From UHGV virus genome UHGV-0084588: a stretch of DNA of 64,000 nucleotides; one strand, given 5' to 3'. The notes under the pieces were generated by a model. It did not search any database. It saw only the letters and a program-made list of their open reading frames with translations, and was not told where the DNA came from. Made by a program: the position numbers and the translations under genes. Source of the stretch: a virus. This document shows positions 1 through 64,000 of the stretch, piece by piece (positions within the stretch are counted from its first letter, which is position 1; the number at the start of each line of letters is the position of its first letter).

Positions 1-3000
1 TTTGTCCGTCTTGCGAATAAAGGAAAACTTGACCGGAGCGTTGTTTAAGTTCACCATTAAAAGCTGTGGGTGAGAGATTAATGGCGTTACTGGCCACTTT
101 TTCCCTGAACGTCATCATTCTCGCTTCCGAACTAACGAACCTTATGACCCCGTTGGTTATAGTCGGTTTTACCTGAAAGAAGTAAAAAGCAAACTTATTT
201 ACCCCGTCAGTGTCTTTATAGATAAGACTCACTATCGCGATACAAAGCGGACCACCAGACATCGTTTGACCAAGCACCCAAAAGGACAAACTGTAGTTGT
301 TCTTTTTGGTCTTAGCTACGCTAATCCGCTCATAGGCGTTGCCGTTAGAAGCCCCAGAGAACTGGCTGGACTGAACAATATTAGTCAACTTCGCCCATTC
401 TGCCGCATCGATAGACAACCGATCACTAGCCACCGTAGTGGTACCGTAAACAACTTTACATGGTTTACTTTCAGCACCGATAAAGTAAGCCCCATCTAGT
501 AGACCTTTCGGTATGTCTGGCGTAACAACCAGCGGTATATTTGTCAATACGCCGTATTCGTTCGCTTTTTTTTCAACACGGCGGGATGTTGGTCCAAACC
601 CGCCGTATCCAGGATAACCATAAGTCGTATCTTTATCATATTCGGCTTCAATGAAATAAGCCGTTTTTTGATGTTTAAGCCATACTTTGTTTGTTCCTGG
701 GAAGAACAATGGGAAGGTCATAGACGGTTTCCACACCGAACCCACCACAGGGTTTATCCGATTTTCAAACGTAGATTGCCCCTCATACCCCGCACTCAAC
801 TTAACATAGTCCAGATAACTAACTCCTTCTGGGAGTTTCTGGTAATGGAGAGATGGTGCAAGTTGTTTTTCTGTCGAACAGCAGCAAGAATAAACCATAT
901 CACCGACACAGATTCTATTGTCGGCCATATAGCCAGAACTTCGAGTAGCCCATTTCCATTTCAGCTCTATTTTTGTTCCGTCTTTTAAGTAGCAACCTGT
1001 AGTATCGATTTTGATTGGGAAGATGTTAGTTGTCTCTAACCCAACCTCCCCGGTTAATAGGTCGAGACGATAAGCACCATTCCATGGCCCGAATGTGGTA
1101 CCTTTCGTTGAAGAAAAACCAAGACAAACGCCAGACACGCCGACGGTTAACAAGTGACCGTCCTTAACAACGGGCGTTATCCATCTTGACACCCCTCTAG
1201 TTAATTGTAAATTCACTGTCCACAACGCTTTGCCTTCCGCAGTGAAGTAGGCAAGACGCTTCGTATTCGGATTATCTACATCGAACGCGCCAGGTTCAAC
1301 CAAATCGGCACACTTACCGATTTTTCGTGTAGAGCTTAAATCAACCTGTTCAAACCGATCGGTTTTATTAAGCCGCAATAACCCAACACGGAACATAGGT
1401 TGCGGAGTATCCTTAATGTAGTCCACCAGACTATTGTTTTTCAGATCGGCCATTAGCATCGTACGCAAAACATAAACGCCATTATCGGCTATGACCACAC
1501 GATCCATGAACATATTCGGCACAAATTCCCATGTTGTTTCTGAAACAAATTCTGAGAAAGTTACCAACCTGACATCGGTATGTTTGGTGTAATCCATTGA
1601 ACCGTTCAGTTTAACTAAATAATAATTATCGTCGCTGCCCTTCGCTATAAATGCTTCGGTACCAGTAACGGTAATTTCTTTTAGTTCCACCCCCGGATAA
1701 TTCGTCTCTAACCCTTTCGGCTTATAACGGAAAGTTGTTTTGTAAATTTCACCGAGACTTTTGTCGTTTTTTAACCCAGCAACAGCGTAATAAATACCCT
1801 CAGTTCCCGGAAGGGCAGATTTAGAACTAATTAAAGCATAAAGCTTACCTTGTTGTACCCCTATAACCATCTGGAGCGCATCCATGTTTTTACCATAACC
1901 TTCGTAATTACCCATCGACAAGATCGGCAATATCGAATTGTTGGTATATTTGCTCCCGGCCGTTGTCCATGCGGGCAAGAGGGTATTCAGTTTATCAGAG
2001 ACCTTCTTAATCTCTTTTGCGAACAACCACCCTTGGCGTGATGTGACGGCTTTATCATTCGTGGTATCAATCGCATCCCACAGCTGTAAGATACCGTCCA
2101 CTGTTGCGCTACCGATCGGGACATTATCCAAATCAGCGGTAGTGTGCGTGTGTACCTTCAAACTTTTATTTTTCAGCACGTTCGCTAATGCTTTTGTTAC
2201 CGGTTTAGCGATGGGTGTGGTGTTATTCATCTTATCGATACCGAAATCGGCCTTCGTTAAGGTTAACACCATGTTGTCGCCTGTCTTAACAAACCCTTTA
2301 CCGTTAACCGTGTAGTCGTCGTCAACGTACAAGTCCAACCGGTCTTTTAATTCGGTCACAGCCTTTTGGGAAATAGCAGTGCCTAGCGCTACAGAGGTTG
2401 CGATATTCGTAATCGAAAACACCCCATAAACCGACTCGGTTGCTGTGGGAATATTCGCATTCAACGTTAGTGGGTTAGACTGCTTCGCTGTACCGTACGG
2501 TTTTACGGTGTCAGACGATTTGAAATAGGCGTTCGCTTCAAGTAACGTTACAGACGTCAGGTACATGTTCACCATTTCTGGTGTAACCAAATACACAGAG
2601 TTATAGACCGGTGCTAATACATCCTGTTCTGACCCAGAATGTACCCAAAGCGTATTCAGCCCCGCACTAAACTCAACCGCCAAACCGGATTCGTTGTTGT
2701 CTTGGTCTGCTTTAATCACTAACGGTTGTGGTGAAGTAATTAACCACTTATCACCACGGATGCTGATGATGTGTCCACCCGGTGTTTTAAACGTTAGTTC
2801 ATTACCGTTCGTGGTACCCCAACGACCGTAAACGGTACCGAGGGCTTCGCCCATTAACTGTTCAACGTCTGATTGCTCAATGCCCGCCGAACCCATCAGC
2901 GTAGCCAGTTGGTCAATTGTCAACCCAAACGCTTTTGTAGCGTCAACAGCACGTCCTAAAACCGGAAGGGCCCCAACGTCATTGGTCGTATACTGGTGAG

Positions 3001-3601
3001 CGTTAGGATTAAGGTGGTGTTGGTATAGTTCTTCATCGAAAATCTTTTTACCGTTCTCGTAAATCAGGTTAGTGACTTCGGTGAAGGCCGCATCTAACTC
3101 TGTTGAACGCTGAATGATTTTCTTGCGGATATCGTTCAACGCTTTAACGACCTCGTCCCTCAGAATCGCTTCTTCTAAGTTAGCAGGGGGGTCGATTGGT
3201 TGAATAACCGGCGCGTACGCCATTAACTCCGACCAGTCCACGTTACGTGGGTCTTTCAGGTCAGTACGAACTAAGAACTTCCCGATTTCAGATTGCGGTA
3301 CACGGTATTGACGTGCTACCCCTAAAATCTCATATTCGATTTCTGTTGCAGTAAGCAACATAAACCCGCCATAAATCTGATCTTGTTCAGCTTCTGCGAG
3401 TTCTTTAAAGTAATAGCCTAAATAGTAGTCCAACCCCTCAATCAGAGTACGACGTCCGTTAGGCGCGGTATCGTCGGCTACTGTGAGTTTTAATCCGATA
3501 CGATAAAAAGGTCCTTCAGGCGGAATGACCACGTTAAATCGGTTAGGGTACGTCGTTGTGCTTAGCGTACCGTTAAACTGCGCCGCGTCTTCTCTCGGCA
3601 T
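1..3601 (-). CDS. Large tail fiber-like / tail structural protein, C-terminus cut by window start (>=1200 aa)
   Basis: Manual reverse-strand translation from ATG at 3601..3599 (GGAG about 8 nt upstream) stays open to position 1; absent from the ORF track only because the stop lies outside the window. Contains KVHTHT motif; no enzymatic motif recognised. Confidence 0.55.
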   Translation of the reverse strand, partial: MPREDAAQFNGTLSTTTYPNRFNVVIPPEGPFYRIGLKLTVADDTAPNGRRTLIEGLDYYLGYYFKELAEAEQDQIYGGFMLLTATEIEYEILGVARQYRVPQSEIGKFLVRTDLKDPRNVDWSELMAYAPVIQPIDPPANLEEAILRDEVVKALNDIRKKIIQRSTELDAAFTEVTNLIYENGKKIFDEELYQHHLNPNAHQYTTNDVGALPVLGRAVDATKAFGLTIDQLATLMGSAGIEQSDVEQLMGEALGTVYGRWGTTNGNELTFKTPGGHIISIRGDKWLITSPQPLVIKADQDNNESGLAVEFSAGLNTLWVHSGSEQDVLAPVYNSVYLVTPEMVNMYLTSVTLLEANAYFKSSDTVKPYGTAKQSNPLTLNANIPTATESVYGVFSITNIATSVALGTAISQKAVTELKDRLDLYVDDDYTVNGKGFVKTGDNMVLTLTKADFGIDKMNNTTPIAKPVTKALANVLKNKSLKVHTHTTADLDNVPIGSATVDGILQLWDAIDTTNDKAVTSRQGWLFAKEIKKVSDKLNTLLPAWTTAGSKYTNNSILPILSMGNYEGYGKNMDALQMVIGVQQGKLYALISSKSALPGTEGIYYAVAGLKNDKSLGEIYKTTFRYKPKGLETNYPGVELKEITVTGTEAFIAKGSDDNYYLVKLNGSMDYTKHTDVRLVTFSEFVSETTWEFVPNMFMDRVVIADNGVYVLRTMLMADLKNNSLVDYIKDTPQPMFRVGLLRLNKTDRFEQVDLSSTRKIGKCADLVEPGAFDVDNPNTKRLAYFTAEGKALWTVNLQLTRGVSRWITPVVKDGHLLTVGVSGVCLGFSSTKGTTFGPWNGAYRLDLLTGEVGLETTNIFPIKIDTTGCYLKDGTKIELKWKWATRSSGYMADNRICVGDMVYSCCCSTEKQLAPSLHYQKLPEGVSYLDYVKLSAGYEGQSTFENRINPVVGSVWKPSMTFPLFFPGTNKVWLKHQKTAYFIEAEYDKDTTYGYPGYGGFGPTSRRVEKKANEYGVLTNIPLVVTPDIPKGLLDGAYFIGAESKPCKVVYGTTTVASDRLSIDAAEWAKLTNIVQSSQFSGASNGNAYERISVAKTKKNNYSLSFWVLGQTMSGGPLCIAIVSLIYKDTDGVNKFAFYFFQVKPTITNGVIRFVSSEARMMTFREKVASNAINLSPTAFNGELKQRSGQVFLYSQDGQ

Positions 3602-3634
3602 CGTAAAGACTCCTACTTTTAAATAAAATGGATA

Positions 3635-3657
3635 CCCCTCCCCATTACAGGGAGGGG
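3635..3657 (-). terminator. Intrinsic terminator downstream of the 1393-aa fiber gene
   Basis: CCCCTCCC/GGGAGGGG 8-bp stem, loop CATTACA, U-rich tract on the minus strand. Confidence 0.5.
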
Positions 3658-3695
3658 TTACCTACGGACACACAACTGCCCGCAGGCAGTCTGTC

Positions 3696-6600
3696 CTAAG
3701 TACGATCCCCTAACTGCTTCCCGTTAAGTTCTCGTTTCAGTACAGCCAGAATCCACTTCCACGCTTTACTCGTGATGTGGTACGGGTTGCGTTTCTCCAT
3801 TAAGAACTGACTTTCGCCGCTACGGAGTTCGAAACTCTGTGCATTGAGTTGATCTTGACGGACGCTTTTCTCGTCAGTGACATCTAACGAACAAGCGAAG
3901 TTAAGTTCATAACCTTCTGGATTATTGCCGGGTGGTTCTAAGACAATATAAATGTCCTGACCTACACGTAAGTCCTTTGGCGTAAGAGTAATCGCTTTAC
4001 CTGTATCAGAGGCGGTCGAAAGCGCAAAAGATACGCTATCAATAGCCGATACATACGGGTCCTTCCCGGCATCACCGATAATCACTTTACCCGGCCAGTT
4101 AGACTTCACCGTCCCGGCCACTTTTGCAACGCGATACTGCTGTTTATCAGCACCTTGTGCAAAGCGTAAAATGAGTTTATGGCGATAACGACTCGCAGCA
4201 GCTTTAGTCGTGCTCCACTCATTATTCCAGGAAGCGTTGAGTTCACCTTTCTTGGCCATCAAGGCACCACGAGACAGCTTACGGTCAAAGAACTGCGCAG
4301 GCAACTGACCGTCATGGGAAACAGCAACACTTCCCTGTCCGGTTGGCAGCGCGATGCTTTCTGTAACGCGGTATTTTTGACTAACCTCATAAGTCGCAGG
4401 GTCAATCACAGACTGACTAAAATCAACGTCTTTGGTATCAGCCAAATACCCAACGGACGAATCCAGATACGATTCGAACAACGAACGTAAGTAATGGTAC
4501 TTATCAATGTCGACGTTACTCGTAGCCGGATCAATCAGCGCGTGACTAATCGTTACACGGCATTTCGCAGACAGTTCTTTAAACGACAATCCCACACCGT
4601 CGCCAGTGAAATAATCCACTAAATCGAACGGGAATTGAATCTCCAGCTGTCGATGTTTAACTGTTGTCGTTCCGAACTGTGAGAACGTCAGTGCTAAACG
4701 TAATACCCGACTGTTTACGTTGTAACGATAGCGAATCATGCCACGAGGTGCATGGTTTGCAGAAATTTTATCTCGACCGGCACCCCAACCTATCAAGTCG
4801 AGCGTCGCCGCGTTGGTTTCCTCACCGTTGAACAACACATCCTTAAACGTTGCGGCCACTGCCGTTTCCCCAGACTCCTCCATCACTAACGGAATATCCG
4901 TAACAGCAGAATCTGAACGGGAACCAATCCCCAACTTACAGGTTTTGGTAGTTAGGTCAATGCGCAGATAGCGACGTTTAACGCTGCTACCTTGCGTTGA
5001 CGTGCATAGAACCAAATCCGGCGCAGCAGCAAGGGCTTGCGTTCCACCAACATCGTCAACATCGAACGCAAACGAGCCTTCGAATGTCGGTGCGTTGTTT
5101 TCTTTCGGGTTAAATGGTGTAAACCAACAATACGGCGTAGCACCTTCAGGTATCACAACGTATTGAAGACTCGACTTCACGTTTTGGTTGTGTGCGTAGG
5201 TATAAAGGCCGCGACTGACAAGATGGAAAACATCCCCTGTAGCGGTTGCTAACGGTTTCCTAAAGATACACGCTCTTGGTTCAGCAATAGCACGGTTTAA
5301 TAACGGCAGCCGTGGGTTATCCGTTAACGCCCAGTCAACAGCGCTGAGTCCGTGTGCCTTACGAGTGCTGATGTGCTCGCTAACTTCCGCACTTTTCCCG
5401 AAATCAAACGTGGTTTCAAACCCCACAGTTTTATTCGCGTAAGACTGACCAGGAACGATATCAACATATCCGATATAACCGCGCTCTGGGTCAACGGCAA
5501 TACTCTGAATCGGTTCAGCACGCGAATACAGAGAGCCTGTGAGCATGTTAACGTATAAATAGTGACGAACCCCTACGTGCGTTGTAACAAACTCCTGGAG
5601 AAGCTCTACGCGCGTTTCAGGACCACTGAAATAAACGGGGTAATCACCATCGTAAACTTCGAACTGTACCGCTGCGGATTTAGTCGTGTCGCTACACTCG
5701 GCTTTAACCGCCACTGTGTAATTTTCAACGTCTGCTGACGTTTCATACACCGCGACGAGTGGAGACTCGCCTGAAGCGGCCTGGATACCGTTAATGTAAA
5801 CCGTAACCTGACCACCCCCAGCAGCATAAACCCAGAGCTTCGGTTGGTATGCTTTTACACGCGTTTTTGCCAATACAGTAATAACTGACTGGTCACCCAT
5901 CTGTGTAGCAGTCTTACCTACCGGGACAGACTGGAACCCCATCAATGGCGGTTCTTCAATACCCGTCCAGTTGATCCCCGTACCGTTACTCACCTTACCC
6001 GTAGCCCAAGTCAGCTCAAGTTGGTTATTCGGTGAGAACCAGTTAAACATCGGGGTGGTTTGCAGGTCAATCGCACCGGTAACGGTACTGTCACCTTTCG
6101 TGCCGTCCAGCAAATAGAAATATTTCAAATCCTGAACGGAGATTGCCGTACCCTGGCTATTAAATCGCCAGTCTGCGCCTTTTACAGCAGCGAAATCCGT
6201 GACTGTTCCTTCTTTCGCATTTGCAATTGCCGCAGCGACCACACTTAAACGTGCCGAAAGCTCTTTTAAGATGTTCGGTACCACTGCACGGTTTTCAACC
6301 AAACCGTTCTGGTTAGTTGCATAACGACCAATACCGTAAACAGATTGAGAAGCTTTATAAATGCCTAACTCCGACCAATCGTGATGATGGCCTACATCTG
6401 CTAGACCGCTAACCGCCTTAGTTAACTCGGTTGACAACGGTTTGTCAAGGTCTGCGGTGTTATCCGCTTGCCCTAACCCCAGGTCAGCTTTCGTGATTGT
6501 CCTGGAGCCGTCATTCATTGGCTTACCGTTAATCATGGTCGTTTTAGCCACATACCCTGATAGGTCGGTCGAATAAGGTGTTAATGACGCTGGCGTTGCT

Positions 6601-7877
6601 GCAACCCCAACCGTTTCTGTACCTTTACCAGTTTTAAGCTTAACAACACCTTTTTCAGCGGTTGTCGCTTTCGTCGGGTCGATAGTACCCACGATAGGAT
6701 CGGTCCGAGAGCCTTTACCGGTGAAGCTAATCCCATTACGGCCTTCGATGTACACCTTCGAGTCATCAGGGTCACCGCCGCCGCTCCCGCCAGCATCAGG
6801 ATCTTGTTGGTATTCCATCAACGCCGTGGTAGTCAGTAACGGGTTACCATTCAGGGTGAGTTTGTTCATCCCTAAAGCATCGCCGGTTGACTCGATACGT
6901 AAGGTGTTTTTACCAGCACGCCAGTTAATGTAACGTCCTGCACCCGTTCCCTCCAGATGCCCTACCGCCAACACCACAGAACCGTTGGATTTTAACGTAA
7001 AGCCATCATTCGCAAAAATGATTTCTGACTCACCGTTTTTTGAGCGGAATTGTGCACGGTTTCCTGACACCGTACAGTTAAACACACCCCGTACTTCTGA
7101 AGAAATCCAGTGGGAGATATACGTGTCAATAACTGACTGTGGTAAACGAAACGCTTTCAGTTCATCCGTCAGTGCTTTCAACTTTAACCCGTACGCCATA
7201 AAGGTGTCGGGTGTTTTCAAGTTAACAGGATGTGCGCTAATCTGTGCAGAAGTAGTTTGGTGCGGGTTGGTTTCCGCGATGTGTGCCGGGTAGTTAAATG
7301 CTTCGATTTCTTTACCCAGAGCGGTGACTAACGCTTTAACTTCGGCTAATTTATCTTTAATTAGTTGGTTAGCGTCGTCGGTTTTCAATTCAACATCGTG
7401 GACCGCTGACGCTAAATATTTTTTGTTCAGCAAATCCGCCCAGGACGTTGCCGCAGGCGTAGCCGGGTATAACGACGGTCTGCCTTCTAATAACAGCCAA
7501 TCAGCGCTGACTGGGTTATTCAAATATTTCACCAGCTCATCGAGAATGTCAACAAACGGGTCGTAGAACGTACCACCGAGCATTTGTCCTTCAAAGGTTA
7601 CGATGCCCTTGATGGATGGGTTGATAAGGTGTACCCCACAATACACGTTGGCTGCTACCGAGTCATCCAGTTCTGTCAGTTGGTATTGCAGTTCGTAGTC
7701 CACCCCACGACTCAGTGGGGTGGTTGAACCTGGTTGTCTGACGACTAAATCTTCAAAGAACGGGCGATGGTCTAAAATCACCACCCGATCGTTGTTGTTT
7801 TCTGACCCGATGATACGCTCCTCTAAGAAGTGATTCTCGGTTTTCGTCCCCCGAGGATCGTAAGGATACGCTTTCAT
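3696..7877 (-). CDS. Tail fiber-like protein (about 1393 aa)
   Basis: Track ORF 3696..7880; the first M is TTG, ATG is at 7877 with AAGGAG upstream. Gly/Ser/Thr-rich, GGSGGGDPDD linker, HHH motif (VGHHHDW). Lies 13 nt downstream of the 1440-aa gene, so probably co-transcribed. Confidence 0.6.
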   Translation of the reverse strand: MKAYPYDPRGTKTENHFLEERIIGSENNNDRVVILDHRPFFEDLVVRQPGSTTPLSRGVDYELQYQLTELDDSVAANVYCGVHLINPSIKGIVTFEGQMLGGTFYDPFVDILDELVKYLNNPVSADWLLLEGRPSLYPATPAATSWADLLNKKYLASAVHDVELKTDDANQLIKDKLAEVKALVTALGKEIEAFNYPAHIAETNPHQTTSAQISAHPVNLKTPDTFMAYGLKLKALTDELKAFRLPQSVIDTYISHWISSEVRGVFNCTVSGNRAQFRSKNGESEIIFANDGFTLKSNGSVVLAVGHLEGTGAGRYINWRAGKNTLRIESTGDALGMNKLTLNGNPLLTTTALMEYQQDPDAGGSGGGDPDDSKVYIEGRNGISFTGKGSRTDPIVGTIDPTKATTAEKGVVKLKTGKGTETVGVAATPASLTPYSTDLSGYVAKTTMINGKPMNDGSRTITKADLGLGQADNTADLDKPLSTELTKAVSGLADVGHHHDWSELGIYKASQSVYGIGRYATNQNGLVENRAVVPNILKELSARLSVVAAAIANAKEGTVTDFAAVKGADWRFNSQGTAISVQDLKYFYLLDGTKGDSTVTGAIDLQTTPMFNWFSPNNQLELTWATGKVSNGTGINWTGIEEPPLMGFQSVPVGKTATQMGDQSVITVLAKTRVKAYQPKLWVYAAGGGQVTVYINGIQAASGESPLVAVYETSADVENYTVAVKAECSDTTKSAAVQFEVYDGDYPVYFSGPETRVELLQEFVTTHVGVRHYLYVNMLTGSLYSRAEPIQSIAVDPERGYIGYVDIVPGQSYANKTVGFETTFDFGKSAEVSEHISTRKAHGLSAVDWALTDNPRLPLLNRAIAEPRACIFRKPLATATGDVFHLVSRGLYTYAHNQNVKSSLQYVVIPEGATPYCWFTPFNPKENNAPTFEGSFAFDVDDVGGTQALAAAPDLVLCTSTQGSSVKRRYLRIDLTTKTCKLGIGSRSDSAVTDIPLVMEESGETAVAATFKDVLFNGEETNAATLDLIGWGAGRDKISANHAPRGMIRYRYNVNSRVLRLALTFSQFGTTTVKHRQLEIQFPFDLVDYFTGDGVGLSFKELSAKCRVTISHALIDPATSNVDIDKYHYLRSLFESYLDSSVGYLADTKDVDFSQSVIDPATYEVSQKYRVTESIALPTGQGSVAVSHDGQLPAQFFDRKLSRGALMAKKGELNASWNNEWSTTKAAASRYRHKLILRFAQGADKQQYRVAKVAGTVKSNWPGKVIIGDAGKDPYVSAIDSVSFALSTASDTGKAITLTPKDLRVGQDIYIVLEPPGNNPEGYELNFACSLDVTDEKSVRQDQLNAQSFELRSGESQFLMEKRNPYHITSKAWKWILAVLKRELNGKQLGDRT

Positions 7878-7890
7878 CAAAAAATTCTCC

Positions 7891-10800
7891 TTAATCGCGA
7901 ATGATTACCGCCTGCACTTTATTGTTGGTGTCGATAAACGACATTACGCGCTCCTTGTTAAGATAAGGAGGTATCGGTAACGCAGCGTAATCCGCCAGGC
8001 TGTTATTAAATTCAGTTGCCACTAACGCATTAAGCGTTTCGGGGTCTGAGCTGACACCGGCCAATTCCATGACGCGTACTCGATTTAATGAGGAATAGTT
8101 GCTAATATAGTCCAACAACGTACCGTAGACTTTATTCGCAGTTGCGCTGTCTGCTGTAGAGCGGATGTTGGCACGAACCTCATCCTCATAAAGTCCCCCT
8201 AAACCGTAGTAAATAGGGGTATACGGATCATTAACAATAGGTTCGATATTGAACCCGGTTAAACGGTCGACTAATGGGATTTTCTGCGTAGTTCCCCCTG
8301 CTGCCGTACAGCTTACGTATTTATCTGTCGTGGATAAAAACACCACGATAGTATACACAGTGCCAGCTAAAGTCAGCGATGCATTAAACGTTATTGCGTT
8401 GTTTGCACCACGGGTGTGGGTAAACGTTACGTCAGGTTGTAATGAACTCCACGGTGCAGCTGTAACACGCTTCGTTGGTGTGAAACCTACCACTACCGAT
8501 TTCCCGCTACCGAAGTTCAAACCGAACCCTGCGTAACAATATTCACCGTTACTGTCAGTTAAACGATAACCGCGAGTGATGAGTAATGACAACCGCATAA
8601 ACTCGCCGTCGGTGTTCTTCCAACAACCTAAAACAGTTTCTAACACTGTTCCGGTTTTTGCGTTGCTTTCTGTTTCCCAACTTACCCGCATTCCTGCGTT
8701 TTTGAAAGTCGGGAATAAGTTGTGAATAAAACCATGAAGGTTATCACTTACCCCTTTCGCATCGAAAACCCACTTTGATGCGAGCTGGTCGTATTTCACC
8801 CCGTCTAAGGCTCTATACTGTCCACCGACGACATAACGCCAATCTGCTTCACCACGTACTACTGCCTGGAGTCCCGAAGCCCAGCAGGGCGCACCTACCG
8901 TTAAGTTAGCTAACCCAAGCACTGCACGTGTCGTGGAGCGGTGAATATGCGCGTTATCGTCAGCAGCGTGATCTTTCAGTTCACGGAAATCGTCCAGCCG
9001 TGTGACGTTACGCATCTCTGTAACGAACACTTCAGAAAGGTCATTGACGCCGATTAATCCCACACGCGTCATGGTATCCGTTTCAGCCTGACTGTAGCTG
9101 TCGTGAATAATGTACTTCGCTTTGTTGTCAACAATATCAACAAAAATCCCCGCGTAGATTTCTGTATTCAACTTCGGAAAACGTTCACTGACGTTAATCG
9201 TCGTCAACGGCACGGTGTATGTTTCGCCACCGATAAAATACGTTGATGCTGGAAGTGTAACCAGTATTTTGTCTTTGACCGTAACATCAATTAAGTCGTT
9301 ACCAGACTTACCAAAACGTATAATGTCGAGACGTGCCTCCGAGTCAACACCCCCGACAGCACTTTCCAATTTTTCAATCTGGGTAGTCTGCGCCATTACC
9401 ACACTGCCATCGAGTGCTAAAGTCGCGTCGTCCACATCCAGACCAAATTTAATCAAGCCACGTTTCGCGGTGGTTGCGTTCCCGGTACCAAATGCGGTAA
9501 ATGGGTGGTGGTGTACTTTAGGCGAATATTTATCTAACTCCGCCTGCTGTGCTGTGGAGATCGGCAAATCGACATCGGGTGTATTCGCAACGTTACCCAA
9601 ACCAAAGGTAATTTTGTCGATAGTAACTGAGCTGGTAAGTTGCATGTCGTTAATGTACGATTTAGCTGCAACTAGTTTACCGGTAAACTCAGCGTCCAGT
9701 TTTTCAATCAATGCGGGGGTTGCTGCGAGATTTTCAGCCGTACCGAATTCGTCCGTTAACTGCCAACACGCTAACGTAGTAACGTCTTCGGCAACCGGAA
9801 GAATAAACGTTGCTACGAATGGCGATGCTTTAATCCCACTACCGGTAAGTTCCACCGTAGCTGTAGATGCACCGTAGAATAATCCCGTACCACCTGCAGT
9901 ATTGCCCGGCAAATACGGCGCTACCGTGGTGGGGTCTAAGAGCTTCTTACCACGCCACAGTAATCCTCGGTCATCGGGATATAGCACAAGCTGGTTGTCG
10001 CCCGCTTGCAACGTTACCGGGTTGTTACCCACGTTAACATCAGTAGAACCTTGGCCGATGAACTTAATGGATTTCGGGTCAACGACAAACTGGGCACCTA
10101 AACGGGTCCCGTCAACGACATCGGGCGCTTTCTTAATGGTAACCGTGTTACCTTTATTCCCCGAGCTAATAGTGACGTTGTCAGCAACATTACCGATCAA
10201 TGATTTAAAGTGGTGGCTATTCTCCAATGCTTCTAGTGCAGCGTCCATGTTAGTGAAGTTAACACGTGCACTATATGTCTTGCCGTTTATGGTAATAACG
10301 ACATCAAACACGTTCCCTGTGCGTTTCAGTTGAAAACGCAGCGTAAAATCCCCATCCGGTATTGCTGGATTAGGAGCTTGGGAAAGATACTGAACTTCCG
10401 GTGTGGGATTCGAAAAACCGTTCAGTTCCAACTTAACGCCGACTTTACCCGCAGAAATTTCACCTGTAAGCTGGATAAATTTTCCAGAGTTAGTACCAGG
10501 TTTCTGATAGAAACGTAGGCTAACCGTACCGACGGCTTCATTACCAGACGCTGTTTTACGTCCGGTAACAATAAAGTCAATATCTTGCAGGTTAGCAGGT
10601 ACCGCATTAAAAGAAGTGGTGAATCCACTCTTCGTTCCTGTGTAACGAAGCGCACCGTGATACCTGTGACCATTACTAACGTAGCTTTCGCTAAAACGAG
10701 GACTCACGTATTTCGACATTGACACCGGGTCAACTTCCGTCGTGAACGAAGTAAAACCGGGCAGCGTTCCAATAGTTCCGTTAGCCGTTTTCGTAGCTGA

Positions 10801-12213
10801 CGTGCGTAATAGTTTCTTTTGTGCTGTCAACGTCGCTTGTGTTGGATACTTAGCATTAACATAGTCCGTTAACTGCGGCTTCGTTTTTCCGTAAGCTAAT
10901 GCTGCATCCGACGCAATGCCGTTCAACTCTAACGCACGGATCGGACCCCACGTATCTGTGTGTGGGTTGTCCTTACGTGTAACGTGTTCGTGCGCAGGCG
11001 CATTACGATACAGCTGCTCAACTAACTGATGATACTTAACTATTAACTGGTAAACATCGTTATCGACGTCGGGCTCCGGCGCACCGGGTAAAGAACGAAT
11101 TTGAACATAATCGTTTTCAGCCGCATACCAGTTCAGGTTAATGTTCGTTTTAGACTTCAACCATTTGGCTACATTCGTTTTCGAATACCCTGCCGAGAAC
11201 TCATCAGGCGGCGTATCGACGTTGAATGTATAATCCATGGTCTGTTTATTTGTTTTTACTACGATTACGTAAACGCCGTTTCCGGGCTGACGGGTTACAC
11301 TAAAATCGATATCGTTTTTTAACTCATCGTCAGTTAAACCGTTGATTAAAGTATAATCGTAGTTTGTTGAACCACTGCCAATAGCGACAGTTAAGACCAG
11401 TGAGATTTTGCGCTGTTTTAGCTGTAACCGTAGAATGCTTGCACCGCCGTTGGCATAACAGAGCATCCAATCGATCTGCTCGTTCGGATTCAACTTTGTC
11501 ATGTCTGGCAGAATAGCAGGAATTCTGTGTTTCACCGACAGGGAATAGTCGTTAAAGGTTGTCGCGTTATAACTCAGGCTATAACGGTGGCGAGCTGTGT
11601 TGTAGGTGAAACCGCCTTTATTATCGTACGCGGCATACTGCTCGGAAGTGATAACCTTGCTATTAGCACGATATTCCAAATCCAGTGTGTTGCGTGCGAT
11701 TGGGTTAAGCCGACTCACGACTTCCCCTAACGAATCGCCTACCCCAGCAATGGCCTGCATTAGCTCCAGTTCACCTTTCCAATTCTCCCAATCGAACTGG
11801 ATATCGACCGGTGGAAAGTAAACGTCTCCGATAACGGTGTCCCACTGACACGCGGAAGGGTATTTACCTTTATTAAGCTCGCGCTCTGCGGTAATCTGCT
11901 CTTGGGTTGCTTCACCGCAACCAACGGCATGGTAATCTACAGTAAAGTTCGATTTGTATTTGTCATTAACAATCCAAATCATCCCGTGAATGAGATAGGC
12001 TGTGCGCAACATACCAGTCTCGTACGGGTGTGTAATAACGTAATCGTCGCCTAAGGTCAGTATTTTGCCGCCGCTCTTGACCACCAGGGATGTGGTGAAA
12101 AAAGGGGCGTGGGCAGGTACCAACATTCGGTATTTCGTACCAATGACGGCGACCGCTTCACCGGTTATTTTATTCCCCGGTTTTTTGAAGTGTGGGTCTA
12201 AGACGACAGCCAT
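7891..12213 (-). CDS. Tail fiber-like protein (1440 aa)
   Basis: Track ORF with ATG at 12213 preceded by TAGGAG; very large Thr/Gly/Asn-rich protein with VHHH motif; second of three tandem giant genes. Confidence 0.6.
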   Translation of the reverse strand: MAVVLDPHFKKPGNKITGEAVAVIGTKYRMLVPAHAPFFTTSLVVKSGGKILTLGDDYVITHPYETGMLRTAYLIHGMIWIVNDKYKSNFTVDYHAVGCGEATQEQITAERELNKGKYPSACQWDTVIGDVYFPPVDIQFDWENWKGELELMQAIAGVGDSLGEVVSRLNPIARNTLDLEYRANSKVITSEQYAAYDNKGGFTYNTARHRYSLSYNATTFNDYSLSVKHRIPAILPDMTKLNPNEQIDWMLCYANGGASILRLQLKQRKISLVLTVAIGSGSTNYDYTLINGLTDDELKNDIDFSVTRQPGNGVYVIVVKTNKQTMDYTFNVDTPPDEFSAGYSKTNVAKWLKSKTNINLNWYAAENDYVQIRSLPGAPEPDVDNDVYQLIVKYHQLVEQLYRNAPAHEHVTRKDNPHTDTWGPIRALELNGIASDAALAYGKTKPQLTDYVNAKYPTQATLTAQKKLLRTSATKTANGTIGTLPGFTSFTTEVDPVSMSKYVSPRFSESYVSNGHRYHGALRYTGTKSGFTTSFNAVPANLQDIDFIVTGRKTASGNEAVGTVSLRFYQKPGTNSGKFIQLTGEISAGKVGVKLELNGFSNPTPEVQYLSQAPNPAIPDGDFTLRFQLKRTGNVFDVVITINGKTYSARVNFTNMDAALEALENSHHFKSLIGNVADNVTISSGNKGNTVTIKKAPDVVDGTRLGAQFVVDPKSIKFIGQGSTDVNVGNNPVTLQAGDNQLVLYPDDRGLLWRGKKLLDPTTVAPYLPGNTAGGTGLFYGASTATVELTGSGIKASPFVATFILPVAEDVTTLACWQLTDEFGTAENLAATPALIEKLDAEFTGKLVAAKSYINDMQLTSSVTIDKITFGLGNVANTPDVDLPISTAQQAELDKYSPKVHHHPFTAFGTGNATTAKRGLIKFGLDVDDATLALDGSVVMAQTTQIEKLESAVGGVDSEARLDIIRFGKSGNDLIDVTVKDKILVTLPASTYFIGGETYTVPLTTINVSERFPKLNTEIYAGIFVDIVDNKAKYIIHDSYSQAETDTMTRVGLIGVNDLSEVFVTEMRNVTRLDDFRELKDHAADDNAHIHRSTTRAVLGLANLTVGAPCWASGLQAVVRGEADWRYVVGGQYRALDGVKYDQLASKWVFDAKGVSDNLHGFIHNLFPTFKNAGMRVSWETESNAKTGTVLETVLGCWKNTDGEFMRLSLLITRGYRLTDSNGEYCYAGFGLNFGSGKSVVVGFTPTKRVTAAPWSSLQPDVTFTHTRGANNAITFNASLTLAGTVYTIVVFLSTTDKYVSCTAAGGTTQKIPLVDRLTGFNIEPIVNDPYTPIYYGLGGLYEDEVRANIRSTADSATANKVYGTLLDYISNYSSLNRVRVMELAGVSSDPETLNALVATEFNNSLADYAALPIPPYLNKERVMSFIDTNNKVQAVIIRD

Positions 12214-12282
12214 TATCTACTCCTATAGTCCGTGGGCGTCGAAGTTCATACTATGACTTGAATCTATAGAGGAAAAAGAGCT

Positions 12283-13545
12283 GTGACTACTGCTTATCAA
12301 GTGCGGCCCGACAGCGCTTTTGGCTTCTCTCGAGAGTCCCGTACCTGGGGAGCCATCGATGTCACGCAACCCTTAACTACGTTGTGTTCAGACTACCACA
12401 CCTTTGAGATCGGTTTAAGTGCACTTGGTAAAGACTATACGTTAATCAGTCAATACCATCTTGCTGAACTACAAAACCGAACAGACACTTTACAAGATTG
12501 GTTAAATGAAAAGGCCGGAAACGTCATTCCCACTCTAAAAGCCGGATTGCCGAAACTGGAATTCAGTTGGGCACATTACCAATCAATTAATGCCGATGTA
12601 CCTGTCGAAACATATCTGTGTCCACCAGGGTACCACCACAGTCAAGATTTCAGCCTAGACGATGCTGATGACGTTGTCGTCGTTTGTGAGGACAAGTGGA
12701 AAGACAAATACCGTAATAGTGTGCTGTACAACATTAACGGTCAATGGGTACCGCACCAGACGGATACCGTAGGTGTGCGATTGCCTGGGGCCGGTAAAAT
12801 CGTACGGAGAGCATGTACGCCAGATATTGGCTGTATGGTTTTTGGTCAGCTAGGGAATGTTAAAACCTATCCAATCGCCAACCTTACGCTAAACAAGCTC
12901 GACACTACACGCGACTATTACTCCACGTTAATGATATCGCTGCCTGAGTCTATTACGGGGAAAACCGTGGGTTTCGTCATAGGCGGATTGTTACGTTGGT
13001 TGCCCCCGGACGGTTATTTCTCTGACCGTGCGATCATGATTTCTTTACCGAATTTTGATCTTGCACGGACCGTTCTGGAAACCCGCCGTTATTACGACTG
13101 GGATAGCATCGGTGTAGGGGATTTATCATCGCCTACCAACGTTCAACGTATTCGTAACCCTGAAACACTGAAGGCGCTTTTACTCCACGAATCCTCTTTT
13201 ATCTTTACGGTAGATAATCCGTATTTAGAAGAAGAAGTTGTGGGTGTTTCGCATAACGCCGTTTGGGGACGCTGTTACCTCAAGGACCCCAACGATCCTG
13301 ATTCTGAAAAACCATTAGGGTACTTAAATAATCGATTTGGTAAGACGGTAGGTTATTGGCCTACGTGGGAGGAAGGTGAGTGGGTATTTAACACTACCGA
13401 ATTCGACAGTCAAAACTACGTCTTTCGTGAAGCCCGGTGGTATAATCAGAAGAAGATTAACGATGCTCAAGCAATCGTTGGTCCATTCGGTCCCTGGGAA
13501 AAAGTGTATTTAGAAATGCATCGCTTTAAAGCACGAAAAAAATAA
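12283..13545 (+). CDS. Hypothetical protein (420 aa), divergent from the fiber genes
   Basis: Track ORF with GTG start, GAGGA about 10 nt upstream; ends at a bidirectional terminator; no motif recognised. Confidence 0.45.
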   Translation: MTTAYQVRPDSAFGFSRESRTWGAIDVTQPLTTLCSDYHTFEIGLSALGKDYTLISQYHLAELQNRTDTLQDWLNEKAGNVIPTLKAGLPKLEFSWAHYQSINADVPVETYLCPPGYHHSQDFSLDDADDVVVVCEDKWKDKYRNSVLYNINGQWVPHQTDTVGVRLPGAGKIVRRACTPDIGCMVFGQLGNVKTYPIANLTLNKLDTTRDYYSTLMISLPESITGKTVGFVIGGLLRWLPPDGYFSDRAIMISLPNFDLARTVLETRRYYDWDSIGVGDLSSPTNVQRIRNPETLKALLLHESSFIFTVDNPYLEEEVVGVSHNAVWGRCYLKDPNDPDSEKPLGYLNNRFGKTVGYWPTWEEGEWVFNTTEFDSQNYVFREARWYNQKKINDAQAIVGPFGPWEKVYLEMHRFKARKK

Positions 13546-13551
13546 AGTAAC

Positions 13552-13594
13552 CTCCTACCCTCTAAGAGGGTAGGAGTAGCACGTTTTTTTTTTT
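13552..13594. terminator. Bidirectional intrinsic terminator between convergent genes
   Basis: CTCCTACCCTC-TAAG-AGGGTAGGAG stem-loop with A-run upstream and T11 downstream. Confidence 0.7.
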
Positions 13595-13597
13595 CGC

Positions 13598-13825
13598 TTA
13601 GTCTTTTTTGTAGACAATCGCGTTACCGTGCAGTTTGTTGTTGCCGGAAATACCGATAACTTTGAATGCGTCGCCGCCAATTTTTTCGGCTTCAGCAGCC
13701 AGTTTACCAGTTACATGATCAACGGTATCGCCGAAAGCGCTGACGTTACCGATTTTCTTAAACTCTTCTGGAATATGCTCAGCAGAAGAGAACTCTTTAA
13801 TAGACATAACAGCTCTCCATTTCAA
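13598..13825 (-). CDS. DUF1471 (YdgH/BhsA/McbA family) domain protein, no signal peptide
   Basis: 75 aa; KKIGNVSAFGDTVDHVTGKLAAEAEKIGGDAFKVIGISGNNKLHGNAIVYK matches the BhsA-type domain (recalled E. coli BhsA: ...GTISANAG...LAQKADEMGAKSFRITSVTGPNTLHGTAVIYK). GGAG RBS before the ATG; no N-terminal hydrophobic leader. Confidence 0.6.
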   Translation of the reverse strand: MKWRAVMSIKEFSSAEHIPEEFKKIGNVSAFGDTVDHVTGKLAAEAEKIGGDAFKVIGISGNNKLHGNAIVYKKD

Positions 13826-13875
13826 AAGGTTAGTGGTCTAAGACCGACGTGTGTTACAACCGAAGCATAAGATAG

Positions 13876-13895
13876 CTCCTCCCCGTAGGGAGGAG
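13876..13895. other. GC-rich stem-loop without T-tract
   Basis: CTCCTCCC-CGTA-GGGAGGAG in the intergenic region between two minus-strand genes. Confidence 0.35.
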
Positions 13896-14013
13896 TAGAG
13901 TGCGCGAAAAAAGTGGCCTGCTTAACTAAACGATGGGTTTAAGAAAAGTGTTGATAAAAAGTTTTACCAACGTCAGGTCACAATATATAAAAACAACGTA
14001 AGAAAAAGGGGAA

Positions 14014-14979
14014 TTATTGCGGAGGTGATGTCGGGCCATGTTTACCTTGGTGAATGTGAACGCTAAAGGTAATACCAGAAATAACGGCATCTTTAACCGT
14101 AAAGACACCGACGCCTTTGCCAGTACCGCCGTATTTGAAGTTCTTAGCGATTTCCAGATTACCGGTGAACATCGCTTCATTCCCTTCTTGTTTAAAGTTC
14201 GGCGTTTTAAATGTTGTCGAACTCCCTGCTTCCGTTAACCAGGTTTGTGTTTTAAACGTAACGGATTTCGCTGCTTCCGTATTGCGAACTTCGCATTTTT
14301 CATTAATTGTTTTCGTTTCCAGGTTAATAGAACGCTTTGAATAAATGAACGCATCTTCTTTGTTGATGTTCACTTTTGAAAGCATCGCATTCTCAAAACC
14401 TAAATCGTCTTCCACCGAGTTAATGTAATACTTATTCCCTTTGTGGTCAACACACTGCCACGTGCCATTTGCATTATCAAACTGAAATAACCACGCCGCT
14501 TTCTCGCCGTTCACCATACTTGTTCTTAGCGTGATATGTTTGTCAATCGTCGAGATATTCAACACATACGCATTGGACAGGTCATCCGCCATCTGGTTTT
14601 CAGGGTCAGCAGACCACGCGTAAACCGCATCCTCTAATCGCTTAACGTTAGCGAAGTTCAGATCAATCCAAAAATAAATATCGGTTTTCCCCAAACGTAA
14701 CAAGATAACGTAATCTTCTCGTTTAACGTCAGGGGAATTAATTCGGTTGGAGTTAAACTTCCACCACTTTGCTGTTATCGTGTTACCCGTCTTAATGGTT
14801 AGGTTATCTGTTGCACCAGACGTTTCATGCGTCTTTTCAGTTGCTGAAGAAACAGATTGCACCACGGTAGGGTTAGCAAAGTTGGTTTCAATTGGTATCA
14901 CTTTTACCCGATCTGTACCACGGGGTTTGTCTTCCGCGACGATACCAATTGAGAAAAAATCAACACTGGATTTCTCCAT
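14014..14979 (-). CDS. Hypothetical protein (321 aa), possibly virion-associated
   Basis: Track ORF; Thr/Asn/Lys-rich, beta-rich-looking composition; Gly-rich C-terminus (GGTGKGVGVF); no enzymatic motif. Confidence 0.5.
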   Translation of the reverse strand: MEKSSVDFFSIGIVAEDKPRGTDRVKVIPIETNFANPTVVQSVSSATEKTHETSGATDNLTIKTGNTITAKWWKFNSNRINSPDVKREDYVILLRLGKTDIYFWIDLNFANVKRLEDAVYAWSADPENQMADDLSNAYVLNISTIDKHITLRTSMVNGEKAAWLFQFDNANGTWQCVDHKGNKYYINSVEDDLGFENAMLSKVNINKEDAFIYSKRSINLETKTINEKCEVRNTEAAKSVTFKTQTWLTEAGSSTTFKTPNFKQEGNEAMFTGNLEIAKNFKYGGTGKGVGVFTVKDAVISGITFSVHIHQGKHGPTSPPQ

Positions 14980-15008
14980 CGGGACGTTCCTTAGATCGGA
15001 ATTGAATT

Positions 15009-15030
15009 CAGATATATATTACTTAAGTGA
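15009..15030 (+). promoter_or_regulatory. Promoter-like motif CAGATATATATTACTTAAGTGA
   Basis: 21 of 22 positions identical to the motif at 19359..19380 (24-nt TTCAGATATATATTACTTA(A/G)GTGA block shared); heads a 420-bp region without ORFs. Confidence 0.4.
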
Positions 15031-15286
15031 ATAGGGACTGAAGTACCAGTTCAGTCCCTACGGACACGTTTCATTCGAAACGGATTGATTAAACCATTTG
15101 GGGAGACAGATCATGTCTACTAAAAAAAGAAAGTCTCAATGAGCTGCTCAAACGTCTTAAAGACTACACTCCATTTAGTACCTTCCGATAACAGGTACTA
15201 AAATTTTACAGTCTGCCCCTTTATTCTGCTACTCGGGATACCGGTAGGGGGTAGGGGGCATTATGTATACGGATATAAATAGCGGA

Positions 15287-15303
15287 GGTATACGTAGTAT
15301 ACC
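15287..15303. promoter_or_regulatory. Perfect 17-bp palindrome GGTATAC-GTA-GTATACC (candidate operator)
   Basis: 7-3-7 inverted repeat about 100 nt upstream of the first paralog gene; an extra GTATAC copy at 15265..15270. Confidence 0.35.
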
Positions 15304-15398
15304 GACATACTCTTCCCAGAGGAACGTAGTGACTTCCTTATTCCTCTTCTGCAATCCATAATAATAGACTCCCCTTTATTGAGATTAGCGAGTAAATC

Positions 15399-16136
15399 AT
15401 GAGAGAATTATTAGACGATATCTTTACTAACACCAGTTTAGAACTTTCTTCTACCGTTGTTAACGAACTATTAAAACAATCGCAACCTGCTAAGTTAATC
15501 GATGCTGGAACAATTAAACCTGAAGATTATCCAGACAGTGACGTTATCGACTGTATGATTGACGAATACGTGATAGGCAGTTACGCCAACCGCGTCTTCT
15601 TCGTTATTAATACCGAAACCAGTGTCATGTTAATCTATAAGTTGATCAGTGATGCCGAACTTGAAGTTGTGGCTGACCACATTCGTCTTCTTGCGAACAC
15701 GCCTACTAGTATCGATGATGTGCTTATTGGGAACGGTTGGGCTTTACCACCACTATTCTCTTACTTCCCTCTGTTTAGAAATGGGATAGGGTTACTCCGA
15801 AATGCAGAAAAGCTTCCCGATAACGTCGAGTTATCACTGCTTGGACCCGGCATCGATCTTTGTCCATTAGAAGACGAGGGCACGCTATATGGTTTGCGCA
15901 TCTATGTTTCTGTGTTAAAGGGTTACCGCGTTATTGAACTGATTGCATCCGACTTAGCAAAACAGATCCCAGATGTGGAAACGATTTCTAAAGCCACCCA
16001 CCTGGTTGAGATTAACTCAGACGATCCCTTATTGAAATATCACGAGAAAATTGATCTTCGTAAAATCGCCACGATGAGAGGGTGGAGTTGTGCTGAGATT
16101 ACGAAGGACTATCTGCTGTTAATTAAAACCGCGTAA
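15399..16136 (+). CDS. Hypothetical protein, member of tandem paralog family (C-terminal GW motif)
   Basis: 245 aa; C-terminus ...RGWSCAEITKDYLLLIKTA resembles the C-termini of the next three genes. Confidence 0.5.
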   Translation: MRELLDDIFTNTSLELSSTVVNELLKQSQPAKLIDAGTIKPEDYPDSDVIDCMIDEYVIGSYANRVFFVINTETSVMLIYKLISDAELEVVADHIRLLANTPTSIDDVLIGNGWALPPLFSYFPLFRNGIGLLRNAEKLPDNVELSLLGPGIDLCPLEDEGTLYGLRIYVSVLKGYRVIELIASDLAKQIPDVETISKATHLVEINSDDPLLKYHEKIDLRKIATMRGWSCAEITKDYLLLIKTA

Positions 16137-16166
16137 TTAAGAAAACCGAAAAAAGGAGAATATACC

Positions 16167-16721
16167 ATGTTTCAAACTGAACTGAAAAATGAAATTATCC
16201 AAACCCTTGAAAAAGGCGTAGGCGAACATTTCTTTGTCCGTCCTTATACCGTACTGACCAATACCATTATCCAGCCAGGTGCGATGATAGTAGGGGTAAG
16301 TGTACAAGCTGTAGAGGAAGCCCCGCTGCGTCGTAACATCACACGTAAAAACCATATTCCATTTAGAACGGGTTTTACAAATTACTTTCAGAGCTTACTG
16401 AAAGATAGCGTTTGGAAAACAGGCAGCTTCTTCCACGAAGGGAAGACTTCCACGCTGGTTTATAAAGAGAACACCAAGTATCTGGTTGATTTTCTCTTAG
16501 CGCGTCAATACGATTTCTTTCCTTCACCCACCGGTCTCACCCCAGACAATCCGAGTAAGCTGTTAAACCAAGACGAAGCTGAAGCACTGCGTGCACAACT
16601 GAGAAAAGAAGGTTGTGATGTCGATGACCATGAAACCTTAATCGGGGTTGCTAAAGCACACGGTTGGTATACCGTGCGTGTATTTGGGCGTCAGATGTTG
16701 TTCTTAGCTTATAACGTTTAA
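16167..16721 (+). CDS. Hypothetical protein, tandem paralog family member
   Basis: 184 aa; AAAGGAG RBS; C-terminus ...AHGWYTVRVFGRQMLFLAYNV. Confidence 0.55.
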   Translation: MFQTELKNEIIQTLEKGVGEHFFVRPYTVLTNTIIQPGAMIVGVSVQAVEEAPLRRNITRKNHIPFRTGFTNYFQSLLKDSVWKTGSFFHEGKTSTLVYKENTKYLVDFLLARQYDFFPSPTGLTPDNPSKLLNQDEAEALRAQLRKEGCDVDDHETLIGVAKAHGWYTVRVFGRQMLFLAYNV

Positions 16722-16732
16722 AGGATGGTATC

Positions 16733-17860
16733 ATGCATATCTGTCATAACGCACCGTCGCACAAACTTTATCTTGAATTGCTTTTCGAGGACTACAAGAA
16801 AGGGGTGCCGAAAATATTACTTAGCATCCCGCCTGATACGCAAACTGAATTGTTCGGTCGCGTTTTTGGTTGTACCGTTAACGCTTTGCCAGAACCAATC
16901 TGTGCGCCTGTGGATAATTGTGTTTTCGACGAACGAATTGAGGATTTTCAATTCACCTTTTACGTAAACGATTCTTTACTGTACGATAAACTCTATGTTC
17001 GTGAGTTGAAATCAAATCAGCGGTTAATGTACCGCGTCTATCCGCCCCACAGAGGGTCGATACTAGAGTATAAAATCAGACGGCTACCTTACGAGGGTGT
17101 GAATTTACTCGACCAGCAGGATATGGCTTTTCTGGAAGAACTCTGTGGATTTGAAATTGAGAAGATTCACGTAACCCAGGAAATATCCCGAAACGTACCT
17201 AGTCGTCATACCCCTTACGGTGGGTTTCCGTACGAGTTCACCGACACAGGACTAAGGCTCGTAACCGAATTTAACGACGTAATGTATTACGCAGTGTGTA
17301 TTGAACGTAAAGTAGTGGAGAAAGAAATGACAAGTACATTGAAAGAAGAATTAGCCCAATTCATTCGTGATGTTGAAGAGAAAAGCAAGAGCGATCACAT
17401 TTTCTCACAACGTTATCCTGAACTTATTGACGAAACCACCGATAGTGTCGTCGATGGTATACGCATTTTCCCAAGTGGTCTTGCAATTTACCGACTGCCT
17501 AGTGTTAATCAGCTTAAAGTCATGGAAATGCTAAAAGACGTTTTAGCAGAAGCAGGTTGGGAATATCGTTTCGATTGCAATTTCGAAGGGATGGCGTTAT
17601 TCGTTACAAAGAAAAATTATACGTTGTCAATCGATCTGCCCAAAAGTCAATATTACAGTTTCTTCCCGAAAGCGGATGACCGCACTGAAAAAGAACCTGC
17701 GATGTTACTTGATGCGGCAGAGTCCAATACGCTAATGATACATCTGCGGACGATTGATAAAGAGTTAACTACCAGTCATTTAACGACGATCGGTAAAGAT
17801 TACGGTTGGAAATCTGTCGAACCGTATGGCAGTCAGCTACTGTTTGTTGCTGACCTCTAA
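16733..17860 (+). CDS. Hypothetical protein, tandem paralog family member with internal duplication of the GW motif
   Basis: 375 aa; two copies of the motif: ...AGWEYRFDCNFEGMALFVTKK (internal) and ...YGWKSVEPYGSQLLFVADL (C-terminal). Confidence 0.55.
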   Translation: MHICHNAPSHKLYLELLFEDYKKGVPKILLSIPPDTQTELFGRVFGCTVNALPEPICAPVDNCVFDERIEDFQFTFYVNDSLLYDKLYVRELKSNQRLMYRVYPPHRGSILEYKIRRLPYEGVNLLDQQDMAFLEELCGFEIEKIHVTQEISRNVPSRHTPYGGFPYEFTDTGLRLVTEFNDVMYYAVCIERKVVEKEMTSTLKEELAQFIRDVEEKSKSDHIFSQRYPELIDETTDSVVDGIRIFPSGLAIYRLPSVNQLKVMEMLKDVLAEAGWEYRFDCNFEGMALFVTKKNYTLSIDLPKSQYYSFFPKADDRTEKEPAMLLDAAESNTLMIHLRTIDKELTTSHLTTIGKDYGWKSVEPYGSQLLFVADL

Positions 17861-17886
17861 TAAGTGAAACTACACTTTCTCTAACT

Positions 17887-17909
17887 GCCGCGCTTTAGTC
17901 GCGGCTTTT
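17887..17909 (+). terminator. Weak intrinsic terminator / attenuator
   Basis: GCCGCG-CTTTAGT-CGCGGC followed by TTTTG. Confidence 0.3.
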
Positions 17910-17928
17910 GTTAAGAAGGAAAAAAGAA

Positions 17929-18708
17929 ATGAAAATCCATTTAGACGACCTCTTTAAAACTGAACCGTACATGGTTAAAGGTTCGCTGGCTTCATTGTTG
18001 CTAGACGATAGATACCATCGAACGCTACAATTACAATCGGTAGAAACCGCGCCAACGGGAATTGAAGACGTGGGTCTTTACCAACGTATCACTCACACAC
18101 GTGGAGAATATCGTCGATATAAACCCGATACACTGACCGTTAAGCTTTGGCAAGTGGGCACAGGCAAGGTATTAAGTTATCGCGCCGTTGGTCTGTACCA
18201 CGTTGAACGTGCTTACACATGGTTAGAAGAAGTTAAAGAAATGGATTACGACCAGCTAAGCAAAAGACTTCGTGACCATAACGCCAGTTTACCGTTACGT
18301 AATTATTTCTCCACAGTTGAAAATAGTCGTTGTTTCGTTTCTCGCGAATCCATGATATTACCTGGAACTGACGTTCAGACGACGCTAAAAGACGTGGTTG
18401 TAAAGAAAGTCTTTCATGAGTCTGAACACGTTGGGTTTCGTATCTATTTAACCCACAAGAGACCATTTACCGTGATTCATGTTGTTACCGTACCCGAAGG
18501 ATCAGCAGTCTCTCGGGAACTTCCTGATGCTCGCGACCGTTGCCCTAATGAGCCGCTCTACTTAATGTCAGGAACAAAATCAACCGCGTTGATGTCTCGT
18601 TACAGCATGATAGATGTTGTTGACGCTGCTATGAAGCTAGGTTGGAAAGAAGTGCAGCAACACGGTAAACAGTTGCTGTTTATTGCCGATGTAAAACTTA
18701 ATTATTAG
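17929..18708 (+). CDS. Hypothetical protein, tandem paralog family member
   Basis: Track ORF 17908 starts at TTG; ATG at 17929 follows AAGGA; C-terminus ...LGWKEVQQHGKQLLFIADVKLNY. Confidence 0.55.
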   Translation: MKIHLDDLFKTEPYMVKGSLASLLLDDRYHRTLQLQSVETAPTGIEDVGLYQRITHTRGEYRRYKPDTLTVKLWQVGTGKVLSYRAVGLYHVERAYTWLEEVKEMDYDQLSKRLRDHNASLPLRNYFSTVENSRCFVSRESMILPGTDVQTTLKDVVVKKVFHESEHVGFRIYLTHKRPFTVIHVVTVPEGSAVSRELPDARDRCPNEPLYLMSGTKSTALMSRYSMIDVVDAAMKLGWKEVQQHGKQLLFIADVKLNY

Positions 18709-18720
18709 TGAGGTGGAACC

Positions 18721-19299
18721 GTGTACCGATTAATAGAAATGCGAAAAGACGTTTGGTTGGAAAATCTCGTCGATGGGGAGCTTGAGGGAGTTGGGCTTTC
18801 CTTACCAGAAAGGGCGGACACGGTATTAGCCTTTCTGATAAAGCGGGCAGCGAATGAACCTGTGGGGATTTTCGACGTGGATTACAAAGAACCGCGCGGA
18901 ATTCGTTTACGTAACATCTGTTGTGGTTTAGAGAACTTGACGGCAAGTCCTTTCGTAAACTACGCAAAACGTAAACTCCAGCCAGGGCAACATCTCTGGG
19001 TAGTTCTAGCGCCAGATATTCGCATTATGCGAGACGACCTGACTGCGTTTGTGCAAGCAACGAAAGTCAGTTTGTACAATCCTAATGCGGAACGTACCGA
19101 TATGCCGTTTACAATCACCTTAGAAGACGATGGAACGCAAGAGGGCATTGAGGCGATTACGGAATTAGTAAACTCTTATCCGGTTGCATCTATCGAGTTA
19201 GAAAACCCAAACCGATTACCGTTGGGGGATTTACTCGAATGGATTGAGCTGAATACTGAGTTCCTCATTAACTCCCGACAATATCGGTTCGATGTATAA
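18721..19299 (+). CDS. Hypothetical protein (192 aa)
   Basis: GTG start after GAGGTGG; followed by an intrinsic terminator; lacks the GW motif. Confidence 0.45.
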   Translation: MYRLIEMRKDVWLENLVDGELEGVGLSLPERADTVLAFLIKRAANEPVGIFDVDYKEPRGIRLRNICCGLENLTASPFVNYAKRKLQPGQHLWVVLAPDIRIMRDDLTAFVQATKVSLYNPNAERTDMPFTITLEDDGTQEGIEAITELVNSYPVASIELENPNRLPLGDLLEWIELNTEFLINSRQYRFDV

Positions 19300-19303
19300 C
19301 GTC

Positions 19304-19336
19304 GGTGGGGGTAAACCCCCACCTTTTATTTTTTGT
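19304..19336 (+). terminator. Intrinsic terminator
   Basis: GGTGGGGG-TAAA-CCCCCACC followed by TTTTATTTTTTG. Confidence 0.7.
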
Positions 19337-19358
19337 TCGTCAACATTAAAAATAATTT

Positions 19359-19380
19359 CAGATATATATTACTTAGGTGA
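19359..19380 (+). promoter_or_regulatory. Promoter-like motif CAGATATATATTACTTAGGTGA
   Basis: Directly after terminator 19304..19336 and about 50 nt upstream of the first secreted-protein gene. Confidence 0.45.
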
Positions 19381-19429
19381 GAGTTATGATTAACTCATTT
19401 ATACATTAACGCCTTAAAGGAGCAAAACA

Positions 19430-19891
19430 ATGAAATTTTTTACTTCCTTTTTAACCATCCTCTTAACGCTGGGTCTCAATACTGCACACGCAGCAATCAA
19501 TAGCTGGGAACAAATCCAGTCTCCAGACCAAGCCATCTACGAAATCGAAGACACTGAAGGCAACAGCCTCTCTATCAATTGCAGTACAGAAACCGCCAAT
19601 CGTAAATTTTACGGGCACAATGTTTGGTATTACGGAGAACCTGCAGGGGCAACAAACGCTGAGGATAACGCGCTCGATATTGTCGTAAATGGTAAAAAAT
19701 ACCGTATCCCTACCATCGACGGTAGCGACCGTTCAGAACAAGCCTGGGCGGATTTCATTAAAGCGGTCGGTGGGGCAAACCATTTTAGCTTGCTTATTAA
19801 CGATAACGTGGCAGCAGGGTTTACCGTAGAAGGCGAACGCCTTAACGAAACGTTTTTCCAGAACTGTGGACACAGCCGTCCTAACAAATAA
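19430..19891 (+). CDS. Secreted/periplasmic small protein (signal peptide)
   Basis: 153 aa; N-terminus MKFFTSFLTILLTLGLNTAHA is a classic Sec signal ending AHA; Cys present; AAAGGAG RBS; preceded by terminator plus promoter-like motif. Confidence 0.55.
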   Translation: MKFFTSFLTILLTLGLNTAHAAINSWEQIQSPDQAIYEIEDTEGNSLSINCSTETANRKFYGHNVWYYGEPAGATNAEDNALDIVVNGKKYRIPTIDGSDRSEQAWADFIKAVGGANHFSLLINDNVAAGFTVEGERLNETFFQNCGHSRPNK

Positions 19892-19913
19892 ATATTAATC
19901 TTTTTTAGAGTGC

Positions 19914-20306
19914 GTGAAAATGAATATCAGAACTATACTTTATACTATCATTATTTTCTGTGCGGTCGGAATTACTGGCACTTATGCTTTCGGTGATTCG
20001 GATGTCCGCTATTACGAACCGGCTCCTGACTCACCCATTATCAACCCGGATGAGTCCCCTACGTTAATGCGCAGTTTCGGTAAACTGCAAGTTTATCGTT
20101 TAGTGCGTGGTGAAACGTGTACGGGATTACTCATTGCTGACACCCGTGCACAAGTCTACCAACGTCTAACCGATATTGCTTGCGAACAACCGAAAGTAAT
20201 GTCAGTTAGTATCCATCCGCTATCAGTTGGTAACTATACCGCTGTGGACTTCTTTCATAACGCCGAATTAATTGGCCGTGTTACTTTAAATCGTCCTGCT
20301 GAATAA
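19914..20306 (+). CDS. Secreted or membrane-anchored small protein
   Basis: 130 aa; hydrophobic N-terminus ILYTIIIFCAVGITGTYA; GTG at 19914 or ATG at 19920. Confidence 0.5.
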   Translation: MKMNIRTILYTIIIFCAVGITGTYAFGDSDVRYYEPAPDSPIINPDESPTLMRSFGKLQVYRLVRGETCTGLLIADTRAQVYQRLTDIACEQPKVMSVSIHPLSVGNYTAVDFFHNAELIGRVTLNRPAE

Positions 20307-20324
20307 TCTAAAGGAGTAGTTGCA

Positions 20325-20810
20325 ATGAAACGTTTACATACGCTGATGTTCTTTCTGGTTTTCTTGTTTATCGGTGCCACACCAACTGTAGATGCGGCCT
20401 CCGTAGACGAATTACTTACCTGTGATGGAAACGCTTGGGAAGGTCAGCCAAATGCGTGCCCGAACATCAACGACTTGTACGATACCGATAAGTCATTTAA
20501 AGCTGTTGTTGATAAAACACTAGACCCGGTGGGACTGGATGGTATGTTCGGCTCTAAAGGTTACATGGATGGTCCTGGCGGTAACATGTATCCGGTAAAC
20601 ATCAACAACAAAATCTGGATTGAAAGTGGTGGTTGTAAAGCTAATGCTTGTGGCTGGGAATACATCGTAACGCTATACAACCCACACACCAAGAAACTCG
20701 TCGGTTATTACTACAACATCGACCCCGGTTATCTGATTTGGTTCGGTGATATCGGTGTTGCTGAATTCGCTTACCTGGTTAAGAAATACGCGGAACAATC
20801 TAAATACTAA
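20325..20810 (+). CDS. Secreted protein with Ivy-like CKxxxCG motif (possible periplasmic lysozyme-inhibitor fold)
   Basis: 161 aa; signal peptide MKRLHTLMFFLVFLFIGATPTVDA; ESGGCKANACGWEYIVT resembles the Ivy loop region (recalled E. coli Ivy: SACKPHDCGSQRIAV), but the loop His is not conserved. Confidence 0.5.
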   Translation: MKRLHTLMFFLVFLFIGATPTVDAASVDELLTCDGNAWEGQPNACPNINDLYDTDKSFKAVVDKTLDPVGLDGMFGSKGYMDGPGGNMYPVNINNKIWIESGGCKANACGWEYIVTLYNPHTKKLVGYYYNIDPGYLIWFGDIGVAEFAYLVKKYAEQSKY

Positions 20811-20821
20811 GGACTTTTATC

Positions 20822-21232
20822 ATGAAAACTATCATCAACACTCTTCTCATTGCAATTGCTATTCTGTTCTCTGTTAACGTATCAGCAAAAACAATACAGT
20901 TGCCAGACGGTATTAAGTACGTCAATAGCACCGACGATTTCTACTGTACGGAAATTGACGGTCTGTACTGCCAGGCGAAGAACCTGTTTAAATACAAAGG
21001 TAGCAGATACGTGTTCATCGTTGAGCAAGGTGGTGCCTGGTGCTACGACAGCCCAATGTCTGTACTCAACCTCGAAACGTGGAAGGCACAACGTCTTGAA
21101 TACAACGACAAACATTTGTGCTCAGGCAACAACAAACCATTCTTCAAAGTCGTAGATGGTGTACCGATGGTAGGGATATTAGACACTTCGGAAAAACCTA
21201 TCGTTGTAGCTATGGATAAACTTAAAATTTAA
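20822..21232 (+). CDS. Secreted small protein (signal peptide, 6 Cys)
   Basis: 136 aa; MKTIINTLLIAIAILFSVNVSA signal peptide. Confidence 0.5.
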   Translation: MKTIINTLLIAIAILFSVNVSAKTIQLPDGIKYVNSTDDFYCTEIDGLYCQAKNLFKYKGSRYVFIVEQGGAWCYDSPMSVLNLETWKAQRLEYNDKHLCSGNNKPFFKVVDGVPMVGILDTSEKPIVVAMDKLKI

Positions 21233-21242
21233 GGAGTAACTC

Positions 21243-21632
21243 ATGCGTCTCATCTGCGCTTTAGCATTCTTCTTCTCCCTGGGTGTAGCGGCATCTACTC
21301 AAGTTAACGATTTACTGCTAACCCCAAACAACAATACCGATTACCAGTACAATCCTCCGGGGTTTGAAGTTTGTGAAGTCGGTGAAACAATCTGCCAAGA
21401 AGTCGGCGCAGACGGGCGCTATATTCTGGTAAAAGCTGATGGTGGCACAATGTGTCCCGCAGGTTATTACTTTCTTCTCGATTCCGTTGCAAGAGAGGTT
21501 CTTCCTATCACCACGAAAACGTGCGACCCTACTGTTGTCTTAACTCTCGCTAAAAGCAAATCTCGCGACCGTTATCTGATCGTTATCGAAGAACGGGGCA
21601 AGATGGCTGGCGCTATCGAATTAGATCATTGA
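21243..21632 (+). CDS. Secreted small protein (signal peptide, Cys-rich)
   Basis: 129 aa; MRLICALAFFFSLGVAAS signal; AAGGAG RBS; followed by terminator 21643..21670. Confidence 0.5.
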   Translation: MRLICALAFFFSLGVAASTQVNDLLLTPNNNTDYQYNPPGFEVCEVGETICQEVGADGRYILVKADGGTMCPAGYYFLLDSVAREVLPITTKTCDPTVVLTLAKSKSRDRYLIVIEERGKMAGAIELDH

Positions 21633-21642
21633 GTGTAGTCTT

Positions 21643-21670
21643 GGCCCCGGAATGTCCGGGGTCCTTTTTT
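21643..21670 (+). terminator. Intrinsic terminator
   Basis: CCCCGG-AATGT-CCGGGG followed by TCCTTTTTT. Confidence 0.65.
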
Positions 21671-21700
21671 ACGACATGTTTTACCTAAAGGAGTATTAAA

Positions 21701-22177
21701 ATGCAATTATCTAACGTCTATCAAGCTGCGCAATTTCATCATGACCTGTCGGCTAAACCTGAACAAATTCGCCACAACTTAACGGTGGCCTGGAAACTGC
21801 TGCGCATCGCAGAAGCCGCACGCCTTAACGATCAGTCAACGATTATCGACACTGTGCGCACATTACATCCAGTTGACCTGGAAACAATCTGGACATTTGA
21901 TTTAACCCGAATTTATCATCGCCGTTTTAATGCGGCGGTTGACGCAATCCGGCCTTACTTTCACCACCTGCGGACAACACGCGAAAATGACACCGCGCTC
22001 GAATGGGTATTGGTACAAAGCGTATGGAGCGACTACATTTATCTCCTTTCTTTAGAGACGGGTGAATGTATCGTTGCTAACGAAGTTTTTTCAAGTAACG
22101 CAGAAATGTATCGTTCCTTCGCGACGATTAAAGGTGAAACACAGCCTATTTTATCACTCACGCACTTAGGGCTATAA
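21701..22177 (+). CDS. Hypothetical protein (158 aa)
   Basis: RBS AAAGGAGTATTAAA-ATG; flanked by terminators on both sides (monocistronic unit). Confidence 0.5.
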   Translation: MQLSNVYQAAQFHHDLSAKPEQIRHNLTVAWKLLRIAEAARLNDQSTIIDTVRTLHPVDLETIWTFDLTRIYHRRFNAAVDAIRPYFHHLRTTRENDTALEWVLVQSVWSDYIYLLSLETGECIVANEVFSSNAEMYRSFATIKGETQPILSLTHLGL

Positions 22178-22185
22178 TTAGCCCG

Positions 22186-22213
22186 GCCCCGTTTATTCGG
22201 GGCTTCTTTTTTT
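22186..22213 (+). terminator. Intrinsic terminator
   Basis: GCCCCG-TTTATT-CGGGGC followed by TTCTTTTTTT. Confidence 0.65.
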
Positions 22214-22233
22214 GATCTAAAAGGAAAGACCAG

Positions 22234-22842
22234 ATGAACGAAATTACCTTAGTTCGTTTTCTTGAAGCGATGCAAAATGCAGAGCGTTTTTCGCATACGC
22301 CTTTATTCATCGACTTAATGGAAGAGGAAGTAGAGGGCTTCCTGGCGTATCCACGCTTACGGGAGTATTTTAAACGTAAAACGCCGAATGCTTACGAAAA
22401 ATTGGTTTACGCACTTGAGAACAGTTCAACATTGTTAACGACGCCTTTCAAGGCGTTGGAGGCTTTAGACCCGGCTGGTACCACAAGTATCCCACAACGT
22501 GTTGTGTTCTACTATATCGACCACGATCGAATTAAAGCCGATGTTGTTAACTGGATCTCTGAAAACGCAGTTCCAGAAACACGCACTTTTAATCTCTGTC
22601 CTGTAGAAGAAGGGTGGAAGGTCGGCAATCACTATTCTTATCCATACCAATCCATTAAATCACCGTTTTTATACCCGGTTTATCTGGACGACGTTACGCC
22701 AGGAAATTGCATTCCGGTAACAAACCTGATCTGTGCACTGACAATGGAAGTCTTAGCCACAAAGGCGGGACAGGTTTGGGTAGAAAACGCGAAGAACATC
22801 GATTATTGGACTTCAATGGGTTATCACCCATATACCAAATAA
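22234..22842 (+). CDS. Hypothetical protein (202 aa)
   Basis: AAAGGAAAG RBS; flanked by terminators; no motif recognised. Confidence 0.5.
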   Translation: MNEITLVRFLEAMQNAERFSHTPLFIDLMEEEVEGFLAYPRLREYFKRKTPNAYEKLVYALENSSTLLTTPFKALEALDPAGTTSIPQRVVFYYIDHDRIKADVVNWISENAVPETRTFNLCPVEEGWKVGNHYSYPYQSIKSPFLYPVYLDDVTPGNCIPVTNLICALTMEVLATKAGQVWVENAKNIDYWTSMGYHPYTK

Positions 22843-22847
22843 CGTTT

Positions 22848-22890
22848 GGGAGAACCTTCGGGTTCTCCCTTCTCTGTTTTTTTTTCTTTT
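22848..22890 (+). terminator. Intrinsic terminator
   Basis: GGGAGAACC-TTCG-GGTTCTCCC followed by a long T tract. Confidence 0.7.
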
Positions 22891-22921
22891 TACACCACAC
22901 TCCGTCTTTATGGAGGTGGGT

Positions 22922-25426
22922 ATGCTAAAAGTTGAACGCATTATACTCAAAGGTTTTACGGGGATGGGATTACATGAAATTGAAACTTTCGATTTCACTA
23001 TCCAGTCTCCAACAACAATTATCCTGGGTGGGAACGGTTGCGGGAAAACCAGTCTACTGTCTGTATTCTTACCCTTAGCACCGGCTAAAACTGAATTCAG
23101 AGACGGCGGTTCTTACACGAACTACTGTTTAGTTGGTGATCAACGGTATCGATTCAAAGTTGCCCGTAAAGGTAACTCTTTGGTTTGCGATATTGAAAAT
23201 CTGACCACGGGAGCAAAGATCGTCGAGCAAGGTAATGCGAAGGTCTACAACTCCCGTGTTGAAGAAATCACGGGTATTACGAAAGAAATTAAAGAACTAT
23301 TAAATGGTGATGTTTTGTTAACCGATGCGGGAACCGAATTACGCCGTAAATGGTTTTACCGTTTAAGTACCTCTGATCTCACATACGCGTTAGGGTTTTA
23401 TCAACGTTTGCGTAAAAACCTTACCGCCTTAAATGGGGGTATTGAAATCACCAGTCGCAAGATTGCCGAATTACGGACGCGTGTTATTGAGAACGAGGAA
23501 GAACGACAACAATTAGCAACGAGATTAAAAGGTCTGGAATCGGATTTACGTGAACTGAACCGAGAAATCGAACAGTTGCCAGGATTAAATCGTGCTGTCA
23601 CGATCGAAACAATCCAAGCGTTATTAAACGGTTTGGGTCCAACCATCGACGCAATATTACAACATCGTGGTGGGTTGCCTACTGATGAACAGATACTGGT
23701 CGCCCGACAAAATGAAGCGACAGCCCGCGAAGCCGTCGTTTCTACCGAAACAGAGGTATCGATGTTGAATAAAGATTTATCGCTATTGATGGATGAGTCA
23801 ACACGACAAGACTACCTGATGCGGAATCACGAAGGTCTCAAGAATACACTGGCACGTTTACGTGAGTTACTTACCAAGTGGGACACCGAACATCTCTTTC
23901 CAGGTTTATTTAACGATAACGTTAATTTAGACCAACTTCGTGCGGCTACCGATGCGCGTGTTTGGGGACAACGGTTGGGGACAACACTGGACGCTATTCA
24001 TTCAACCGAGAAACTCAATGTTTTGGAAGAACGTCTTCTGGTGATGGATCAAAAAACCGCAGGATTACGGGATAGACTCCAGCGAGTGGAGAACGTTTTA
24101 CAGAATTTAAATCACGAGCGTAACCACTACTTAGAAACGGCAGAAGTGGATTGTCCGCAGTGTCGGTTTAAGTTTCGGCCAGGTGTTACGCGTTCTTTAC
24201 CTGAACTCGAGTCATCGATTCGTGGACAACAACAGCAGCGGACGGAACTGCAAACGCAGTTAGAGACTTTATTACGCGATCGTGTTGAATTAGAATCTGA
24301 TGTAACTTATATGCGGCAGGTTCGTGAGATTGTACTGACGTATTCAAAAGACCCTGTATTGAGCATGTTCTTTAAGCGTTTGCAAGAACGTAACGTTTTC
24401 ACAGAGTCTCGCGAGCAGTTCGGGAGTCTATGCGCAGCGTTTGACGGTGAGTTGTACTCTGCTATTGAGTACCATGAAACCCGACAACGGTTAGTGAAAG
24501 CGGAAAAAGAATGGCAGGATGCCGTGGCGGCCGTTGGTAACGTCGATGGTGCTTTACAACAAAAGATCGCCTTCCAACAGTCACGGTTAGGTAAAGCCAC
24601 AGAGATGCTCTCAATGCGTCGTAGAGAGCACGAACTGGCTAACACGACACTTACCTATCTAGTGAATGTTAAACGTGCTGTAGATGATTTCAGTGCGTTA
24701 TTCGAACGGTTAGAGAGTGATGTTAAGGTTACTTTGACAAATACGGTCGTCGAGGAGCTCTTACGAGTGCGGGAAGGGAAGCTGGATGCTTTTACAACTG
24801 CACGCGAACGTTATCGTCAGATGGAAAACGAATTGAATCAGCTCAACAGTTTGGAGCGCGAACTTACAGACTTACAAGCCCAACAGTTCAATAACAAACT
24901 GATGATTCAAGCCTTCTCGCCAGAAAAGGGTGTACTTAGAAAGTATTTTTACAACGCTATCGTTAGAATCACAGAGTTAATGACGCGTTATATCGAACAG
25001 GTCTGGACGTACCCCATGCGCGTTATGCCCTGTGATCTCACTGACGGTGATTTGGATTATACTTTTCCTGTCCAGCTAAAAACGCACCCTGAGCCTGTTC
25101 CTGACGTGCGTAAAGGGTCTAAGGCACAGCGTGCTATATTTAATCTGATGTTCAGACTGACTGCGTACAAAGCGTTGAAGTTGCATCAGTTTCCGTTGCT
25201 TTTGGATGAGCCTTCGGAAGGCATGGACGAGGAGCACCGTAATAACCTGGTCGGCTTTATTAAAACGTTAGCAAACTCGGGAGAATTTTCACAGCTGTTG
25301 GTAGTCTCCCACGAAGCCGAGGTTCATTCTAAACTTAATGAAGCATCGTACTGTGTCATCGAACCGGAAGGAGTGACATTGCCTGCGGTGTATAACGAAG
25401 GAGTAAAAATTGTTTATGCAAACTGA
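22922..25426 (+). CDS. Rad50/SbcC-like (SMC-type) ATPase
   Basis: Walker A ILGGNGCGKTSLLS near the N-terminus, long charged coiled-coil-like middle, C-terminal Walker B/D-loop LLLDEPSEGMDEEH and VVSHEAEV. ATG at 22922 after GGAGGTGGG; the track start 22910 is an alternative codon. Confidence 0.7.
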   Translation: MLKVERIILKGFTGMGLHEIETFDFTIQSPTTIILGGNGCGKTSLLSVFLPLAPAKTEFRDGGSYTNYCLVGDQRYRFKVARKGNSLVCDIENLTTGAKIVEQGNAKVYNSRVEEITGITKEIKELLNGDVLLTDAGTELRRKWFYRLSTSDLTYALGFYQRLRKNLTALNGGIEITSRKIAELRTRVIENEEERQQLATRLKGLESDLRELNREIEQLPGLNRAVTIETIQALLNGLGPTIDAILQHRGGLPTDEQILVARQNEATAREAVVSTETEVSMLNKDLSLLMDESTRQDYLMRNHEGLKNTLARLRELLTKWDTEHLFPGLFNDNVNLDQLRAATDARVWGQRLGTTLDAIHSTEKLNVLEERLLVMDQKTAGLRDRLQRVENVLQNLNHERNHYLETAEVDCPQCRFKFRPGVTRSLPELESSIRGQQQQRTELQTQLETLLRDRVELESDVTYMRQVREIVLTYSKDPVLSMFFKRLQERNVFTESREQFGSLCAAFDGELYSAIEYHETRQRLVKAEKEWQDAVAAVGNVDGALQQKIAFQQSRLGKATEMLSMRRREHELANTTLTYLVNVKRAVDDFSALFERLESDVKVTLTNTVVEELLRVREGKLDAFTTARERYRQMENELNQLNSLERELTDLQAQQFNNKLMIQAFSPEKGVLRKYFYNAIVRITELMTRYIEQVWTYPMRVMPCDLTDGDLDYTFPVQLKTHPEPVPDVRKGSKAQRAIFNLMFRLTAYKALKLHQFPLLLDEPSEGMDEEHRNNLVGFIKTLANSGEFSQLLVVSHEAEVHSKLNEASYCVIEPEGVTLPAVYNEGVKIVYAN

Positions 25427-25595
25427 TTGGTTCCGTCGTTTTATGGACGCGGCGGGGTTTGGTTTCATGTCCATTCTAGCGGTTCTTTATGTCATGTTTT
25501 GCGTGGTGATGATTTTATGGGTAGTTTCATCTTATCTGATTAAACTATCGTGGGGTTCAATTTGGCGTCAACGTGAATGCGAATGGCGGAATTAG
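25416..25595 (+). CDS. Small membrane protein (about 60 aa)
   Basis: Track ORF; one strongly hydrophobic helix (FGFMSILAVLYVMFCVVMILWVVSSYLI); overlaps the ATPase 3' end. Confidence 0.35.
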   Translation: MQTDWFRRFMDAAGFGFMSILAVLYVMFCVVMILWVVSSYLIKLSWGSIWRQRECEWRN

Positions 25596-25606
25596 GAGAA
25601 GGGAAT

Positions 25607-25696
25607 ATGGTTGAAGGGGTTCTGTTAACACTTGGTGCGATGTGGTTAATCGGTAAAGGTTTAAACTTGCTGGTTAAACAACACAGATGGGCGTTT
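25607..25696 (+). CDS. Possible 29-aa hydrophobic peptide
   Basis: AGGAGAAGGGAAT-ATG; MVEGVLLTLGAMWLIGKGLNLLVKQQMGV; below the track size cutoff; speculative. Confidence 0.2.
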
Positions 25697-25762
25697 GAAG
25701 ATTAAACGCCCAAATAATCCGGAAAATACCCTCCGGCGTGAGGGTATTACTAGGAGCAGAAA

Positions 25763-25891
25763 ATGACCTCGATAAACACTACGAATGTAGCGATATCCGC
25801 ATTATACGATGCGGAACTTTCATGGGGTGGATTAATAATCACCACGGCCATATTAGCCGCAGCGGCATTCGTCATCGCGCGTTGGTTTTAA
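25763..25891 (+). CDS. Possible 42-aa tail-anchored membrane peptide
   Basis: TAGGAGCAGAAA-ATG; MTSINTTNVAISALYDAELSWGGLIITTAILAAAAFVIARWF; preferred over the overlapping 67-aa track ORF, which lacks an RBS. Confidence 0.3.
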   Translation: MTSINTTNVAISALYDAELSWGGLIITTAILAAAAFVIARWF

Positions 25892-25916
25892 TTTTACTTT
25901 TTTGCGTCTCTAAGGT

Positions 25917-26366
25917 TTGCAAATGGAAATTTATTTGTTGAACGCATCTTCTAAAGTCGGCGAACGACAAGCTGCCGATTTACTCAAACTACACTACCGT
26001 TACTTGGACCACCAGGCTACATTACTAAAAATCAAAACGTCGGTACCGAAATTAAAAGCTCGACAACTGATCGAAGGTAACTGCATAGTTCTGGTGTATC
26101 AGGATGATGTCGCGGTAGGATACTGTAGTTATCGGAATCGTAACGGTTCACTTAAGATACGTTCGGTATACGTGCTCCCAGACTATCGTCAGCGGGGTGT
26201 AATGAAAGAGATTTTCAAAGCAATTGCCGCCGATGAAGTTTTCGGTGAAATTGTTACTGGCATGTATGCGAAATGTAAAGAAGCAAAAGAGTATTTCATC
26301 CGACGCGGTTATCAGGCGGTTTACTCACACGATCGTGAGTGGGTCGATTTTAGCAAAACATTCTAA
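25917..26366 (+). CDS. GNAT-family N-acetyltransferase (putative)
   Basis: 149 aa; motif-A-like VLPDYRQRGVMKEIFKAI in the expected position for the acetyl-CoA binding loop. Confidence 0.5.
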   Translation: MQMEIYLLNASSKVGERQAADLLKLHYRYLDHQATLLKIKTSVPKLKARQLIEGNCIVLVYQDDVAVGYCSYRNRNGSLKIRSVYVLPDYRQRGVMKEIFKAIAADEVFGEIVTGMYAKCKEAKEYFIRRGYQAVYSHDREWVDFSKTF

Positions 26367-26432
26367 AACAATAAAAGCTCTCTTGGCGTACCTCACTATG
26401 AGTGTGAGAAATTTACGTCAGGAGAGCTAATT

Positions 26433-26678
26433 ATGTTAAAATCGTACGGAGTGGGTGGTTTGGATACGAGTATTTGTTGGAAAGAATACGAACGTGCAAA
26501 AGCGTTCTTACAACATCCCAATGTAGGGACAATAGGTAAGGTCTGTTTCGGCAAACCTACGTTGACAGCTTGTATCCAAGGGGCTTTAGGAACGTTGCCA
26601 CCCGAAACACATTTCGAGCCTGAGGAGAATACGAATGTTCACAGAGAACCCATCAATTTACGGCATACCGTTGAATGA
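26433..26678 (+). CDS. Hypothetical protein (81 aa)
   Basis: CAGGAGAGCTAATT-ATG RBS. Confidence 0.4.
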   Translation: MLKSYGVGGLDTSICWKEYERAKAFLQHPNVGTIGKVCFGKPTLTACIQGALGTLPPETHFEPEENTNVHREPINLRHTVE

Positions 26679-27003
26679 AATTGACATTCTACAAATTTGT
26701 TATCAGTGCGACGACTTTGGTAACACGCAGGTAACAGAGCTAGTTAAGCTTTTAGGTTACTTACCTGAAATCGAGCTACCTTTTGTTAAACCCAGCTTGG
26801 TTCGTCGTGCATCGTGTCGCGAAGCTTATTTGTTGTGGAAACACAATATTTCAGTAGAGAAGGTCTGGGACCGCATGAACGATCATCAGTTCCGTGAACA
26901 GGTTGTGCACACGCTCAATTTGGCACTGACTATGCAACGGCTGGGCTTACAACACGAAGGTTTAGAAGCGGCGGTCAAACAATGGATTACAAAAAATCGC
27001 TAA
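26635..27003 (+). CDS. Hypothetical protein (122 aa)
   Basis: GGAGAATACGA-ATG RBS; overlaps the upstream gene by 44 nt. Confidence 0.45.
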   Translation: MFTENPSIYGIPLNEIDILQICYQCDDFGNTQVTELVKLLGYLPEIELPFVKPSLVRRASCREAYLLWKHNISVEKVWDRMNDHQFREQVVHTLNLALTMQRLGLQHEGLEAAVKQWITKNR

Positions 27004-27090
27004 TGGGTAAAACATATATCGCTATACTTGTCGAGCTATCAATCGGCGGTACACGTTTTAATACTACACATCAACTACGGCCGATTCGTT

Positions 27091-27588
27091 ATGTTAACGG
27101 TACGTAAAGAATCTGAAATTGGTAACGATCTTTTTAATGCGCCCGAAGACTATAAAGTCGTTACCATTAACTGTGTAGGAGCAATGGGTCGCGGTATTGC
27201 GCTGGCGTGCCGTGAACGCTACCCCAACCTTTATCAAGATTACCGTAAGCGGTGTCGCGAAGACGAAATTAAGATTGGAAGTGTTTACGTTTACCCTGAT
27301 GAAAAGTGCATCTTGCTCCCCACGAAAACACATTGGCGTTTAAAGTCCCAGGTTTCTTATGTTACTGCGGGCATTACCGCATTAGCAGATTGTATTGAAG
27401 AACTGGATACCAGCGTTGCTATCCCTCCACTGGGAATGGCAAATGGGTGGTTAGATTCCTGGGAAAGACAAGAAATCTTCTTGTGGCTTTACAAAAAACT
27501 TGAACCGAGGAGGCAACGCTACACGTTATACTTACCCGATAAGCTGTACCGAGAAGCAGAGTCATTAATTCCAAACTCTTTTAAATAG
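27091..27588 (+). CDS. Macro domain protein, TARG1/OARD1/DarG-like (putative ADP-ribose hydrolase)
   Basis: VVTINCVGAMGRGIALACRERYP ... LPTKTHWRLK ... VAIPPLGMANGWLDSWE aligns by eye with recalled TARG1 segments ([22 protein letters not shown] ... KKRASHKPT ... LSMPRIGCGLDRLQWE). Track start 27028 is TTG; first ATG is 27091. Confidence 0.6.
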   Translation: MLTVRKESEIGNDLFNAPEDYKVVTINCVGAMGRGIALACRERYPNLYQDYRKRCREDEIKIGSVYVYPDEKCILLPTKTHWRLKSQVSYVTAGITALADCIEELDTSVAIPPLGMANGWLDSWERQEIFLWLYKKLEPRRQRYTLYLPDKLYREAESLIPNSFK

Positions 27589-27604
27589 ATATTATCATTA
27601 GGGC
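27586..27604 (+). promoter_or_regulatory. Promoter-like motif ATAGATATTATCATTAGGG
   Basis: AGATATTATC core shared with 37068 and 46181; immediately after the macro gene stop, upstream of the SLT gene. Confidence 0.35.
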
Positions 27605-27688
27605 ACACAACAAAGGAGTATTAGCTGTCCGCGCCGTCATTTCGTCTTACGGAATACGGAAATGTATAAATCCAACTGGAGAAACAAA

Positions 27689-28387
27689 ATGTTTCGTATC
27701 TTCTTTCTTTTACTGGTAACACTTTTCGCGTTTAACGCACAGGCGTCAACGTCAACGCCGCAAACTAAACATCAGCGTGAATTTACACAAATCCAACATC
27801 GGTTCGAAAAGGTCAGTCCGTTAATTGTGGAAATCTCACGAAAGCAAGGCGTTGATCCTAAGCTGATGATTACGCTGATTTATCGCGAATCGCGTTTTGA
27901 TCCCAAGGCTTACAACAAAAGCACACGAGCGCACAGCCTAGTACAGATGCTTCCAAGTACCAAGCGCAATCTGCTAAAGCTTTATGGAAAAGAATTAGGT
28001 CTTAGTCAGAACGCTGATTTGTATAATCCGCGTAACGCTGTTTTGCTGGCTACCGCGTATGTTAAACATCTTGAGAAGGGGTTAACCAAACGACTCAAAC
28101 GCAAGCCCACCATGGCTGAAGTTGCGTTAGCTTACCACTGGGGTGAAAGTGGCGCTCACACGCGAATCAAAAGCAAATCTCGAGCAGCACAACGAGAAAT
28201 GGCAGGCTTTATGAAAGACGCCGCGTTCTATAGCGCGAAAATCGATGTGCCTGTTGTTGTGGGCTCGGCCCCACGTCAGCTTGCGTTTGCGAAGAAAACA
28301 CCACGTCAGATTCAATTGGCGGAAGTTAGTAAAATTTGGGATACGATAAACACGAGTTTTCCAATCAATAGAGGAGTTACCCTTTGA
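27689..28387 (+). CDS. Secreted lytic transglycosylase (SLT domain), candidate endolysin
   Basis: Signal peptide MFRIFFLLLVTLFAFNAQA; SLT catalytic region LIYRESRFDPKAYNKSTRAHSLVQMLPST (E-S ... S ... A ... LxQ pattern). Alternative upstream ATG at 27662. Confidence 0.6.
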   Translation: MFRIFFLLLVTLFAFNAQASTSTPQTKHQREFTQIQHRFEKVSPLIVEISRKQGVDPKLMITLIYRESRFDPKAYNKSTRAHSLVQMLPSTKRNLLKLYGKELGLSQNADLYNPRNAVLLATAYVKHLEKGLTKRLKRKPTMAEVALAYHWGESGAHTRIKSKSRAAQREMAGFMKDAAFYSAKIDVPVVVGSAPRQLAFAKKTPRQIQLAEVSKIWDTINTSFPINRGVTL

Positions 28388-28893
28388 GCATCGTTGTAAC
28401 CGATTGGTATAAAGGCATTACAAAAGCCGCACAACTAACCGCGAAAGATATTTACGGTATCGTCCGAAGCAGCATCGAAGACGAGATTAAATCGGATGAA
28501 GAATTCGCAGAGAAACACGAATTTTACGATGCTTTACCTACAGCATTCGGTGATGACGAAGAAGAAGGTTTAGAGTTTGACTGGAATGTCAACCTTGCCT
28601 TGCTGTGGATTTGTGGTTTACGTCCAACGGTAAAAGAAACCGAAGAAGGGAAAGTCTTGCTTTGGAATTTTACCGGACAGTATAACCGTAGCCTAGTCTT
28701 TAAACAGGCGTATATGGACGCTACTGTAGAACTTCAGAAACTGCTACTTGGCGAAAACACATACTGCCAGCGTAGTTTTCTAACGATTCTGGAAAAACTT
28801 GTGTTAACACACAAAGTCTGGCGTAAAGAAGACGCCCCAGAGCACATGTTCATTTTAGAGTACGCTGTCATTCCAAATCAGCCGTTCTTCTAA
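28384..28893 (+). CDS. Hypothetical protein (169 aa)
   Basis: Track ORF with TTG start overlapping the SLT gene stop; acidic; terminator follows. Confidence 0.4.
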   Translation: MSIVVTDWYKGITKAAQLTAKDIYGIVRSSIEDEIKSDEEFAEKHEFYDALPTAFGDDEEEGLEFDWNVNLALLWICGLRPTVKETEEGKVLLWNFTGQYNRSLVFKQAYMDATVELQKLLLGENTYCQRSFLTILEKLVLTHKVWRKEDAPEHMFILEYAVIPNQPFF

Positions 28894-28897
28894 TCTC

Positions 28898-28938
28898 TAC
28901 CCCTTACCCTTTACGGAGTAAGGGGTAATTTTATTTTC
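28898..28938 (+). terminator. Intrinsic terminator
   Basis: TACCCCTTAC ... GTAAGGGGTA 10-bp stem followed by ATTTTATTTTC. Confidence 0.6.
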
Positions 28939-28959
28939 ATTCCCTAAAGGAACAGAGAT

Positions 28960-29439
28960 ATGATAAAATTCATTTGGCGTTACCCAACACGTTTTTGGTT
29001 TGTGGTGCTTGAACTGTGTATGGTTCTTGTAGCGGTTACTTTTATCGATGCACCTGCCTCACAGTTGACCATTTTCTGTCTTTTCGTGGCAGTTCCTGTA
29101 TGGGTTATTGCGAAGGCTATTAAGTTCGCCATGGTGAGTTGGGCGAATTATACGTGTCCGTATAAACCTAGACAAATCATGAACTGGTTAATGTTTATTG
29201 AAGAACGTTTACCGGCGCAACGTAAATTACTGGGCTGGTCGTCAATGTTAGATATTGCGCTAGAAACCAATGCAAAGTTCCCCGGCGCGAAAAACCCGTA
29301 TTTGCTGTTGGCGGTAATTGTTGCGCAACAAAAACTGGTAGGCGATCGTTGGTTGCCAGAAGAAGCGAAAGCGTATATCCGTAAACATCCAAAAGCTTTT
29401 TACTCGGTAGGTCAATGGCGTAACTTACCACTATTTTAA
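28960..29439 (+). CDS. Membrane protein with two N-terminal TM helices (holin-like topology, unproven)
   Basis: 159 aa; FWFVVLELCMVLVAVTFI and IFCLFVAVPVWVIAKAI hydrophobic segments; sits downstream of the SLT gene. Confidence 0.45.
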   Translation: MIKFIWRYPTRFWFVVLELCMVLVAVTFIDAPASQLTIFCLFVAVPVWVIAKAIKFAMVSWANYTCPYKPRQIMNWLMFIEERLPAQRKLLGWSSMLDIALETNAKFPGAKNPYLLLAVIVAQQKLVGDRWLPEEAKAYIRKHPKAFYSVGQWRNLPLF

Positions 29440-29492
29440 CTTTTTACATAACCCTTAGTTGATTTGAACAAACCTAAAAGAGGACTATTAAA

Positions 29493-30425
29493 ATGACTTT
29501 TCCATCTGAAGTAATTTACGAACTGGCTAACACTCTACGTCGTCGTTATAGCTACCATATGCTGCAAACCAGCGTAGGTCCAACCGCTGCTTTTCTGCGT
29601 AACCATTTCCTAGGCAGCAATCAGTCTTCAATTACGCAGGAAACGATTTTCTCTATCGATCGTACCACCGATATTCTTCCGATTGACTGTGCAATTGCGG
29701 TTCAAAATGGGGATACGTTCAACTTCGCCATGGGAATGCGCCATACAACCGTTACTGTTGACCCAAGCGTGGGGATCGAACATTCTTTCATGCGTAATCC
29801 GTATCCACTGTCGGATAACTGGTTCGTTGTTGTAGAACAAGGCGTGAATAAGTACGAAGTTGTTGCGGCGCACGACGAATCTTTCTTTGGTTTGGGGGAG
29901 ATTTCACGTCCCCTGGAAATTGCTCTCGAACTTCGACAGGGTAATATCGGATTAAATGGGGGTGTTGTCTACTTCATCCTGAGCAACTGGGCGCATGTGA
30001 GCCACGTCCTGAGAAAAGCTGACGCAACGTTCCATGCAACAAAAGTAAGTTACTTCTCCGCTGAGAATAAAGTTCAAGACGAAGAAGAAACAGTACCTGG
30101 CACAGAAGTCGCCGTTTGTGAAAACTACGACGATCTGAAATCTGTACTCGTTAAGCGTGATGTTTTCGAATCGTTAAACCTGGATTTCCCTGGTGACGAA
30201 AATGAAATATCCGTAGCTGATCTGGTAGAAGCATTGTGTCAGAAAGACCAAGCTAACGAAATTAGCGACGAAGAAGCGGAACTCTTCCAAGTTCAACAAC
30301 TCGTCAGCAAGGTTATCGGTGGCCAGGAAATCGTTGACACCCTTATGGCTTTACCGCCGAAGAAACGTACTCAAAAGTACATTCGTGAACTGGTTCTTGA
30401 CAAGCTGGGCCAAACCAAAAAATAA
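29493..30425 (+). CDS. Hypothetical protein (310 aa), paralog of 30487..31035
   Basis: Shares MxFPSE N-terminus and the VYFI(L/F)..W..V motif with the next gene; acidic C-terminal tail; same AGGAGTATTAAA-ATG type initiation region. Confidence 0.5.
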   Translation: MTFPSEVIYELANTLRRRYSYHMLQTSVGPTAAFLRNHFLGSNQSSITQETIFSIDRTTDILPIDCAIAVQNGDTFNFAMGMRHTTVTVDPSVGIEHSFMRNPYPLSDNWFVVVEQGVNKYEVVAAHDESFFGLGEISRPLEIALELRQGNIGLNGGVVYFILSNWAHVSHVLRKADATFHATKVSYFSAENKVQDEEETVPGTEVAVCENYDDLKSVLVKRDVFESLNLDFPGDENEISVADLVEALCQKDQANEISDEEAELFQVQQLVSKVIGGQEIVDTLMALPPKKRTQKYIRELVLDKLGQTKK

Positions 30426-30433
30426 TCTAAGAC

Positions 30434-30466
30434 CCCTACTCCTCCGGGAGTAGGGTTAATTCTTTT
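30434..30466 (+). terminator. Intrinsic terminator (CCCTACTCC family)
   Basis: CCCTACTCC-TCCG-GGAGTAGGG followed by TTAATTCTTTTT. Confidence 0.7.
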
Positions 30467-30486
30467 TCCATCTTAGGAGTATTAAA

Positions 30487-31035
30487 ATGTTTCCATCGTC
30501 TGAATATTTAACTCATCTGGCTTACGGTATTCGCCGTGGTTCTGTTTTCCGCACACGTTTAAAGGATATAAATTTCCTGGCTAATTTCTTATATAACCAT
30601 TTTGGTGATGGAACTAACGTTTACAAAAAGATCACCTCAACACAACTTTATTCCCTTATAGCGGCGTCTGAAATCGTACCTACAGATATTTGGCGATTCA
30701 AACGTTATAACGGAGATATTACAATCAGTTTTCTTGATCATTCCCCTATTACCGTTGAAATCGCCGATCGTATTGACATTAATAGTGAAATGTCTGGTTG
30801 GAAGATTCTGTTTGATTGTGGCAATCGTTATGCGGTACTTGGCTCCTCTGATGAACGTGACTTCCCATTCGACAGGCCCTACTATTACCTTAGCGAAGAT
30901 GATTTCCCGGATAAAGAATCCAATATCTATTTAAACGGGGATACCGTTTACTTCATTTTTCGTACTTGGAACGACGTTGCTGCTATGATTGCTCAAGGCG
31001 TCATCGATTACCGTAAGCTAGAAGTCGACATTTAA
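30487..31035 (+). CDS. Hypothetical protein (182 aa), paralog of 29493..30425
   Basis: MFPSSEY... and DTVYFIFRTWNDVAAMI resemble the upstream gene; flanked by CCCTACTCC-type terminators. Confidence 0.5.
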   Translation: MFPSSEYLTHLAYGIRRGSVFRTRLKDINFLANFLYNHFGDGTNVYKKITSTQLYSLIAASEIVPTDIWRFKRYNGDITISFLDHSPITVEIADRIDINSEMSGWKILFDCGNRYAVLGSSDERDFPFDRPYYYLSEDDFPDKESNIYLNGDTVYFIFRTWNDVAAMIAQGVIDYRKLEVDI

Positions 31036-31045
31036 AATAAAAGCT

Positions 31046-31078
31046 ACCCTACTCCTTCTGGAGTAGGGTAATCTTTTT
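31046..31078. terminator. Bidirectional intrinsic terminator (CCCTACTCC family)
   Basis: TACCCTACTCC-TTCT-GGAGTAGGGTA with A-run upstream and T-run downstream, between convergent genes. Confidence 0.7.
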
Positions 31079-31700
31079 AGTTAACTAACCCGTTAGCTTT
31101 AAGAATCTCTAACATTTGGTTGTTTAACTCTTTTAATTTTTTGTTTTCTTCTGTCAACGCAGCAACTTTCTCGCCTAACGGAATAGACTCACGAATTTTA
31201 TTTTTTCGTGCCGCTTCCATCTGCAAGTGTTGTTCCTCCGTTACCTTCCCCTCATACTCGAGAGTTGTAATTTCAACTTTCGGTTCAATCCCCAGAGTAT
31301 GCGTGAGAATATCTGAAACGTCTTTTGTTATAGACGACACTTTCACGTAATCCGGTACTAGTGCCAAATCTACCACTAACACATTTCGTTGATACGTGAT
31401 CCCGGATAAACCTGGGTACGATTCCAGGTAGGTGTCAGGTATGTATACAACTTGACCATCACGAGATTTAAATGTCAAAATCGACGCACTAACATTCGCA
31501 TCTGCTAAATATTCTTCACGCCCTAGCCCTGCTGGCTGGTAATACGAATTATAAACGTCGATATTCTGACGTACTAAATCTGGGAAGGTACGCGATGCCT
31601 CTACCGTATAAATGACTGTCTCGGCTAAAGTAAATGGTGTTTTTACTTTAAACAGACCCGTGGTGTTGACTGGTACCTGTAGTGGTAAACGCGTAGCCAT
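31077..31700 (-). CDS. Hypothetical protein (207 aa) with C-terminal coiled coil
   Basis: Track ORF; C-terminus EEQHLQMEAARKNKIRESIPLGEKVAALTEENKKLKELNNQMLEILKANG. Confidence 0.5.
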   Translation of the reverse strand: MATRLPLQVPVNTTGLFKVKTPFTLAETVIYTVEASRTFPDLVRQNIDVYNSYYQPAGLGREEYLADANVSASILTFKSRDGQVVYIPDTYLESYPGLSGITYQRNVLVVDLALVPDYVKVSSITKDVSDILTHTLGIEPKVEITTLEYEGKVTEEQHLQMEAARKNKIRESIPLGEKVAALTEENKKLKELNNQMLEILKANGLVN

Positions 31701-31703
31701 TCA

Positions 31704-33077
31704 TTACTCCTCGTCTAACTCGCTGTACCATTTCGCTTTCCGAGACAGGATTCGATATTCCACATTATCGTACTCAAATACCCAGAAATAGTTATCGGGG
31801 TCTGCCTCATCGACCAGTTTTACAATGTCTAAGCTGGTTTGATACGGGTGGTATTCTTCCGCAGCAATAAGTGCCTGGAAGAATAACGCCAACCATTCGG
31901 TCGTTGTTTTCGACATACGTGCAATATCAGGGTTAGTCGTCGCAATTAACGCATAATCCGGGATAGTTTCGTGTAAGGTCGCTTTCCGCGTATCATTTTC
32001 CGGCCCACTGATTACAACACAGTTTAATGATTTATAAACGGTTGGTAAGTCAGTTACATCTGTCGTAGGCTTACTGATCGTTTTAGTATTTCTTTCTGCT
32101 ACCGTCAGGTCTGCCCATTCTCCAAACCGACTGATAGCTTTGACCCAGAAATCATATGGAAGGATAGGGGAATAAAGCGCCGCTACGTCTTCCTCATTAG
32201 GTATTCCACGAATTTTCCATCCAGGAACAATTGTAAATTTCGTGGTAGTGAAAATTTCAGGAAATACCTTTACCCCGACGGGGACAGTAAAGCTAGAATT
32301 AGCGAGAATATGTTCACGCAACGCTTGCTTTATTTTCGTTGGGTTTTTTCCCGCACGGCCGTAAATAATAACCGACATTGGGACAACTAGGGTGGACTCG
32401 TAGTTTTCTTGATCGTGCCAAGTATAGTAGTTGGTTTGGATAGCGGTGTAAGGAAATCCTGCCATTAACTCATTGATTTTCTTATGGTGTTCGGTAAGGT
32501 TAAACCCTTCCATCGCCTTTTCAACGACTGACTTGGTCGACAAAAATGTGTCGATTGGTGAAATCGGCATCTGCACTTCGATTTCGAATCCTGTGTAATC
32601 TTGATCGAAGTCTTCATCCGAGAACCAAACAATGATCTGATTATCTACATCAGTGTCATCTTGTACTTGATCTGCTGTTGCTTCATATTTCCAGCTCACC
32701 CAGCGTGGGAACCAATTACTGTTCGTCTGAATCATCGCACCGGACTGAACGCCAGAAATGGTTGATTGGAATTGGCCTAGTAATAGGCGCTGGAATTCAA
32801 GTTCGTCATTTCTCAGATTCCCCAAGATGGCTTGCTGGTAAATCCATTGAGAAACGGTTAGAATATGATCAGAAAACTCGGCTGGCACAACAACCGTCTG
32901 TTTTTCTCGTTTAGACGTAAAAGTCACCAATTGTACTTGCAAATTGGTTTTAGTAAACGTCTGTTTACTCTTCGCGTACGAGAGTGTCAAATCCGACAGC
33001 TCGCCCACCGGAGCGGTGACGCCGTCCTGATTGTCAAACAGTGCCGGTATCTGAATAAAACCTTGTAAGTCTAACAT
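31704..33077 (-). CDS. Hypothetical protein (457 aa)
   Basis: Track ORF, tightly coupled (3-nt gap) to the downstream 207-aa gene; no motif recognised. Confidence 0.5.
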   Translation of the reverse strand: MLDLQGFIQIPALFDNQDGVTAPVGELSDLTLSYAKSKQTFTKTNLQVQLVTFTSKREKQTVVVPAEFSDHILTVSQWIYQQAILGNLRNDELEFQRLLLGQFQSTISGVQSGAMIQTNSNWFPRWVSWKYEATADQVQDDTDVDNQIIVWFSDEDFDQDYTGFEIEVQMPISPIDTFLSTKSVVEKAMEGFNLTEHHKKINELMAGFPYTAIQTNYYTWHDQENYESTLVVPMSVIIYGRAGKNPTKIKQALREHILANSSFTVPVGVKVFPEIFTTTKFTIVPGWKIRGIPNEEDVAALYSPILPYDFWVKAISRFGEWADLTVAERNTKTISKPTTDVTDLPTVYKSLNCVVISGPENDTRKATLHETIPDYALIATTNPDIARMSKTTTEWLALFFQALIAAEEYHPYQTSLDIVKLVDEADPDNYFWVFEYDNVEYRILSRKAKWYSELDEE

Positions 33078-33102
33078 AATTAAAAATACTCCGAGGTGAG
33101 CA

Positions 33103-33606
33103 ATGGGTTCATTTTTTAAAGTGCTTCCGTTCTTCCTTCAGATGTTAATGGAAGCATTTAAACCAGGAGAAGGAGAAAACGTATCAAGAGCAAGCAAGAT
33201 AATGACTCTAATCATCACGATCTTGTTGTCGTATTCTGGCTTCGTCTCCTACGCCTATGTACAACAGTTTCACGCGCTCGTTGCAGTGCAGTCTCATGAC
33301 ACTTATATGTCGCAGTCTTACCAAGAGATGAAACAAGATCGAGATAAACTAAAAGAAGATAATGGGAAGTTATACGACAGACTCTTCGTTTGCCTCGGCC
33401 AGAAACCGCCATATGAAAGCACGTTTAATTCATCGAAAGCGAGCGGTACGACGAAGGATCTGTCCTCGGCAAAACCAGAAACTCCTGTTAATCCGGCTTC
33501 AACACCAGAACAACGTAAAGAGGCTTCGGCGAGACCTGTTGGTAATTTAAACGCGAACAGTTTTCGACAGGAGATCATAAAGACGCTATCGTCTTCTAAG
33601 GAGTGA
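33103..33606 (+). CDS. Membrane-anchored protein with one TM helix and charged coiled-coil-like region
   Basis: 167 aa; TM IMTLIITILLSYSGFVSYAYV followed by QEMKQDRDKLKEDNGKLYDRL; GAGGTG RBS. Confidence 0.45.
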   Translation: MGSFFKVLPFFLQMLMEAFKPGEGENVSRASKIMTLIITILLSYSGFVSYAYVQQFHALVAVQSHDTYMSQSYQEMKQDRDKLKEDNGKLYDRLFVCLGQKPPYESTFNSSKASGTTKDLSSAKPETPVNPASTPEQRKEASARPVGNLNANSFRQEIIKTLSSSKE

Positions 33607-33609
33607 TTG

Positions 33610-34065
33610 ATGAAAATGCTATTATTCATCATGGTAGTGTTCGTGGGGTTGGTGAGTAATAGCTACGGTGACGAAGTTGAACGTCCAGCTTATAGGCCAC
33701 TGGAGCTTCCTCCTGAACCACCAATAATGGTGAATTGGAAAATTGACAAGAATGCAATGCGTGAGTATGTTGCAGATGTCAACACCTATGCTTATTACGT
33801 TTATGTCTACACACGAAATTTAAACCAGCAAGCCGCTAAACGTGGCTGGAGTCCACCAATGTTGGCTCCACTTTGTGAACGCTATGAGTTACCGAAATTA
33901 CACGTTGTACCTGAGCGCTTGTCTCTTGATGAGGGTTCTTTAACAGCCCAAGAGATTAGCCGTGATTTATCGCGTAAACTCAATAATTTGTTGTGGAATT
34001 ACCGTTCCGACCGTCAGGCACTGCTCGATTCGTATAACCAATACTTGACATCGTGTTTGTACTGA
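33610..34065 (+). CDS. Secreted protein (signal peptide, no lipobox)
   Basis: ATG at 33610 after AAGGAG (track start 33607 is TTG); MKMLLFIMVVFVGLVSNSYG signal; PPEPP motif; terminator follows. Confidence 0.45.
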   Translation: MKMLLFIMVVFVGLVSNSYGDEVERPAYRPLELPPEPPIMVNWKIDKNAMREYVADVNTYAYYVYVYTRNLNQQAAKRGWSPPMLAPLCERYELPKLHVVPERLSLDEGSLTAQEISRDLSRKLNNLLWNYRSDRQALLDSYNQYLTSCLY

Positions 34066-34069
34066 CACT

Positions 34070-34111
34070 CCCTCCTGTACCCTTCGTGGTACAGGAGGGT
34101 CTTTCTTTTTA
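34070..34111 (+). terminator. Intrinsic terminator
   Basis: CCCTCCTGTACC-CTTCGT-GGTACAGGAGGG followed by TCTTTCTTTTT. Confidence 0.7.
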
Positions 34112-34154
34112 ACGTTTACGACTATTTTAATGTAGACTAACAGGAGAATTCAAC

Positions 34155-34889
34155 ATGACCTACCCAAAAATTATCACCCCGTACACACCGACGTTGGTTA
34201 TTGGTGCCGATGTAGAAACCAAATCGTTACGCCCCGATGCTTATCTGTTGAGTGCAGGATTAGTGGCGTTTGACGTCCCTACCTTGAAAATGGTTGGTTC
34301 CTCATACATCCGTATCGATCCTAACGATCCTAAAGCAAAAGCTATTTTCCACGAAGACCCACAAACGGTTGGATGGTGGGAAGGTAAAGGCGAACCTGAA
34401 TACGCACCGTCTCGTGAAGCCTATGCGGAAGCATGGGGTGGAACAACAGCATTGCCTGATGCTCTGTGGGCGATGCAAAAATGGCTCGGGGAGATCACCG
34501 CAAAACATGAGTTTGTTATTACCATGCGCGGTCCCGACTTCGATGCGCCGATTTTCATGAACGCTTTCGCACAGTGCGATATTCCGCCAGGGAAGTTCCG
34601 TAAATTTAGTGCGCTGGATAGCGATCGCACCGCAGAGCGTTTAGCCTTTGCGTTTGGTTTCGAACCCGACTTAACGGTAGAGCAAGTTTATTGGACGCGC
34701 GGTAAGCCCGCTTTTGAGCACCACGCAATGTGGGATGCAGCAAAAGAAGCCTACACCACGGCACGTATTTATCACCTCGCTTTGGTCACCCGCCAATACG
34801 GGTTTGAACGCGCCAAAGCCTGTCACGAAGAACTGAAAACTGGCGAGTATGTTGCGCCGCAGATTCGTGATCAATTAACCAGGGATTAA
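34155..34889 (+). CDS. DEDDh-type 3'-5' exonuclease (DnaQ/RNase T-like)
   Basis: 244 aa; ExoI-like VIGADVETKS (D-x-E), ExoIII-like EHHAMWDAAKEAY (H-x-A-x-x-D). Confidence 0.6.
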   Translation: MTYPKIITPYTPTLVIGADVETKSLRPDAYLLSAGLVAFDVPTLKMVGSSYIRIDPNDPKAKAIFHEDPQTVGWWEGKGEPEYAPSREAYAEAWGGTTALPDALWAMQKWLGEITAKHEFVITMRGPDFDAPIFMNAFAQCDIPPGKFRKFSALDSDRTAERLAFAFGFEPDLTVEQVYWTRGKPAFEHHAMWDAAKEAYTTARIYHLALVTRQYGFERAKACHEELKTGEYVAPQIRDQLTRD

Positions 34890-34891
34890 GA

Positions 34892-36412
34892 ATGAAGAAC
34901 GTTGATGTTGCAGTAATTTACACGGACGGTAGCCATTTGACCTCCCCGCTCGGTACAGGGGCGGGGATTCATGGATACTTATTTAATCGTGAAGCGATTG
35001 AGGATGGTCGGGTTTACCGCCATCCCACTATTCCAGAGGGGATTACGACGTCAGGATACCGCCAGATAAACAAGGATGAAAAACTTCCGCCTTTACCAGA
35101 AACCGTGGAGTTTATTGACGGCGTTGTTCCTGTACCAAAAATGTCACACTCCGACGTTGCAGAACTCGTGGCTTTCCTGACCGTCTTCGAACACGCCCCC
35201 TTCGTTGCCAAAAACTACGTTATCTATATCGACGCATCTTACGTTGTCAACACGTATAACGACTGGATCGATGGTTGGGCAGCACGTGGTTGGCGTCGTG
35301 CGGACGGTACACCTATTGCGAATCTGGAATTAATCCAACGGATGTGGGAGGTTAAACATCGCTTAAAGAAAGAAGGGAAAGGTGTTCGTGTCCTTAAAAT
35401 TAAAGGCCACTCTGGACGTTATGGAAACGAACGCGCAGACGAGTTAGCGCGGAAAGGCTCAATTATCTCTGCCCGAGGGGAGGGGTTAGACTATACACCG
35501 TATTGGTCAAAAGACGAGCTGCCTGAGGAAGAACAGCAACCGGAAGTTGTTGGTGAGGGTGTCAATTTGTCCGCTTTCCCCGATATCTGTGTTACGAAGT
35601 TCTGTTACCCGATGGTGAACGAACCCCATCCCACTGTTACAGTTAACGGTAATAAACTTTATTACATGTTCGGTGGAAACCACGCAAAACAGAAGGACGA
35701 TATCGTCTTCGTTGGTAAGTACATTCCAGATGCACAATTCTGCGTAATGTTTACCAAAGAACCGTGGGATAACGTATACGAGTTGGTAAATACCCATTCT
35801 GCGAAAGCGTGGGAAGGGGTGCCCCGTTTACGTCAATTTGATCCTATCGCCGTTGTTTTTAACTTATTCGTAAAGCGTAAGAAGTTCGCAGAAGCCGCTG
35901 CTAACGGCATTCCTATCGATCGGATGCATTTTAGCGAAGACAAAAACCTGTGGATGTTTGAAGATCTTTCGATTACACGAATTCTTCGTCCTGCGCTATT
36001 ATCTTATCGTTGTATTGCGATTCGTGATGAGCTTGCAGGTTGGTTACGCGATGCCATGGAAGGGAAAAACTCAGTAGTGTTGAATGACATTACTGACGTA
36101 CTTTACGATGAGAAAGGTAAGCCGAAGAAAGACATTTATCGTAACGTAGATAAAGGTTTTGACGTAACCATCCAGATCCCTGGTAGTAAAAACAAGGTTA
36201 AAGCTATCCTTACTCGAGGTATCGACATACCGACGCGTACGGAAATCAACCGTATCAAAGAACCGGAAGGGCGGTTCTACGTGGCTGTACGTCGTCCAGA
36301 ACGGCAGTATATCGAATACGCGTTGGTTTATATCGGGGAAAAATATCATGGTTTGTGGTGCGGCTATTATTCAAACAAACGAATATTGACGGATAAGGAG
36401 CTTGAATGCTGA
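34892..36412 (+). CDS. RNase HI domain protein with about 300-aa C-terminal extension
   Basis: VAVIYTDGSHL..., IDASYVVNTYNDWIDGWAARGWRRADGTPIANLELIQRMW, KIKGHSGRYGNERADELARKG match the RNase HI catalytic motifs (recalled E. coli: TDGSCLGNPGPGG ... KGHAGHPENERCDELAR). Confidence 0.8.
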   Translation: MKNVDVAVIYTDGSHLTSPLGTGAGIHGYLFNREAIEDGRVYRHPTIPEGITTSGYRQINKDEKLPPLPETVEFIDGVVPVPKMSHSDVAELVAFLTVFEHAPFVAKNYVIYIDASYVVNTYNDWIDGWAARGWRRADGTPIANLELIQRMWEVKHRLKKEGKGVRVLKIKGHSGRYGNERADELARKGSIISARGEGLDYTPYWSKDELPEEEQQPEVVGEGVNLSAFPDICVTKFCYPMVNEPHPTVTVNGNKLYYMFGGNHAKQKDDIVFVGKYIPDAQFCVMFTKEPWDNVYELVNTHSAKAWEGVPRLRQFDPIAVVFNLFVKRKKFAEAAANGIPIDRMHFSEDKNLWMFEDLSITRILRPALLSYRCIAIRDELAGWLRDAMEGKNSVVLNDITDVLYDEKGKPKKDIYRNVDKGFDVTIQIPGSKNKVKAILTRGIDIPTRTEINRIKEPEGRFYVAVRRPERQYIEYALVYIGEKYHGLWCGYYSNKRILTDKELEC

Positions 36413-37074
36413 TCGTTTATAGTGAGGTCTTGTCAAAAGCCCCTCGGTTTTTACAAACTCACTTTATGTATAACGCACGGCAGTATTGGGGCTTTAAAGC
36501 CCCTTACTCCGAAGATTGGGAAGTTGTGGAAAAGTTAGCATTTGTGTTTTCTCTTTCGTTGTTGTGGGAGATCATTGCACTATACAACGCGGGTTGTGAT
36601 ATCCCTGAGAACGGCTTTTTCCAACAACACCTATTCCAAAAATTCACAGCATCGATAGAAAATCATGAAGTACGCAAGGAGTGTATCGGCTACGCAGAGC
36701 ATTCTGAAGAATTGAGAAAGATTTCCAAATTAGTTATCACGCGGGCATGGGCTGAATTCGAAACTTACCCCGAAAAAATAATTTGGTTTAATCGTGAACA
36801 GTTTATTAAAGAGGCAGTCAGTCAACATCCCGTTCGATTAATCGTGTTAAAGCCGTCCGATCTTGCCTTACGCCGTGTCTATTCGTTTCCAGAGGAAATC
36901 ATTTTTTCCGCAGGAACAGCAGATTATGGTATTTTTAAGCAAGGTGATTCTTGGATTCTTCCGCACGACTTAGACCAGTATTTGCTCAATAGCGATCAAA
37001 TACATTCGGGTTATGACTCACAGGTGAAGGAGTTTACAGTCGATCCTTTTTTCGCTAAAAATATTCTTAGATAG
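36406..37074 (+). CDS. Hypothetical protein (222 aa)
   Basis: Track ORF; start overlaps the RNase H stop (ATGCTGA). Confidence 0.4.
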   Translation: MLIVYSEVLSKAPRFLQTHFMYNARQYWGFKAPYSEDWEVVEKLAFVFSLSLLWEIIALYNAGCDIPENGFFQQHLFQKFTASIENHEVRKECIGYAEHSEELRKISKLVITRAWAEFETYPEKIIWFNREQFIKEAVSQHPVRLIVLKPSDLALRRVYSFPEEIIFSAGTADYGIFKQGDSWILPHDLDQYLLNSDQIHSGYDSQVKEFTVDPFFAKNILR

Positions 37075-37088
37075 ATATTATCCAGGTG
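37068..37088 (+). promoter_or_regulatory. Promoter-like motif TAGATAGATATTATCCAGGTG
   Basis: AGATATTATC core; about 40 nt upstream of the ATG at 37111. Confidence 0.35.
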
Positions 37089-37110
37089 TAACACCATTGG
37101 AGTTATTAAA

Positions 37111-37848
37111 ATGCTAAAAGTTTATGTCCCTCAATTACAACGTATCAATCCCTCGTTGTTCGAGGGAATCTTTTATAAAATTTGGCCACAATACTTCAAT
37201 GAACATTTGAAGGACCCGAAGTGGTCAACCGCACAAGGAGAATTCTTTTATACCGCACAGACTGCCTGCACAAACGTCTTTACTCGTTTCATCGCTGAGG
37301 TTATTGACGCTGTCAATACCAACCGAAACTTTGACCTTCGTGACGTCGTAATAGATCTCTCTGGGATCTTCGATAACTACGATTGCGATGATGCTGTGTT
37401 CGAACATTTCTCTTCTGAAGATGTCTGGGAGGCCGTTTATCAATGGCTAGAATACTACGTAAACCTTCTGCTCTCTCCAGAGATGTTAGAAAATTTCAAT
37501 AAAGCACTCTTTCCCATTTATATCGACTTAATGAACGTTAAGCGGACAAAGAACCTCGTTGGTTTCTGGTTTTCGACCTACGATGCTGAAAGCAGATTGT
37601 GGGAAAAAGAAATGATTGCTTTTGGTATCGAGCGCGGCGATTACGATGAATTATATCGAGGGTATTGGCCCTTCGATCGTCACGAAAACGGCTATTGCGG
37701 CAATCCGTACTTGTGGTCTTTTTATTTCTGTAATCAGACCGGTGTTATTTATCTTGAAGACACTGGTGTGCAAATTCCTAACGGTGCTGATGTAACATAC
37801 TGCCAGTTACGTAAAGACCGAGACGACATCATTTATCAGGGCTATTAA
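37111..37848 (+). CDS. Hypothetical protein (245 aa)
   Basis: TGGAGTTATTAAA-ATG; preceded by promoter-like AGATATTATC motif. Confidence 0.45.
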   Translation: MLKVYVPQLQRINPSLFEGIFYKIWPQYFNEHLKDPKWSTAQGEFFYTAQTACTNVFTRFIAEVIDAVNTNRNFDLRDVVIDLSGIFDNYDCDDAVFEHFSSEDVWEAVYQWLEYYVNLLLSPEMLENFNKALFPIYIDLMNVKRTKNLVGFWFSTYDAESRLWEKEMIAFGIERGDYDELYRGYWPFDRHENGYCGNPYLWSFYFCNQTGVIYLEDTGVQIPNGADVTYCQLRKDRDDIIYQGY

Positions 37849-37849
37849 C

Positions 37850-38392
37850 ATGAAAATACTTATCGATTTCTCACTCAGCGAGTCACGGGACAAATTAAAC
37901 AAGGTGTTAAGTGAAATGCGTAGTCGTGTTGCGTTTGAATTACACGATGCAATAGCAGTGCATGAGAACAAGATTTCTGAAGAACACGATGGTGCTGATA
38001 TTACTATCCTGGATTCAGAAGAGATGGTGAATAACCTCGTTGAGCAGTTAGTGATAAAAATCAGTTCGGCCATGACATACCCGCATTTAGTGCAGGTAAC
38101 TGATCCCGATACCGATATTCGCCTGATTCTTGAGAAAGCCTTTCTACATGCCGCGCATTACTTACAGAATAATGCTCCAGATACCCTCGACGAAGTGTAC
38201 GTCGCAATATTGCAGCGCCAATCTTCAACGACGGATATAATAGACACAACATGTTGGAGCGATATTCTTACCAACGAAACGATGTCCCGTATCCGGGATA
38301 TTTTCCTTGAGACACTCGGGTTAGTTGAGAAAATCTGTCATGCTGAGCTCATCTACCTATCGTCAAAATACGGACAACCTAAAGGAGTATAA
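37850..38392 (+). CDS. Hypothetical protein (180 aa)
   Basis: Track ORF, start 2 nt after the upstream stop. Confidence 0.45.
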   Translation: MKILIDFSLSESRDKLNKVLSEMRSRVAFELHDAIAVHENKISEEHDGADITILDSEEMVNNLVEQLVIKISSAMTYPHLVQVTDPDTDIRLILEKAFLHAAHYLQNNAPDTLDEVYVAILQRQSSTTDIIDTTCWSDILTNETMSRIRDIFLETLGLVEKICHAELIYLSSKYGQPKGV

Positions 38393-38394
38393 CC

Positions 38395-38919
38395 GTGGAT
38401 ATTTTAATTCAGCTTCGTAAGAAAACAACCATTGCCACGCCGATAGCGTTAGAGGAGAAAATCTCTGGCGCGGTTGCACGCAAGCTCTGTGGTGCCCACG
38501 GCTTTAGCGACCATCAGGAGCGGGTCGTTACTGCCGCCACATTACACAACTTACGACACACAGTTCATTACTGTTTAGTTGACAACGTCACCATCACTCT
38601 TGATGATAACGTAAAGGTCGACCAACTGCGACGCGAAATTGTCCACAAGATCGAGTCTTACAATAGACGTTTCGATCGGGCGTGTGCGCGTTTAACTGAT
38701 GACGAGGCTCTACGAAAACGTTTGAAACTTGAAATTGAGTATGCGGCGCAACGTTACGGGATTGGCGGTACCGAACCGTGTCTGACTGAACAAGAAATCA
38801 CGTTAGCAATCGAGGTTTATACCACTCTCTGCTGCGTCATCCTAAAAGAGACCAACCACGAAATTACAAAAGCGTTGTTAAACACCGCAGACAAACTCTC
38901 CCCAATTTTAGGACAATAA
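38395..38919 (+). CDS. Hypothetical protein (174 aa)
   Basis: GTG start after AAAGGAGTATAACC. Confidence 0.45.
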   Translation: MDILIQLRKKTTIATPIALEEKISGAVARKLCGAHGFSDHQERVVTAATLHNLRHTVHYCLVDNVTITLDDNVKVDQLRREIVHKIESYNRRFDRACARLTDDEALRKRLKLEIEYAAQRYGIGGTEPCLTEQEITLAIEVYTTLCCVILKETNHEITKALLNTADKLSPILGQ

Positions 38920-38920
38920 A

Positions 38921-39406
38921 ATGAACGTAAATGCAATTATCAATCTCTCTAATAGCGACATTGTCCACGAGTTTCTGAACCACTGCGATCGCACAGAACA
39001 GTCTATCCGTAACTTGTTAGCTCCGAAAACAGTGGATGCCATTTGGATAGCTTCACAGGCAGCGGGCGTTATCGTTGCAAGATATCGCGCGACATTGCTA
39101 ATGAATCTGGACAATTTCTTCGATCAGCCAGGGCTTATTACATGGACTTCTATCGGGCGTCGGTTTTACGACATCCGTATCGAAACCCTACGCTCGATAA
39201 TTAATGGCTGGCACAACGGGTATATGCCTGACGTAACAGTACCCTACACTGCTCCCGAATGGCGACGCTTTTATAGTCAGATATGGAGTAATGAAAGCGT
39301 TTATCATGAAATAGTGGCACTTATCAGTGCCGACCAAAGCCAACTTGCATACCAGCTATGGGAGTGGCTAAAAGCTAATTATCCTGATTACGTCAAAATC
39401 GACTAA
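38921..39406 (+). CDS. Hypothetical protein (161 aa)
   Basis: Track ORF; terminator 39412..39445 follows. Confidence 0.45.
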   Translation: MNVNAIINLSNSDIVHEFLNHCDRTEQSIRNLLAPKTVDAIWIASQAAGVIVARYRATLLMNLDNFFDQPGLITWTSIGRRFYDIRIETLRSIINGWHNGYMPDVTVPYTAPEWRRFYSQIWSNESVYHEIVALISADQSQLAYQLWEWLKANYPDYVKID

Positions 39407-39411
39407 CACCC

Positions 39412-39445
39412 ACCCTAGCTTCGGCTAGGGTAACTTTATTTTTAA
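39412..39445 (+). terminator. Intrinsic terminator
   Basis: ACCCTAGC-TTCG-GCTAGGGT followed by AACTTTATTTTT. Confidence 0.65.
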
Positions 39446-39465
39446 CCATTTTAGGAGAATATGCC

Positions 39466-40392
39466 ATGTATTTGTACAAAAGTAAAAAAGTAAAAGGTAT
39501 TAAAGACTGCCTTAGACAAATGGGGAGTCAGCATCTAGAAAATGTCATGGAAGAAAATCAAACAAAAGAAAATCCCGTCTCGAAGTGGATAAAAAAGAAT
39601 CGTAAGCATTTAACTAATGCCTTTATACCCTACGACGCTGAGTTAGGCCTCAAAGATCCCCGTTCTCTTCACGCTCAAACATTGGCAATTGGATGGCTAT
39701 ACGGTGGTGCTTCCTTAATATCCGATCGAGCACTTAGAGAACTTGTTTTCGAGACTGAGATGCCCAGTAAATTCCCTGAAGAGTGGTTAGACTTTATACC
39801 TACTTGGACTGTAGCAATCGATGTAGGTAAAGAAGATGAGACTTTCTTTCTCGGTTATCGAAAAAATAGGAATAGAAGGTTTATTATAATCGCTACAAAT
39901 ACTGATTACGGGTTAACAGAAGGCGTTACCACGATCGCCACCTGCTCGTTAGAGATATGTAGTGTTGGAAACGGGCTTGTTGAAATCGATTATACGACTG
40001 GCGTACAGACCGAACAAGAGAAGACGTTATGGTTATCACTGGCTAAGACCGCCATATCGTTGATATTTCTCTGTACGCTAATCCCGCCTAATCTCAGAGG
40101 GTCTTTCAATGACATTAAGTTCAAAGAAATCAAAAAGAATGGTAGCATAAGTCACGAAATCAAACCTCGTGAACGTGACGTTAAAATAGACATCACGCCA
40201 GGACAAGTGAAATATCTAAAGGGATTTAACACCGACTTGAAAACCATGGAAGGTATCAAACACGCCAAGGCTGCACATATTCGTCGCGCACACTGGCGCA
40301 GATATTGGGTCGGTCCAAGAGATGGGGAAAGGAAGAGAAAACTTTACTGGATTCCGCCTACATTTGTCCGTGGCTACGTACCCCACAATTAA
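39466..40392 (+). CDS. Hypothetical protein (308 aa), paralog pair with basic Trp-rich C-terminal motif
   Basis: C-terminus AAHIRRAHWRRYWVGPRDGERKRKLYWIPPTFVRGY; internal GWLYGGASLISDRALREL; AGGAGAAT RBS. Confidence 0.5.
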   Translation: MYLYKSKKVKGIKDCLRQMGSQHLENVMEENQTKENPVSKWIKKNRKHLTNAFIPYDAELGLKDPRSLHAQTLAIGWLYGGASLISDRALRELVFETEMPSKFPEEWLDFIPTWTVAIDVGKEDETFFLGYRKNRNRRFIIIATNTDYGLTEGVTTIATCSLEICSVGNGLVEIDYTTGVQTEQEKTLWLSLAKTAISLIFLCTLIPPNLRGSFNDIKFKEIKKNGSISHEIKPRERDVKIDITPGQVKYLKGFNTDLKTMEGIKHAKAAHIRRAHWRRYWVGPRDGERKRKLYWIPPTFVRGYVPHN

Positions 40393-40417
40393 GCTAAAAG
40401 TGTTTAGGAGCATTAAA

Positions 40418-41317
40418 ATGATAGCGAATAATAGACTTTACGGGAAAGCGCTAAGACGCATGAGCGAACAGATAGAAAAAGCGCACCAAACAATTCACGG
40501 ATTAGACCAGTGCCGTTTTATTCGGTTCATTAACGAGCATAAACGACAAATACCCGTAACGTTTATGCCAGTTAAAGATCCGACTTATCGAGAGTATGGT
40601 GTTACAGAACAGATTCCTAGACTGATTAAACAGTCCCTGGGTCTAGGGTGGCAATACGCTGCTGTTGAAATCATCTCGGATGAAGAACTGATGGCGCTCT
40701 TAGCAAAAACTGAGAGACTAAAAAATATCCCGTACTTCTGGATAGAAACCATCCCTTCATTTACTTTCTCGGTTACCGTAAATCTCGACGAAAGCCCAAT
40801 CACGTTATTTATCGGAAGACGTCTTTACGAAGGCGAAGAAGTTCTCTTTGTGATGTCATGCGAAGAACGTGAAGAATCGGTATACATGGAGTTTGAGATT
40901 TACAAAATCGATAAAAGCGAAGATGATTTCGTCGAGCTAAAACCGCTCCTTACTTCGGTTAAAGAGAATCAACGACTACTCGACGCCGTCTACATCGGGC
41001 TATATCTTTCGTCACGAATTAAACGTACTGAACGTGAGAAGAAAGAATTTCGTGGAAGAACGATTCGTTATGTTCCTGATACAGAGATTCGCCCACGTAG
41101 TGAAGCAGTCGTTTTAGACGTAAGTCCGGTACAATGGGAAGATATAGAGCAGCAACGCAAGGAAGGACACGAGGTTTGTTTGGCAATTTATTGCGCAGCA
41201 CATATCCGTCGTGCTCATTGGAAGCGTGTATGGTGTGGTAAAATGTCAGAAATGCGCTGGCGCGAATGGCGATGGATAGCGCCAAGCTACATCTCTGGAT
41301 TTTATCGTGGGAAATAA
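40418..41317 (+). CDS. Hypothetical protein (about 300 aa), paralog of 39466..40392
   Basis: ATG at 40418 after TTAGGAGCATTAAA (track start 40322 lies inside the upstream gene); C-terminus AAHIRRAHWKRVWCGKMSEMRWREWRWIAPSYISGF; internal GWQYAAVEIISDEELMAL. Confidence 0.5.
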   Translation: MIANNRLYGKALRRMSEQIEKAHQTIHGLDQCRFIRFINEHKRQIPVTFMPVKDPTYREYGVTEQIPRLIKQSLGLGWQYAAVEIISDEELMALLAKTERLKNIPYFWIETIPSFTFSVTVNLDESPITLFIGRRLYEGEEVLFVMSCEEREESVYMEFEIYKIDKSEDDFVELKPLLTSVKENQRLLDAVYIGLYLSSRIKRTEREKKEFRGRTIRYVPDTEIRPRSEAVVLDVSPVQWEDIEQQRKEGHEVCLAIYCAAHIRRAHWKRVWCGKMSEMRWREWRWIAPSYISGFYRGK

Positions 41318-41323
41318 ATAGTT

Positions 41324-41362
41324 TACCCCTAGACCGTGTGGTCTAGGGGTAGCTTTACTTTT
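41324..41362. terminator. Bidirectional intrinsic terminator
   Basis: ACCCCTAGACC-GTGTG-GGTCTAGGGGT followed by a long T tract, between convergent genes. Confidence 0.7.
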
Positions 41363-42118
41363 TTATTTTTTGTTTGCCTTAAGCGCTTTTAAGCGTTCGG
41401 CAGTAACGTTCAGGCATTCGATTAATTCGTTAACCTGTTTCATGAACAAACCAAACAGCTCCACCCAATCGGAAGCAAAATCTAACATCATCGTCAGTTC
41501 TTTTGCTACATTCGGATGAATGTTTTGTTCGGACAAGATTTCTGACGTAGTGCGAATAGACTCGATTGACTTGTCGATGTTTGTCCGTAGACGTTTTGTG
41601 ATTTCAACGTTCAGTGCCTTAGCGCGATTGAACGCAACATCAATTTCGGACGCGCTGTGATACGTCTTCTCAATTGGTCGCTGGTCGATAACGTTGTTAG
41701 TGTACGATTTCGCTAACAAGTTAACCAGATCTTTCGGGTTAACGTTACGTAAAGGTATATTAACATTTTTGTAACGGAAACCAATCGGTAATGACAGTAC
41801 ACCCACATCATGTGTAAGGGCCGAAAGTTGTTTATCGACCGGCAACAGAATACCCGTATAAATGTTTTGCAGTGAACTCCATACGGATTCTAAGCGGTTC
41901 AAATGATCCATCACGTAGGTATTAAACCCAGGTGGAACGATAACCAACATTCCCGCAAAGTGAAGGAATTTTTCTTGTTGCATCCACTTGGAAACGTCCG
42001 ACATCTCGTCATAAGTGGTTAATGCAATCTCTTGTTGAGGGCCACTAAAGCCTTTCGGTAAGATTGCAGACGCTTTAGCGGCGAAGCTAGATAACGCTGC
42101 AAGTGGATTTACATTCAT
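41363..42118 (-). CDS. Hypothetical protein (251 aa)
   Basis: Isolated minus-strand gene ending at a bidirectional terminator. Confidence 0.5.
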   Translation of the reverse strand: MNVNPLAALSSFAAKASAILPKGFSGPQQEIALTTYDEMSDVSKWMQQEKFLHFAGMLVIVPPGFNTYVMDHLNRLESVWSSLQNIYTGILLPVDKQLSALTHDVGVLSLPIGFRYKNVNIPLRNVNPKDLVNLLAKSYTNNVIDQRPIEKTYHSASEIDVAFNRAKALNVEITKRLRTNIDKSIESIRTTSEILSEQNIHPNVAKELTMMLDFASDWVELFGLFMKQVNELIECLNVTAERLKALKANKK

Positions 42119-42216
42119 TCTAAAACCTCGGATTATAAGTCAGGGTTACATAGTAAAGTCTTTTTACAGTTCACCCAAACCTTATGACCGAGACAATTCC
42201 ATAAAGGTAAAGCTCG

Positions 42217-42516
42217 ATGAAAATCAAATTACTGACTCGAAACACCACACCGCGTTTAGAACCGGAAATTTATCTGACCCCAGTTAAAAAAGGTCAGAAC
42301 GGTAAACCTATTCAAGTTGGAAAAGTCTTGAGCGTAACGTCGTGCCCGAGCGGTAAACGTGTTATGGAACTGGAAATTGACGAGCGTAACAAACGCCGTT
42401 TCGAGTCTATTGAAAACCCTTATCCTGAAAATGTGGAAGAAGTTACTGAGTGGGTAGAGACCTACTTTGAATTCTGGCACAACCGCCGTCTCCTTCTTCC
42501 GACCAAGAATCGTTAA
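42217..42516 (+). CDS. Hypothetical protein (99 aa)
   Basis: Track ORF; basic/acidic mixed small protein. Confidence 0.4.
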   Translation: MKIKLLTRNTTPRLEPEIYLTPVKKGQNGKPIQVGKVLSVTSCPSGKRVMELEIDERNKRRFESIENPYPENVEEVTEWVETYFEFWHNRRLLLPTKNR

Positions 42517-42531
42517 TTATCGGAGCGCTAA

Positions 42532-44028
42532 ATGGCAGGCCCAACTAAACAAGTTATCGGTGAAGTAATTCGTCCACGTTTTAACGTTTACACCATCATG
42601 GATCATGCCTTAGGTAACTACGAAAAAGGTGAAGATGGTTTGTACTACCTTAACGGTGGTTTTGCCCACATCATGGGTTTCGCAGGTCGCGGTAACACTT
42701 TTAAATCCACCTTGTTAGATTTCTGTATTTTCCAAATCCTGCAACGTTATAAAGCAGAGTGGGGTTCTAAGTACGATACAGAAGTGTCAGCCGCCCTCGA
42801 TCGTTTAGAAACTGGGTACATCTCTGCCATGAACGCTAACGGTATCGACGACGGAACGTCCGTACTGGAGCTTATCCACGAAGGTCGATATAACCTGGTC
42901 GGTTCTGACGTAATGCCTGGGGAACAGTATTACAGTGATTATATTCGCGATGAAGTTGAAAAACGCTTCAAGCAGTATATGTCTGGTAAAACCCGCGTAA
43001 CGCCGTTCCCCGATCCGGTTCGTCGTAAGTTAAAAGAAATCCTGGACCCCTGGCTTTATTCTATCGATTCCCTGTCAGAGTGGCATTCCAGTTCGCTGGA
43101 AGACAAACACGCAAAAACGGATATTGGGGATTCTGATCAGAACATCCTCAACGCCCACGATGCCCTGCAAAAGTCGAACATGATGAGCCGCTGGCCGTCT
43201 GCGTTTGCACGCGGTGGTTTTTACATGGGCTTCGTGGCACAGATGGCCGATGACTCTGGGAAAGCGATGGCAGGTGGCCGTCAGGCACAAAAAGCAAATG
43301 CGAAAATTCTTGACGATGCCAACGACGATTTAAAATTCGCAGGTATTCCTCGCCGTCAGCTTAGCTTTTTAACAAACTCTTTTATCGTCGCGACGAAATC
43401 AGGGGAACTGAAGAAAGACCAGAGCTATAACGCGCAGACGGGTGTTAACGAAGAACTTTATCCGACGTCACGCTCTAAGGCGATGAATGCTTCGGTAAAC
43501 GACTTGAAGATTATCACCTTTACTCAGTATCGTGCGAAGGGTGGTCACACTGGTGTGAAATTCCAGATGATCTTCTCTCAGGAAATGGGTCTGTTATATC
43601 ACCTGAGCCTGTGGCACTATTTAAGCGACACACTGAAGAAGTCAGACTTTGGTTTCACGTCAAGCGGTAGTGGCGGCTCCATCAAAGAACTGGACATTCT
43701 ACCTGGTGTGAAATTCCAACGCACGACAATCCGTGATATGATTTCTGATAACGCACGCTTACGTCGCGCTTTAGAAATCACGGCGGCAATCGCGTATATG
43801 CAAAACAACTACCATCGTCTTGAAATGAAGTATCATCTCAGCATGGGTGAGATTTACAAACTGATTGACGAGAAGTGGGACTGGAATGAAATTCTGGACA
43901 ACACGGTAGAATACTGGATGTTTAAAGACCAGGAAACCAAAGGCGGTAAACGCACACTGACTGCACGTACTATTCTGGGTATGGCTGTCGATGGACTAGA
44001 ACCGAAGTTCCTGACGAAAAAGAAATAA
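42532..44028 (+). CDS. Hypothetical protein (498 aa)
   Basis: Track ORF; imperfect P-loop-like GFAGRGNTFKST; function not assignable. Confidence 0.5.
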   Translation: MAGPTKQVIGEVIRPRFNVYTIMDHALGNYEKGEDGLYYLNGGFAHIMGFAGRGNTFKSTLLDFCIFQILQRYKAEWGSKYDTEVSAALDRLETGYISAMNANGIDDGTSVLELIHEGRYNLVGSDVMPGEQYYSDYIRDEVEKRFKQYMSGKTRVTPFPDPVRRKLKEILDPWLYSIDSLSEWHSSSLEDKHAKTDIGDSDQNILNAHDALQKSNMMSRWPSAFARGGFYMGFVAQMADDSGKAMAGGRQAQKANAKILDDANDDLKFAGIPRRQLSFLTNSFIVATKSGELKKDQSYNAQTGVNEELYPTSRSKAMNASVNDLKIITFTQYRAKGGHTGVKFQMIFSQEMGLLYHLSLWHYLSDTLKKSDFGFTSSGSGGSIKELDILPGVKFQRTTIRDMISDNARLRRALEITAAIAYMQNNYHRLEMKYHLSMGEIYKLIDEKWDWNEILDNTVEYWMFKDQETKGGKRTLTARTILGMAVDGLEPKFLTKKK

Positions 44029-44034
44029 ATGGGC

Positions 44035-44056
44035 TCGGGTAGGGATTACCCTACCC
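44035..44056 (+). other. Stem-loop CGGGTAGGG-ATTA-CCCTACCCG without T-tract, just upstream of an RBS
   Basis: Same GTAGGG/CCCTAC palindrome type as the terminators, but followed directly by AAGGAG and ATG at 44073. Confidence 0.35.
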
Positions 44057-44072
44057 GACCTAAGGAGTCATC

Positions 44073-44372
44073 ATGCGTTATCAAACGGAGATTGTGGAAC
44101 GCTTAAGTGAAGGATTGGCAAGTGTTAATTTAGAAACAGCGGCCGAATTTCGTGAAGCCTTCACTCTTCCGTTTCCCGATCTGGAATCCTTTTGTTTAAA
44201 GGTCGCTGAGTATTACTCGAATCTATTAGTACGTTACGGGTATGCGCCAGTACGTTCCGAACTTCCTGAAAACACGGAAGCTATCAGCTACTGGATTGAC
44301 CTGCTTGAAGCAGAAACGTTATCCAATCTACGTAAGGCGGTAGACAATGAAACTCGAACCAGCGCGGCGTAA
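44073..44372 (+). CDS. Hypothetical acidic protein (99 aa)
   Basis: AAGGAGTCATC-ATG; preceded by GGGTAGGG/CCCTACCC hairpin. Confidence 0.4.
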   Translation: MRYQTEIVERLSEGLASVNLETAAEFREAFTLPFPDLESFCLKVAEYYSNLLVRYGYAPVRSELPENTEAISYWIDLLEAETLSNLRKAVDNETRTSAA

Positions 44373-45015
44373 GAAGGCGGAAGCCTACGCCTTACAAATC
44401 TTAAAGTTGGTAGACCCTTCTGGCATTAATGCCGAAGCCGCGAAGAAAGCCTTCGCACGAATGACCGACGAACAGTTTAACCGACTTCGTAACGGTTTAC
44501 CTATTTACAACCCGGTGGGAAGTAAAGTCGAAATTGACCACCTGCGCAATATCGAGGTGTGCAAAATCCTAGGGGTAAACCTGGAGCAACGGTTGTGGCT
44601 AACAGAACCAAAAACAGGTGTTTATCACCGTACTCGTTACCCTCACTTGGTCTTACGCTTGCCTGTCCGTCGTCAGACGCAGATGCAAGAAAAGAAAATG
44701 GCGGTTGCGAAGAACGACAAAGTTCGCGATAAACTCTCCGGTCAAGTTGTCGGTCCTTCCAAAGCATCCGGGGTCTCCTTCCCAGAAGCATACATCATGT
44801 ATTCCGATGGTCACGACTGGACACTGAAAGAGTTCTTGTGGGCGCGTGGTGGTAACGACGCACTACAACGTGCTTTCTATCAGTCGCTGCGCCAAACCGG
44901 TAAAGGACGTATCGATTTGCCTGGAGCGGAGCGAACGAGTTCTAAAGCAACACGGACGTGGTCAGCGTACCTCAAAGCGATGCATATCGGTAACAACATA
45001 GGCCATCCGTCATGA
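44347..45015 (+). CDS. Hypothetical protein (222 aa)
   Basis: Track ORF overlapping the upstream gene by 26 nt. Confidence 0.45.
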   Translation: MKLEPARRKKAEAYALQILKLVDPSGINAEAAKKAFARMTDEQFNRLRNGLPIYNPVGSKVEIDHLRNIEVCKILGVNLEQRLWLTEPKTGVYHRTRYPHLVLRLPVRRQTQMQEKKMAVAKNDKVRDKLSGQVVGPSKASGVSFPEAYIMYSDGHDWTLKEFLWARGGNDALQRAFYQSLRQTGKGRIDLPGAERTSSKATRTWSAYLKAMHIGNNIGHPS

Positions 45016-45734
45016 GATTATCTCGACGTTTCTTAATCGATATTGATACGCTATTTGATACGCGTTTAGGTTGGGTAAAAGCCATTAAGCCTGAAAGCTT
45101 AGCCTTACTAGACTACGATGTTTATCGGCGTCGCTATACAGAAGCATGGGCGGGTGTACTCGGGTTTGAAAAATGGGATGAAGAGTGGCGGAAGCGGGAT
45201 AAGCGCGCATTGATTAATGCGCAGCCTACTGAATTATTGGCAACGATGAAAAACGAATTCGAGTGTATGATGCTTGAAATCGAAATGCATTCGCCAATTG
45301 AAAAACCTACTCTGACCATCAATACATGGCCTTATACGGATTTAACAGGCGAAGAACTTCAAGCCTTTTTGAATCTGTTTCGGATGTATTACAATAACGT
45401 ACAAGTCGAATTGGTGTCTTGGTCGTTAGAAGACCTCACACCGGGGAGATTATCATTGGCGTGGGATTGCTGGATAATGTACGATTGGTTCGAGTGGATT
45501 AAGCTTAACGCTTCGCACTTGAAAAAACCGATTCCAAGCTTTACCATCACACACCCTGCCATGCTCACACCAGAATTGACCGGCGTGTTGGTTGAACAAA
45601 TCAAACAAGACGGCGTTAACCCGTTTAAGGAACATATCCGGTTTATGGCAGAGTGGGTCGGTGTCGACCCACGGGATGCTGCTTTATTTAGTCTTGCTCG
45701 TCCTGTTCAGGACGTGCAAACGCCGCCATCATAA
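45012..45734 (+). CDS. Hypothetical protein (240 aa)
   Basis: Track ORF; ATGA overlap with the upstream gene; 3' end overlaps the convergent acidic-protein gene. Confidence 0.45.
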   Translation: MRLSRRFLIDIDTLFDTRLGWVKAIKPESLALLDYDVYRRRYTEAWAGVLGFEKWDEEWRKRDKRALINAQPTELLATMKNEFECMMLEIEMHSPIEKPTLTINTWPYTDLTGEELQAFLNLFRMYYNNVQVELVSWSLEDLTPGRLSLAWDCWIMYDWFEWIKLNASHLKKPIPSFTITHPAMLTPELTGVLVEQIKQDGVNPFKEHIRFMAEWVGVDPRDAALFSLARPVQDVQTPPS

Positions 45735-46152
45735 TGGACTTAACATCGATTTGTTCACCTACTGGTGCCAGCTCCCCTTCTGTTACCTCAACATTGGGAA
45801 TAGCAGGAACGGGGGGCTGGTAGCCCTGGGTTTCTTCGATTTCCTCATCATGACGTCGTATTTTGATATTACCACGTTGCATGAGGATGCTATTAAGTGC
45901 ATTCGCCAAATCTTGGTTAGCTTCGCTGTTTTTCTGTGCAGCGGCGACACGACGTTTGGAAATGATTTGTTTATCAACGTCGTTAAGCAAAGACCCTAGA
46001 CGGTCTACCGTTTTCAAGTCTTTGTGTGCTTGTGGATCGTCTAAGATGAGGTTCACAATCCGTACACGGGCTTGTTGCGTTTGGCGGAGAAGCGATTCTT
46101 CGTCGTCCACATCTCCATCAAACGCCTGATATTTCACTTCTTCGTCAGCCAT
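45688..46152 (-). CDS. Highly acidic protein (154 aa)
   Basis: GAGGT RBS before the ATG; termini MADEEVKYQAFDGDVDDEE... and ...ARPEQDEQD; Asp/Glu-rich throughout. Confidence 0.45.
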   Translation of the reverse strand: MADEEVKYQAFDGDVDDEESLLRQTQQARVRIVNLILDDPQAHKDLKTVDRLGSLLNDVDKQIISKRRVAAAQKNSEANQDLANALNSILMQRGNIKIRRHDEEIEETQGYQPPVPAIPNVEVTEGELAPVGEQIDVKSIMMAAFARPEQDEQD

Positions 46153-46180
46153 TCTTACTACCTCAATTTCAAAAAGAAGT

Positions 46181-46203
46181 CAGACAGATATTATCTACGT
46201 GAG
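46181..46203 (+). promoter_or_regulatory. Promoter-like motif CAGACAGATATTATCTACGTGAG
   Basis: AGATATTATC core in a divergent intergenic region, about 30 nt upstream of the ATG at 46224. Confidence 0.35.
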
Positions 46204-46223
46204 ACATTCTTTAGGAGTGAATT

Positions 46224-46772
46224 ATGTTAACAGGAATAATAACTCGTTTTAAACAACGGTTAGAGAATAATCGTTTAAAAGCCCTCAGAGAGTCTCTGAA
46301 GCAGGAGTTCCATAAGAACACCCACAACCCCTATGTCAGAGTCTTTACCGGCTTACAATTGCTTACGTTGCCTTTAAACATAAATGAAGAACCCTTTCGC
46401 CCCAGCCTTCGTGGCTTCCTCGAATTGCGTGTTAATAACATTGATCTTGTTTATCAACGTTTAGCATTTCTCATTAACGAATACCAACGAGCAATTAACA
46501 GGAGTTCAATTGAATGGCTACCATTGCCCGATGCTTTAAATAAACGAAACGACTTGGCAGAATACCGATGGCTAGACACTTATTTTGGGACGTCCAGTCC
46601 TGAGGTTGCCGCTTATAAATTGGGTAAATTACTCGCGCTAATTCAACCCTATGAATCGGCGTTCCTTAAACCGGAGTCCGACGAAGACAAAGCGTTGGTA
46701 AACCAAACAGCGCATTTATTCCGGGAGTTGGAAACACTGATCGAACACTACCTTTTAGAACGCCCTATTTAA
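46224..46772 (+). CDS. Hypothetical protein (182 aa)
   Basis: TTAGGAGTGAATT-ATG; preceded by promoter-like motif. Confidence 0.45.
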   Translation: MLTGIITRFKQRLENNRLKALRESLKQEFHKNTHNPYVRVFTGLQLLTLPLNINEEPFRPSLRGFLELRVNNIDLVYQRLAFLINEYQRAINRSSIEWLPLPDALNKRNDLAEYRWLDTYFGTSSPEVAAYKLGKLLALIQPYESAFLKPESDEDKALVNQTAHLFRELETLIEHYLLERPI

Positions 46773-46805
46773 CAAACCAGTAACCCCTTGTAACAAGGTG
46801 ATGTG

Positions 46806-47648
46806 ATGGATAGCAAAAAAGTAAGTGTGGTCGTGGACGCTGAAGACGAACGTGCTGGCGGACCACTTCAAACGCTTTATTGGAATTATAAAGAATTGAT
46901 CGGATGGAAGCCTTCGGATTACAAACTCGCCGTCGCCAAACATATTCTGTCTCCAGAATTTAAAACACGTTCAAAAGCAACGATGGACGATCGAATACAA
47001 CGTATCTCCACGAAGCTGAGTTCAGGTAACATCCCTGCACTACCTGTCGATCTTACCTGGCGAGGTTTTACAGAAGGGTTGGTGATTACCGGAGTGGAAA
47101 CACTGCGGATTTGTGTAACCACTTACCGAGGACACTTCAAAACAAAAACCGTATCTGAAGTTACCACACGCGTGCGTGAAGATCTCGCTCGGGATTTGTT
47201 CGAAGATAACGACGAACGACCTAAGGAGTCTGCAACGGCGCAACTGAACCGTTATTTCCAGAACTGTGGTGAGACCGCAAAGATGATGGTACATCCGTTA
47301 TCTCGGTTAACTTGGACTATCTTCGCAAACATGAAAATGAATGCGGATTGGTGGTACCGTCTTTCCACAAACTTCGTTAACGATCCTGCTAACTGTGAGC
47401 AGACGCCGTCGAAACGAAATGATTTGCGGCACAATATGCAGCACAATCTAAGGTTAAAAAAGAAGTTTTCCTGGAAATGGTTTATGAGGGTACTCAAGGC
47501 AATTGATGTTCGTAGCTTCGAAATCCTTTTGACTTTAAGGCGTCAGAAAGACAATAAGATCTACGAAGTTCAGGTCACGGTAAACCTTGACGAATACCAA
47601 ATTGGAGACCAGAATGAAAATCGACCAAATAACCAGTCAGATAAATAA
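46806..47648 (+). CDS. Hypothetical protein (about 280 aa)
   Basis: ATG at 46806 after AAGGTG; track start 46803 is GTG. Confidence 0.45.
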   Translation: MDSKKVSVVVDAEDERAGGPLQTLYWNYKELIGWKPSDYKLAVAKHILSPEFKTRSKATMDDRIQRISTKLSSGNIPALPVDLTWRGFTEGLVITGVETLRICVTTYRGHFKTKTVSEVTTRVREDLARDLFEDNDERPKESATAQLNRYFQNCGETAKMMVHPLSRLTWTIFANMKMNADWWYRLSTNFVNDPANCEQTPSKRNDLRHNMQHNLRLKKKFSWKWFMRVLKAIDVRSFEILLTLRRQKDNKIYEVQVTVNLDEYQIGDQNENRPNNQSDK

Positions 47649-48888
47649 AGGTCAGTCGGCAATCGATAATTCCGTTAATACGGCAAAGAGCGCCGCAAAC
47701 CGCGTACAAACAACGGTGGAGAATGCGGAGCGTGGTATTAAGAACACGGTCGATAGCGTCAGCCGACTATCAGACCGCGCTGGTGAAACTTTCAACAAAT
47801 TCATTAGCGGCGGCAACGAACTGACCAGCAAAATTGGTAACCTTTTTGGCGGTAGCGATACCGCCAGTGTTGGAGGTAGTAAGACTGCGGGGAGTTCGGC
47901 CTCCGGTGTATCGCCGGGACAAAAGGTTCCCGGTTTTGCATCTAACACCAAAGAAACGCTTCCTGTCCTCGACCCACAAAAGCGTGACGTTTCTGAACCC
48001 TTTAAGAAAAAGGATGAAGATGGCCTAAAAGCGCTAGACTACCTAAGTCCAGGTGGGATGGGGAAGCTGTTAGGTAAAGGGTGGGATAGTATCGGCAGCT
48101 TAACCGACTCCGTTTTATCCGGTATCGGTACTGACTTTAACTCGGTGAAAAAACGTCTCGAAGGGACGATGAACATTGCTGGGCAACTGGCTAAACTCCC
48201 CTCGGAAGTTAGTCAAGAAGTCAACGGGTTTATGTCTGAAGTCAACAGTATGCGTTATCAAATCACCTCGATCGTTGATGACGTACAACATACTTTCGAC
48301 AGCTACAAAGACTTAGACGACTTCTTAGCCATCGATAACCTGATTAACAGCTTTAAAGGCAGCGACAGTTTCTCCACGTTAGACATTAATACCTCTTCAG
48401 CACTGATTTATGGCCTATCTACCAAACTGAACAGTTATGGTTTACCGGCTAAAATCGAACCGATGCTTCAAGCGATTACCGACACACAAGCAAAAGAGGT
48501 ACTGTACGGCGAGTTGATGATTCAGGCGGCAGCGACAGGTAATCTGGATTCAACGGAATACTATCTGGATAAACTCCAACCAGGACAAGGAACCCAGATC
48601 GCAACCACCGTTATCCAAAACCTCATGGCTAACCTTCGGGTTGAACCTGGTGTCAGTTTCAAAACGTATGGTACTCGCCTATTAACGTTATTTAAAGGAT
48701 TAGATGCAAAGTGGGACAAAGCGAAGAACATCACGCCGGAGATGACTGAACTTAAACTTTACACCTACGCGGGCGTAAATGCGATTCAGGCACTACTGAC
48801 CACTGAGAAACGTAATTACGTGATTGCTGCAGGCAGTGTAAGTTACCAGTCTACCGACAAAATCGTGGAAGACTATTTTGCAATTTAA
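47614..48888 (+). CDS. Hypothetical protein with Gly/Ser-rich linker (about 424 aa)
   Basis: ATG at 47614 after GGAG; polar N-terminus then GGSDTASVGGSKTAGSSASG linker. Confidence 0.45.
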   Translation: MKIDQITSQINKGQSAIDNSVNTAKSAANRVQTTVENAERGIKNTVDSVSRLSDRAGETFNKFISGGNELTSKIGNLFGGSDTASVGGSKTAGSSASGVSPGQKVPGFASNTKETLPVLDPQKRDVSEPFKKKDEDGLKALDYLSPGGMGKLLGKGWDSIGSLTDSVLSGIGTDFNSVKKRLEGTMNIAGQLAKLPSEVSQEVNGFMSEVNSMRYQITSIVDDVQHTFDSYKDLDDFLAIDNLINSFKGSDSFSTLDINTSSALIYGLSTKLNSYGLPAKIEPMLQAITDTQAKEVLYGELMIQAAATGNLDSTEYYLDKLQPGQGTQIATTVIQNLMANLRVEPGVSFKTYGTRLLTLFKGLDAKWDKAKNITPEMTELKLYTYAGVNAIQALLTTEKRNYVIAAGSVSYQSTDKIVEDYFAI

Positions 48889-48898
48889 GAGGCCGGTT

Positions 48899-49720
48899 AT
48901 GTCCGAACCACAATTACTGCGTTCCGTATTAAAGAAGATCAAAAGTCAGAGCGAAGACAATCAAGCATTGGCTTTAACGCTGGGTTATCAGCCTGGCCGA
49001 AATAATCCTAATACATACGTTAGCGCGTCGAACATTGTGCTTACTCCTGATGAGCGCTTTGTTTATGTCCTATACCTTCGTCGTTTAGGCTACGTTTGTG
49101 CGTTACCCGAAAAACTCCCTTTTACCGACGGTATTAACCATCTTAATCTTTACTCTAACGGTCGTACTACCGTAGGGAAAATGATCAGTAACTTCTACGC
49201 GCAACCTGACGGTGCTAAATTCGACACAATTCACGGTCAGTTTTTAACGTTGGAAGGTTACTATCATTATTTAAGGATCGTAGACTATCTGTTCTACAAG
49301 GGTTACGGAATAAACGCGTTGGGTCGTTTGGAAACTGAATATCCAGACATTCGTTTATTACGAACCCTGACTGGGGCCGAATGTATACAACGCGGTCGGC
49401 GATTAAAGGCGAGTATCTACGGTGGCACGGATTATCGACCTGGCGAGTTTAGCAATTACGCGAACGGTGCATTTCAAAACGCATTACTGCGTAAGCTCCG
49501 ACTCTTGAAGTTTGACGGAAGTTGCTTAGGTAATGTGTTATCGTACTGCCATTCGATGGGACTACCGTTCTTGCATTACTACGTTATGAACGGTCGGGTT
49601 ATTACACCACCCCATTCAGAATGGCTTCCTAATCTGGTGGTTTCTATTGTAGAAAACATCGACTTTAACGACACAACGTTCGACATTACGAGCGTCAGTG
49701 AAAGTATGGGATTAATCTAA
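48899..49720 (+). CDS. Hypothetical protein (about 273 aa)
   Basis: ATG at 48899 after AAGAGG; track start 48878 is TTG. Confidence 0.45.
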   Translation: MSEPQLLRSVLKKIKSQSEDNQALALTLGYQPGRNNPNTYVSASNIVLTPDERFVYVLYLRRLGYVCALPEKLPFTDGINHLNLYSNGRTTVGKMISNFYAQPDGAKFDTIHGQFLTLEGYYHYLRIVDYLFYKGYGINALGRLETEYPDIRLLRTLTGAECIQRGRRLKASIYGGTDYRPGEFSNYANGAFQNALLRKLRLLKFDGSCLGNVLSYCHSMGLPFLHYYVMNGRVITPPHSEWLPNLVVSIVENIDFNDTTFDITSVSESMGLI

Positions 49721-50379
49721 TGGGATTATTCGATACCCTTGCGCAATTGGAAAAAGCGCAGGAAGAAGAGGTTATTCGCGTTGCAGGCGAATCCATTAAA
49801 CGTGAAGTGGAAAAGGAATATTGCGTTTGGGTAAAACCCACGCAAGCGGGATGGGATTGGCTACACGCACAGTCCACTAAGATGTTCATGGACATTCTCA
49901 TGCCGATAGAAGGTGGGCGTCGTCGTATCCGTATTAAAGAAGAAGGTACAGCACAGCTAACGCTTAAGCGTAAATTCCTGGACGGAAAGGTTGAAGAGAA
50001 TTCGGATATCGGTATTAGTTCTGCACTCTCTTTTTACAAGGACGGTTATTTGGCTCACCTGGTGAAACGTATCCACTTAGAACCTGGCGAATTAGCCGAT
50101 AAAGGCGCTAAGCATTGGGATATTGATATTTTCACTATCACCACCGGTCACCCTGCAATTGAAGTTTCGGCTGACTTTAACGATCTCCTCACCGAGATGC
50201 GTAGTAGTACCAGCGTCGGTGACTGGGTGAAAGTTGAACTGGAAGTCGAGCGTTACGAGATTGCGGATGTGCTGTCTGTAATTCCGTTTGAGTTTGACGG
50301 CCACATTCCGGCTACACCGAAAGATCCTGAAGATCAAGAATATCTTCGCGATTACTGGGATTCAGTTACCCGTATGTAA
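49720..50379 (+). CDS. Hypothetical protein (219 aa)
   Basis: Track ORF, start coupled to the upstream stop; terminator follows. Confidence 0.45.
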   Translation: MGLFDTLAQLEKAQEEEVIRVAGESIKREVEKEYCVWVKPTQAGWDWLHAQSTKMFMDILMPIEGGRRRIRIKEEGTAQLTLKRKFLDGKVEENSDIGISSALSFYKDGYLAHLVKRIHLEPGELADKGAKHWDIDIFTITTGHPAIEVSADFNDLLTEMRSSTSVGDWVKVELEVERYEIADVLSVIPFEFDGHIPATPKDPEDQEYLRDYWDSVTRM

Positions 50380-50384
50380 TACCT

Positions 50385-50425
50385 ACCCTACTCCTAGACA
50401 GGAGTAGGGTATTTTCATTTTTTAC
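50385..50425 (+). terminator. Intrinsic terminator (CCCTACTCC family)
   Basis: ACCCTACTCC-TAGACA-GGAGTAGGGT followed by ATTTTCATTTTTT. Confidence 0.7.
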
Positions 50426-50443
50426 CCTAAAGGAGAAATTACC

Positions 50444-50797
50444 ATGCAAGCTCAGTTTTTTAATACACCCAACGGATTCGGTTTTAGATTCCCTGAATCT
50501 GTTATTGAAGTACCCCTCACACGCGGGGTGCTATTAAAACTACGCACCGTTCTTGCCAGCTTCTCAGGAAAGACTGTGGATATTCGCGTATGGTCAGGCT
50601 CGGGAAGTCCTGGTGGTGTTTTGTTTGTCGATTACAATTGGATTAAAAGAACAGGTTTTCCGCTTGTACGAAAAGTTGAAGCTGTACACGGATTATCCTT
50701 CCACAGTCTACTAGGGGATTTATCGTTTCCTGAAACCGGCGATTATTCTTCTCCTGCGGATGACGAATACCAAATTCATCTTGTTTTGTTGAAATGA
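50444..50797 (+). CDS. Hypothetical protein (117 aa)
   Basis: AAAGGAGAAATTACC-ATG. Confidence 0.4.
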   Translation: MQAQFFNTPNGFGFRFPESVIEVPLTRGVLLKLRTVLASFSGKTVDIRVWSGSGSPGGVLFVDYNWIKRTGFPLVRKVEAVHGLSFHSLLGDLSFPETGDYSSPADDEYQIHLVLLK

Positions 50798-50857
50798 TTT
50801 TTACAGTTGGGAACAGACTTATGTCTCCCAAGACAGCGTTTAAGCGGAGAAACAATT

Positions 50858-51433
50858 ATGCGTGGATATATTCTCGATCTTGCAATTTCTGTAGAAGAAC
50901 TTGTGGAAAAACTCGGCGGTACCGGTCGCGGACTTCATGAGAAGACCAAAAGCATAGCCTATCTTCTCGAACCAAAATACGAACGGAAACTCCACATGAT
51001 TGCTTCCGTTCGCAACAAAGCCTCTCACAGGAGAATTCTTCCCGATCGCATAGACGTCTATGAACAAGCTGTGGAAGAAACGAGGCTCTATTTAGAAGAG
51101 CTGATCAGAAAAATTGAAGAACGGAAACGTCGATATGAAGCGGAAATAAATTCGGCGGAAATAAATACTCGCTATCTAACACGTGAAGAGGCGTGGAGAA
51201 GACTAGCAGACGAGATCAGACGCCATGATAATGATGTGGCGCGTATGGAGGAGTATGCCAGGACAACGGGTATAGACCCGGCTACTACGAAAGAGAAGAA
51301 GAATACAGGCCCGTCTACTACGGAAGAGAAGAAATGGTCTGATTTGACTGTAGTAGAAAAGATAGGTTGGGGTGCCGGTATTGCAATCATGGGAGCTGCG
51401 GTTGCGTACCTTAAAATAAAGTCTCGTGACTAA
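50858..51433 (+). CDS. Tail-anchored membrane protein (about 191 aa)
   Basis: ATG at 50858 after GGAGAA; C-terminal TM GWGAGIAIMGAAVAYL; charged coiled-coil-like middle. Confidence 0.4.
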   Translation: MRGYILDLAISVEELVEKLGGTGRGLHEKTKSIAYLLEPKYERKLHMIASVRNKASHRRILPDRIDVYEQAVEETRLYLEELIRKIEERKRRYEAEINSAEINTRYLTREEAWRRLADEIRRHDNDVARMEEYARTTGIDPATTKEKKNTGPSTTEEKKWSDLTVVEKIGWGAGIAIMGAAVAYLKIKSRD

Positions 51434-51447
51434 ATCGGGTATCGGAA

Positions 51448-51993
51448 ATGAAACAAATACAGTTAACTGATCACGTTAATGCGTTTAAACACTTTCTGGA
51501 TAACGCGGGTATAAAACCCGGCGAACAGACAGACGCATGGACTGCACGTGTTTATGGAAGTATTGGCAAAGTCTGTGAATCCACGACAACACACGACGGG
51601 TTGTTTGTTGCTAAAGCAGTGGGCATCGCCTTGTGGGATATTGCTGCTCTAGTTTACGTGATGAATAACGGGGATTTACGTCCCCTTGAAAAATCGCTAC
51701 ACCGACTACTAGCCATTAAGAAATGGAAAAACGAACATCCTGAGTCAATCGCGGTTACGTTGATGCCAGAAGCGGTACTTGCTATCAAAGCGGTACGAAG
51801 TTGTACCGCTCGCGCACAAATGGAGCGGCGTCTACATCTCGCGACGCTCTTTTATCAATTGGCCAGAATTGTAAAGATGAACGGCCTAATCTTCGACCGG
51901 GTTCTACAGAACGGACGTATAAGTTGGACAGAAGAACTAAGTAGTTCTCCGTTCTATACAAAACTAAAACTTAAAGACATTTTGAAGGGTTAA
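51448..51993 (+). CDS. Hypothetical protein (181 aa)
   Basis: Track ORF. Confidence 0.4.
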   Translation: MKQIQLTDHVNAFKHFLDNAGIKPGEQTDAWTARVYGSIGKVCESTTTHDGLFVAKAVGIALWDIAALVYVMNNGDLRPLEKSLHRLLAIKKWKNEHPESIAVTLMPEAVLAIKAVRSCTARAQMERRLHLATLFYQLARIVKMNGLIFDRVLQNGRISWTEELSSSPFYTKLKLKDILKG

Positions 51994-51994
51994 C

Positions 51995-52303
51995 ATGGAA
52001 AACTATTCGGGTTGGGCAATTTCGCAGTGCATTGGCTATTCTTTACGTTCTTTAGTGCGTACACTTTATAACAAAAACTCAGGCGAAACTATTACACCAC
52101 AGCTACTGGGCAAATTGGAAGTTGAAGTTAACCACAAATTAAAACAGTTACTCGACAGCCACGTAAGAACAATGCGTTGGGAGTTCTTGCTACGCGGTAA
52201 GAAGCCAACAATTACCGTTGTAGCAGAAGGCAGTGAAATCGTACTGCAGTCCAACGCAGACCTATTTGAAATTTTAACTGAACTCGAAAAGGACAAAATC
52301 TGA
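51995..52303 (+). CDS. Hypothetical protein (102 aa)
   Basis: Track ORF; stop overlaps the thyA start (TGATG). Confidence 0.4.
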
Positions 52304-53337
52304 TGAAACAGTATTTAGCGTTAATGCAAGACATTCTGGATAACGGTGTTGTTAAGAAAGACCGCACAGGTGTAGGGACACTTTCTGTATTCGGCCGTCA
52401 ACTACGTTTTGACCTGAAAGAAGGTTTCCCATTAGTCACTACGAAAAAGGTTCACCTGAAAAGTATCATTCATGAACTGTTGTGGTTCTTAAACGGTGAC
52501 ACTAACGTGAAGTACCTGCAAGAGAACGGGGTAAAAATCTGGAATGCATGGAGTGATGAAGAGGGGAACTTAGGGCCAGTTTATGGTAAACAATGGCGCG
52601 AATGGCGCGACTGTAAAGTTGTGGAGTGCCATGACGTAAGACGTACACAACAACTGATGCAGCGGGGTTACAAGTATATTGGGAATATGAAGGAAGATGG
52701 TACGACGTATTTGGTTTATGAAAAACCACATGACCAGATCAGCAAAGTTATCCAACAACTTCGTGAAGACCCTGACTCCCGCCGTATTATCGTTAGCGCC
52801 TGGAATGTAGGTGACCTGGACGATATGGCACTTAATCCATGCCACAACTATTTCCAATTCTACACAACAGAAATGACGTTGCTTGAACGACTGGATTGGT
52901 ACGAAGCAAATGAACCGGAAAAATTTGCGAACGCGCCACTTATTAATCACGAAGATATTGATGATGAAGAACGACTTCATGAAACTTTAGATCGTGAAGG
53001 TATCCCTCGTCGTAAGCTTTCATGTTTTTACATGATGCGCAGCAACGATGTCGCATTAGGAAAACCGTTCAACATCGCGTCATACGCTCTGTTAACTCAT
53101 ATGGTTGCCCAACAAGTGAATATGGTTCCCGATGAGTTAGTTTATAGTGGGGTCGATGTGCATTTATATCTGAACCACATCGATCAAATAAAACTCCAGT
53201 TGACTCGTGAGCCGTACCCGTTACCTAAATTGGTTATTAAACGTAAACCCGAATCTATCTTCGACTACAAATACGAGGACTTTGAAGTAGTCGGTTACCA
53301 ATCACACCCACACATCGCCATGCCTGTCGCGGTGTAA
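52303..53337 (+). CDS. thyA: Thymidylate synthase (ThyA-type) with two insertions
   Basis: MKQYL..MQ..LD.G...[93 protein letters not shown] match recalled E. coli ThyA almost residue for residue; catalytic Cys in PCH retained. Confidence 0.9.
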
Positions 53338-53366
53338 ACTACCACTTAACTAAAAGGAATGATAAA

Positions 53367-53813
53367 ATGTCTAAAACTCATGTTGACTATAACATCGTAG
53401 TAGAAGAATTATCAAAAGGTTTAACCGATCTGGATTCTAAAGATAATCCGTTTACTGATCGTTATGGTCCCAATGCCTTATCTGAATTTCGTACTATCCG
53501 CTACGGTACAGGCAGGCAGACAGGACTTACAGACTTCGGTGTCGAGTTAGCTAAGAACCATAAAGGGAAGGTGTTATTCGTTAACCCAAAAGGGTTCTTA
53601 GAGGACGATGTGCTATTCCGTTTGGGTCTCGAAGACTTGCCTGAGAATATCACGCAAATCATTGGTTATCAGATGGGTACAGAAAAAGAAAAATACAGTC
53701 TTGTCATTGTAGACGACGCTGGGGTTTTCTTTAGCATGTTCCGTTACATGAAGTTTTTCCGCTTACTAGCAAACTCAGTAACTAAAGACGTCGTAATACA
53801 TTTAATGGGTTAG
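53367..53813 (+). CDS. Hypothetical protein (148 aa)
   Basis: AAAAGGAATGATAAA-ATG. Confidence 0.4.
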   Translation: MSKTHVDYNIVVEELSKGLTDLDSKDNPFTDRYGPNALSEFRTIRYGTGRQTGLTDFGVELAKNHKGKVLFVNPKGFLEDDVLFRLGLEDLPENITQIIGYQMGTEKEKYSLVIVDDAGVFFSMFRYMKFFRLLANSVTKDVVIHLMG

Positions 53814-53832
53814 TTGGCGATAAGGAAAAATT

Positions 53833-54006
53833 ATGTTGGGCGATGTTCTTAATTTCACAATATCGTATTTCGAGCCGAAGAAGTTCCGTACTTTTAACAC
53901 ACGTTATTGTAAAGGGCCGAAAAAAGGGCGTAAACGTTTCCAAGTAATCCAACTTGATTATTCCAAGTTCCTTGAAGCTAACCCATTCGAGAAGGAGGAA
54001 CAATGA
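53833..54006 (+). CDS. Possible small basic protein (57 aa)
   Basis: TAAGGAAAAATT-ATG; Lys/Arg-rich; below the track cutoff. Confidence 0.25.
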   Translation: MLGDVLNFTISYFEPKKFRTFNTRYCKGPKKGRKRFQVIQLDYSKFLEANPFEKEEQ

Positions 54007-54185
54007 AGAAGCCATATTTTCATAACCTCAGATTCTTTACAGGTACTCTATATTTTATTGGCTACAACCGCGTACGTAAGGGACCTGGTAAATCGAAAGT
54101 ACGCACTGTGCAGTATAAAAAGGCAATGACAGCGTCAGTTCCATTACGGATGGGCCTGCTTCTGTCTCACATCCGCCATCGTTAA
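54003..54185 (+). CDS. Small basic protein (60 aa)
   Basis: Strong RBS GAGAAGGAGGAACA-ATG; ATGA overlap with the upstream small ORF. Confidence 0.3.
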   Translation: MKKPYFHNLRFFTGTLYFIGYNRVRKGPGKSKVRTVQYKKAMTASVPLRMGLLLSHIRHR

Positions 54186-54227
54186 ATCAAAACTGCTAAC
54201 ACCTTTGTAAGAAATTTGGGAACTAAA

Positions 54228-54371
54228 ATGACTGAAGAAGTTAAAGTAGAAACCGTTAAAGAAACTGATGAATTTGCAATCCCTGGCTTAGACCCGGAAG
54301 CGACCGTAGAGAAGGGAGCCGACCCGACCACGGAAGACGATAACTGCTCAGGCGGGGCTTGCAAAATTTAA
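54228..54371 (+). CDS. Possible 47-aa acidic peptide ending CSGGACKI
   Basis: GGGAACTAAA-ATG; MTEEVKVETVKETDEFAIPGLDPEATVEKGADPTTEDDNCSGGACKI; followed directly by terminator 54379..54418; preferred over the antisense 60-aa track ORF. Confidence 0.3.
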   Translation: MTEEVKVETVKETDEFAIPGLDPEATVEKGADPTTEDDNCSGGACKI

Positions 54372-54378
54372 CAGTTCC

Positions 54379-54418
54379 TGGGGTGCTTATGTAGCACCCC
54401 TAATCCTTATTCTTTTTT
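54379..54418 (+). terminator. Intrinsic terminator
   Basis: GGGGTGCT-TATGT-AGCACCCC followed by a T-rich tract. Confidence 0.65.
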
Positions 54419-54441
54419 TGTTTAAACTAATGGAGTTTAAA

Positions 54442-55275
54442 ATGGGCGAACGTTTTGACATCAACACTATTTACAACATCGTAGTTAATCCTGGTCAGCA
54501 CCTGGAAGAAGTTAACGCGCAACTGCGCGCTCTGAATGAGAATTCAGTACAGTTCGACGCTATTTACACAATTGGTGTAAACCCTAGTACCAACCGTATT
54601 CGTGTAGAAGGTAAACGCCACACCGGTAATCAAGAACTGGATATTGAAACGATTGTAGCGCCTATTAAGCTTACCGATGCCGTTTATAACGGTACGGTAA
54701 TGCATACAGAATCTGTTCTAGTTTGCACGATCGCAAAATGTGTAAAACTCGTTAAAGGTTGGTCTAAAGAACGTGGTATCCTTGACAACGGTAAAGTGGA
54801 AACACAAATCACGAAGTTCTTTGAAGAGTTTGGTGAAATCGCAACAGGTATCAGTAAAAACAAACCTGAACTGATCATGGATGGTATTGGTGATGCGTTG
54901 GTGGTTCTGGTAAACATCATCGAATTAGGGGATGCGTATTCTGGTCACCTTACAGTGGCAGAAGACTGCATCGAGTCTGGTCTACGCTTAAACGTGGAAG
55001 ATGTAGCTGAAGTTGAAGAAAATTTAAACAACGCTGGATACCCACATCAACAATACCTTCGCGCTATTGAAAGTTTTGCCACAACCTTTATGGAAGGTAA
55101 AGATCATGGTTTCGATTTCGTTAGCCTGGGTTTAGCCCATCTTGCTCGTATCGCCTTGTATTATAAACTGGATATTCGTCATTGCTTCTCTTTAGCCTGG
55201 CATGAAATCAAAGACCGTAAAGGCTATCTGAACGCCGACGGCATCTTTGTAAAAGAAGCAGACTTGGCGAAATAA
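54442..55275 (+). CDS. MazG-like NTP pyrophosphohydrolase (putative), with N-terminal extension
   Basis: EEFGEIATGI...DGIGDALVVLVNIIELGD resembles the MazG EExxE...EExGD metal-binding helix pair; ATG at 54442 after GGAG. Confidence 0.45.
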   Translation: MGERFDINTIYNIVVNPGQHLEEVNAQLRALNENSVQFDAIYTIGVNPSTNRIRVEGKRHTGNQELDIETIVAPIKLTDAVYNGTVMHTESVLVCTIAKCVKLVKGWSKERGILDNGKVETQITKFFEEFGEIATGISKNKPELIMDGIGDALVVLVNIIELGDAYSGHLTVAEDCIESGLRLNVEDVAEVEENLNNAGYPHQQYLRAIESFATTFMEGKDHGFDFVSLGLAHLARIALYYKLDIRHCFSLAWHEIKDRKGYLNADGIFVKEADLAK

Positions 55276-55284
55276 ACAAAAGCA

Positions 55285-55330
55285 CCTACCTCCGAAAGGA
55301 GGTAGGTTAACTTTCTTATTTTTTTCTTTT
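55285..55330. terminator. Bidirectional intrinsic terminator
   Basis: CCTACCTCC-GAAA-GGAGGTAGG followed by a long T tract, between convergent genes. Confidence 0.7.
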
Positions 55331-55331
55331 T

Positions 55332-55895
55332 TTAAGCGCCTGGAACAATCCCAGAAGAGATATACGTTAAACCGTCAAGTTCGGTGACTTTAATCAACTT
55401 CGAAATATCCTTACCGTCGGACGGCAGCTCTGTTAAGTACACCTCCAGCCGACCTGTCCACGCCAAAGATCTCCCATTCATGATAATGATGGTTTTATCT
55501 CTGCTGTCCGGTGCAGCTGTTGGGTTCTCAACTTCGTCGTCGGTAATCTGTAAATTGTACTTGGTGCGAAAAAGCTGTAGTACCTCAGATACCGTAGCCG
55601 CACTAACACCCGCAACAGAAACTACAAAGTCACCTAAGAGGTGCTCTAGATCCAATCGACGATAAATAACATCGATTTTACCAAACGTTTTCTGTTCAAT
55701 AATTCCCTGGACGCTAAGTTGGGTATTTAATCGCGTAAATTGAGTTTCTGGTGTTTCTACCGCAGGAATATGTGACGGTGTGCCAAAATTCAACTTATCG
55801 ATTGTAATACCTTTCTCTACCAAACCAGGATTCTTTTTTACTAATAACTCATAAACCAGTTGTTTTCCTGATTTACCTAATAGCGTATTAGCCAT
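55332..55895 (-). CDS. Hypothetical protein (187 aa), probably virion-associated
   Basis: Track ORF directly downstream of the two large minus-strand genes. Confidence 0.5.
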   Translation of the reverse strand: MANTLLGKSGKQLVYELLVKKNPGLVEKGITIDKLNFGTPSHIPAVETPETQFTRLNTQLSVQGIIEQKTFGKIDVIYRRLDLEHLLGDFVVSVAGVSAATVSEVLQLFRTKYNLQITDDEVENPTAAPDSRDKTIIIMNGRSLAWTGRLEVYLTELPSDGKDISKLIKVTELDGLTYISSGIVPGA

Positions 55896-55911
55896 TATTT
55901 CCTCTCAAACA

Positions 55912-58083
55912 TTAACGTGCTTGCGGCAAGAAGATGTTCGCGATCTGGCGTGCTGGAAGCACATCAAACGCAGAGTTGATAAAGCTGCCTTGTGACCATG
56001 CAGATGCCCAGTTCTGTGCCCAAATGCTTCCTTGGATCTTAGCACGCTCTATACCGTTCGTACGCTCGTACAACGTCGCTGCACCCAAACACGCCATAAA
56101 CTCACTGAATTTATTATCGTCGTCCCAAACACCGGTGTCTGTAACGATGGGCATATACATCACACGGGACAAATCGCGGATGGTAACATTGATATCACAA
56201 GACAGTGGAACAGAATCGCCTGGCCGCCAACCTAAACCACCAACACCGAATTGTAAAGACAAAGACGTTACGATAGCATTACGGAACGAGAATCGGCCTT
56301 GTGAGTAACATTCCAAATAAAACGGATGAGTGAATGATTGTTTACCCGTCGCAATTGGACATACCGCGGCGATCCAAAAGGACAGCGGCACTAGAATTTC
56401 CTGGAAGATATCCAGGTCACTTCCCGACCACGCACGTAAAGGTATTGTCAAGTTAATATCGTCACCCGAGGCATCCGAACTGTCCCACACCTCTGGGAAG
56501 TCGATGACGGATGAGTTATATAACGACATAATCCCCGTTAAATGAAGCGTATCTGCTAACCCACGCATTACGGACTTAAAGCCTGTAATTAATGAATCGA
56601 CCGCGTTGAAGCCGGTTTGCCCGCCAGACAAGTTTACTTCAAGTTGACGAGCTTTTGCCGTCATTGAGTTAACTGTACTAGAAATCTCCGGCTCTTTTGT
56701 GGAGTTAGAGAACGAACGAGAGACGGTGTCCTTCCCATCGATTCTCCAGGTCACCCACTGAGAACCGTTGTAGATTTCGGACAGCGCCTGTGCTTTAATC
56801 CCTTCAATCTGTTCGCCAACCACTTTAACAAAGTCGCCGAAGAACGTCTCCATGGTCGATTCTTTGCCTTTATCCGCCCAGGACTGTATCGTATTCTGTT
56901 GTCCCTCGGTGAGGTTACTCGCATCGGCATTTTCCAAATCCTCATTCATTTTGTTTTGGATTTCTGCCGCCTGCGCCTCTAGGTCGCTTGCCGTTCCCCC
57001 AGTTTGTAACCCTGAACTAAACGCATCGAGAACCCCTTTCTCCAGTTCATCAACGCTGTTAATATCTTTACCCGACGCGTCTTTCGCCGCATAACCACCG
57101 CGTTCGGATGCGGCTAACCGTTCCATGTCTTGCAAAGAAACTTCGTAATTTCTCACATCGTCAGAATACGAAGCTGCGCCATATGTGCTATCCAAATAGA
57201 AATTTCGTATCCGCTCGGCGAGATCATCGTCACTTGAGGACTGCTTACGAAGCTCTTTTAAACGTTGATTCTGATAGTTCGCCAAAGTTTGATAACGGTT
57301 GATCATCTTAAAGACATCGAATTCACCGTCTTTTTTCCAAACCTCCGGCAACGCTTCAAACGCATCGTCGCGCGCTTTTTTGTTTCCTTTTCCATCGCCG
57401 TCTTGACTAACCTGGAAGGTACCTAAGATACCCGTAGGAACCAAACGACGATAAACAAGTTGCGTATTCAAGATGTTCTGTACAGCACGCAAATACAGAT
57501 GCATCGTCGGTTTAACGTAATAATAACGCGACGTTTGTTTATTCAACGCTGCCGCGAGAATGCGTGGAGTAATTAAAATTACCGCAAAAGCGACAGTACC
57601 CACCGTTGCCCATATCGCTGCCGCGCCGATATAACTTGCTATCGTACGGATCATTCCCGGATAGTCACCCGTACGCGCTAAATATGCTAAGTTGGAATCG
57701 TACATATTCGCAAAGAACGCGGCCATGCCCAGATATTTCGGCTTTCCGAAACGGCAATGTACGTAAAACGAATTTTGGTTAATACTTTCGTAATAATACG
57801 TCCCTAAGCGATAAGAAGCGGTTGGCATACCGTTAGCCAACGCCTTTTTCTCCGCCTCACGATTACCGGGTCGTGCAAATGCCCCAGTTGATGGGGGGTC
57901 TGCAAACCACGTAAACTGCGGAGGGCTATTAATCGCTTTACTACCGCCCATGGTCGTATCTTCAAAAGACATCATACCGTTAGAGTAGCGTCGCAAGGCC
58001 AGAAAACGTTCATCTCGGCCTTCCAACTCTCCCTTAAATAGATTTCTGACCCAGCTTGAGTCGTTAGCTGATCTAGCGTCCAC
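55912..58083 (-). CDS. Hypothetical protein (723 aa) with internal hydrophobic segments
   Basis: Track ORF; TM-like stretch IASYIGAAAIWATVGTVAFAVILITPRILAAAL; downstream of the giant SLT protein gene. Confidence 0.5.
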   Translation of the reverse strand: MDARSANDSSWVRNLFKGELEGRDERFLALRRYSNGMMSFEDTTMGGSKAINSPPQFTWFADPPSTGAFARPGNREAEKKALANGMPTASYRLGTYYYESINQNSFYVHCRFGKPKYLGMAAFFANMYDSNLAYLARTGDYPGMIRTIASYIGAAAIWATVGTVAFAVILITPRILAAALNKQTSRYYYVKPTMHLYLRAVQNILNTQLVYRRLVPTGILGTFQVSQDGDGKGNKKARDDAFEALPEVWKKDGEFDVFKMINRYQTLANYQNQRLKELRKQSSSDDDLAERIRNFYLDSTYGAASYSDDVRNYEVSLQDMERLAASERGGYAAKDASGKDINSVDELEKGVLDAFSSGLQTGGTASDLEAQAAEIQNKMNEDLENADASNLTEGQQNTIQSWADKGKESTMETFFGDFVKVVGEQIEGIKAQALSEIYNGSQWVTWRIDGKDTVSRSFSNSTKEPEISSTVNSMTAKARQLEVNLSGGQTGFNAVDSLITGFKSVMRGLADTLHLTGIMSLYNSSVIDFPEVWDSSDASGDDINLTIPLRAWSGSDLDIFQEILVPLSFWIAAVCPIATGKQSFTHPFYLECYSQGRFSFRNAIVTSLSLQFGVGGLGWRPGDSVPLSCDINVTIRDLSRVMYMPIVTDTGVWDDDNKFSEFMACLGAATLYERTNGIERAKIQGSIWAQNWASAWSQGSFINSAFDVLPARQIANIFLPQAR

Positions 58084-58090
58084 GTTTTAC

Positions 58091-58124
58091 CTCTAAAAAA
58101 AACGGGGGTAGTTTCCTACCCCCT
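58091..58124 (-). terminator. Intrinsic terminator downstream of the giant SLT protein gene
   Basis: GGGGGTAG-TTTC-CTACCCCC with U8 on the minus strand. Confidence 0.65.
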
Positions 58125-58131
58125 GTTGTTA

Positions 58132-61100
58132 TTACGCCGATTTACGACTAACGTCGAGTTGTGGCGCTGGTTGGGTTATTGACACGTTACGTGACGCCGA
58201 ACCCGGAGCGGTTGACGCAGGGTTAGCCGGTCCGTTTTGCATAGCCTGTGGTCGCTGACGAAGAATTGTTACAATCTCTTTCAGGTAGCCCGCAGACTCT
58301 TTTGCAACCGCCAGCTGCTGTACGCTGATCGGATCACCGCTGTTCACTGTAGAGCCGGTCTGTGCATCGGACGTTACTGTTGGTGCAGGGCGGACTGATT
58401 TCTCCATCTGCTGTCTAGCACCTTCTTTTACTTTAGCAACATCCTCTTCGGCCAGGCCGTCAGCACGAGCGTTTTGACCCACCGTATCTACAACAACTGA
58501 CGCATCACTCGGTGTAACGTCGCCGCCAGGGCTCGGCACAGCCGGACCACCGCCCGTCGCAGCTTTAATGTCATCGGCCCCCATTGCACCTTTATCTGCT
58601 AAGGCTGCATCACGATTCGCCTCGTTCGCAGCTGGCAGGTTATCTGCCGGGCCTGTGATAGACGGATCGTTAGCAGCGCCCGCAGCGATGGCTGGGGATG
58701 ACGGCATTGGCGTTACGCCTGTCGTCAAGTCTTTCACCGATGCCTGATTAGCCGCAATTGCGTTTGTTCCTACTGCACCAATCTTACCACCCATGATGTT
58801 GAGCACTTCATCCAAACTACGCAATTTTCCATTCTTGTAGAAAATTGTGCTGTTTGCCGCGATTTGATCGGCCGATGCACCACGCGATGACGGACCGTTC
58901 GGATCACGCTTCCATTCTTGCAGGAATTTCTTACCGCCACCTTGTCCTAAGAAGTGGTAGAGGTAAACTGCTGCACCAGGAGGATCGATGCCACCTAAAT
59001 CCTTTCTGGCTTTCTCGATATTGTCACGAATATGGCGGACACCAAGCAGAGTATTCGCCCACGGGTCATACTGGTCGGTTTGCGGGATACCGTAACGTCT
59101 AGCGTAAGCTTTCATCTGCGCACCCCAGGTATCGTTGATGAACTGGAACAAGCCAGCCGCAGAACTTCCTTTAGCTTTGATGCCGTATCTAAGTCCTGAT
59201 TCTGCTTGTGCCATTCCCAGAGCTAACGCTGGGGGAACACCCATCATCTTCGCTACATCTGTAATCAGTGCCGCAACCGCATTCAGGTTAGGCTTCAATC
59301 CGTCGCCCAACGTTGAAATTGGATACTTAGCCGCTAACGTTTTATAATCACCGTCTTGCATCTCGCCAAGCTTCACACCGAAGTTACCGGTACTAAACGC
59401 GGCGTAATTCTTAGCTCCCATCTGACCATAAGCACCAGCCAAATCGTTTGGCGTGCCGTAATTCCCACCGTCATTCGCTGCCGGTTGAAGCAGATCGCGA
59501 TAAGAGGAGGAAGTATTCATCTGTTGCCGAGGTGGTTGGTCCTTCTCGTCATCGGTCAAGAACATCTGAGTCGCACGATCTTTTCGCTGCCAGTTCACAC
59601 GGAAACCAGCAGAAGGCGTAGCACGCAGCGTTTTACGTACTGCCAAATCAGCTTCCTTAGACAGTTCTTTCAGATTCTCTAACTCCGTCGCAACTGAACC
59701 AGCGTCAGTGTTAGCATCACCCCCTAACGGGTTAAACGGTACCTCCCACACCGATTGGCGAATACCCCCTTTCAGGTTGTATGCACCACGCATCATCAGT
59801 GCGATTTCATACAAGAACCCGCCTGTAACGCGTAGGTCCATCGGATCGGCAGCAGGGACATAACGTTTCACTCCAACCACGTACGTCATGAAGACAGGTA
59901 AGAAGCGGTTATAGAACCAGTTCTTGTACCGATCTTCTTTTGGCCCACCAATAGCGTCAGGTGCAATCACCGCAATCGCACGTTTCCAGTCTCCTTTATA
60001 CGTACAACTTTTCACATCAGTGTCTTGCAACACTTGACGTTCTAGGAGCGTATAGAGGTTACGGGTTGTTTGAGTAATGCTCACAGCACCATAAGCTTTC
60101 AACCTTACAGATTCCAAATCACGGAGATCGGTTTCTTTAGGTAAGCTTCTCCAGTCAACTTGAACCTGAACTTGTTCGGTGCCGTCTTCCCAACCTTCAA
60201 CCTTTGCAACCTCTTTGTTGCGTTCCGCATCCGCTTGAGCCAACGCTTGGGACGATTCCGCCACAGAAGCAACTTTGTGTCCTTCGGCCACGCCGCCTGT
60301 AGCATTAACATCCTTACGTTTTTCATCACGACGCATGTTAATCGAACGAAGCACGCGTTCTTGTGCTTCAACGACTTCTTCACCTGACAAAAACTCGGCC
60401 GGGGTAAACGTTACGAAATCCCACGCTTTAGAGAACCAACCTTGGTTAACCTTGCGGGGGTCTTCTAATGCACGGAATGCAGGTGCGTCTTTCGACATCT
60501 TCATTTTGTTAAAGATGTTCAACATGTCTGCTTTCGACACTTTCGCTGGATTACCGACGTCAGCTAACGCGATATCGTTATCCATCGATTTCAGTGCCGT
60601 AATCCAACGTAAGTAAATAGGCACAAAACGTTGTAGCATAAACGCACTAAACGCCAGCATTTCGCCTTTGTCTTCTACGTTAGTACCAAACCCTTCGGCC
60701 AGTTTCTTCACGTCGTCACCGGACAAACCACGCAGCTGCGCTTGACCGTTCTCTGTATAAGAGATATACGGTTTCAAGTTGTCTTCTAAATAACGTGCTT
60801 TTGCACCGTCGTCGGAAGACCATTCATCGTGGTCTCTAAAACCGTACTGCGCCAATCGCATGTTATCCAGATACTGGGCATTTACACGGGTTGCAGTTTT
60901 ATACGCAAACCAAGACAGCGCAGCGCCTGCAGCGACCAAGCCAATAATCGGCCAGCCAACCGCAGTTACCACTGCAGATGCCGCTGTCGCGACAGCACTC
61001 ACCGCAGGGACAGCCAAACGGGTCACAGCAAACTTACCAACGTTCCACAACGCTTTGCCTGCAAATCCAACCGGCTTGAAGATTCCCCATTTTGCAACTT

Positions 61101-64000
61101 TACCTAAGATTGAACCCACTGTGCCCAAAATACTCACAATCGGTCCTACCAACGGCAGTCCTTTAAGGAAATCCATTACCCCACGTTTACCACCTTTCTT
61201 CTCAGCCTCTTTCTTAGCCTTTTCCTCTTCCTTAGAACGACGACGGCGTCGGAAGAACTGGAAGTAATCGCGTTTTTCATCACTGGCAGGCGGCTTATTG
61301 CGTTGGCCGAACTTACTGAACATAGTTCTTAACAAACCATCCGAAGCACCTGCTTTTTCCGCAGAATCACGCATGGTGTTAAACCATGACATTTCCTGAA
61401 GATTAACCATTCGGTTCAGGCGTTCCAGTAAAGCTGACCCAACGCTACGGGCTTTCTGTTTCCCTTTATTAATCACACGACCAGCGCTATCCATTACGGT
61501 GTCTAAGTCTTCTTTTGCCGCATCGACGATACGTGTTTTAGACACCTTGCCTCTTGCGTAGATGTGTTGACGGTAAAACTCAGCAACATCGTCATCGCGT
61601 CCTGCTAAACGACTCTCCATTCGATAACGTGTGCCAATATCGAAACGTGGATCACGGAAAGTATCGACCATATCGCTTGCACGACCACGGAAACGATCAA
61701 ACCAACCACGTGCGGCACCGCCCCAACGAGAAAGACGATCGCCTACCGCACCGCGATAACGGGACATTCTGTCACGCATCCGACCACGCCAATCCCGGAA
61801 CCCCTGAAAATGTTCACGGAACCCTTCACGTATGTCTTTAGCACGTTGGAATAATCCTTTAACTGAGCTGGCTCCCGTATTCCGTTCCATCTGTTCTGTC
61901 CAGGTATCATCTTCTGGTTCACCTGGCAATCTCCGGTTAAGGAGTTTGTAGATACGGATTAAGATGTGGTTAGTTTTACGGCCGTTCGACCATGAGAACA
62001 CACTAAACCCACCACCAGAACCCCCTTCCTTACGGTTCTGCCACCAACGTGTCAGAGGGTTATCAGAAGCCAACTCTTTGAGCTTCTCAAACCCGCGTTT
62101 TGCATTGTTCCACAAACGTGCTGGCATTCCCGTTACACGGGAAATCATGCTTTGTAAACGGGTTTTCTCTGCGCCCTCTGGAACCTCATTTAACCACTCA
62201 CGTGCTTTCTCGAACAACGAAGCCGCTTTAGGTGAAATGAAGCCTAAAAGTTTCTTCGGTAAAGTCACAGCTTTGTTTACCGCCGTTCCTGCTTTCCCAG
62301 AAATGTACTGGAAAAGCGCTTGAACTTTACCGCCTTTGTAGAATCGCAGTTTACCTGCGGCAGCCAAATCAGCAGCAGATAAGATTAAATTACCCGCTTC
62401 ATCGACAATATCACGTCCCAGTTTAATATCGTCGAGGGTTTTAAGTTGAATCAGCTTCTCAGTTTTCGGGTCAGCCTGGTAATATTCCCCAGCTTCTAAA
62501 CGACTTCCTTGTAATACGACGTTGCCACGTTCATCGTAAATATCACGAACACCTAAAACGCCTTTACCGAAAGCTACAGCAGAATTCCAACCTGTCGATA
62601 GAGTACCTGTTACTAACCCTTTCAGTCGGCTAAATACACCGGGTCCTTCGGAGGAGCCGCCTGAGAATTTCCCACGGATAAAACCACCTAAAGCCTGCAG
62701 ACGATCTTTCCCACGTAGGAACAGATTCTTACCAAAACGCCCTACACCTGAACCGGTATCCCAAAGCACCCCAGCCCAACGGCGTAACAAGCCTGTCTCG
62801 CCTAGCACAATACGTTTGCGTTTACGACGACGTTTACGACCCGAGTCACTCGAACTTTCAGTTTCGTCACCGTCATCACGACTACCGCCTAAACTGGCTA
62901 GGAGAATACCTTCCTCATCCATGTTCTTAACGTGTTTGAGGATATCTTGCACTGTGCTAGATTCGGGCTGTTTACGTACAGCATCAATCAAACGGTCGAA
63001 TTGCTGTTCCAACCCGGCGTTCGTATCTGGACGACTGCTTAATAGTTCAACAAAGTTAGTGGATTTCTCTCCATAAAGTACCGCAGCGAGTTGACGTGCG
63101 CTTAAACCGCGACCACGACCACCTTTTCCACCGCCACGCACATTGGACAGTTCTTTGTCTTCAAAGCTCGGCTCTGCACCTGCACCCATCCGACGCAAGT
63201 AATCACCCAGCGCAGAACCGTTTTGCAATTTACGCTGAATCTCTTGCTCACGGGTTAACGAACGTCCAGAGCGGGTCTTACCCATCGACAGGTCATTAAA
63301 TAACGTATAGGGATCGTTAATGTCCTTATCGACCTCGAAAATGTCTTTCTTCGCATCGTATTTAAAAATACCGGAATCACGAAGTGCATTCTCGCCGTAA
63401 ATCACAGACGCAGCATCAACAGTGTCCTGACGTGCGCGAATCGTTGACTGGATAGCGGCGATTTTGTTTGAAATCGCGTTGCTCAATTCATGGTGTCCAC
63501 CAACCAGTTCCGCAGAACGGGCTTCTAAAACACCCTGAATCGCTTCCACAGCGTTTGCGTTCATGTACCGATACATGTGCATCGGGTCTTTCAATAAAGA
63601 CCCTACATCGAACGCTTTCCCTTCCGAGGCACGGGATTCGATGTAGTCTGCTAACGCCTGACGTGTTTTCCGATCGAGCGTTTTATCTTTATCGATAAAG
63701 TCGACTGTATCGTTGATGTAAGTCTGTAAACGTTTACGCTGATCGTCATTAGCAACCGCTTTACGAACACGATTACCAATAACTTTACGATCCACCATAC
63801 CGCGTGTGGTCAGGTCATAAACCTGATCGTGGTGTTCACCATATCCACGACGAATAGATTTGTTAATCTCGGACAGTAACGTCGGAATAACTTCAGTGAT
63901 GCTGAGGTAAGCTTTACGATCGAATTTCGCCGCCGCAGAAAGAGATTCCGCAGAGCGATCGTCTAATGCTAACGTTTCGCGACGTAGCGGGTTAACCAAT
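58132..64000 (-). CDS. Giant virion-associated protein with TM segments and lytic transglycosylase (SLT) domain, N-terminus beyond window (>=1955 aa)
   Basis: Frame stays open to the window end (the track M is a TTG codon). Hydrophobic block LPLVGPIVSILGTVGSILG...AVSAVATAASAVVTAVGWPIIGLVAAGAALSWF; SLT motif MGVPPALALGMAQAESGLRYGIKAKGSSAAGLFQF near the C-terminus; Arg/Gly-rich repeats. Confidence 0.65.
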   Translation of the reverse strand, partial: LVNPLRRETLALDDRSAESLSAAAKFDRKAYLSITEVIPTLLSEINKSIRRGYGEHHDQVYDLTTRGMVDRKVIGNRVRKAVANDDQRKRLQTYINDTVDFIDKDKTLDRKTRQALADYIESRASEGKAFDVGSLLKDPMHMYRYMNANAVEAIQGVLEARSAELVGGHHELSNAISNKIAAIQSTIRARQDTVDAASVIYGENALRDSGIFKYDAKKDIFEVDKDINDPYTLFNDLSMGKTRSGRSLTREQEIQRKLQNGSALGDYLRRMGAGAEPSFEDKELSNVRGGGKGGRGRGLSARQLAAVLYGEKSTNFVELLSSRPDTNAGLEQQFDRLIDAVRKQPESSTVQDILKHVKNMDEEGILLASLGGSRDDGDETESSSDSGRKRRRKRKRIVLGETGLLRRWAGVLWDTGSGVGRFGKNLFLRGKDRLQALGGFIRGKFSGGSSEGPGVFSRLKGLVTGTLSTGWNSAVAFGKGVLGVRDIYDERGNVVLQGSRLEAGEYYQADPKTEKLIQLKTLDDIKLGRDIVDEAGNLILSAADLAAAGKLRFYKGGKVQALFQYISGKAGTAVNKAVTLPKKLLGFISPKAASLFEKAREWLNEVPEGAEKTRLQSMISRVTGMPARLWNNAKRGFEKLKELASDNPLTRWWQNRKEGGSGGGFSVFSWSNGRKTNHILIRIYKLLNRRLPGEPEDDTWTEQMERNTGASSVKGLFQRAKDIREGFREHFQGFRDWRGRMRDRMSRYRGAVGDRLSRWGGAARGWFDRFRGRASDMVDTFRDPRFDIGTRYRMESRLAGRDDDVAEFYRQHIYARGKVSKTRIVDAAKEDLDTVMDSAGRVINKGKQKARSVGSALLERLNRMVNLQEMSWFNTMRDSAEKAGASDGLLRTMFSKFGQRNKPPASDEKRDYFQFFRRRRRSKEEEKAKKEAEKKGGKRGVMDFLKGLPLVGPIVSILGTVGSILGKVAKWGIFKPVGFAGKALWNVGKFAVTRLAVPAVSAVATAASAVVTAVGWPIIGLVAAGAALSWFAYKTATRVNAQYLDNMRLAQYGFRDHDEWSSDDGAKARYLEDNLKPYISYTENGQAQLRGLSGDDVKKLAEGFGTNVEDKGEMLAFSAFMLQRFVPIYLRWITALKSMDNDIALADVGNPAKVSKADMLNIFNKMKMSKDAPAFRALEDPRKVNQGWFSKAWDFVTFTPAEFLSGEEVVEAQERVLRSINMRRDEKRKDVNATGGVAEGHKVASVAESSQALAQADAERNKEVAKVEGWEDGTEQVQVQVDWRSLPKETDLRDLESVRLKAYGAVSITQTTRNLYTLLERQVLQDTDVKSCTYKGDWKRAIAVIAPDAIGGPKEDRYKNWFYNRFLPVFMTYVVGVKRYVPAADPMDLRVTGGFLYEIALMMRGAYNLKGGIRQSVWEVPFNPLGGDANTDAGSVATELENLKELSKEADLAVRKTLRATPSAGFRVNWQRKDRATQMFLTDDEKDQPPRQQMNTSSSYRDLLQPAANDGGNYGTPNDLAGAYGQMGAKNYAAFSTGNFGVKLGEMQDGDYKTLAAKYPISTLGDGLKPNLNAVAALITDVAKMMGVPPALALGMAQAESGLRYGIKAKGSSAAGLFQFINDTWGAQMKAYARRYGIPQTDQYDPWANTLLGVRHIRDNIEKARKDLGGIDPPGAAVYLYHFLGQGGGKKFLQEWKRDPNGPSSRGASADQIAANSTIFYKNGKLRSLDEVLNIMGGKIGAVGTNAIAANQASVKDLTTGVTPMPSSPAIAAGAANDPSITGPADNLPAANEANRDAALADKGAMGADDIKAATGGGPAVPSPGGDVTPSDASVVVDTVGQNARADGLAEEDVAKVKEGARQQMEKSVRPAPTVTSDAQTGSTVNSGDPISVQQLAVAKESAGYLKEIVTILRQRPQAMQNGPANPASTAPGSASRNVSITQPAPQLDVSRKSA

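Follow-up and report, generated by a model that had tools for sequence, protein, structure and literature searches.

Five plus-strand sites in the window, a stretch of 64,000 nt of viral DNA, are very probably early promoters of an SPN3US-like jumbo phage that are read by the virion RNA polymerase (vRNAP), where the polymerase, the timing and the exact start points are inferred. The promoter class has already been described in related phages and the five sites are further members of it. They share one motif, which agrees with the consensus published for early promoters of the phages OBP, N1M2, 201phi2-1 and phiKZ (TATATTAC). An earlier, sequence-only reading of this DNA had proposed a phage-specific promoter class, and this holds, as the motif is the consensus of phiKZ-like jumbo-phage early promoters and its span of ~36 nt does not have a sigma70 architecture.

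Five Probable Promoter Sites

All five recurring sites described in the sequence-only reading were found on the plus strand, with motif starts at 15006, 19356, 27579, 37065 and 46178. The 24-nt block reported to share 23 identities between the first two sites was recovered for 15007-15030 and 19357-19380, whereas the block counted from 15009 has only 21/24 identities.

14994..15030, plus strand: P1, TATATATTAC sub-type; A-rich upstream part and 24-nt core 15006-15029; PWM score 31.6 bits
19344..19380, plus strand: P2, TATATATTAC sub-type; core 19356-19379; 46.1 bits
27567..27603, plus strand: P3, GATATTAT sub-type; core 27579-27602; 23.9 bits
37053..37089, plus strand: P4, GATATTAT sub-type; core 37065-37088; 30.5 bits
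46166..46202, plus strand: P5, GATATTAT sub-type; core 46178-46201; 40.1 bits

In all five sites an A-tract, TTTCAGAT, A(T/G)ATATTA(C/T), N4 and GTG follow each other in a common register and form one motif. At P3 the GTG is replaced by GGGCACA, with GGG displaced by one base. The string AGATATATATTAC is present exactly at starts 15010 and 19360, and AGATATTATC exactly at starts 27587, 37073 and 46186, 1-5 nt away from the positions given in the sequence-only reading. A degenerate pattern, AGATATWATWWC, gave 0 matches; the two strings of the sequence-only reading do not align in that way.

The three exact copies of AGATATTATC compare with an expectation of 0.13, and this number was reached in none of 100 shuffles. 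Neither TATATTAC alone nor AGATATTATC with 1 mismatch was significant by itself; significance is limited to the extended motif. A whole-window scan with a position weight matrix (PWM), a check suggested along with the sites, was done on both strands (128 kb in total) with a matrix trained on Salmonella phage SPN3US only. The five sites obtained the scores listed above, the next-best match had 9.1 bits and 20 shuffles gave 14.2 bits at most. When up to 4 mismatches were allowed, TTTYARRYAKATATTATYWWADTG, the consensus published for OBP, matched exactly at these five sites and nowhere else on the two strands; that of N1M2, at up to 5 mismatches, matched four of the five and no other position. 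P1 has 2 mismatches to both the OBP and the N1M2 consensus, P2 is the closest of the five sites to the consensus, and the phiKZ consensus TATATTAC is exact at both.

Host sigma70 promoters, with TATTAT or TATATT as -10, an UP-like A-tract and no -35, would be another way to read these sites, since both hexamers are 5/6 identical to TATAAT and the A-rich tract upstream resembles an UP element. Such a reading is very improbable. A scan for -35/-10 hexamers with 16-18 nt spacing called none of the five sites, which agrees with the lack of a -35 reported before, and sigma70-like matches in the region were even below expectation (28 vs 34.7 and 25 vs 33.6). The ~36 conserved nucleotides include TTTCAGAT and GTG, two elements with no sigma70 counterpart, the same motif is found in phages of Pseudomonas, Klebsiella, Erwinia and Salmonella, and the development of phiKZ is rifampicin-resistant (PMC4666361; PMC13282480).

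Location of the Probable Promoters and Their Transcription Units

According to our own gene model only 4.4% of the window is intergenic; all five sites are located at gene boundaries, and each has the orientation of the genes downstream. Two of them, including P3, overlap the 3'-terminal 10 nt of the ORF upstream, and P5 lies in a divergent intergenic region. From the motif end to the next start codon the distance is 23, 23, 51 and 87 nt for the four sites other than P1; for P1 it is ~84 nt if a micro-ORF is counted and 370 nt if only long ORFs are. Every promoter unit finishes at an intrinsic terminator:

19304..19331, plus strand: terminator at the end of the P1 unit, directly upstream of P2; 8-bp stem with 7 GC pairs, then a T-run
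21643..21663, plus strand: terminator at the end of the P2 unit (terminator scan)
28904..28928, plus strand: terminator at the end of the P3 unit (terminator scan)
39412..39431, plus strand: terminator at the end of the P4 unit (terminator scan)
50384..50411, plus strand: terminator at the end of the P5 unit (terminator scan)

Two of the sites had been described as lying directly after a terminator; only P2 follows a clear one (19304-19323 plus T-run), and the terminator scan found none before P1, P3, P4 and P5. The genes downstream of the five sites are of unknown function, apart from one SLT enzyme. No early motif was detected upstream of the virion, baseplate and tail genes in the window.

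Conservation in SPN3US and Related Phages

The window comes from an uncultivated SPN3US-like, phiKZ-related jumbo phage. It is syntenic with SPN3US over its whole length, and the virion proteins of both are ~53% identical. It encodes one vRNAP subunit; the remaining subunits are encoded outside the window.

44347..45015, plus strand: vRNAP beta-C subunit gene; 83% identical over 221 aa to a 222-aa SPN3US protein

Judging from its length and map position, this SPN3US protein is probably gp218, the vRNAP beta-C subunit that is present in virions (PMC5105663). There is no early motif upstream of the gene in the window.

Orthologs of the five sites are located in SPN3US at 161915, 165683 (P2), 174950 (P3, with the same GGGCACA), 184040 (P4) and 191598 (P5). 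In addition, 17 IMG/VR loci contain exactly one match each, at the expected position and strand. The P1 match is found in 11 of the related loci, that of P3 in L010 and L011, that of P4 in L007-L009 and that of P5 in L006. The DNA around the sites has no nucleotide similarity to known phages, and in a megablast search 6 kb of it matched by the promoter itself only. At P2, a stretch of 42 nt (19345-19386) recurs with 100% identity between genes of the Erwinia phages phiEaH2 and Stratton.

In the complete SPN3US genome 23 motif sites were found, all on the plus strand, of which 22 are intergenic according to the annotation; one match, at 25222, is inside a gene. The operons headed by the sites at 28965, 72680 and 15610/15703 contain, respectively, gp34/35, gp77 and another gene annotated as an RNAP subunit. 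The genes gp34/35 and gp77 have been named as genes of the non-virion polymerase (nvRNAP) of SPN3US (PMC5105663), and the gene of the third operon, annotated as 'RNA polymerase beta subunit', is taken to be gp23. None of the SPN3US sites precedes a vRNAP or virion structural gene.

Probable Assignment to the Early Class

The sequence-only reading had suggested middle or late promoters, which would be read by the nvRNAP. It is true that the motif is phage-specific and is found repeatedly where transcription units begin; nevertheless this assignment is very unlikely to be correct. Middle promoters of phiKZ have an A-rich run followed by TACT near -22, and its late promoters have TATG at +1, whereas the register of the motif is that of the phiKZ early class. 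The five sites lack TATG and have an extended upstream consensus. Neither in the window nor in SPN3US does the motif precede virion, tail or baseplate genes. It heads the nvRNAP operons of SPN3US, which are needed before the nvRNAP exists and cannot be transcribed by it until then. The sites are assigned to the early class and not to the middle or late ones. A phiKZ-type TATG signal upstream of the non-early units was considered separately and, in a rough count, was not more common than chance.

The early assignment is also consistent with what is known from phiKZ. The SPN3US matrix scores the promoter upstream of PHIKZ054 with 25.7 bits in an unchanged register, and for this gene a primary start site with the early motif was assigned by dRNA-seq (PMC8244752). 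Early promoters that are attributed to the vRNAP are marked by such an AT-rich motif, with its centre near -10, in all jumbo phages that encode RNAPs (PMC7598289; PMC11512511), an assignment which in the studies consulted was made by timing and exclusion. Only for phiKZ and 201phi2-1 have primary 5' ends been shown that lie ~10 nt behind the AT-rich core, arise at once upon infection and are insensitive to rifampicin. Points against the early-promoter reading are the secreted SLT transglycosylase among the downstream genes, for which an early role is not obvious, and the SPN3US match that is located within a gene (25222).

Least probable of all is that the motif is no promoter and serves as an operator for a phage DNA-binding regulator, which the 5-bp inverted repeat AGATA...TATCT of the GATATTAT sub-type could equally do (reverse strand of P5 9.1 and of P4 5.6 bits), or as an RNA processing signal, to which P3 and P4 would fit by lying within same-strand gene runs with no terminator before them. 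The TATATATTAC sub-type, which is the best conserved, is not palindromic, however; 5/5 sites in the window and 23/23 in SPN3US are oriented as the downstream genes; several sites follow terminators or occupy divergent regions, where there is no upstream transcript to be processed; and in phiKZ and 201phi2-1 homologous motifs lie ~10 nt upstream of TEX-resistant or capped primary 5' ends.

For the sites as early promoters the following mechanism is proposed. A multisubunit vRNAP, carried in the virion, would enter the cell together with the DNA and recognise the extended element of ~36 nt. In the predicted numbering the A-tract lies near -30, TTTCAGAT near -20, the centre of A(T/G)ATATTA(C/T) near -10 and GTG at ~-3 to -1. 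Transcription would begin at or just after GTG, for P1 near 15029-15031, without host sigma70, and each promoter would drive a short operon up to the intrinsic terminator, the genes being small, non-structural and for the most part uncharacterised.

Leader Features and the Two Sub-Types

The predicted leaders of P1 and P2 contain several additional features:

15032..15060, plus strand: stem-loop where the P1 transcript is predicted to begin, with a stem of 11 bp and a loop of 7 nt
15113..15190, plus strand: 25-codon micro-ORF downstream of P1; an additional A within an A7 run breaks the frame
19381..19396, plus strand: short stem-loop where the P2 transcript is predicted to begin; fold GAGTTA-TGAT-TAACTC

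In 4 distinct sequences pairing of the P1 stem-loop is 100%, although both partners of 3 pairs have changed, compared to 23-50% pairing in slid controls. All 6 SPN3US sites of the TATATATTAC sub-type have equivalent hairpins with different stem sequences. A 5' stem-loop is thus present at 8/8 TATATATTAC sites, covarying at P1, and is lacking in the GATATTAT sub-type. The micro-ORF is intact (25 aa) in L013-L015, and deletion of one A in the window restores a similar 25-aa ORF.

The P1 leader also includes an ultra-conserved block of 135 nt. Folding of the block on either strand gave unremarkable z-scores (-0.5 to -2.0), and the plus-strand genes flanking it are unrelated between the window and SPN3US. 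Searches against Rfam (the whole window at the gathering threshold, the P1 leader at an E-value threshold) revealed no RNA gene, a tRNA scan found nothing, and blastn of the P1 leader against phage records gave no match. For the gene downstream of P2 no relatives were found in IMG/VR.

That the two flavours are not noise and represent functionally distinct early sub-classes is a tentative idea that we consider rather unlikely, and we are equally doubtful about the separate suggestion that the 135-nt block is an undescribed regulatory RNA or DNA element. If the sub-classes are distinct, genes with the TATATATTAC cassette could be immediate-early, RNA-stabilised or under separate regulation.

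Comparison With Known Systems

For an uncultivated jumbo phage the analysis places five transcription-unit starts and, with them, probably the early gene set. The promoter class was previously described and no new question is raised. The SPN3US-trained matrix is portable and finds such promoters cleanly across SPN3US-like genomes. The specificity attributed to the virion polymerase is kept almost base for base from Pseudomonas to enterobacterial phages, which is useful for the engineering of such phages and for the design of vRNAP biochemistry.

The early promoters of phiKZ consist of TATATTAC with a T/A-rich upstream part, comprise 28-32 sites and are attributed to the vRNAP. P1 and P2 contain exactly this core, and the upstream A-tract, TTT-AGAT and the downstream TG are in a common register. 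Unlike in phiKZ, the GTG element is stronger in the window phage and 3/5 sites carry GATATTAT instead of TATATTAC; host and genus differ as well, and the sites of the window clade are predicted from sequence. The predicted early promoters of OBP (Pseudomonas; TTTYARRYAKATATTATYWWADTG) and N1M2 (Klebsiella; TTTCARRYAKATATTATYWAAGTGWA) are near-identical to the window motif over 24-26 nt. For these phages one flavour (KATATTAT) was reported, whereas the window phage and SPN3US mix KATATTAT with the phiKZ-type TATATATTAC. In 201phi2-1, where 6 early promoters (...TTTRARR-BTATATTACDWHDGTG) were mapped by ONT-cappable-seq, the core, the GTG near the start site and the -10, -20 and -30 regions are conserved, although this is a Pseudomonas phage of another genus.

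Bacterial sigma70 promoters share with the window motif an AT-rich hexamer near -10 (TATAAT); the window motif differs in that it lacks a -35, is conserved over ~36 nt and is not called by a simple sigma70 scan. In coliphage N4 an injected virion polymerase likewise reads a small dedicated set of early promoters. However, N4 uses a polymerase of a single subunit and promoters that are DNA hairpins, and there is no homology of sequence or enzyme to the system described here.

Five plus-strand sites share one extended motif

All five of the promoter-like sites claimed in the sequence-only reading are found in the sequence, on the plus strand, although its positions were off by 1-5 nt. The exact string AGATATATATTAC starts at 15010 and 19360 and AGATATTATC at 27587, 37073 and 46186, all on the plus strand. 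The reported identity at 23 of 24 positions holds for 15007-15030 versus 19357-19380, but the two strings as originally written were out of register with each other. Once properly aligned, the five sites share the pattern TTTCAGAT-A(T/G)ATATTA(C/T)-N4-GTG, except that GGGCACA replaces GTG at 27579. Three occurrences of AGATATTATC were counted where 0.13 would be expected; short cores by themselves have no significance, whereas the extended motif is significant.

The sites were scored with a position weight matrix of 48 columns, which is independent of the window because it was trained only on 23 sites of the Salmonella phage SPN3US.

Predicted promoters P1-P5 (sites 1-5), with matrix scores and transcription units
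P1: motif start 15006, plus strand, 31.6 bits; unit to 19299, terminator 19304, possible internal stop 17887
P2: motif start 19356, plus strand, 46.1 bits; unit to 21632, terminator 21643
P3: motif start 27579, plus strand, 23.9 bits; unit to 28893, terminator 28904
P4: motif start 37065, plus strand, 30.5 bits; unit to 39406, terminator 39412
P5: motif start 46178, plus strand, 40.1 bits; unit to 50379, terminator 50384

The runner-up on either strand scored 9.1 bits and mirrors one of the five sites on the reverse strand, and maxima over 20 shuffles were 2-14 bits. Given this gap, the original list is correct and complete for the window. By our gene model only 4.4% of the window is intergenic, and each of the five sites falls at a gene boundary and is oriented like the next gene. 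An equal frequency of the motif in coding regions had been named as a refutation; in the window the motif is absent from the interior of coding regions. Two sites had been said to follow a terminator directly; of the five, only site 2 clearly does so. Sigma70-like matches were not enriched, and none coincided with any of the five sites. The five sites are very probably functional.

The motif is conserved in related jumbo phages

The top tblastn matches of the window are SPN3US-like jumbo phages (~53% identity), SPN3US being the nearest relative that can be cultivated, and the whole window is collinear in gene order with SPN3US 150-200 kb. The large minus-strand ORFs of the window code for structural proteins of the virion and for a protein of the baseplate. 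ORF 44347-45015 is 83% identical to a 222-aa SPN3US protein, which by length and map position would be gp218, identified by mass spectrometry as the beta-C subunit of the virion RNA polymerase (PMC5105663). The nearest sequences are uncultivated IMG/VR genomes of ~225 kb with 82-99% protein identity. In a megablast search with 6 kb, no nucleotide similarity to the phage record collection was found besides the promoter itself.

A 131-nt query around site 2 matched 237 places in 73 phage records; the matches listed are nearly all intergenic, several to a genome, and come from jumbo phages of Salmonella, Erwinia, Cronobacter, Proteus and Escherichia. A 42-nt stretch at site 2 is 100% identical to sites in the Erwinia phages phiEaH2 and Stratton. 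When the complete SPN3US genome was scanned with the published consensus of phage OBP, 23 convincing sites were obtained, all on the plus strand and 22 of them intergenic by our comparison with the annotation. The positional counterparts of the five window sites are 161915, 165683, 174950, 184040 and 191598. In each of 17 related IMG/VR loci, retrieved via neighbouring genes, exactly one match of at least 14 bits was present, at the expected place and strand. A good match at SPN3US 25222-25245 falls within gene ACQ60_gp236, and the next gene follows 284 nt downstream; this match may be an internal promoter.

Two flavours of the core and 5' hairpins

The core flavours of P1 and P2 (TATATATTAC) and of P3-P5 (GATATTAT) are both also present in SPN3US. 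Hybrids occur at SPN3US 4423 and 238177 and in phiEaH2 (locus L016), and at one orthologous position the flavour switches between genomes. Therefore, both were treated as one family.

All eight TATATATTAC sites (two in the window, six in SPN3US) are followed by a hairpin where the RNA is predicted to begin (mean z -2.4), whereas the 18 GATATTAT-type sites have no such hairpin (mean z -0.2).

Stem-loops after TATATATTAC promoters in the window
15032-15060, 5' stem-loop
19381-19396, 5' stem-loop

TATATATTAC sites with 5' stem-loop in SPN3US
56290, 65409, 94235, 113982, 165683, 223273

The stem sequences vary from site to site. The P1 hairpin has an 11-bp stem that pairs fully in four distinct sequences, with three compensatory pairs among relatives. 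A leader AATCGACTATTAATCTAAAGGAG, reaching the ribosome-binding site, is common to SPN3US 65409-65480, 94235-94310, 113982-114059 and 223273-223349 and is missing at window P2. Together with the shared hairpin it suggests a duplicated promoter-leader cassette in SPN3US.

The P1 leader

Four sites had been placed a short distance upstream of a gene start. Site 1 is no exception to this rule, with a 25-aa micro-ORF conserved in relatives lying ~84 nt downstream.

15113-15190, plus strand, micro-ORF of 25 codons, conserved in relatives as MSTEKKSGLDEVIELFKRYNPAIPR and similar

In the window an additional A in the A7 run at 15122-15128 disrupts this micro-ORF, which may reflect an error in sequencing, gene decay or a site of frameshifting; L012, the closest relative, has lost the micro-ORF by deletion. 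Further along the leader, a non-coding block at 15213-15345 (~135 nt) shows 96-97% identity over four relatives while its flanks diverge. Homologs of the block occur in SPN3US (161480-161549) and loci L012-L022; recognisable ones adjoin the baseplate gene in SPN3US, phiEaH2 and others and have in common GGGGG-N-GGGGG, GCGGAGG, a covarying hairpin and CGACA, and the plus-strand neighbour gene is not conserved. The block had no match in Rfam, and its folding is unremarkable on either strand.

Timing and proposed mechanism

In phiKZ the subunits of the non-virion RNA polymerase (nvRNAP) are early gene products, and those of the polymerase carried in the virion (vRNAP) come from middle genes (PMC4666361). 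The SPN3US site at 28965 directly heads the operon of nvRNAP gp34/35, the site at 72680, with a second at 72482, heads the gp77 operon, and sites 15610 and 15703 head a third operon, in which one more gene carries the annotation 'RNA polymerase beta subunit'. No motif site lies ahead of the SPN3US vRNAP genes gp42, gp218, gp240/241 and gp244 or of any virion gene, the two SPN3US gene numbering schemes being matched here by gene length and position. In the window, the matrix scan likewise found no motif at the vRNAP beta-C gene or any structural gene. This distribution argues for early promoters rather than the middle or late class of the sequence-only reading.

The genes after the five promoters encode small proteins of unknown function and one secreted SLT transglycosylase. 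The latter, the P3 gene (27689-28387), is a lytic transglycosylase with an SLT domain and a signal-peptide-like N-terminus, a function not expected of a gene predicted to be early; the P3 arrangement is conserved in SPN3US.

The virion polymerase would enter together with the DNA and bind an element of ~36 nt. With -10 taken as the centre of the AT-rich core, this element would consist of an A-tract (~-32 to -26), TTTCAGAT (-24 to -17), ATATTAY (-14 to -8) and GTG (-3 to -1), and transcription would start near 15030, 19380, 27603, 37089 and 46202. The predicted leaders, not in promoter order, are 22, 22, 50, ~84 and 86 nt long.

A terminator stem TACCCTACTCC...GGAGTAGGGTA recurs at several operon ends (30434-30455, 31045-31070 on both strands, 50384-50411), with variants at 28904-28928 and 41323-41352.

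Comparison with published early promoters

Predicted early-promoter consensuses of the group were tabulated by Lewis et al. (PMC7058600), and in the literature the virion polymerase is taken to read the early promoters of these phages (PMC7598289, PMC8244752, PMC11512511, PMC13282480).

Predicted early-promoter consensuses (PMC7058600)
N1M2: TBYAWWWWWTTTCARRYAKATATTATYWAAGTGWA
OBP: BSHAWWWWWTTTYARRYAKATATTATYWWADTG
201phi2-1: ...TTTRARR-BTATATTACDWHDGTG
phiKZ: TATATTAC

With at most 4 mismatches, the OBP consensus matches exactly the five window sites. The SPN3US-trained matrix gives 25.7 bits, in unchanged register, to the phiKZ site upstream of PHIKZ054 (aaaaaaaTTTGAGATTTATATTACTAAATTG), a gene with a primary start site in dRNA-seq that was assigned to the early motif (PMC8244752). 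The five sites fall into a class of promoters known from earlier work on phiKZ-like phages. The core of P1 and P2 is of the phiKZ type and that of P3-P5 of the OBP type. The reused terminator stem of the window is also reminiscent of the terminator motifs described as conserved in phiKZ and 201phi2-1.

Follow-up and report, generated by a model that had tools for sequence, protein, structure and literature searches.

A four-gene array of an orphan-domain family in a giant phage: possible non-virion docking proteins in phage-host conflict

The window analysed here is a 64,000-nucleotide stretch of DNA from a giant, uncultured phage of Salmonella/E. coli that seems to belong to the 'Bapsvirus' group, a clade that was proposed recently, occurs within clinical isolates and has never been grown in culture. 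The four consecutive plus-strand open reading frames described in the first-pass annotation were recovered with lengths of 245, 184, 375 and 266 aa: gene A at 15399..16136, gene B at 16167..16721, gene C at 16733..17860 and gene D, whose ORF opens at a TTG at 17908. The most likely start of D is the ATG at 17929, giving a gene at 17929..18708 and a protein of 259 aa, because the homologues are 257–259 aa long and a terminator-like hairpin with a T-run between C and D (17887..17915, hairpin 17887-17905, plus strand) overlaps the TTG start. Downstream of D lies a conserved 192-aa gene of PHROG 20879 (18721-19299), whose product is the gp176 homologue, and the terminator-like hairpin that follows it (19304..19333, plus strand) is probably the end of the transcription unit. 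The array is directly adjoined by a baseplate assembly gene (PHROG 3216) and by homologues of the tail proteins gp170 and gp171.

A non-coding block of ~130 bp upstream of the array (15213..15345, plus strand), with a GGTATAC-nnn-GTATACC hairpin, is probably its promoter or leader. In an alignment of six related elements the block is 98–100% identical, it is kept directly 5' of B in a relative without A, and it is partly conserved in SPN3US and phiEaH2. The block had no match in Rfam or in a tRNA search, its folding gave no significant structure (z -1.8), it was not repeated elsewhere in the 64-kb window, and its 9-mers were not meaningfully shared with other intergenic regions. A sigma-70 promoter scan yielded fewer matches than shuffled sequences and, as the phage has RNA polymerases of its own, carries no information. 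Given the intergenic gaps of 11–68 bp, the conserved upstream block and the terminator-like hairpins, the four genes would be co-transcribed from this block, which would act as the leader of an operon.

The pattern GW-x2-V-x3-G-x-Q-[LM]-LF ends B, C and D, 17–21 residues from the C-terminus. A strict regular expression run on the six-frame translation of the window matched exactly these three proteins, with 0.25 matches expected in shuffles. By blastp, B matched C at 3e-10 over 111 aa and C matched D at 1e-9 over 142 aa, in a database of these four proteins only, which inflates the E-values. Comparisons by hhalign, made with independent ortholog alignments for each family, gave probabilities of 94–98.6% for C with D and for B, C and D with the SPN3US type (98.6% for D), and the B–D pair was weaker (70.7%, E 3.8e-5). 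All-against-all and HMM-HMM comparison places the similarity of B, C and D well above chance. The conserved unit is a domain of 62–90 aa rather than a 20-residue motif, and it follows the pattern [IL]PDxxDR[ST]xN[DE]PxYLMS, a variable loop, a helix and then GWxxVxxxGxQLLF. With the family HMM, each of the four genes gave one copy and the rest of the window none. The module covers residues 118-184 of B (16518..16718, plus strand; 65 bits, or 68.8 bits by a profile lacking A), residues 311-375 of C (17663..17857, plus strand; 70.8 bits) and residues 198-259 of D (18520..18705, plus strand; LPDARDRCPNEPLYLMSG...GWKEVQQHGKQLLFIADVKLNY; 76.9 bits, and PHROG 26772 at E 2.8e-9). With the profile built without A, B, C and D score 69–75 bits. 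The signature residues P, D-R-[ST], N-[DE]-P, G-W and G-x-Q-L-L-F are present in C and D, and B keeps P, T, N-P, GW and G-x-Q-M-L-F. Judged by significant, in-register and terminal profile matches, B, C and D are members of a jumbo-phage module family.

Gene A is the most diverged member. Of the signature residues it keeps only P-D, GW and LLL; its motif (GWSCAEITKDYLLLIK) is degenerate and lacks G-x-Q. The motif initially ascribed to all four genes holds for B, C and D by regular expression, HMM and hhalign, and for A in this degenerate form only. An HMM built without A scores it at a non-significant 6.9 bits. The A family aligned in register with the D family over 163 columns (hhalign 68%, E 4.8e-5) and matched the module profile built without A at 57% (E 1e-4). 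The degenerate C-terminal module of A (15966..16133, plus strand, residues 190-245, IPDVETISKATHLVE...GWSCAEITKDYLLLIKTA) aligns in register with the family module. By profile-profile comparison only, A counts as a diverged family member. It is without a counterpart in the Enterobacter ludwigii relative (L021).

Gene C is composed of an N-terminal domain of ~200 aa followed by a B-like half, with residues 6-181 of B matching residues 203-373 of C (hhalign 97%, E 4e-11). The N-terminal domain occurs as two alleles that are roughly 35% identical in the alignment, and a split identity analysis showed different histories for the two halves of C. The middle string 'GWEYRFDCNFEGMALFV' of C (17555..17605, plus strand) had been read as a second motif and hence as a sign of internal duplication. 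The HMM found no second match at GWEYRF...GMALFV (residues 275-291), and hhalign of the string against the C-terminal module gave E 0.03–0.13 with a probability of <=2%, which leaves the duplication unsupported. An equivalent string is carried by B at the equivalent position, and W276 is invariant across B and C orthologs. At the sequence level, the string is a conserved middle-region feature of the B/C type with no detectable module copy. The N-terminal regions, previously called divergent, are so only in part, since B corresponds to the second half of C and a weak relationship extends across the full length of A and D; the description of a conserved module joined to variable partner regions stands.

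Searched exhaustively with the HMM, 1.84 billion proteins yielded 38 clusters, two of them false, leaving ~36. The module is terminal in proteins of 72–412 aa and stand-alone in proteins of 72–144 aa, and the members that could be placed in named genomes belong to giant phages of Enterobacterales and Shewanella. In PhiEaH1 gp105 the module is N-terminal, in FBKp24 gp041 it stands alone, and the element L016 has two tandem stand-alone copies. These C-terminal, N-terminal and stand-alone occurrences show the module to behave as a self-contained, autonomous domain. The stand-alone homologues lie in varied genomic surroundings, with DNA methylases and Bro-N, or a DnaB-like ATPase, as neighbours. 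One stand-alone homologue adjoins a Tad2-like gene, an anecdotal observation.

The positional orthologs of the array are SPN3US gp175 (SPN3US_0175, AEP84008 / YP_009153469), phiEaH2 gp097, CR5_165, Phobos gp176 and Derbicus gp170, all of which are annotated as hypothetical. As in the window, a minus-strand baseplate gene is followed by the family gene and then by the PHROG 20879 gene, and the C-terminal module is shared with the array (hhalign, tblastn). However, the orthologs are single-copy, 223–412 aa long and have unrelated N-terminal regions, whereas the window clade has four paralogs and is without the 105-aa gp174 gene. Among the array members, D is nearest to the gene that SPN3US-like phages carry in single copy. 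The survey of related phages gave a copy number of 1 at the syntenic position in SPN3US, phiEaH2, CR5, Phobos and Derbicus, 3 in the Enterobacter ludwigii element and 4 in the window clade, which bears out the proposed local expansion of a gene family. At the nucleotide level the array matched nothing in the genomes of cultured phages, no homologue was found in phiKZ, and the literature searched by accession did not mention SPN3US_0175 or its orthologs. C and D matched the C-terminal ends of PHROG 26772, 33648, 24489, 18480, 22167 and 27793 (best E 2.8e-9), all of 'unknown function'; A and B matched none of these six. The six PHROGs carry the module of the array on different N-terminal regions, and PHROGs splits the family by full-length similarity without recognising the common domain. 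The module is a previously undescribed autonomous domain that databases now divide among several groups of unknown function.

No other spot in this tail-gene neighbourhood, which is otherwise highly conserved, is as plastic as the array. The flanking tail genes are 91–99% identical between phages, compared with 40–99% for A–D, whose patterns are incongruent. The dN/dS ratio is 0.10–0.96 in the array and 0.01–0.09 in the flanks, and the array is at 3–10 times the ratio of the flanking genes; the highest values are those of A (0.3–0.96), and B, C and D have 0.1–0.38 (D alone 0.10–0.17). The ratio was <1 in every pair, which does not demonstrate positive selection. These ratios show purifying selection on the array, relaxed relative to the flanking genes. 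The comparisons also show evolution by duplication, truncation or fusion (B being the C-terminal half of C) and recombination at domain boundaries. The signature expected of a conflict locus, with mosaic alleles, domain-level recombination and raised dN/dS, is present, although the high divergence could reflect relaxed constraint alone, especially in A.

We hypothesize, tentatively, that the array is a one-to-four expansion of a jumbo-phage orphan-domain family and encodes non-virion docking proteins that act in phage-host conflict. One gene would have become four by a lineage-specific expansion. The conserved domain would be a common docking or binding module tying each protein to one conserved partner, which could be a protein hub or nucleic acid, and the fast-changing partner domains would provide target specificity in host takeover or anti-defence.

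The AF2 model of C (pLDDT 79.5) predicts the module as a strand at 323-326, helices at 328-341 and 347-355, and strands at 359-365 and 368-373. The C-terminal half of D was poorly modelled (pLDDT 30–50), so the fold searches used the C model only. This predicted topology and the weak winged-helix hints in Pfam would equally fit nucleic-acid binding. Searches of Pfam, NCBIfam and PADLOC with the four proteins, their homologues and the N-terminal regions gave nothing above threshold, and the anti-phage defence HMMs of PADLOC gave one chance-level match (E 0.027, 11 bits). The SPOR domain (PF05036) was rejected at 16.7 bits against a cutoff of 21, in B only, one of 23 modules. Weak recurring structural matches to PCNA, CYTH, PUR and SAS-6 were judged to be generic alpha/beta-meander noise, and no structural match to the sliding-clamp fold (PCNA / DnaN) was significant.

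It is also conceivable, with a rather low probability, that the module is a winged-helix-type nucleic-acid-binding domain and that the proteins are transcription or RNA regulators whose variable regions are sensor or oligomerisation domains. The predicted strand-helix-helix-strand-strand order of the module in both C and D is consistent with this, as are weak single-member Pfam matches to TBPIP/Hop2 (E 0.009), Mnd1 (0.12) and wHTH-HSP90 (0.25), a match to PDB 2kzv at E 1, and the location of some stand-alone homologues among replication and methylase genes. TBPIP/Hop2 and Mnd1 (PF07106, PF03962) were rejected, with a best score of 16.4 bits, which is below the cutoff of 22.8 and was reached by P0192 alone. 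The module shares the predicted order of strand, helix, helix and beta-hairpin with the MerR/excisionase winged helix (HTH_17, lambda Xis, Tn916 Xis), and the 'G-x7-G-x2-hydrophobic' wing pattern that we take to be typical of that group is superficially like its own. It differs in its neutral charge, in a long and variable inter-helix loop and in the lack of significant sequence or profile similarity. The Pfam families HTH_17, Exc, Tn916-Xis and Phage_AlpA gave no match at E up to 10 with 33 members, and no MerR/excisionase winged helix was among the structural matches listed. The excisionase/HTH_17 candidate was dropped when hhalign against a consensus and representatives (4j2n being the only verified sequence) gave shuffle noise. 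A basic DNA-binding surface of the MerR/excisionase type was likewise rejected on the neutral charge of the module. Docking is preferred over generic DNA binding because the net charge of the module has a median of 0 (range -6 to +3) with a pI of ~6.5, a crude proxy for a DNA-binding surface, and most full-length family proteins are acidic.

Of the proteins of SPN3US, 83 were detected in purified virions; gp175 was not one of them, whereas its neighbours gp167-171 and gp173 were (PMC5105663 Table S4), which shows this ortholog to be a non-virion protein. Since gp175 is missing from the virion mass spectrometry of SPN3US, we infer by analogy that the array proteins are intracellular accessory factors outside the virus particle. 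It is quite improbable that they help to assemble the tail or baseplate, or are virion parts of low copy number, with the module fixing variable domains for host recognition or chaperoning to the baseplate. The position directly beside the PHROG 3216 gene and the gp170 and gp171 homologues would agree with such a role, and a variable-plus-conserved architecture is common in receptor-binding proteins. However, the array is on the opposite strand and its block consists of non-virion genes, versions of the module that stand alone or are N-terminal occur in non-structural contexts (tRNA cluster, methylases, PhoH, ThyA), and no fibre, beta-helix or chaperone family was matched.

The T4-type internal-protein loci encode hypervariable anti-restriction proteins with a conserved capsid-targeting sequence. 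Like the array, they are tandem, mosaic and fast-evolving, and their otherwise unrelated proteins share a short conserved element for targeting or anchoring. Nevertheless, the T4 element is an N-terminal peptide of ~10 aa for head packaging, and the shared unit of the array is predicted to be a folded domain of ~65 aa. Moreover, packaged internal or ejection proteins (T4 IP-like, phiKZ inner-body paralogs) are found in the virion and gp175 is not, as is known for SPN3US only.

The chances are poor that the extra copies are redundant or decaying duplicates of one useful gene (D, the gp175 ortholog) without specialised roles. Gene A, with dN/dS up to 0.96, lost signature residues and absence from one relative, would suit such decay, and cultured relatives manage with one copy. 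On the other hand, all four ORFs are intact in each four-copy genome examined, B, C and D are under stronger constraint (0.1–0.38), and dozens of intact ortholog clusters exist for each of A–D. The idea that the ...G-x-Q-L-L-F-[IV] C-terminus is a QL[SD]LF-type sliding-clamp-binding motif, by which the proteins would dock on the host beta-clamp and subvert replication, was dropped as very improbable on predicted structure and motif variability. In its favour, most members have the motif at their very C-terminal end or close to it, and it resembles what is presumably the bacterial clamp-binding consensus. Against it, the segment is modelled with good confidence as the final strand in a folded beta-hairpin and not as a disordered tail, the Q varies (KELLL, KMLML, NQCLL and DYLLL exist), the motif is internal in PhiEaH1, and the QLLF spacing is one residue shorter than QLxLF.

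The expansion of non-virion docking proteins, our preferred reading, has a more specific and decidedly doubtful form, in which the module, so far seen only in jumbo phages, would be a new docking unit that brings interchangeable effector domains to one conserved hub, and the array would serve as an arsenal for anti-defence or persistence. As the hub, a component of host defence or replication is conceivable, or else a protein of a phage compartment. If this were true, the arsenal might aid a carrier-like survival of this uncultured 'Bapsvirus'-type chimallivirus in Salmonella, E. coli and Shigella isolates. For what seems to be a never-cultured clade found inside clinical isolates, a fast-diversifying non-virion array is a rational first target for studying host interaction or persistence. 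Furthermore, SPN3US is genetically tractable and carries gp175 as a single copy, which makes the question of function testable.

All four consecutive plus-strand ORFs reported by the first-pass annotation were found in the window, at 15399-16136 (gene A), 16167-16721 (B), 16733-17860 (C), and 17929-18708 (D). The D product most likely has 259 aa and starts at the ATG at 17929, because its homologues have 257-259 aa and a terminator-like hairpin (17887-17905) overlaps the upstream TTG. In blastp against a database of these four proteins only, which inflates the E-values, similarity was observed for B-C (3e-10, 111 aa), C-D (1e-9, 142 aa), B-D (4e-4), and A-D (1e-3 over 140 aa). Ortholog alignments, one for each array gene and one for the single-copy genes of SPN3US (gp175), phiEaH2, Phobos, CR5, and Derbicus, were compared by hhalign. 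The last 57-67 residues matched with 94-98.6% probability between C and D and between the single-copy group and each of B, C, and D, and B-D reached 70.7% (E 3.8e-5, 55 residues). Furthermore, residues 6-181 of B aligned with 203-373 of C at 97%, and the full-length A-D relation, weak at first, rose to 68% (E 4.8e-5) with deeper alignments. When the 64-kb window was translated in six frames, the HMM of the conserved C-terminal domain (module) matched it exactly four times, and each array gene ends in one of these matches. Against a module profile built without it, A scored 6.9 bits, below significance, yet profile-profile comparison still placed its last 27 residues in register with the module (57%, E 1e-4), so A is, judged by sequence, a diverged family member. 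The C-terminal similarity first seen as a GW...LLF motif has solid statistical support in B, C, and D, and weaker support in A. The proposed internal duplication in C was not borne out: around the supposed second motif (residues 275-291), a string that B has as well, no module copy was detectable by HMM or hhalign.

When 1.84 billion representative proteins were searched exhaustively with the HMM (E up to 1e-3), only 38 clusters emerged, two of them repeat-protein false positives. The family members have 72-412 aa and a conserved core, [IL]PDxxDR[ST]xN[DE]PxYLMS[AS], followed by a loop of 0-40 aa, a helix, and GWxxVxxxGxQLLF. This core is C-terminal in SPN3US-like, Erskinevirus-like, and Derbicus-like phages, N-terminal in the 246-aa Erwinia phage PhiEaH1 gp105 (L018 4956-5696), and a stand-alone protein of 72-144 aa elsewhere, including Klebsiella phage FBKp24 gp041 (119 aa, L017 4944-5303), which lies amid a phage tRNA gene cluster. 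Metagenomic contig L016 carries two tandem stand-alone module genes (134-373 and 536-784), and on contig L012 the module gene (119-415) adjoins a Tad2-like (PF11195) gene. Since it is found C-terminally, N-terminally, alone, and as tandem stand-alone copies, the module is, from its distribution among sequences, an autonomous domain. The members that could be placed in named genomes belong to jumbo phages of Enterobacterales and Shewanella. As the first reading by eye had indicated, no known family was recognised: nothing was found in Pfam, NCBIfam, or PADLOC, and PHROGs divides the members among several families of unknown function. The domain is an undescribed orphan, and the four-gene array is a lineage-specific mosaic in an uncultured jumbo-phage clade.

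The AF2 model of full-length C (pLDDT 79.5, pTM 0.48) contains several alpha + beta-meander units, and its module is predicted to fold as strand-helix-helix-strand-strand; the low-confidence D model has the same order of elements. A search of BFVD matched uncharacterised family members only, and a profile search of PDB sequences never gave an E below 0.9. A winged-helix-like fold is hinted at by the predicted topology and by a few sub-threshold Pfam matches (TBPIP/Hop2, Mnd1, wHTH-HSP90). The array products might be nucleic-acid-binding regulators, which we consider rather unlikely; with its median net charge of 0, the module cannot be called basic. A kinship with the excisionase/HTH_17 type was pure noise in a controlled test.

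The array genes are tightly spaced. A non-coding block of ~130 bp upstream of them (15213-15345) is 98-100% identical across six related elements, whose adjacent coding DNA differs by 1-60%, and variation in its GGTATAC/GTATACC hairpin is confined to the 3-nt loop. Where A is absent, the block still immediately precedes the first array gene. SPN3US retains part of it (81% over 69 bp), as does phiEaH2. Neither an Rfam family nor a tRNA matched the block, and its folding was not significant. C and the downstream 192-aa gene are each followed by a terminator-like hairpin. The GC-rich hairpin with a T-run between C and D (17887-17915), inside an apparent single operon, points to either attenuation or a division into two transcription units, A-B-C and D-192 aa. 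A conserved micro-ORF (~25 aa) that has a strong ribosome-binding site was also observed at 15113-15191. It reads MSTKKESLNELHKRLKDYTPFSTFR in the related locus L004, and in L003 and L006 the codons differ while the protein pattern is kept; the window copy is frameshifted (an A7 run vs. A6 in L004), giving MSTKKRKSQ*. In SPN3US and phiEaH2, a 105-aa gene (gp174) takes its place.

The tail/baseplate region of SPN3US and phiEaH2 has the same gene order as the window, and SPN3US gp171 and its phiEaH2 and Asesino homologues are 76-80% identical to the 420-aa protein at 12283-13545. Among these tail genes, a small minus-strand YdgH/BhsA-like gene (DUF1471, PF07338; 13598-13825) is kept in SPN3US (gp172) and all relatives; this bacterial periplasmic stress or biofilm family is unusual for a phage structural module. 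The array DNA had no nucleotide-level match in cultured phages. Exact or near-exact protein homologues lie on ~220-227 kb contigs from Salmonella, Shigella, and E. coli assemblies and metagenomes, and proteins of the window phage recur in many assemblies of these hosts. The circular 222-kb "plasmids" deposited with the complete genomes of E. coli 98232 from human urine (L020, NZ_CP173450.1) and a gull Enterobacter ludwigii (L021, NZ_CP134650.1) are close relatives of the phage. We infer that the phage fits "Bapsvirus", a proposed uncultured chimallivirus genus of ~220-226 kb from Salmonella/E. coli/Shigella assemblies, syntenic with Seoulvirus; the deposits and the recurrence fit its "bacterial assembly-associated phage" carrier state (PMC12768965).

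The sole experimental datum on function is indirect: purified SPN3US virions yielded 83 proteins, among them the neighbouring tail proteins gp167-171 and gp173 but not gp175. phiKZ has no gp175 homologue (PMC5105663 Tables S1 and S4). Because of the absence from virions, the tight spacing, the conserved upstream block, and the terminator-like hairpins, we tentatively favour intracellular accessory proteins acting at the phage-host interface, where each would combine a common docking domain with variable domains conferring specificity. An anti-defence role is a hypothesis. Roles in tail or baseplate assembly, to which the location among tail genes would point, seem improbable. SPN3US gp175 offers a tractable entry point to array function.

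The family expansion claimed at first pass is supported by copy numbers of one in the cultured relatives, three in the E. ludwigii element, and four in the window clade. The E. ludwigii element (L021 3284-5863) encodes proteins of 185, 383, and 257 aa; it lacks A and has the conserved block immediately before B. Across four related genomes, flanking tail genes are 91-99% identical vs. 40-99% for A-D, with incongruent patterns: the window shares 99, 88, 43, and 83% (A, B, C, D) with L004 and 73, 71, 94, and 88% with L003. C has a different history in each of its halves, and its alignment agrees, showing two N-terminal alleles attached to a C-terminal half that hardly varies. The first-pass view of a conserved module with variable partner regions holds. 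Pairwise dN/dS was 0.01-0.09 for flanking genes, 0.10-0.17 for D, 0.17-0.26 for B, 0.16-0.38 for C, and 0.3-0.96 for A. By these sequence measures, the array genes are functional, far less constrained than their neighbours, and reshuffled by recombination. It seems improbable that they are redundant or decaying duplicates, and clamp binding through QLLF is very improbable. Just downstream of the array, a series of small plus-strand genes (153, 130, 161, 136, and 129 aa; 19430-21632), the first four with signal-peptide-like N-termini and one with a Pfam YfjT (PF27224) match in a relative, resembles an accessory cluster for secreted or periplasmic proteins.

Follow-up and report, generated by a model that had tools for sequence, protein, structure and literature searches.

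Five consecutive small genes, p1 to p5, lie on the plus strand between positions 19430 and 21632 of the window, by which we mean the whole 64,000-nucleotide stretch of viral DNA that was analyzed (Table 1). Their open reading frames are present where a preliminary description, made from the sequence alone, had placed them. Intergenic gaps measure 10 to 28 nt, and AGGAG-type ribosome-binding sites precede p1, p3, p4, and p5. For p2, the GTG at 19914 gives a protein of 130 aa; its relatives start at the ATG that corresponds to 19920, which gives 128 aa. The cluster had also been described as bracketed by terminators, and the two strongest hairpins of the region are indeed found on either side of it, with the hairpins proper at 19304-19323 and 21643-21663. 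The promoter motif reported ahead of the cluster is likewise real, and a near-identical 24-nt copy was found at 15006-15031.

Table 1. Positions of the genes and regulatory features in and around the five-gene cluster.
Feature	Position	Strand	Details
Terminator-like hairpin and T-run, ends upstream unit	19304..19333	+	stem 8 bp, 7 G-C, loop 4 nt, then TTTTATTTTT
Giant-phage promoter-like element (virion-RNAP, early-type)	19345..19386	+	core TTCAGATATATATTACTTAGGTGAGAG at 19357-19383
p1, 153 aa, predicted exported YfjT-family protein, PF27224	19430..19891	+	predicted signal peptide aa 1-21; 2 mature Cys
p2, 128-130 aa, predicted exported or membrane-anchored protein, phrog_9424	19914..20306	+	2 invariant Cys
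p3, 161 aa, divergent Ivy-family homolog	20325..20810	+	predicted signal peptide aa 1-24 (nt 20325-20396)
p3 putative inhibitory loop codons, CKANAC (Cys104-Cys109)	20634..20651	+	same register as Ivy CKPHDC; His replaced by Asn107
p4, 136 aa, predicted exported 4-Cys protein, p4/p5/gp085 superfamily, phrog_8968	20822..21232	+	
p5, 129 aa, predicted exported 4-Cys protein, most conserved member of the p4/p5/gp085 superfamily, phrog_5248	21243..21632	+	
Terminator-like hairpin and T-run, ends five-gene unit	21643..21672	+	stem 9 bp, 7 G-C, loop 3 nt, then CTTTTTTACG

The promoter-like element, which contains TATATATTAC at 19363-19372, matches intergenic sites of phages phiEaH2 and Stratton without a difference over 42 nt (100% identity) and shares 84-89% identity with sites of SPN3US-like phages. 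The cluster is preceded by this element in SPN3US and in the related phage contigs L012, L013, and L009 as well. It fits both the published 201phi2-1/phiKZ promoter consensus (PMC7058600) and the mapped early consensus of AR9, AAATATATATTAT-(6N)-G (PMC5312081). A sigma-70 promoter was also considered, but sigma-70-like sites did not exceed chance frequency in our promoter scan. Judged by its sequence, then, the promoter is of the giant-phage type rather than sigma-70, a point absent from the preliminary description. The operon is probably expressed early, a timing suggested by promoter similarity only.

Each of the five proteins begins with a predicted signal peptide in which a positively charged n-region is followed by a hydrophobic core without charges and then by an AxA-type site, which agrees with the earlier reading, although these calls come from a crude in-house heuristic and not from SignalP. 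The predicted cleavage sites of p1 to p5, with a slash marking the cut, are AHA/A, TYA/F, VDA/A, VSA/K, and VAA/S. In p3, the N terminus MKRLHTLMFFLVFLFIGATPTVDA/AS has all three elements under the same heuristic, and both A24 and A25 are invariant within the p3 clade. Across the window the heuristic flags 7 of the 64 candidate genes, and p1 to p5 account for five of these; five or more flagged genes in a row have an exact probability of 1.6e-4, so this arrangement is not attributable to chance. Cysteines, which had been noted in every member, number 2, 2, 4, 4, and 4 in the predicted mature parts of p1 to p5, and such even counts are what would be expected of disulfide-bonded periplasmic proteins. 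We also considered p2 as a lipoprotein but dropped this reading because the lipobox is not consistent among its relatives, where the residues leading to the cysteine read LAAC in SPN3US gp086, IIFC in the window, and AVC or VVC elsewhere.

Comparison with other genomes adds two points that the preliminary description did not contain. By sequence, the five genes are a mosaic, neither one family nor one evolutionary unit, and p1, p2, p4, and p5 show no relationship to the lysozyme inhibitor Ivy. The genes p2, p4, and p5 form a conserved phage core common to Seoulvirus, Erskinevirus, and Machinavirus phages, and the relatives of p1 (YfjT family) and p3 (Ivy family) are found in CP4-type integrative islands of E. 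coli. The p1 protein matches K-12 YfjT with 27% identity (BLASTP, E 2e-15), and a second YfjT-like paralog of the phage relatives reaches 38% identity (E 1e-33). Precomputed matches to PF27224 (YfjT) cover the p1 homologs P0073-P0079 together with both paralogs of phage contig L009, which carries two YfjT copies. There is also a weak match between p1 and phrog_3429, and tblastn of p1 against deposited phages returned no match. YfjT itself is encoded in the CP4-57 cryptic prophage of E. coli K-12 (b2637) and has the same size, a signal peptide, and conserved cysteines; its gene and the Ivy-like gene occur in islands of one kind, whereas p1 is on a phage. It is annotated as an uncharacterized protein, and we found no functional study of it in the literature.

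The three core proteins have close phage counterparts. The match of p2 to phrog_9424 has an E value of 1.4e-40, and orthologs are present in SPN3US, phiEaH2, Asesino, SPAsTU, Huxley, and Caitlin; searches with p2 of Pfam, PDB, and PADLOC gave no match. The p4 protein matches phrog_8968 (E 6.9e-32), is paralogous to p5 (BLASTP E 1.6e-4), and falls by single linkage into one cluster with SPN3US gp084, gp083, and gp085, and the alignment of the p4/p5/gp085 superfamily displays the cysteine pattern F-x-C...C...GGxxC...C. For p5, we found a match to phrog_5248 (E 5.7e-30) and to 55 phage records at 40-50% identity; its AF2 model is all-beta (pLDDT 53.5), and a fold search with this model gave no significant match. 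Three apparent relationships were rejected. A PHROG cross-match hinted that p2 might be a paralog of p4 and p5, but hhalign of the two family alignments pairs the signal peptide only, which leaves p2 as a separate family. The GGxxC of the p4/p5/gp085 superfamily resembles Ivy by eye, but hhalign against the broad Ivy-like alignment again pairs only signal peptides (probability 27%). A match of the same superfamily to the "ThreeFoil" structure 3pg0 (E 2e-7) is an artefact in which three identical repeats of about 10 bits each (E 3-6) were summed. The superfamily and p2 profiles otherwise had no credible match in PDB, Pfam searches with p1 to p5 at E <= 1 returned only noise, and p1, p2, p4, and p5 matched no MliC/PliC, PliG, or PliI family or structure.

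The corresponding SPN3US genes gp083-gp086 and their orthologs (PHROGs 5248, 8968, 17072, and 9424) are syntenic and encode small cysteine-containing proteins with predicted export. This SPN3US-type cluster shares with that of the window the promoter element on its 5' side and, on its 3' side, the same two genes and an SMC/SbcC-like gene. The two differ in that the SPN3US-type cluster has a gp085-type paralog where the window phage has the Ivy-like gene, and has no YfjT-like gene. All of these proteins are annotated as hypothetical, and we found neither expression nor proteomic data on the SPN3US orthologs in the literature. We consider p1, p2, p4, and p5 to be probably periplasmic binders or modulators as well.

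The third protein had been called Ivy-like around a C-K-x-x-x-C-G loop that lacks the Ivy histidine. Not only was ESGGCKANACGWEYIVT found in p3, but the likeness extends to full-length homology and a matching predicted fold. The Ivy family (PF08816) includes E. coli YkfE and P. aeruginosa Ivyp1/Ivyp2, with structures 1GPQ, 1XS0, 1UUZ, and 4PS6. A profile of the p3 clade, searched against 1.8e9 sequences, recovered Ivy proteins that pass the Pfam threshold, with E values from 9e-21 to 1e-4. When a broader alignment of 23 members was compared with the PDB Ivy entries 1GPQ, 1XS0, 4PS6, and 1UUZ, E values ranged from 3e-13 to 5.5e-10, and 21 of the 23 members match PF08816, the intermediates P0033 and P0044 scoring 36-38 bits (cutoff 21). 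An hhalign comparison of the p3 clade with an alignment of Pfam-passing Ivy proteins and PDB Ivy segments gave 99.75% probability (E 1.8e-27) over 147 columns. By itself, p3 scores 18.6 bits (E 0.0013) on the NCBIfam Ivy model NF007443, which is below the family threshold of 180 bits, and has nothing in Pfam at E <= 1. On this sequence evidence, p3 is a real but divergent Ivy relative. Its predicted model, of low confidence (pLDDT 59), is alpha/beta with five strands, and the modeled order of elements (helix-helix-strand-strand-[Cys-x4-Cys loop]-strand-strand-strand-helix) is the same as in Ivy, which is also the top structural match of the model. The model thus has the Ivy fold, in which helices flank an antiparallel beta-sheet. 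Foldseek of the model against viral structures (BFVD) returned nothing at E <= 0.001.

Ivy and p3 further have in common a Sec signal peptide (predicted in p3), a mature alpha/beta protein of about 130 aa, and a glycine directly after the Cys-x4-Cys loop. HMMER aligns C104-KANA-C109 of p3 with C-KPHD-C of 1GPQ and 1XS0, and both loop cysteines are invariant in all three alignments. Compared with CKPHDC of Ivy, however, the p3 loop has no proline and no aspartate, and Asn107 replaces the histidine, which is invariant in the 16 bona fide Ivy sequences. Loop variants within the p3 clade are CKAHAC, CKANAC, CKSNAC, and CKANTC, and the E. coli alleles P0002, P0004, and P0007 keep the histidine (CKAHAC). 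Because of Asn107, we class p3 as a divergent Ivy-family homolog and not as a canonical Ivy. The loop histidine is central to lysozyme inhibition in Ivy, as seen in the structure of the Ivy-HEWL complex, so with asparagine in its place inhibition may be lost or retargeted. The p3 protein also has an extra, conserved N-terminal pair, Cys33/Cys45, which is additional to the cysteines of Ivy and occurs in many remote family members with a C...CPY motif. Both cysteine pairs, the loop lysine, and a flanking GW motif are invariant across the p3 clade.

Whereas Ivy is encoded by a core chromosomal gene, p3 and its closest relatives are found on phages and mobile islands. About 43% of complete E. coli genomes carry the Ivy-like gene, labeled "hypothetical protein." The E. 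coli island proteins P0002-P0012 share full-length identities of 57-65% with p3, contain its four cysteines, and have a nearly identical signal peptide. Their genes lie in CP4-type islands, flanked on one side by a dynamin-like/YjcZ/patatin module and on the other by DUF932-KlcA-RadC-CbeA genes; PADLOC models at E <= 0.01 matched neither P0002 nor any of p1 to p5. The gene is intact in at least seven jumbo-phage contigs, the source samples of the phage relatives being enteric E. coli and Salmonella. Two divergent allele lineages occur among these phages. Alleles of group B share 95.7% nucleotide identity with chromosomal E. coli alleles, and the allele of the window branches off deeply on its own and lacks a close counterpart in bacteria. 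SPN3US, phiEaH2, Huxley, and most other relatives have no Ivy-like gene, which makes p3 an accessory gene. In the related contig L010, the p3 slot encodes the same signal peptide followed by another mature domain, and p4 is missing. Sequence comparison thus depicts the p3 slot as one in which alleles are replaced between phages and E. coli islands. GC and GC3 were uninformative as to the direction of transfer (p3 44.0%, window 45.1%, E. coli allele 46.6%).

By analogy, the most likely role of p3 is that of an early periplasmic inhibitor of peptidoglycan-cleaving enzymes, like T4 Spackle, and it may block the enzymes with which rival phages cut the cell wall. Spackle (gp61.3), made early and located in the periplasm, inhibits the virion-borne tail lysozyme gp5 and thereby brings about superinfection exclusion (PMC7677548). 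With its cleaved periplasmic localization signal and one disulfide bond (PMC7677548), Spackle serves as our working model for p3, with which the early-type promoter and the predicted signal peptide of p3 would be consistent. The analogy is functional only, as the two have no sequence or fold relationship and p3 did not match the Spackle PHROG or Pfam families. Spackle folds into an alpha-helical bundle of 75 aa and inhibits by an allosteric route; inhibitors of the Ivy type instead place a loop in the active site of their target (PMC7677548). In the mechanism we propose, an injected virion RNA polymerase would transcribe the operon early, and p3 would be cut after VDA24 and oxidized to form the Cys33-Cys45 and Cys104-Cys109 disulfides. 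As in Ivy, its loop would then enter the catalytic cleft of a glycosidase that cleaves peptidoglycan, either a lysozyme or a lytic transglycosylase. His or Asn at loop position 4 would tune target specificity, and the protein would shield the wall of the infected cell when superinfecting or competing phages bring in their entry lysins. Lytic transglycosylases are known targets of Ivy, although the inhibition of MltA and MltB by E. coli Ivy is only weak in vitro (PMC10139938). Candidate targets encoded in the window are SLT-type lysins, among them a 241-aa SLT protein described below and the giant protein at 58132-63999, with an SLT domain at about aa 1550-1700.

A bacterial relative may offer a link to phage infection. 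Knockdown of E. coli O121 Hypo_04657, an Ivy-like protein with a CKANTC loop, increased T7 plaquing in a preprint that has not been peer-reviewed (PHAGEPACK, bioRxiv 10.1101/2024.04.20.590424). The knockdown was by CRISPRi, with which polar effects are possible, and the phenotype is one of the bacterial gene, not of p3 itself. The loop of Hypo_04657 is that of the p3 homologs P0011 and P0012, and on the basis of the shared loop and Ivy-like fold, this protein probably belongs to the E. coli island Ivy-like group. Along with the SLT-type lysins of the window, the preprint lends indirect support to the possible roles put forward in the preliminary description, namely superinfection exclusion, inhibition of incoming peptidoglycan hydrolases, and lysis timing. 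Our best explanation is that 19430-21632 is one promoter-to-terminator operon of an SPN3US-like (Chimalliviridae-type) virulent jumbo phage that infects enterobacteria, expressed early, whose five small proteins would reach the periplasm via Sec and become disulfide-bonded, with p3 inhibiting rival lysins. We give this explanation, with all of its parts taken together, an even chance of being correct.

Other roles for p3 deserve consideration. It could, perhaps with other exported proteins, control lysis timing by restraining the phage's own SLT-type endolysin or host autolysins until lysis. A suitable partner exists in a 241-aa SLT protein (27662-28387) with a signal-peptide-like N terminus and an SLT domain (E 4.6e-15), whose relatives are annotated as putative endolysin or lytic transglycosylase, and inhibition of lytic transglycosylases by Ivy proteins has been seen in vitro (PMC10139938). 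However, SPN3US, phiEaH2, Huxley, and others conserve this endolysin yet lack the Ivy-like gene, so the enzyme does not require p3 as a partner. The exchange of alleles and even whole domains among close relatives is unlike a co-adapted enzyme-inhibitor pair, and the promoter class points to early expression. Lysis timing fares best among the alternatives but is unlikely.

We also consider it doubtful that p3 has no inhibitor activity and is either an Ivy scaffold reused for envelope binding or receptor masking, or a near-neutral hitch-hiker in a cluster that acts as a permissive insertion site. The missing loop histidine, the absence of p3 from most relatives, the domain replacement in L010, and the gain and loss of genes at the locus (two YfjT copies in L009, no p4 in L010) would all be compatible with such a history. 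On the other side, both cysteine pairs, the loop lysine, and the GW motif are invariant throughout the clade, and the gene has stayed intact in at least seven jumbo-phage contigs and is kept in about 43% of E. coli genomes; these observations favor selection on a function that depends on the loop.

Homology to Ivy raises the further alternative that p3 keeps the canonical role, acting against animal C-type lysozyme or damping autolysis by host lytic transglycosylases during a long gut cycle, without any involvement of other phages. Ivy is a potent inhibitor of C-type lysozyme and belongs to the Rcs envelope-stress response (PMC10139938), and the enteric sources of the phage relatives would suit this role. 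We regard it as improbable, since p3 has asparagine where bona fide Ivy proteins have an invariant histidine, scores far under the Ivy equivalog cutoff, and would duplicate a canonical Ivy that E. coli already encodes; moreover, its clade resides in mobile islands adjoining defense-type genes, and a homolog-like gene affects T7 plaquing. Action of p1 to p5 in the EPI vesicle on the compartment of the injected genome would suit an early-type promoter, the vesicle being thought to be inner-membrane-derived and topologically periplasmic, but this is pure topology-based speculation and most improbable, given that neither of two papers on the vesicle speaks of signal-peptide or Sec-dependent cargo, that an Ivy-fold protein already has an obvious periplasmic target class, and that the island homologs work in uninfected cells.

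Returning to inhibition of rival lysins, a broader version is possible, though less likely than not. The island and phage Ivy-like clade as a whole could represent unrecognized periplasmic phage-exclusion factors that block the lytic transglycosylase or lysozyme with which virions cross the wall, such as T7 gp16 or the SLT domain that tail proteins of jumbo phages carry. The cysteine-bridged loop, "hypervariable" in this reading (CKAHAC, CKANAC, CKSNAC, CKANTC), would set which phages are blocked, and alleles would have been captured repeatedly from E. coli defense islands into the early operon. The neighboring YfjT-like and 4-Cys proteins would be further effectors of a "periplasmic toolkit" that excludes competitors.

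If true, the proposed role would make p3 a second, evolutionarily independent case of Spackle-type superinfection exclusion, built on the Ivy fold, and would give a function to a "hypothetical protein" found in roughly 43% of complete E. coli genomes. In phage therapy, such genes could decide the outcome when jumbo phages are mixed with others in cocktails. The model also bears on the long-standing question of the real purpose of Ivy-type inhibitors; because these proteins are periplasmic and normally shielded from animal lysozyme, phage lysins are suggested as their natural targets. It would further point to gene flow between bacterial defense islands and nucleus-forming jumbo phages at one early operon.

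The five consecutive genes p1 to p5, all on the + strand, form an operon of exported-looking proteins. The preliminary description had presented them as adjacent genes for cysteine-containing proteins with Sec-type signal peptides, set between terminators and behind a promoter motif, and this anatomy was recovered. Intergenic spacing within the unit is 10-28 nt, AGGAG-type ribosome-binding sites are found at all but one of the five genes, the unit is directly flanked by the two terminator-like hairpins that are strongest in the region, and a conserved intergenic element lies ahead of p1. Each N-terminus is built from a basic n-region and a hydrophobic core free of charged residues, followed by an AxA-type site. 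A crude home-made heuristic, not SignalP, picks out 7 of the window's 64 candidate genes as signal-peptide-like; five of the seven are p1 to p5, a run with an exact probability of 1.6e-4. The predicted mature proteins hold 2, 2, 4, 4 and 4 cysteines; every count is even, which is what one expects of disulfide-bonded proteins in the periplasm.

Features of the p1-p5 operon and of the SLT-domain proteins in the window
Feature	Coordinates	Strand	Length	Remarks
Second promoter-element copy	15006-15031	+		TTCAGATATATATTACTTAAGTGA
Terminator-like hairpin before p1-p5	19304-19323			7 G-C pairs and T-run
Promoter-like intergenic element	19345-19386		42 nt	100% identical to phiEaH2 and Stratton sites
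p1	19430-19891	+	153 aa
p2	19914-20306	+	130 aa	from GTG; relatives' start, ATG at 19920, gives 128 aa
p3	20325-20810	+	161 aa
p4	20822-21232	+	136 aa
p5	21243-21632	+	129 aa
Terminator-like hairpin after p1-p5	21643-21663			7 G-C pairs and T-run
SLT protein	27662-28387	+	241 aa	PF01464, E 4.6e-15; signal-peptide-like N-terminus (MYKSNWRNKMFRIFFLLLVTLFAFNAQA, then S)
Giant SLT protein	58132-63999	-	> 1955 aa	ORF runs past window end; SLT at aa 1580-1666, PF01464 E 1.9e-7

The seventh signal-peptide-like gene, a 152-aa ORF at 33607-34065 (+) with the N-terminus MKMLLFIMVVFVGLVSNSYG and then a Pro-rich stretch, had no Pfam match; its product may belong to the envelope, for instance as a spanin-like protein. 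A small ORF at 13598-13825 (-), whose product (MSIKEFSSAEHIPEEF...) apparently has no signal peptide, is the counterpart of a gene annotated in relatives as DUF1471 or YdgH-BhsA-like, and in Stratton as 'multiple stress resistance protein BhsA'.

Within the region, only the promoter-like element is conserved in its DNA sequence in deposited phages. Its core in the window (TTCAGATATATATTACTTAGGTGA) matches the predicted promoter consensus of both 201phi2-1 (...TTTRARR_BTATATTACDWHDGTG) and phiKZ (TATATTAC) (PMC7058600), and its architecture is that of early virion-RNAP promoters mapped by experiment in the giant phage AR9 (AAATATATATTAT-(6N)-G; PMC5312081). It stands 64-91 nt 5' of the orthologous cluster in SPN3US and in the related contigs L012 and L013, differs by one substitution in contig L009, and precedes a slightly longer unit in phiEaH2, SPAsTU and Huxley; the second copy in the window lies between the divergent genes 14014-14979 (-) and 15399-16136 (+). 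Because of this likeness to giant-phage promoters, and since a promoter scan gave no enrichment of sigma-70-like sites, we infer that the operon is expressed early.

BLAST clustering placed the cluster genes of ten phages in four families. By precomputed hits p1 belongs to Pfam PF27224 "YfjT", and it is 27% identical (E 2e-15) to E. coli K-12 YfjT; some relatives carry a second paralog that is 38% identical to the K-12 protein (E 1e-33). The yfjT gene resides in the cryptic prophage CP4-57, and it has no known function. A separate family with two invariant cysteines is represented by p2 (phrog_9424), while p4, p5 and SPN3US gp085-type proteins make up one 4-Cys superfamily. These two groups showed no relationship to Ivy or to each other past the signal peptide and gave no credible PDB, Pfam or PADLOC match, and a structure model of p5 was too poor for use. 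In Seoulvirus and Erskinevirus the core genes run p2-[gp085]-p4-p5, in Machinavirus p2-p4-p5; the same pair of genes and an SMC/SbcC-like gene always follow on the 3' side.

The relationship of p3 to Ivy emerges from profile comparisons. Alone, p3 matched nothing in Pfam or PHROG, nor did tblastn find it in 50,697 phage records. Among 5.8e9 proteins searched, the matches were one phage copy (97% identical) and E. coli "hypothetical proteins" of 54-74% identity (about 59-65% where coverage was nearly complete), some with the loop CKAHAC, that is, with the Ivy His. A profile of p3 and this E. coli clade (A1) ranked E. coli Ivy (1GPQ, 1XS0) second among 177,635 PDB sequences; the loops aligned in register, at only E = 1.4; among 1.8e9 representative proteins it found remote full-length relatives (E 9e-21 to 1e-4), several of which individually exceed the Pfam Ivy cutoff of 21 (P0044, 37.7 bits; P0033, 36.3 bits). 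The broadened profile A2 matches all solved Ivy structures (E 3e-13 to 5.5e-10), and 21 of its 23 members match PF08816. As a non-circular test, A1, containing only p3 and the E. coli clade, was compared by hhalign with A7, built only from Pfam-passing proteins and two PDB Ivy segments, which yielded a probability of 99.75% and E 1.8e-27 over 147 columns. The NCBIfam model "Ivy family C-type lysozyme inhibitor" reached E 0.0013 with p3 alone, far under its equivalog cutoff. Given these matches, homology of p3 to Ivy and an Ivy fold are well supported. The Cys-bridged loop is conserved; the resemblance at C-K-x-x-x-C-G proposed in the preliminary description holds, as does its observation that the loop His is missing: this residue is invariant in 16 of 16 bona fide Ivy sequences and is Asn107 in p3. 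Since the protein alone also falls below the curated family thresholds, we treat p3 as a divergent homolog of the Ivy family rather than as canonical Ivy.

Three remote family members (P0025, P0026 and P0067; about 280-316 aa) join an N-terminal Ivy-like domain, with loop CEAHNC or CEANNC in the first two and a degenerate motif in P0067, to a conserved Cys-rich C-terminal domain. We know of no description of this architecture.

No deposited phage is close to this genome at the DNA level; the best matches, at 72-75% identity over few genes, are SPN3US-like Salmonella and E. coli phages and Erwinia phages phiEaH2, Asesino and Stratton. SPN3US belongs to the nucleus-forming Chimalliviridae (PMC10541120). 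Nearer relatives, about 76-89% identical in this region, occur in unannotated assemblies only: a 225-kb IMG/VR contig (L018; p3 99% identical), Logan and ENA contigs (L009, L011, L012), a 223-kb contig of Salmonella assembly GCA_008966875.1 (L010) and the circular 221,873-bp NZ_CP173450.1 (L013), 'plasmid p98232-contig_4' of urinary E. coli isolate 98232. This RefSeq 'plasmid' is syntenic with the window here (about 76-86% nucleotide identity) and is evidently a related jumbo-phage genome, which suggests a carrier state, pseudolysogeny or a co-sequenced phage; PGAP flags its Ivy-like gene as a pseudogene.

The Ivy-like gene is also exchanged with genes of host islands. In E. coli it is located in CP4-type integrative islands, between a dynamin-like GTPase/YjcZ/patatin module with a 180-aa secreted protein and DUF932-KlcA-RadC-DUF987-CbeA genes, an architecture shared with yfjT-bearing CP4-57. 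By blastn it occurs in 2,324 of 5,426 complete E. coli genomes, always annotated "hypothetical protein". Jumbo-phage alleles form two lineages: group A (window, L018, L009; loop CKANAC) branches deeply, with at most about 72% nucleotide identity to any E. coli allele, and group B (L012, L013, L019, L020; loop CKSNAC) has 95.7% nucleotide identity to chromosomal alleles over the full gene. Between the window and L012, identity is 74, 96, 77 and 81% for p1, p2, p4 and p5 and only 66% for the Ivy-like proteins. In the p3 slot of L010 (7427-7879) the first 24 residues are an Ivy-type signal peptide (MKRLHALMFILAFLSIGIIPESNA) and the mature part is gp085-like, evidence for a domain-level cassette swap that retained the signal peptide; L010 also lacks p4, and its p2 is called truncated. 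On the evidence of the two lineages, the divergent p3 amid more similar neighbours and this chimera, the p3 slot is a recombination hot spot exchanging with host islands. Base composition gave no resolution of the direction, but the wide and varied presence of the gene in E. coli, and its absence from every other sequenced SPN3US-like phage, favour transfer from island to phage.

Variant forms of the protein in E. coli (P0013, P0014; P0009, P0011, P0012) are of two kinds. Some fuse the Ivy-like C-terminal part to upstream dynamin-like or YjcZ gene fragments, implying deletions in the islands; in others (223-227 aa) the reading frame continues from a truncated copy of the upstream gene for a 180-aa secreted protein. 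The 180-aa protein itself (L001:7098-7640; signal peptide MKFIVKALIYLAVMLSFTANA, several cysteines) has no family assignment. Its gene lies directly 5' of the Ivy-like gene in all islands examined, and because of this constant adjacency the two may be a functional pair.

In the mechanism we propose, the virion RNAP would transcribe the operon early, and p3 would be exported by Sec, cut after VDA24 and held by Cys33-Cys45 and Cys104-Cys109 disulfides, its loop entering the cleft of an enzyme that cleaves peptidoglycan. Ivy proteins are potent inhibitors of C-type lysozymes; MltB is inhibited in vitro by the P. aeruginosa proteins Ivyp1 and Ivyp2, and the effect of E. coli Ivy on MltA and MltB is a weak inhibition (PMC10139938). 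Among phages the best precedent is T4 Spackle, which is made early, is periplasmic and has a disulfide; it inhibits the tail lysozyme gp5, leading to superinfection exclusion, and its alpha-helical fold is unrelated (PMC7677548). In E. coli O121, CRISPRi knockdown of Hypo_04657, an Ivy-like protein with loop CKANTC that superimposes on 1XS0, increased T7 plaquing, and the authors proposed phage lysozyme inhibition (preprint, bioRxiv 10.1101/2024.04.20.590424); read-through variants may explain their 'two-domain' description of it. CKANTC is the exact loop of P0011 and P0012, E. coli homologs of p3, and of IMG/VR prophage loci, a likeness that lies in the loop. T7 gp16 has an N-terminal lytic-transglycosylase domain used in entry, and it is a more natural target for a periplasmic inhibitor than the cytoplasmic T7 lysozyme. 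Overall, we give p3 an even chance of being a periplasmic glycosidase inhibitor; exclusion of other phages or wall protection takes the larger part of that, and is a tentative assignment.

Because the window encodes two SLT-domain proteins, self-exclusion and lysis control are both conceivable. The giant protein resembles phiKZ-type tail lysins; it is probably a virion tail lysin, presumably analogous to phiKZ gp181. The 241-aa protein, conserved in SPN3US-like phages and annotated there as putative endolysin or transglycosylase, would be an endolysin of the exported or SAR type, and p3 is a candidate to act as its partner or on it as a target; control of the phage's own endolysin is the foremost alternative, if an unlikely one. 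Next in rank, and improbable too, is a non-inhibitory or neutral p3, followed by the canonical anti-lysozyme or anti-autolysis role. Targeting to EPI vesicles is highly improbable.

The Ivy family is already known, and an Ivy-like E. coli island protein was noticed in the same preprint (bioRxiv 10.1101/2024.04.20.590424). Ivy-family members match phrog_13619 ("unknown function") at up to E 3e-12, which p3 itself does not at E <= 0.01, and by this measure some viral genomes already hold unrecognised Ivy-like genes. What appears to be new is that a nucleus-forming jumbo phage carries an Ivy-family gene, within a conserved and presumably early operon of exported-looking proteins, together with the His-less loop variants, the presence beside it of a YfjT-family gene from the same type of island, and evidence that alleles were repeatedly exchanged with E. 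coli islands.

Follow-up and report, generated by a model that had tools for sequence, protein, structure and literature searches.

The nine-nucleotide core ATTAAAATG occurs five times on the + strand of the window (the whole 64,000-nt stretch of DNA that was analysed) and not at all on the - strand, and all five copies stand at genuine gene starts, those at 21701, 29493, 30487, 37111 and 40418. We consider it quite probable that the five blocks are ordinary Shine-Dalgarno (SD) sites of five independently translated genes, and that their identity comes from duplication, from a preference for A and U, and from coincidence or drift. The window is part of a jumbo phage like SPN3US and phiEaH2, with relatives in human-gut metagenomes, and the five genes, of unknown function, would belong to its non-structural part.

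Position and form of the five sites

The exact form AGGAGYATTAAAATG is present three times, at 21689-21703, 30475-30489 and 40406-40420, and is accompanied by the variant AGGACTATTAAAATG at 29481-29495 and the variant GGAGTTATTAAAATG at 37099-37113. All five ATG coordinates in the preliminary description proved correct, and its starting point for the block, 21686, should be moved to 21689. Taken along the + strand, each with its ATG, the ribosome-binding site AGGAGTATTAAA (21689..21703) opens g21701 (21701-22177, 158 aa; PHROG 8115, function unknown); AGGACTATTAAA (29481..29495) opens g29493 (29493-30425, 310 aa; PHROG 11818); AGGAGTATTAAA again (30475..30489) opens g30487 (30487-31035, 182 aa), a paralogue of g29493; GGAGTTATTAAA (37099..37113) opens g37111 (37111-37848, 245 aa; PHROG 8219); and AGGAGCATTAAA (40406..40420) opens g40418 (40418-41317, 299 aa; PHROG 6160), a paralogue of g39466. 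The open reading frames thus run from 158 to 310 aa, four of the five have PHROG families, and for all five genes the orthologues in related phages use the same ATG as their start. Near-variants, also on the + strand, precede three further genes: TATTAAC with the ATG of g37850 (37843..37852), AGGACAATAAA with that of g38921 (38910..38923) and GGAGTTTAAA with that of g54442 (54432..54444). There is no reverse-complement copy in the window at two or fewer mismatches that could act as an antisense partner. An Rfam scan of the whole window at the gathering score and a tRNA scan gave no match.

Each of the five sites has between 25 and 68 nt of free intergenic DNA on its 5' side, and the sites therefore cannot depend on translational coupling. 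The g21701 site lies 68 nt past the preceding gene, directly 3' of a terminator-like hairpin (21643-21663), and the g40418 site lies 25 nt past the stop codon of g39466. A Pfam search with the five proteins returned no match, nor did a PDB sequence search with the g21701, g29493, g37111 and g40418 proteins; since the five proteins are without an assigned function, no argument about expression level can be built on what they do.

The blocks have the sequence features by which an SD site is recognized, namely a purine-rich core complementary to the anti-SD sequence CCUCC, placed about 5-9 nt 5' of the ATG of a conserved open reading frame. Three sites have AGGAG as their core, one has AGGA and one GGAG, and the distance from core to ATG is 7-8 nt at all five. 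The 3' end of 16S rRNA would pair with the purine core, after which come a spacer of 7-8 nt made of A and U only and then the AUG. Duplex energies of the five cores with ACCUCCUUA, an anti-SD sequence that may not be the host's, lie between -5.8 and -8.2 kcal/mol. Predicted local structure is weaker at the five sites than at the other starts (mean MFE -4.4 versus -7.2 kcal/mol, p = 0.05), and by a crude initiation-energy score they rank 1, 12, 15, 19 and 22 of 64 (one-sided p = 0.01). The block amounts to the SD, the spacer and the AUG of normal sites that, by these predictions, would perform better than the average start.

SD initiation regions with an A/U-rich spacer are canonical in enterobacteria and their phages. 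The sites described here have the same purine core, the same 7-8 nt spacer of A and U only, with A at -3 to -1, the AUG of a conserved open reading frame and low local structure; they differ only in that one exact hexamer is used five times among 64 starts, and nothing essential is different. The T7 gene 10 leader ("epsilon") and other A/U-rich enhancers are bound by ribosomal protein S1 and raise initiation. They too place A/U-rich sequence close to the SD, but such enhancers sit upstream of it, whereas the block shared here is the spacer between SD and AUG.

Recurrence of the hexamer at gene starts

The five-fold recurrence exceeds what composition alone would produce. The exact form AGGAGYATTAAAATG, observed three times, has an expectation of 0.00 over 100 shuffles. 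When any hexamer at -6 to -1 was allowed to count, five copies were reached in 2 of 20,000 column shuffles of 64 starts, in 1 of 50,000 for the 58 starts with an SD ending at least 6 nt upstream, and in none of 20,000 for the 42 starts with a free intergenic gap. A first-order Markov null with the five copies kept in its training gave P = 0.0064, and counting the paralogue pair g29493/g30487 once gave P = 0.00125; over the gene-start nulls as a whole, the chance of any hexamer reaching five copies ranges from 2e-5 to 6e-3. With the five sites left out of the model, 0.12-0.19 copies of the hexamer are expected and 5 are observed. The preliminary description would have been refuted by a frequency no greater than an AT-rich spacer behind a consensus SD would give; the observed frequency is greater.

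Ten starts have only A or T at -6 to -1, and five of the ten read ATTAAA, while other hexamers equally rich in A/T do not recur. This excess, larger than composition predicts, is one of the observations that speak against treating the sites as ordinary. ATTAAA is found at none of 174 phiEaH2 gene starts and at 1 of 56 SPN3US gene starts, and no hexamer recurs to a comparable degree in either set. The same 15-mer is also present in at least 120 viral contigs, which marks the string as generic; the 80 among the matches listed are all other, unrelated contigs with one match each. A pairwise-similarity test on the 15-nt sites is not relied on, since at that length the column-shuffle null is too liberal, a common SD register raising similarity even without the five sites.

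Might the recurrence be pure coincidence, a pattern picked out afterward from many possible patterns and windows? We think this unlikely, although some of the figures lean that way: the bare 9-mer ATTAAAATG, counted on both strands, is only mildly unusual (1.26 copies expected, with 3 of 100 shuffles holding five or more), the strictest gene-start null stands at P = 0.006 and that with the paralogues taken as one at P = 0.00125, and sister genomes carry anywhere from 1 to 4 copies. The remaining gene-start nulls, at 2e-5 to 1e-4, argue against it, as does the absence of similar recurrence among the phiEaH2 and SPN3US starts.

Duplication and spacer variation among relatives

The preliminary description took reuse of the block as a sign either of duplicated expression cassettes or of a translational enhancer. 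Duplication accounts for one pair. The genes g29493 and g30487 lie in tandem and are paralogues of each other (30% identity, E = 1e-12); their ribosome-binding sites and first codons still match (29481-29510 versus 30475-30504), as do the terminator hairpins 3' of each (30434-30465 versus 31047-31078, 81% identity). The g30487 site comes after the first hairpin, placed at 30434-30455, and the second, at 31047-31068, follows g30487. A single tandem duplication would have carried along site, gene start and terminator hairpin together. Beyond this pair the cassette idea does not hold: an alignment of the 80 nt on either side of all five sites shows nothing in common except ATTAAAATG and part of the SD, and since the flanks cannot be aligned, the five sites are not duplicated cassettes as a set. 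In an all-against-all BLASTP of the window proteins, g21701, g37111 and g40418 are not related to one another.

The comparison with relatives covers 11 close relatives over the syntenic 21.5 kb, in which each genome has between 1 and 4 exact copies and the motif has not arisen at any further gene. At g40418 the spacer takes five forms (CATTAAA, TATTAAA, TATTTAA, TATTATA and AATTATA), which differ at -6 to -1 by exchanges between A and T alone and have C, T or A at -7. The g30487 site has lost one A in L146 and L149, giving TATTAA-ATG, and in L002 it reads AGGAATATTAAA. At g37111 five of ten relatives carry an allele without the motif, GGAGTTA(A/G)TCACC-ATG, and more distant phages have GTATGTA or GTATCAA. 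The g29493 site is unchanged in 11 genomes, but the whole block of roughly 130 nt around it is invariant as well. The orthologue of g21701 in L133 and L134 has AGGAGAATTAAAATG, and in phiEaH2 and SPN3US the motif is absent at this gene. A further point against ordinary sites is that ATTAAA has been kept at g21701, g29493 and g30487 in most or all of the clade members sampled, although the whole upstream regions are conserved there as well. Since close relatives do not keep the exact spacer, the comparison speaks against an enhancer that depends on the exact sequence and in favor of a preference for composition, that is, for a spacer that is A/U-rich and unstructured. What persists across relatives is an A/T-only, weakly structured spacer at a good distance, in other words an ordinary strong site.

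We infer efficient initiation at these sites, with selection on their composition and openness and not on the exact hexamer. This A/T-richer lineage would favor a weakly structured spacer of A and U only, with A at -3 to -1; such a preference narrows the usable sequence space, and the identity that duplication leaves over may be coincidence or drift inside that space. Understood in this way the recurrence matters little. At most, a lineage of gut jumbo phages has a favored ribosome-binding sequence, one that might be put to use where expression constructs for the host need strong initiation.

Other accounts of the block and neighboring features

Short repeats at gene starts could also have to do with the exchange of genes. 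Conserved boundary sequences have been proposed for lambdoid phages, and T4-type phages have PeSL cassettes, units of stem-loop and promoter that measure tens of nucleotides and are conserved between copies. Both are short regulatory repeats bordering independently exchanged genes, as the present sites may be; in contrast to PeSLs, just 9-15 nt are common here, and the flanks, hairpins included, differ except in the g29493/g30487 pair. It is improbable, in our judgment, that the shared site marks, or would serve as, a short boundary homology for the exchange of gene modules between related phages. Identity to relatives does jump no farther than about 25-90 nt from the start codons of g29493, g37111 and g40418, and from those of the near-variants g37850, g38395 and g38921; from 36.4 to 41.3 kb all gene boundaries are junctions of this kind, and in L144 the context switches immediately 5' of the g40418 SD. 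But junctions also fall at the motif-free boundaries 25923, 26635, 36406 and 39466, and their presence near three of four motif starts, as against 7 of 25 others, though suggestive, falls short of significance and is confounded by position. The break points at g29493 flank the conserved block of about 130 nt and not the motif, the partner allele at g37111 has no motif, and a stretch of 9-15 nt offers very little length for homologous exchange. Junctions come to lie at gene borders through selection against chimeric genes alone.

It is also improbable that (U)AUUAAAAUG forms, on several early mRNAs, an operator whose specific sequence is recognized by a post-transcriptional regulator that the phage itself encodes. 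This suggestion proceeds by analogy with T4, where RegA attaches to A+U-rich sites that lie at the AUG or immediately 5' of it and RegB, with S1, cleaves GGAG followed by an A-rich tract, strong RegB sites having the form GGAGRAYARAA (PMC3014915). Specific recognition would explain why one hexamer recurs and others equally rich in A and U do not. The excess of the hexamer is specific to gene starts, two operons that each begin with a conserved early-promoter-like motif contain four of the five genes between them, and the T4 RegA operators are likewise A+U-rich, unstructured and overlapping the AUG (PMC3014915); the RegA and RegB signals, too, lie across the region from SD to AUG of several early mRNAs. 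Unlike the T4 signals, however, the exact sequence is not maintained at orthologous genes, as the variants of g40418, g37111 and g30487 in close relatives show, and nothing 3' of the ATG is conserved among the five sites. With one mismatch or none allowed, GGAGRAYARAA has 6 matches in the window where 7.9 are expected, and the five sites are not among them. The 58 window proteins were found to include no member of the RegA, RegB or any other family of RNA-binding regulators, and the 170 kb of phiEaH2 that were examined have none annotated. We hold out equally slight prospects for recognition of (U)AUUAAAAUG on a subset of early mRNAs by a translational regulator or nuclease of the phage or by a ribosome-remodeling factor. 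If it were true, it would suggest that SPN3US-like phages control their early genes at a post-transcriptional level, which has not been described.

That the block is a promoter element is scarcely credible, whether it be taken for the -10 box of host sigma-70 or for a promoter of a jumbo-phage RNA polymerase. The TAAAAT within the motif is similar to TATAAT, and one site (29465-29494) passes a loose sigma-70 scan, yet the other four are missing from that scan's list, sigma-70-like matches are rarer in the region than in shuffles (27 versus 35.5), and a transcript starting about 7 nt downstream would begin inside the gene. Late promoters of phiKZ have the consensus T(-3)ATG(+1), with TATG at the start site, and early promoters of jumbo phages have an AT-rich motif of about 10 nt, centered near -10 and upstream of operons (PMC7598289). 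The block here contains no such late TATG, sits between SD and AUG, and is absent from all the structural genes of the - strand; the conserved early-promoter-like motif of the phage group is a different sequence, AGATATTATC, located elsewhere.

Some features of the region, observed in passing, should be of more use in annotating these phages than the recurrence of the five sites. They are the conserved early-promoter-like motif AGATATTATC in the phage group; a gene-by-gene mosaicism from 36.4 to 41.3 kb; and, at 27597-27688, a structured leader RNA. The conserved promoter-like motif stands at 37068-37082, and the first gene after it is g37111.

Recurrence of the initiation block

A block made up of a Shine-Dalgarno (SD) core, an A/T spacer ending in ATTAAA and an ATG occurs in its exact form, AGGAGYATTAAAATG, at 21689, 30475 and 40406 and as the variants AGGACTATTAAAATG at 29481 and GGAGTTATTAAAATG at 37099, all on the + strand; the common core, ATTAAAATG, has five copies on the + strand of the window and none on the - strand. 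Every copy marks the start of a real gene (g21701, g29493, g30487, g37111 and g40418, each named by the position of its start ATG), with open reading frames (ORFs) of 158-310 aa, and orthologues begin at the same ATG. Four of these five genes fall in PHROG families of unknown function. The longest ORF around 40418 opens at 40322; ATG 40418 is nevertheless the likely start of g40418, since it has an SD, follows the stop codon of the upstream paralogue by 25 nt and agrees with the orthologue starts.

The five-fold reuse of this block, put forward in the preliminary description with a motif count against shuffled controls as the check, is statistically real. As a bare 9-mer the core shows a modest excess (5 copies versus 1.26 expected; 3 of 100 shuffles reach 5), and the excess is clear at gene starts. 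Among 64 starts defined by a simple ORF and SD rule and compared at positions -6 to -1, any hexamer recurred five times in 2 of 20000 column shufflings, in 1 of 50000 when only starts with the SD outside the hexamer were used, and in 0 of 20000 when the comparison was confined to the 42 starts preceded by free intergenic DNA. A first-order model, deliberately conservative because the five copies stay in its training set, gives P = 0.0064; with the paralogue pair counted once, P = 0.00125. The leave-five-out expectation for ATTAAA is 0.12-0.19 copies, and A/T-only hexamers occur at 10 starts, half of them ATTAAA. In an identical procedure, no hexamer recurred beyond expectation among 174 starts of phiEaH2 and 56 of SPN3US, where ATTAAA was found 0 times and once, respectively. 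The recurrence is therefore real and specific to this lineage, and we regard pure coincidence as a slim possibility.

On the strength of gene content (giant virion proteins, an SbcC-like protein, an RNase H-like ribonuclease, a UvsX-like recombinase, thymidylate synthase and an SLT transglycosylase) and of synteny with SPN3US (at 164-205 kb) and phiEaH2, we assign the window, with a G+C content of about 45%, to an SPN3US/phiEaH2-like jumbo phage. Phages of this group encode their own multisubunit RNA polymerases. The GenBank phage collection held no close match at the DNA level, only short stretches of 74-77% identity. Close relatives are represented by IMG/VR contigs of about 225 kb and, at loci L143-L152, by assembled contigs of about 222-229 kb from several metagenome projects, human gut metagenome being the label of at least one record; with 97-99% protein identity to the window, even the best match in IMG/VR is not identical to it.

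Ribosome-binding properties, duplication and conservation

We think it most likely that the five blocks are ordinary strong ribosome-binding sites with a common, favoured A/U-only spacer, the sharing of which would be due in part to one duplication, that of g29493 and g30487; features of this type are known already. Each site has 25-68 nt of non-coding DNA upstream and an SD-to-ATG spacing of 7-8 nt, and the predicted folding of -30 to +30 is weaker than at other starts (-4.4 versus -7.2 kcal/mol, p = 0.05). By a crude initiation score summing SD pairing, start codon, spacing and unfolding, the sites rank 1, 12, 15, 19 and 22 of 64 (p = 0.01), so that in these predictions they look like good, but not uniquely strong, ribosome-binding sites.

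The suggestion that the sites are duplicated expression cassettes holds for g29493 and g30487 only. These are the only kin among the five proteins (30% identity, E = 1e-12), and they have their first codons in common as well (29481-29510 and 30475-30504); downstream of each is a hairpin with an identical 9-bp stem (CCCTACTCC/GGAGTAGGG; 30434-30455 and 31047-31068, on either side of g30487). In this pair, site, gene and hairpin make up one tandemly duplicated unit. For the five sites as a set the suggestion fails: alignment of 80 nt on either side finds nothing in common except the SD and ATTAAAATG, and the contexts differ, with a terminator-like hairpin before g21701 and likewise g30487, a conserved promoter-like motif before g37111, and g40418 coming after the stop codon of its paralogue.

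Four of the motif genes were compared in 11 genomes of the clade, and g21701 in 4. The g29493 block is retained throughout, but it sits in a segment of about 130 nt with no variation anywhere along its length. At g21701, ATTAAA is retained in the sister lineage, with T changed to A at -7; at g30487 it is retained in most genomes, the SD having a G to A change in L002 and the spacer lacking one A in L146 and L149. There are two alleles at g37111, ATTAAA in 6 genomes (the window among them) and A(A/G)TCACC in 5, and more distant phages have other sequences; the spacer of g40418 appears as CATTAAA, TATTAAA, TATTTAA, TATTATA and AATTATA. Exact motif copies in the syntenic 21.5 kb number from 1 to 4 per genome, and no gain at any other gene was found there. 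The exact sequence varies at g40418 and g30487 while A/T-only composition and approximate spacing persist, although the non-motif allele of g37111 shows that the A/T-only spacer is not always kept. Such variation would be expected of a ribosome-binding site constrained in composition and structure, but not of a sequence-specific operator.

Alternative readings of the motif

The motif was also considered as a promoter. Sigma-70-like matches are fewer than shuffling predicts; the phiKZ late promoter consensus, T(-3)ATG(+1) (PMC7598289), is absent; and early promoters in such phages, located upstream of operons, consist of AT-rich motifs around -10 (PMC7598289), the early-type motif here being a different sequence, AGATATTATC. 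Post-transcriptional control of the kind exerted by RegA or RegB would draw on a resemblance that is only generic: T4 RegA acts at unstructured, A+U-rich sites that overlap the AUG, and strong RegB sites read GGAGRAYARAA (PMC3014915), but the RegB consensus shows no enrichment, a search of the window proteins turned up no such family, and the motif sequence is not conserved among relatives.

The motif might instead supply boundary homology for the exchange of gene modules. Identity to relatives does shift abruptly close to many gene starts, three of the four motif starts covered among them, as it does at every boundary from 36.4 to 41.3 kb; however, such junctions are common at non-motif starts too, their association with the motif is not significant (3/4 versus 7/25), and the break points at g29493 flank a longer conserved block.

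Neighboring features

Sequence 36400-41320 forms a gene-by-gene mosaic: in comparison with sister genomes (L002, L003, L007 and L144), identity alternates between about 50-65% and 90-98%, with switches at nearly every gene start. The gene at 38395-38919 is missing from L003, and in L144 a replacement of the neighbor upstream of g40418 extends as far as the SD. In L147, the g29493 orthologue is interrupted near position 4588 (contig CYGL01000001.1; an ORF of 133 codons versus about 310); either a pseudogene or faulty assembly may account for this. Further paralogues are g16167/g16733/g17929 (16167-18705), g39466/g40418 (39466-41317) and the pair of giant virion proteins (1394 and 1440 aa; 3696-12213, - strand). 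Another ribosome-binding sequence that recurs, AGGAGAATAT(A/G)CCATGT, marks the starts of g16167 (16154-16170) and g39466 (39453-39469), whose proteins are unrelated, with a weaker copy at g50444 (50431-50447). Similar G+C-rich terminator-like hairpins flank g21701 at 21643-21663 and 22185-22204 (stems GGCCCCGG...CCGGGGTC and GGCCCCG...CGGGGCT, a T run after each), and the hairpin at 31047-31068, situated between convergent genes, resembles a bidirectional terminator.

The promoter-like motif, (A/C)(G/A)A(T/C)AGATATTATC, stands upstream of + strand gene blocks at 27582-27596, 37068-37082 and 46181-46195, with copies of a variant, CAGATATATATTAC, at 15000-15030 and 19350-19380 (+). GATATTATC is kept at the orthologous positions of every close relative and also of SPN3US (L128) and phiEaH2 (L129), even where downstream protein identity falls to 24-40%. 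By analogy, the motif is compatible with the AT-rich early (virion RNA polymerase) promoters described for RNA polymerase-encoding jumbo phages (PMC7598289). Between it and ATG 27689, the start of an SLT transglycosylase with a signal peptide, lies a conserved, apparently structured leader of about 90 nt (27597-27688, +), which is represented in the phage group by eight sequence variants, has no match in Rfam and may be a regulatory leader RNA. Two helices are predicted, a hairpin and GGGCA/UGUCC, the latter enclosing AAGGAG, which resembles an SD but is followed by no start codon; RNAalifold finds five pairs with compensatory changes, four in the hairpin and one in a short third stem immediately ahead of the true SD.
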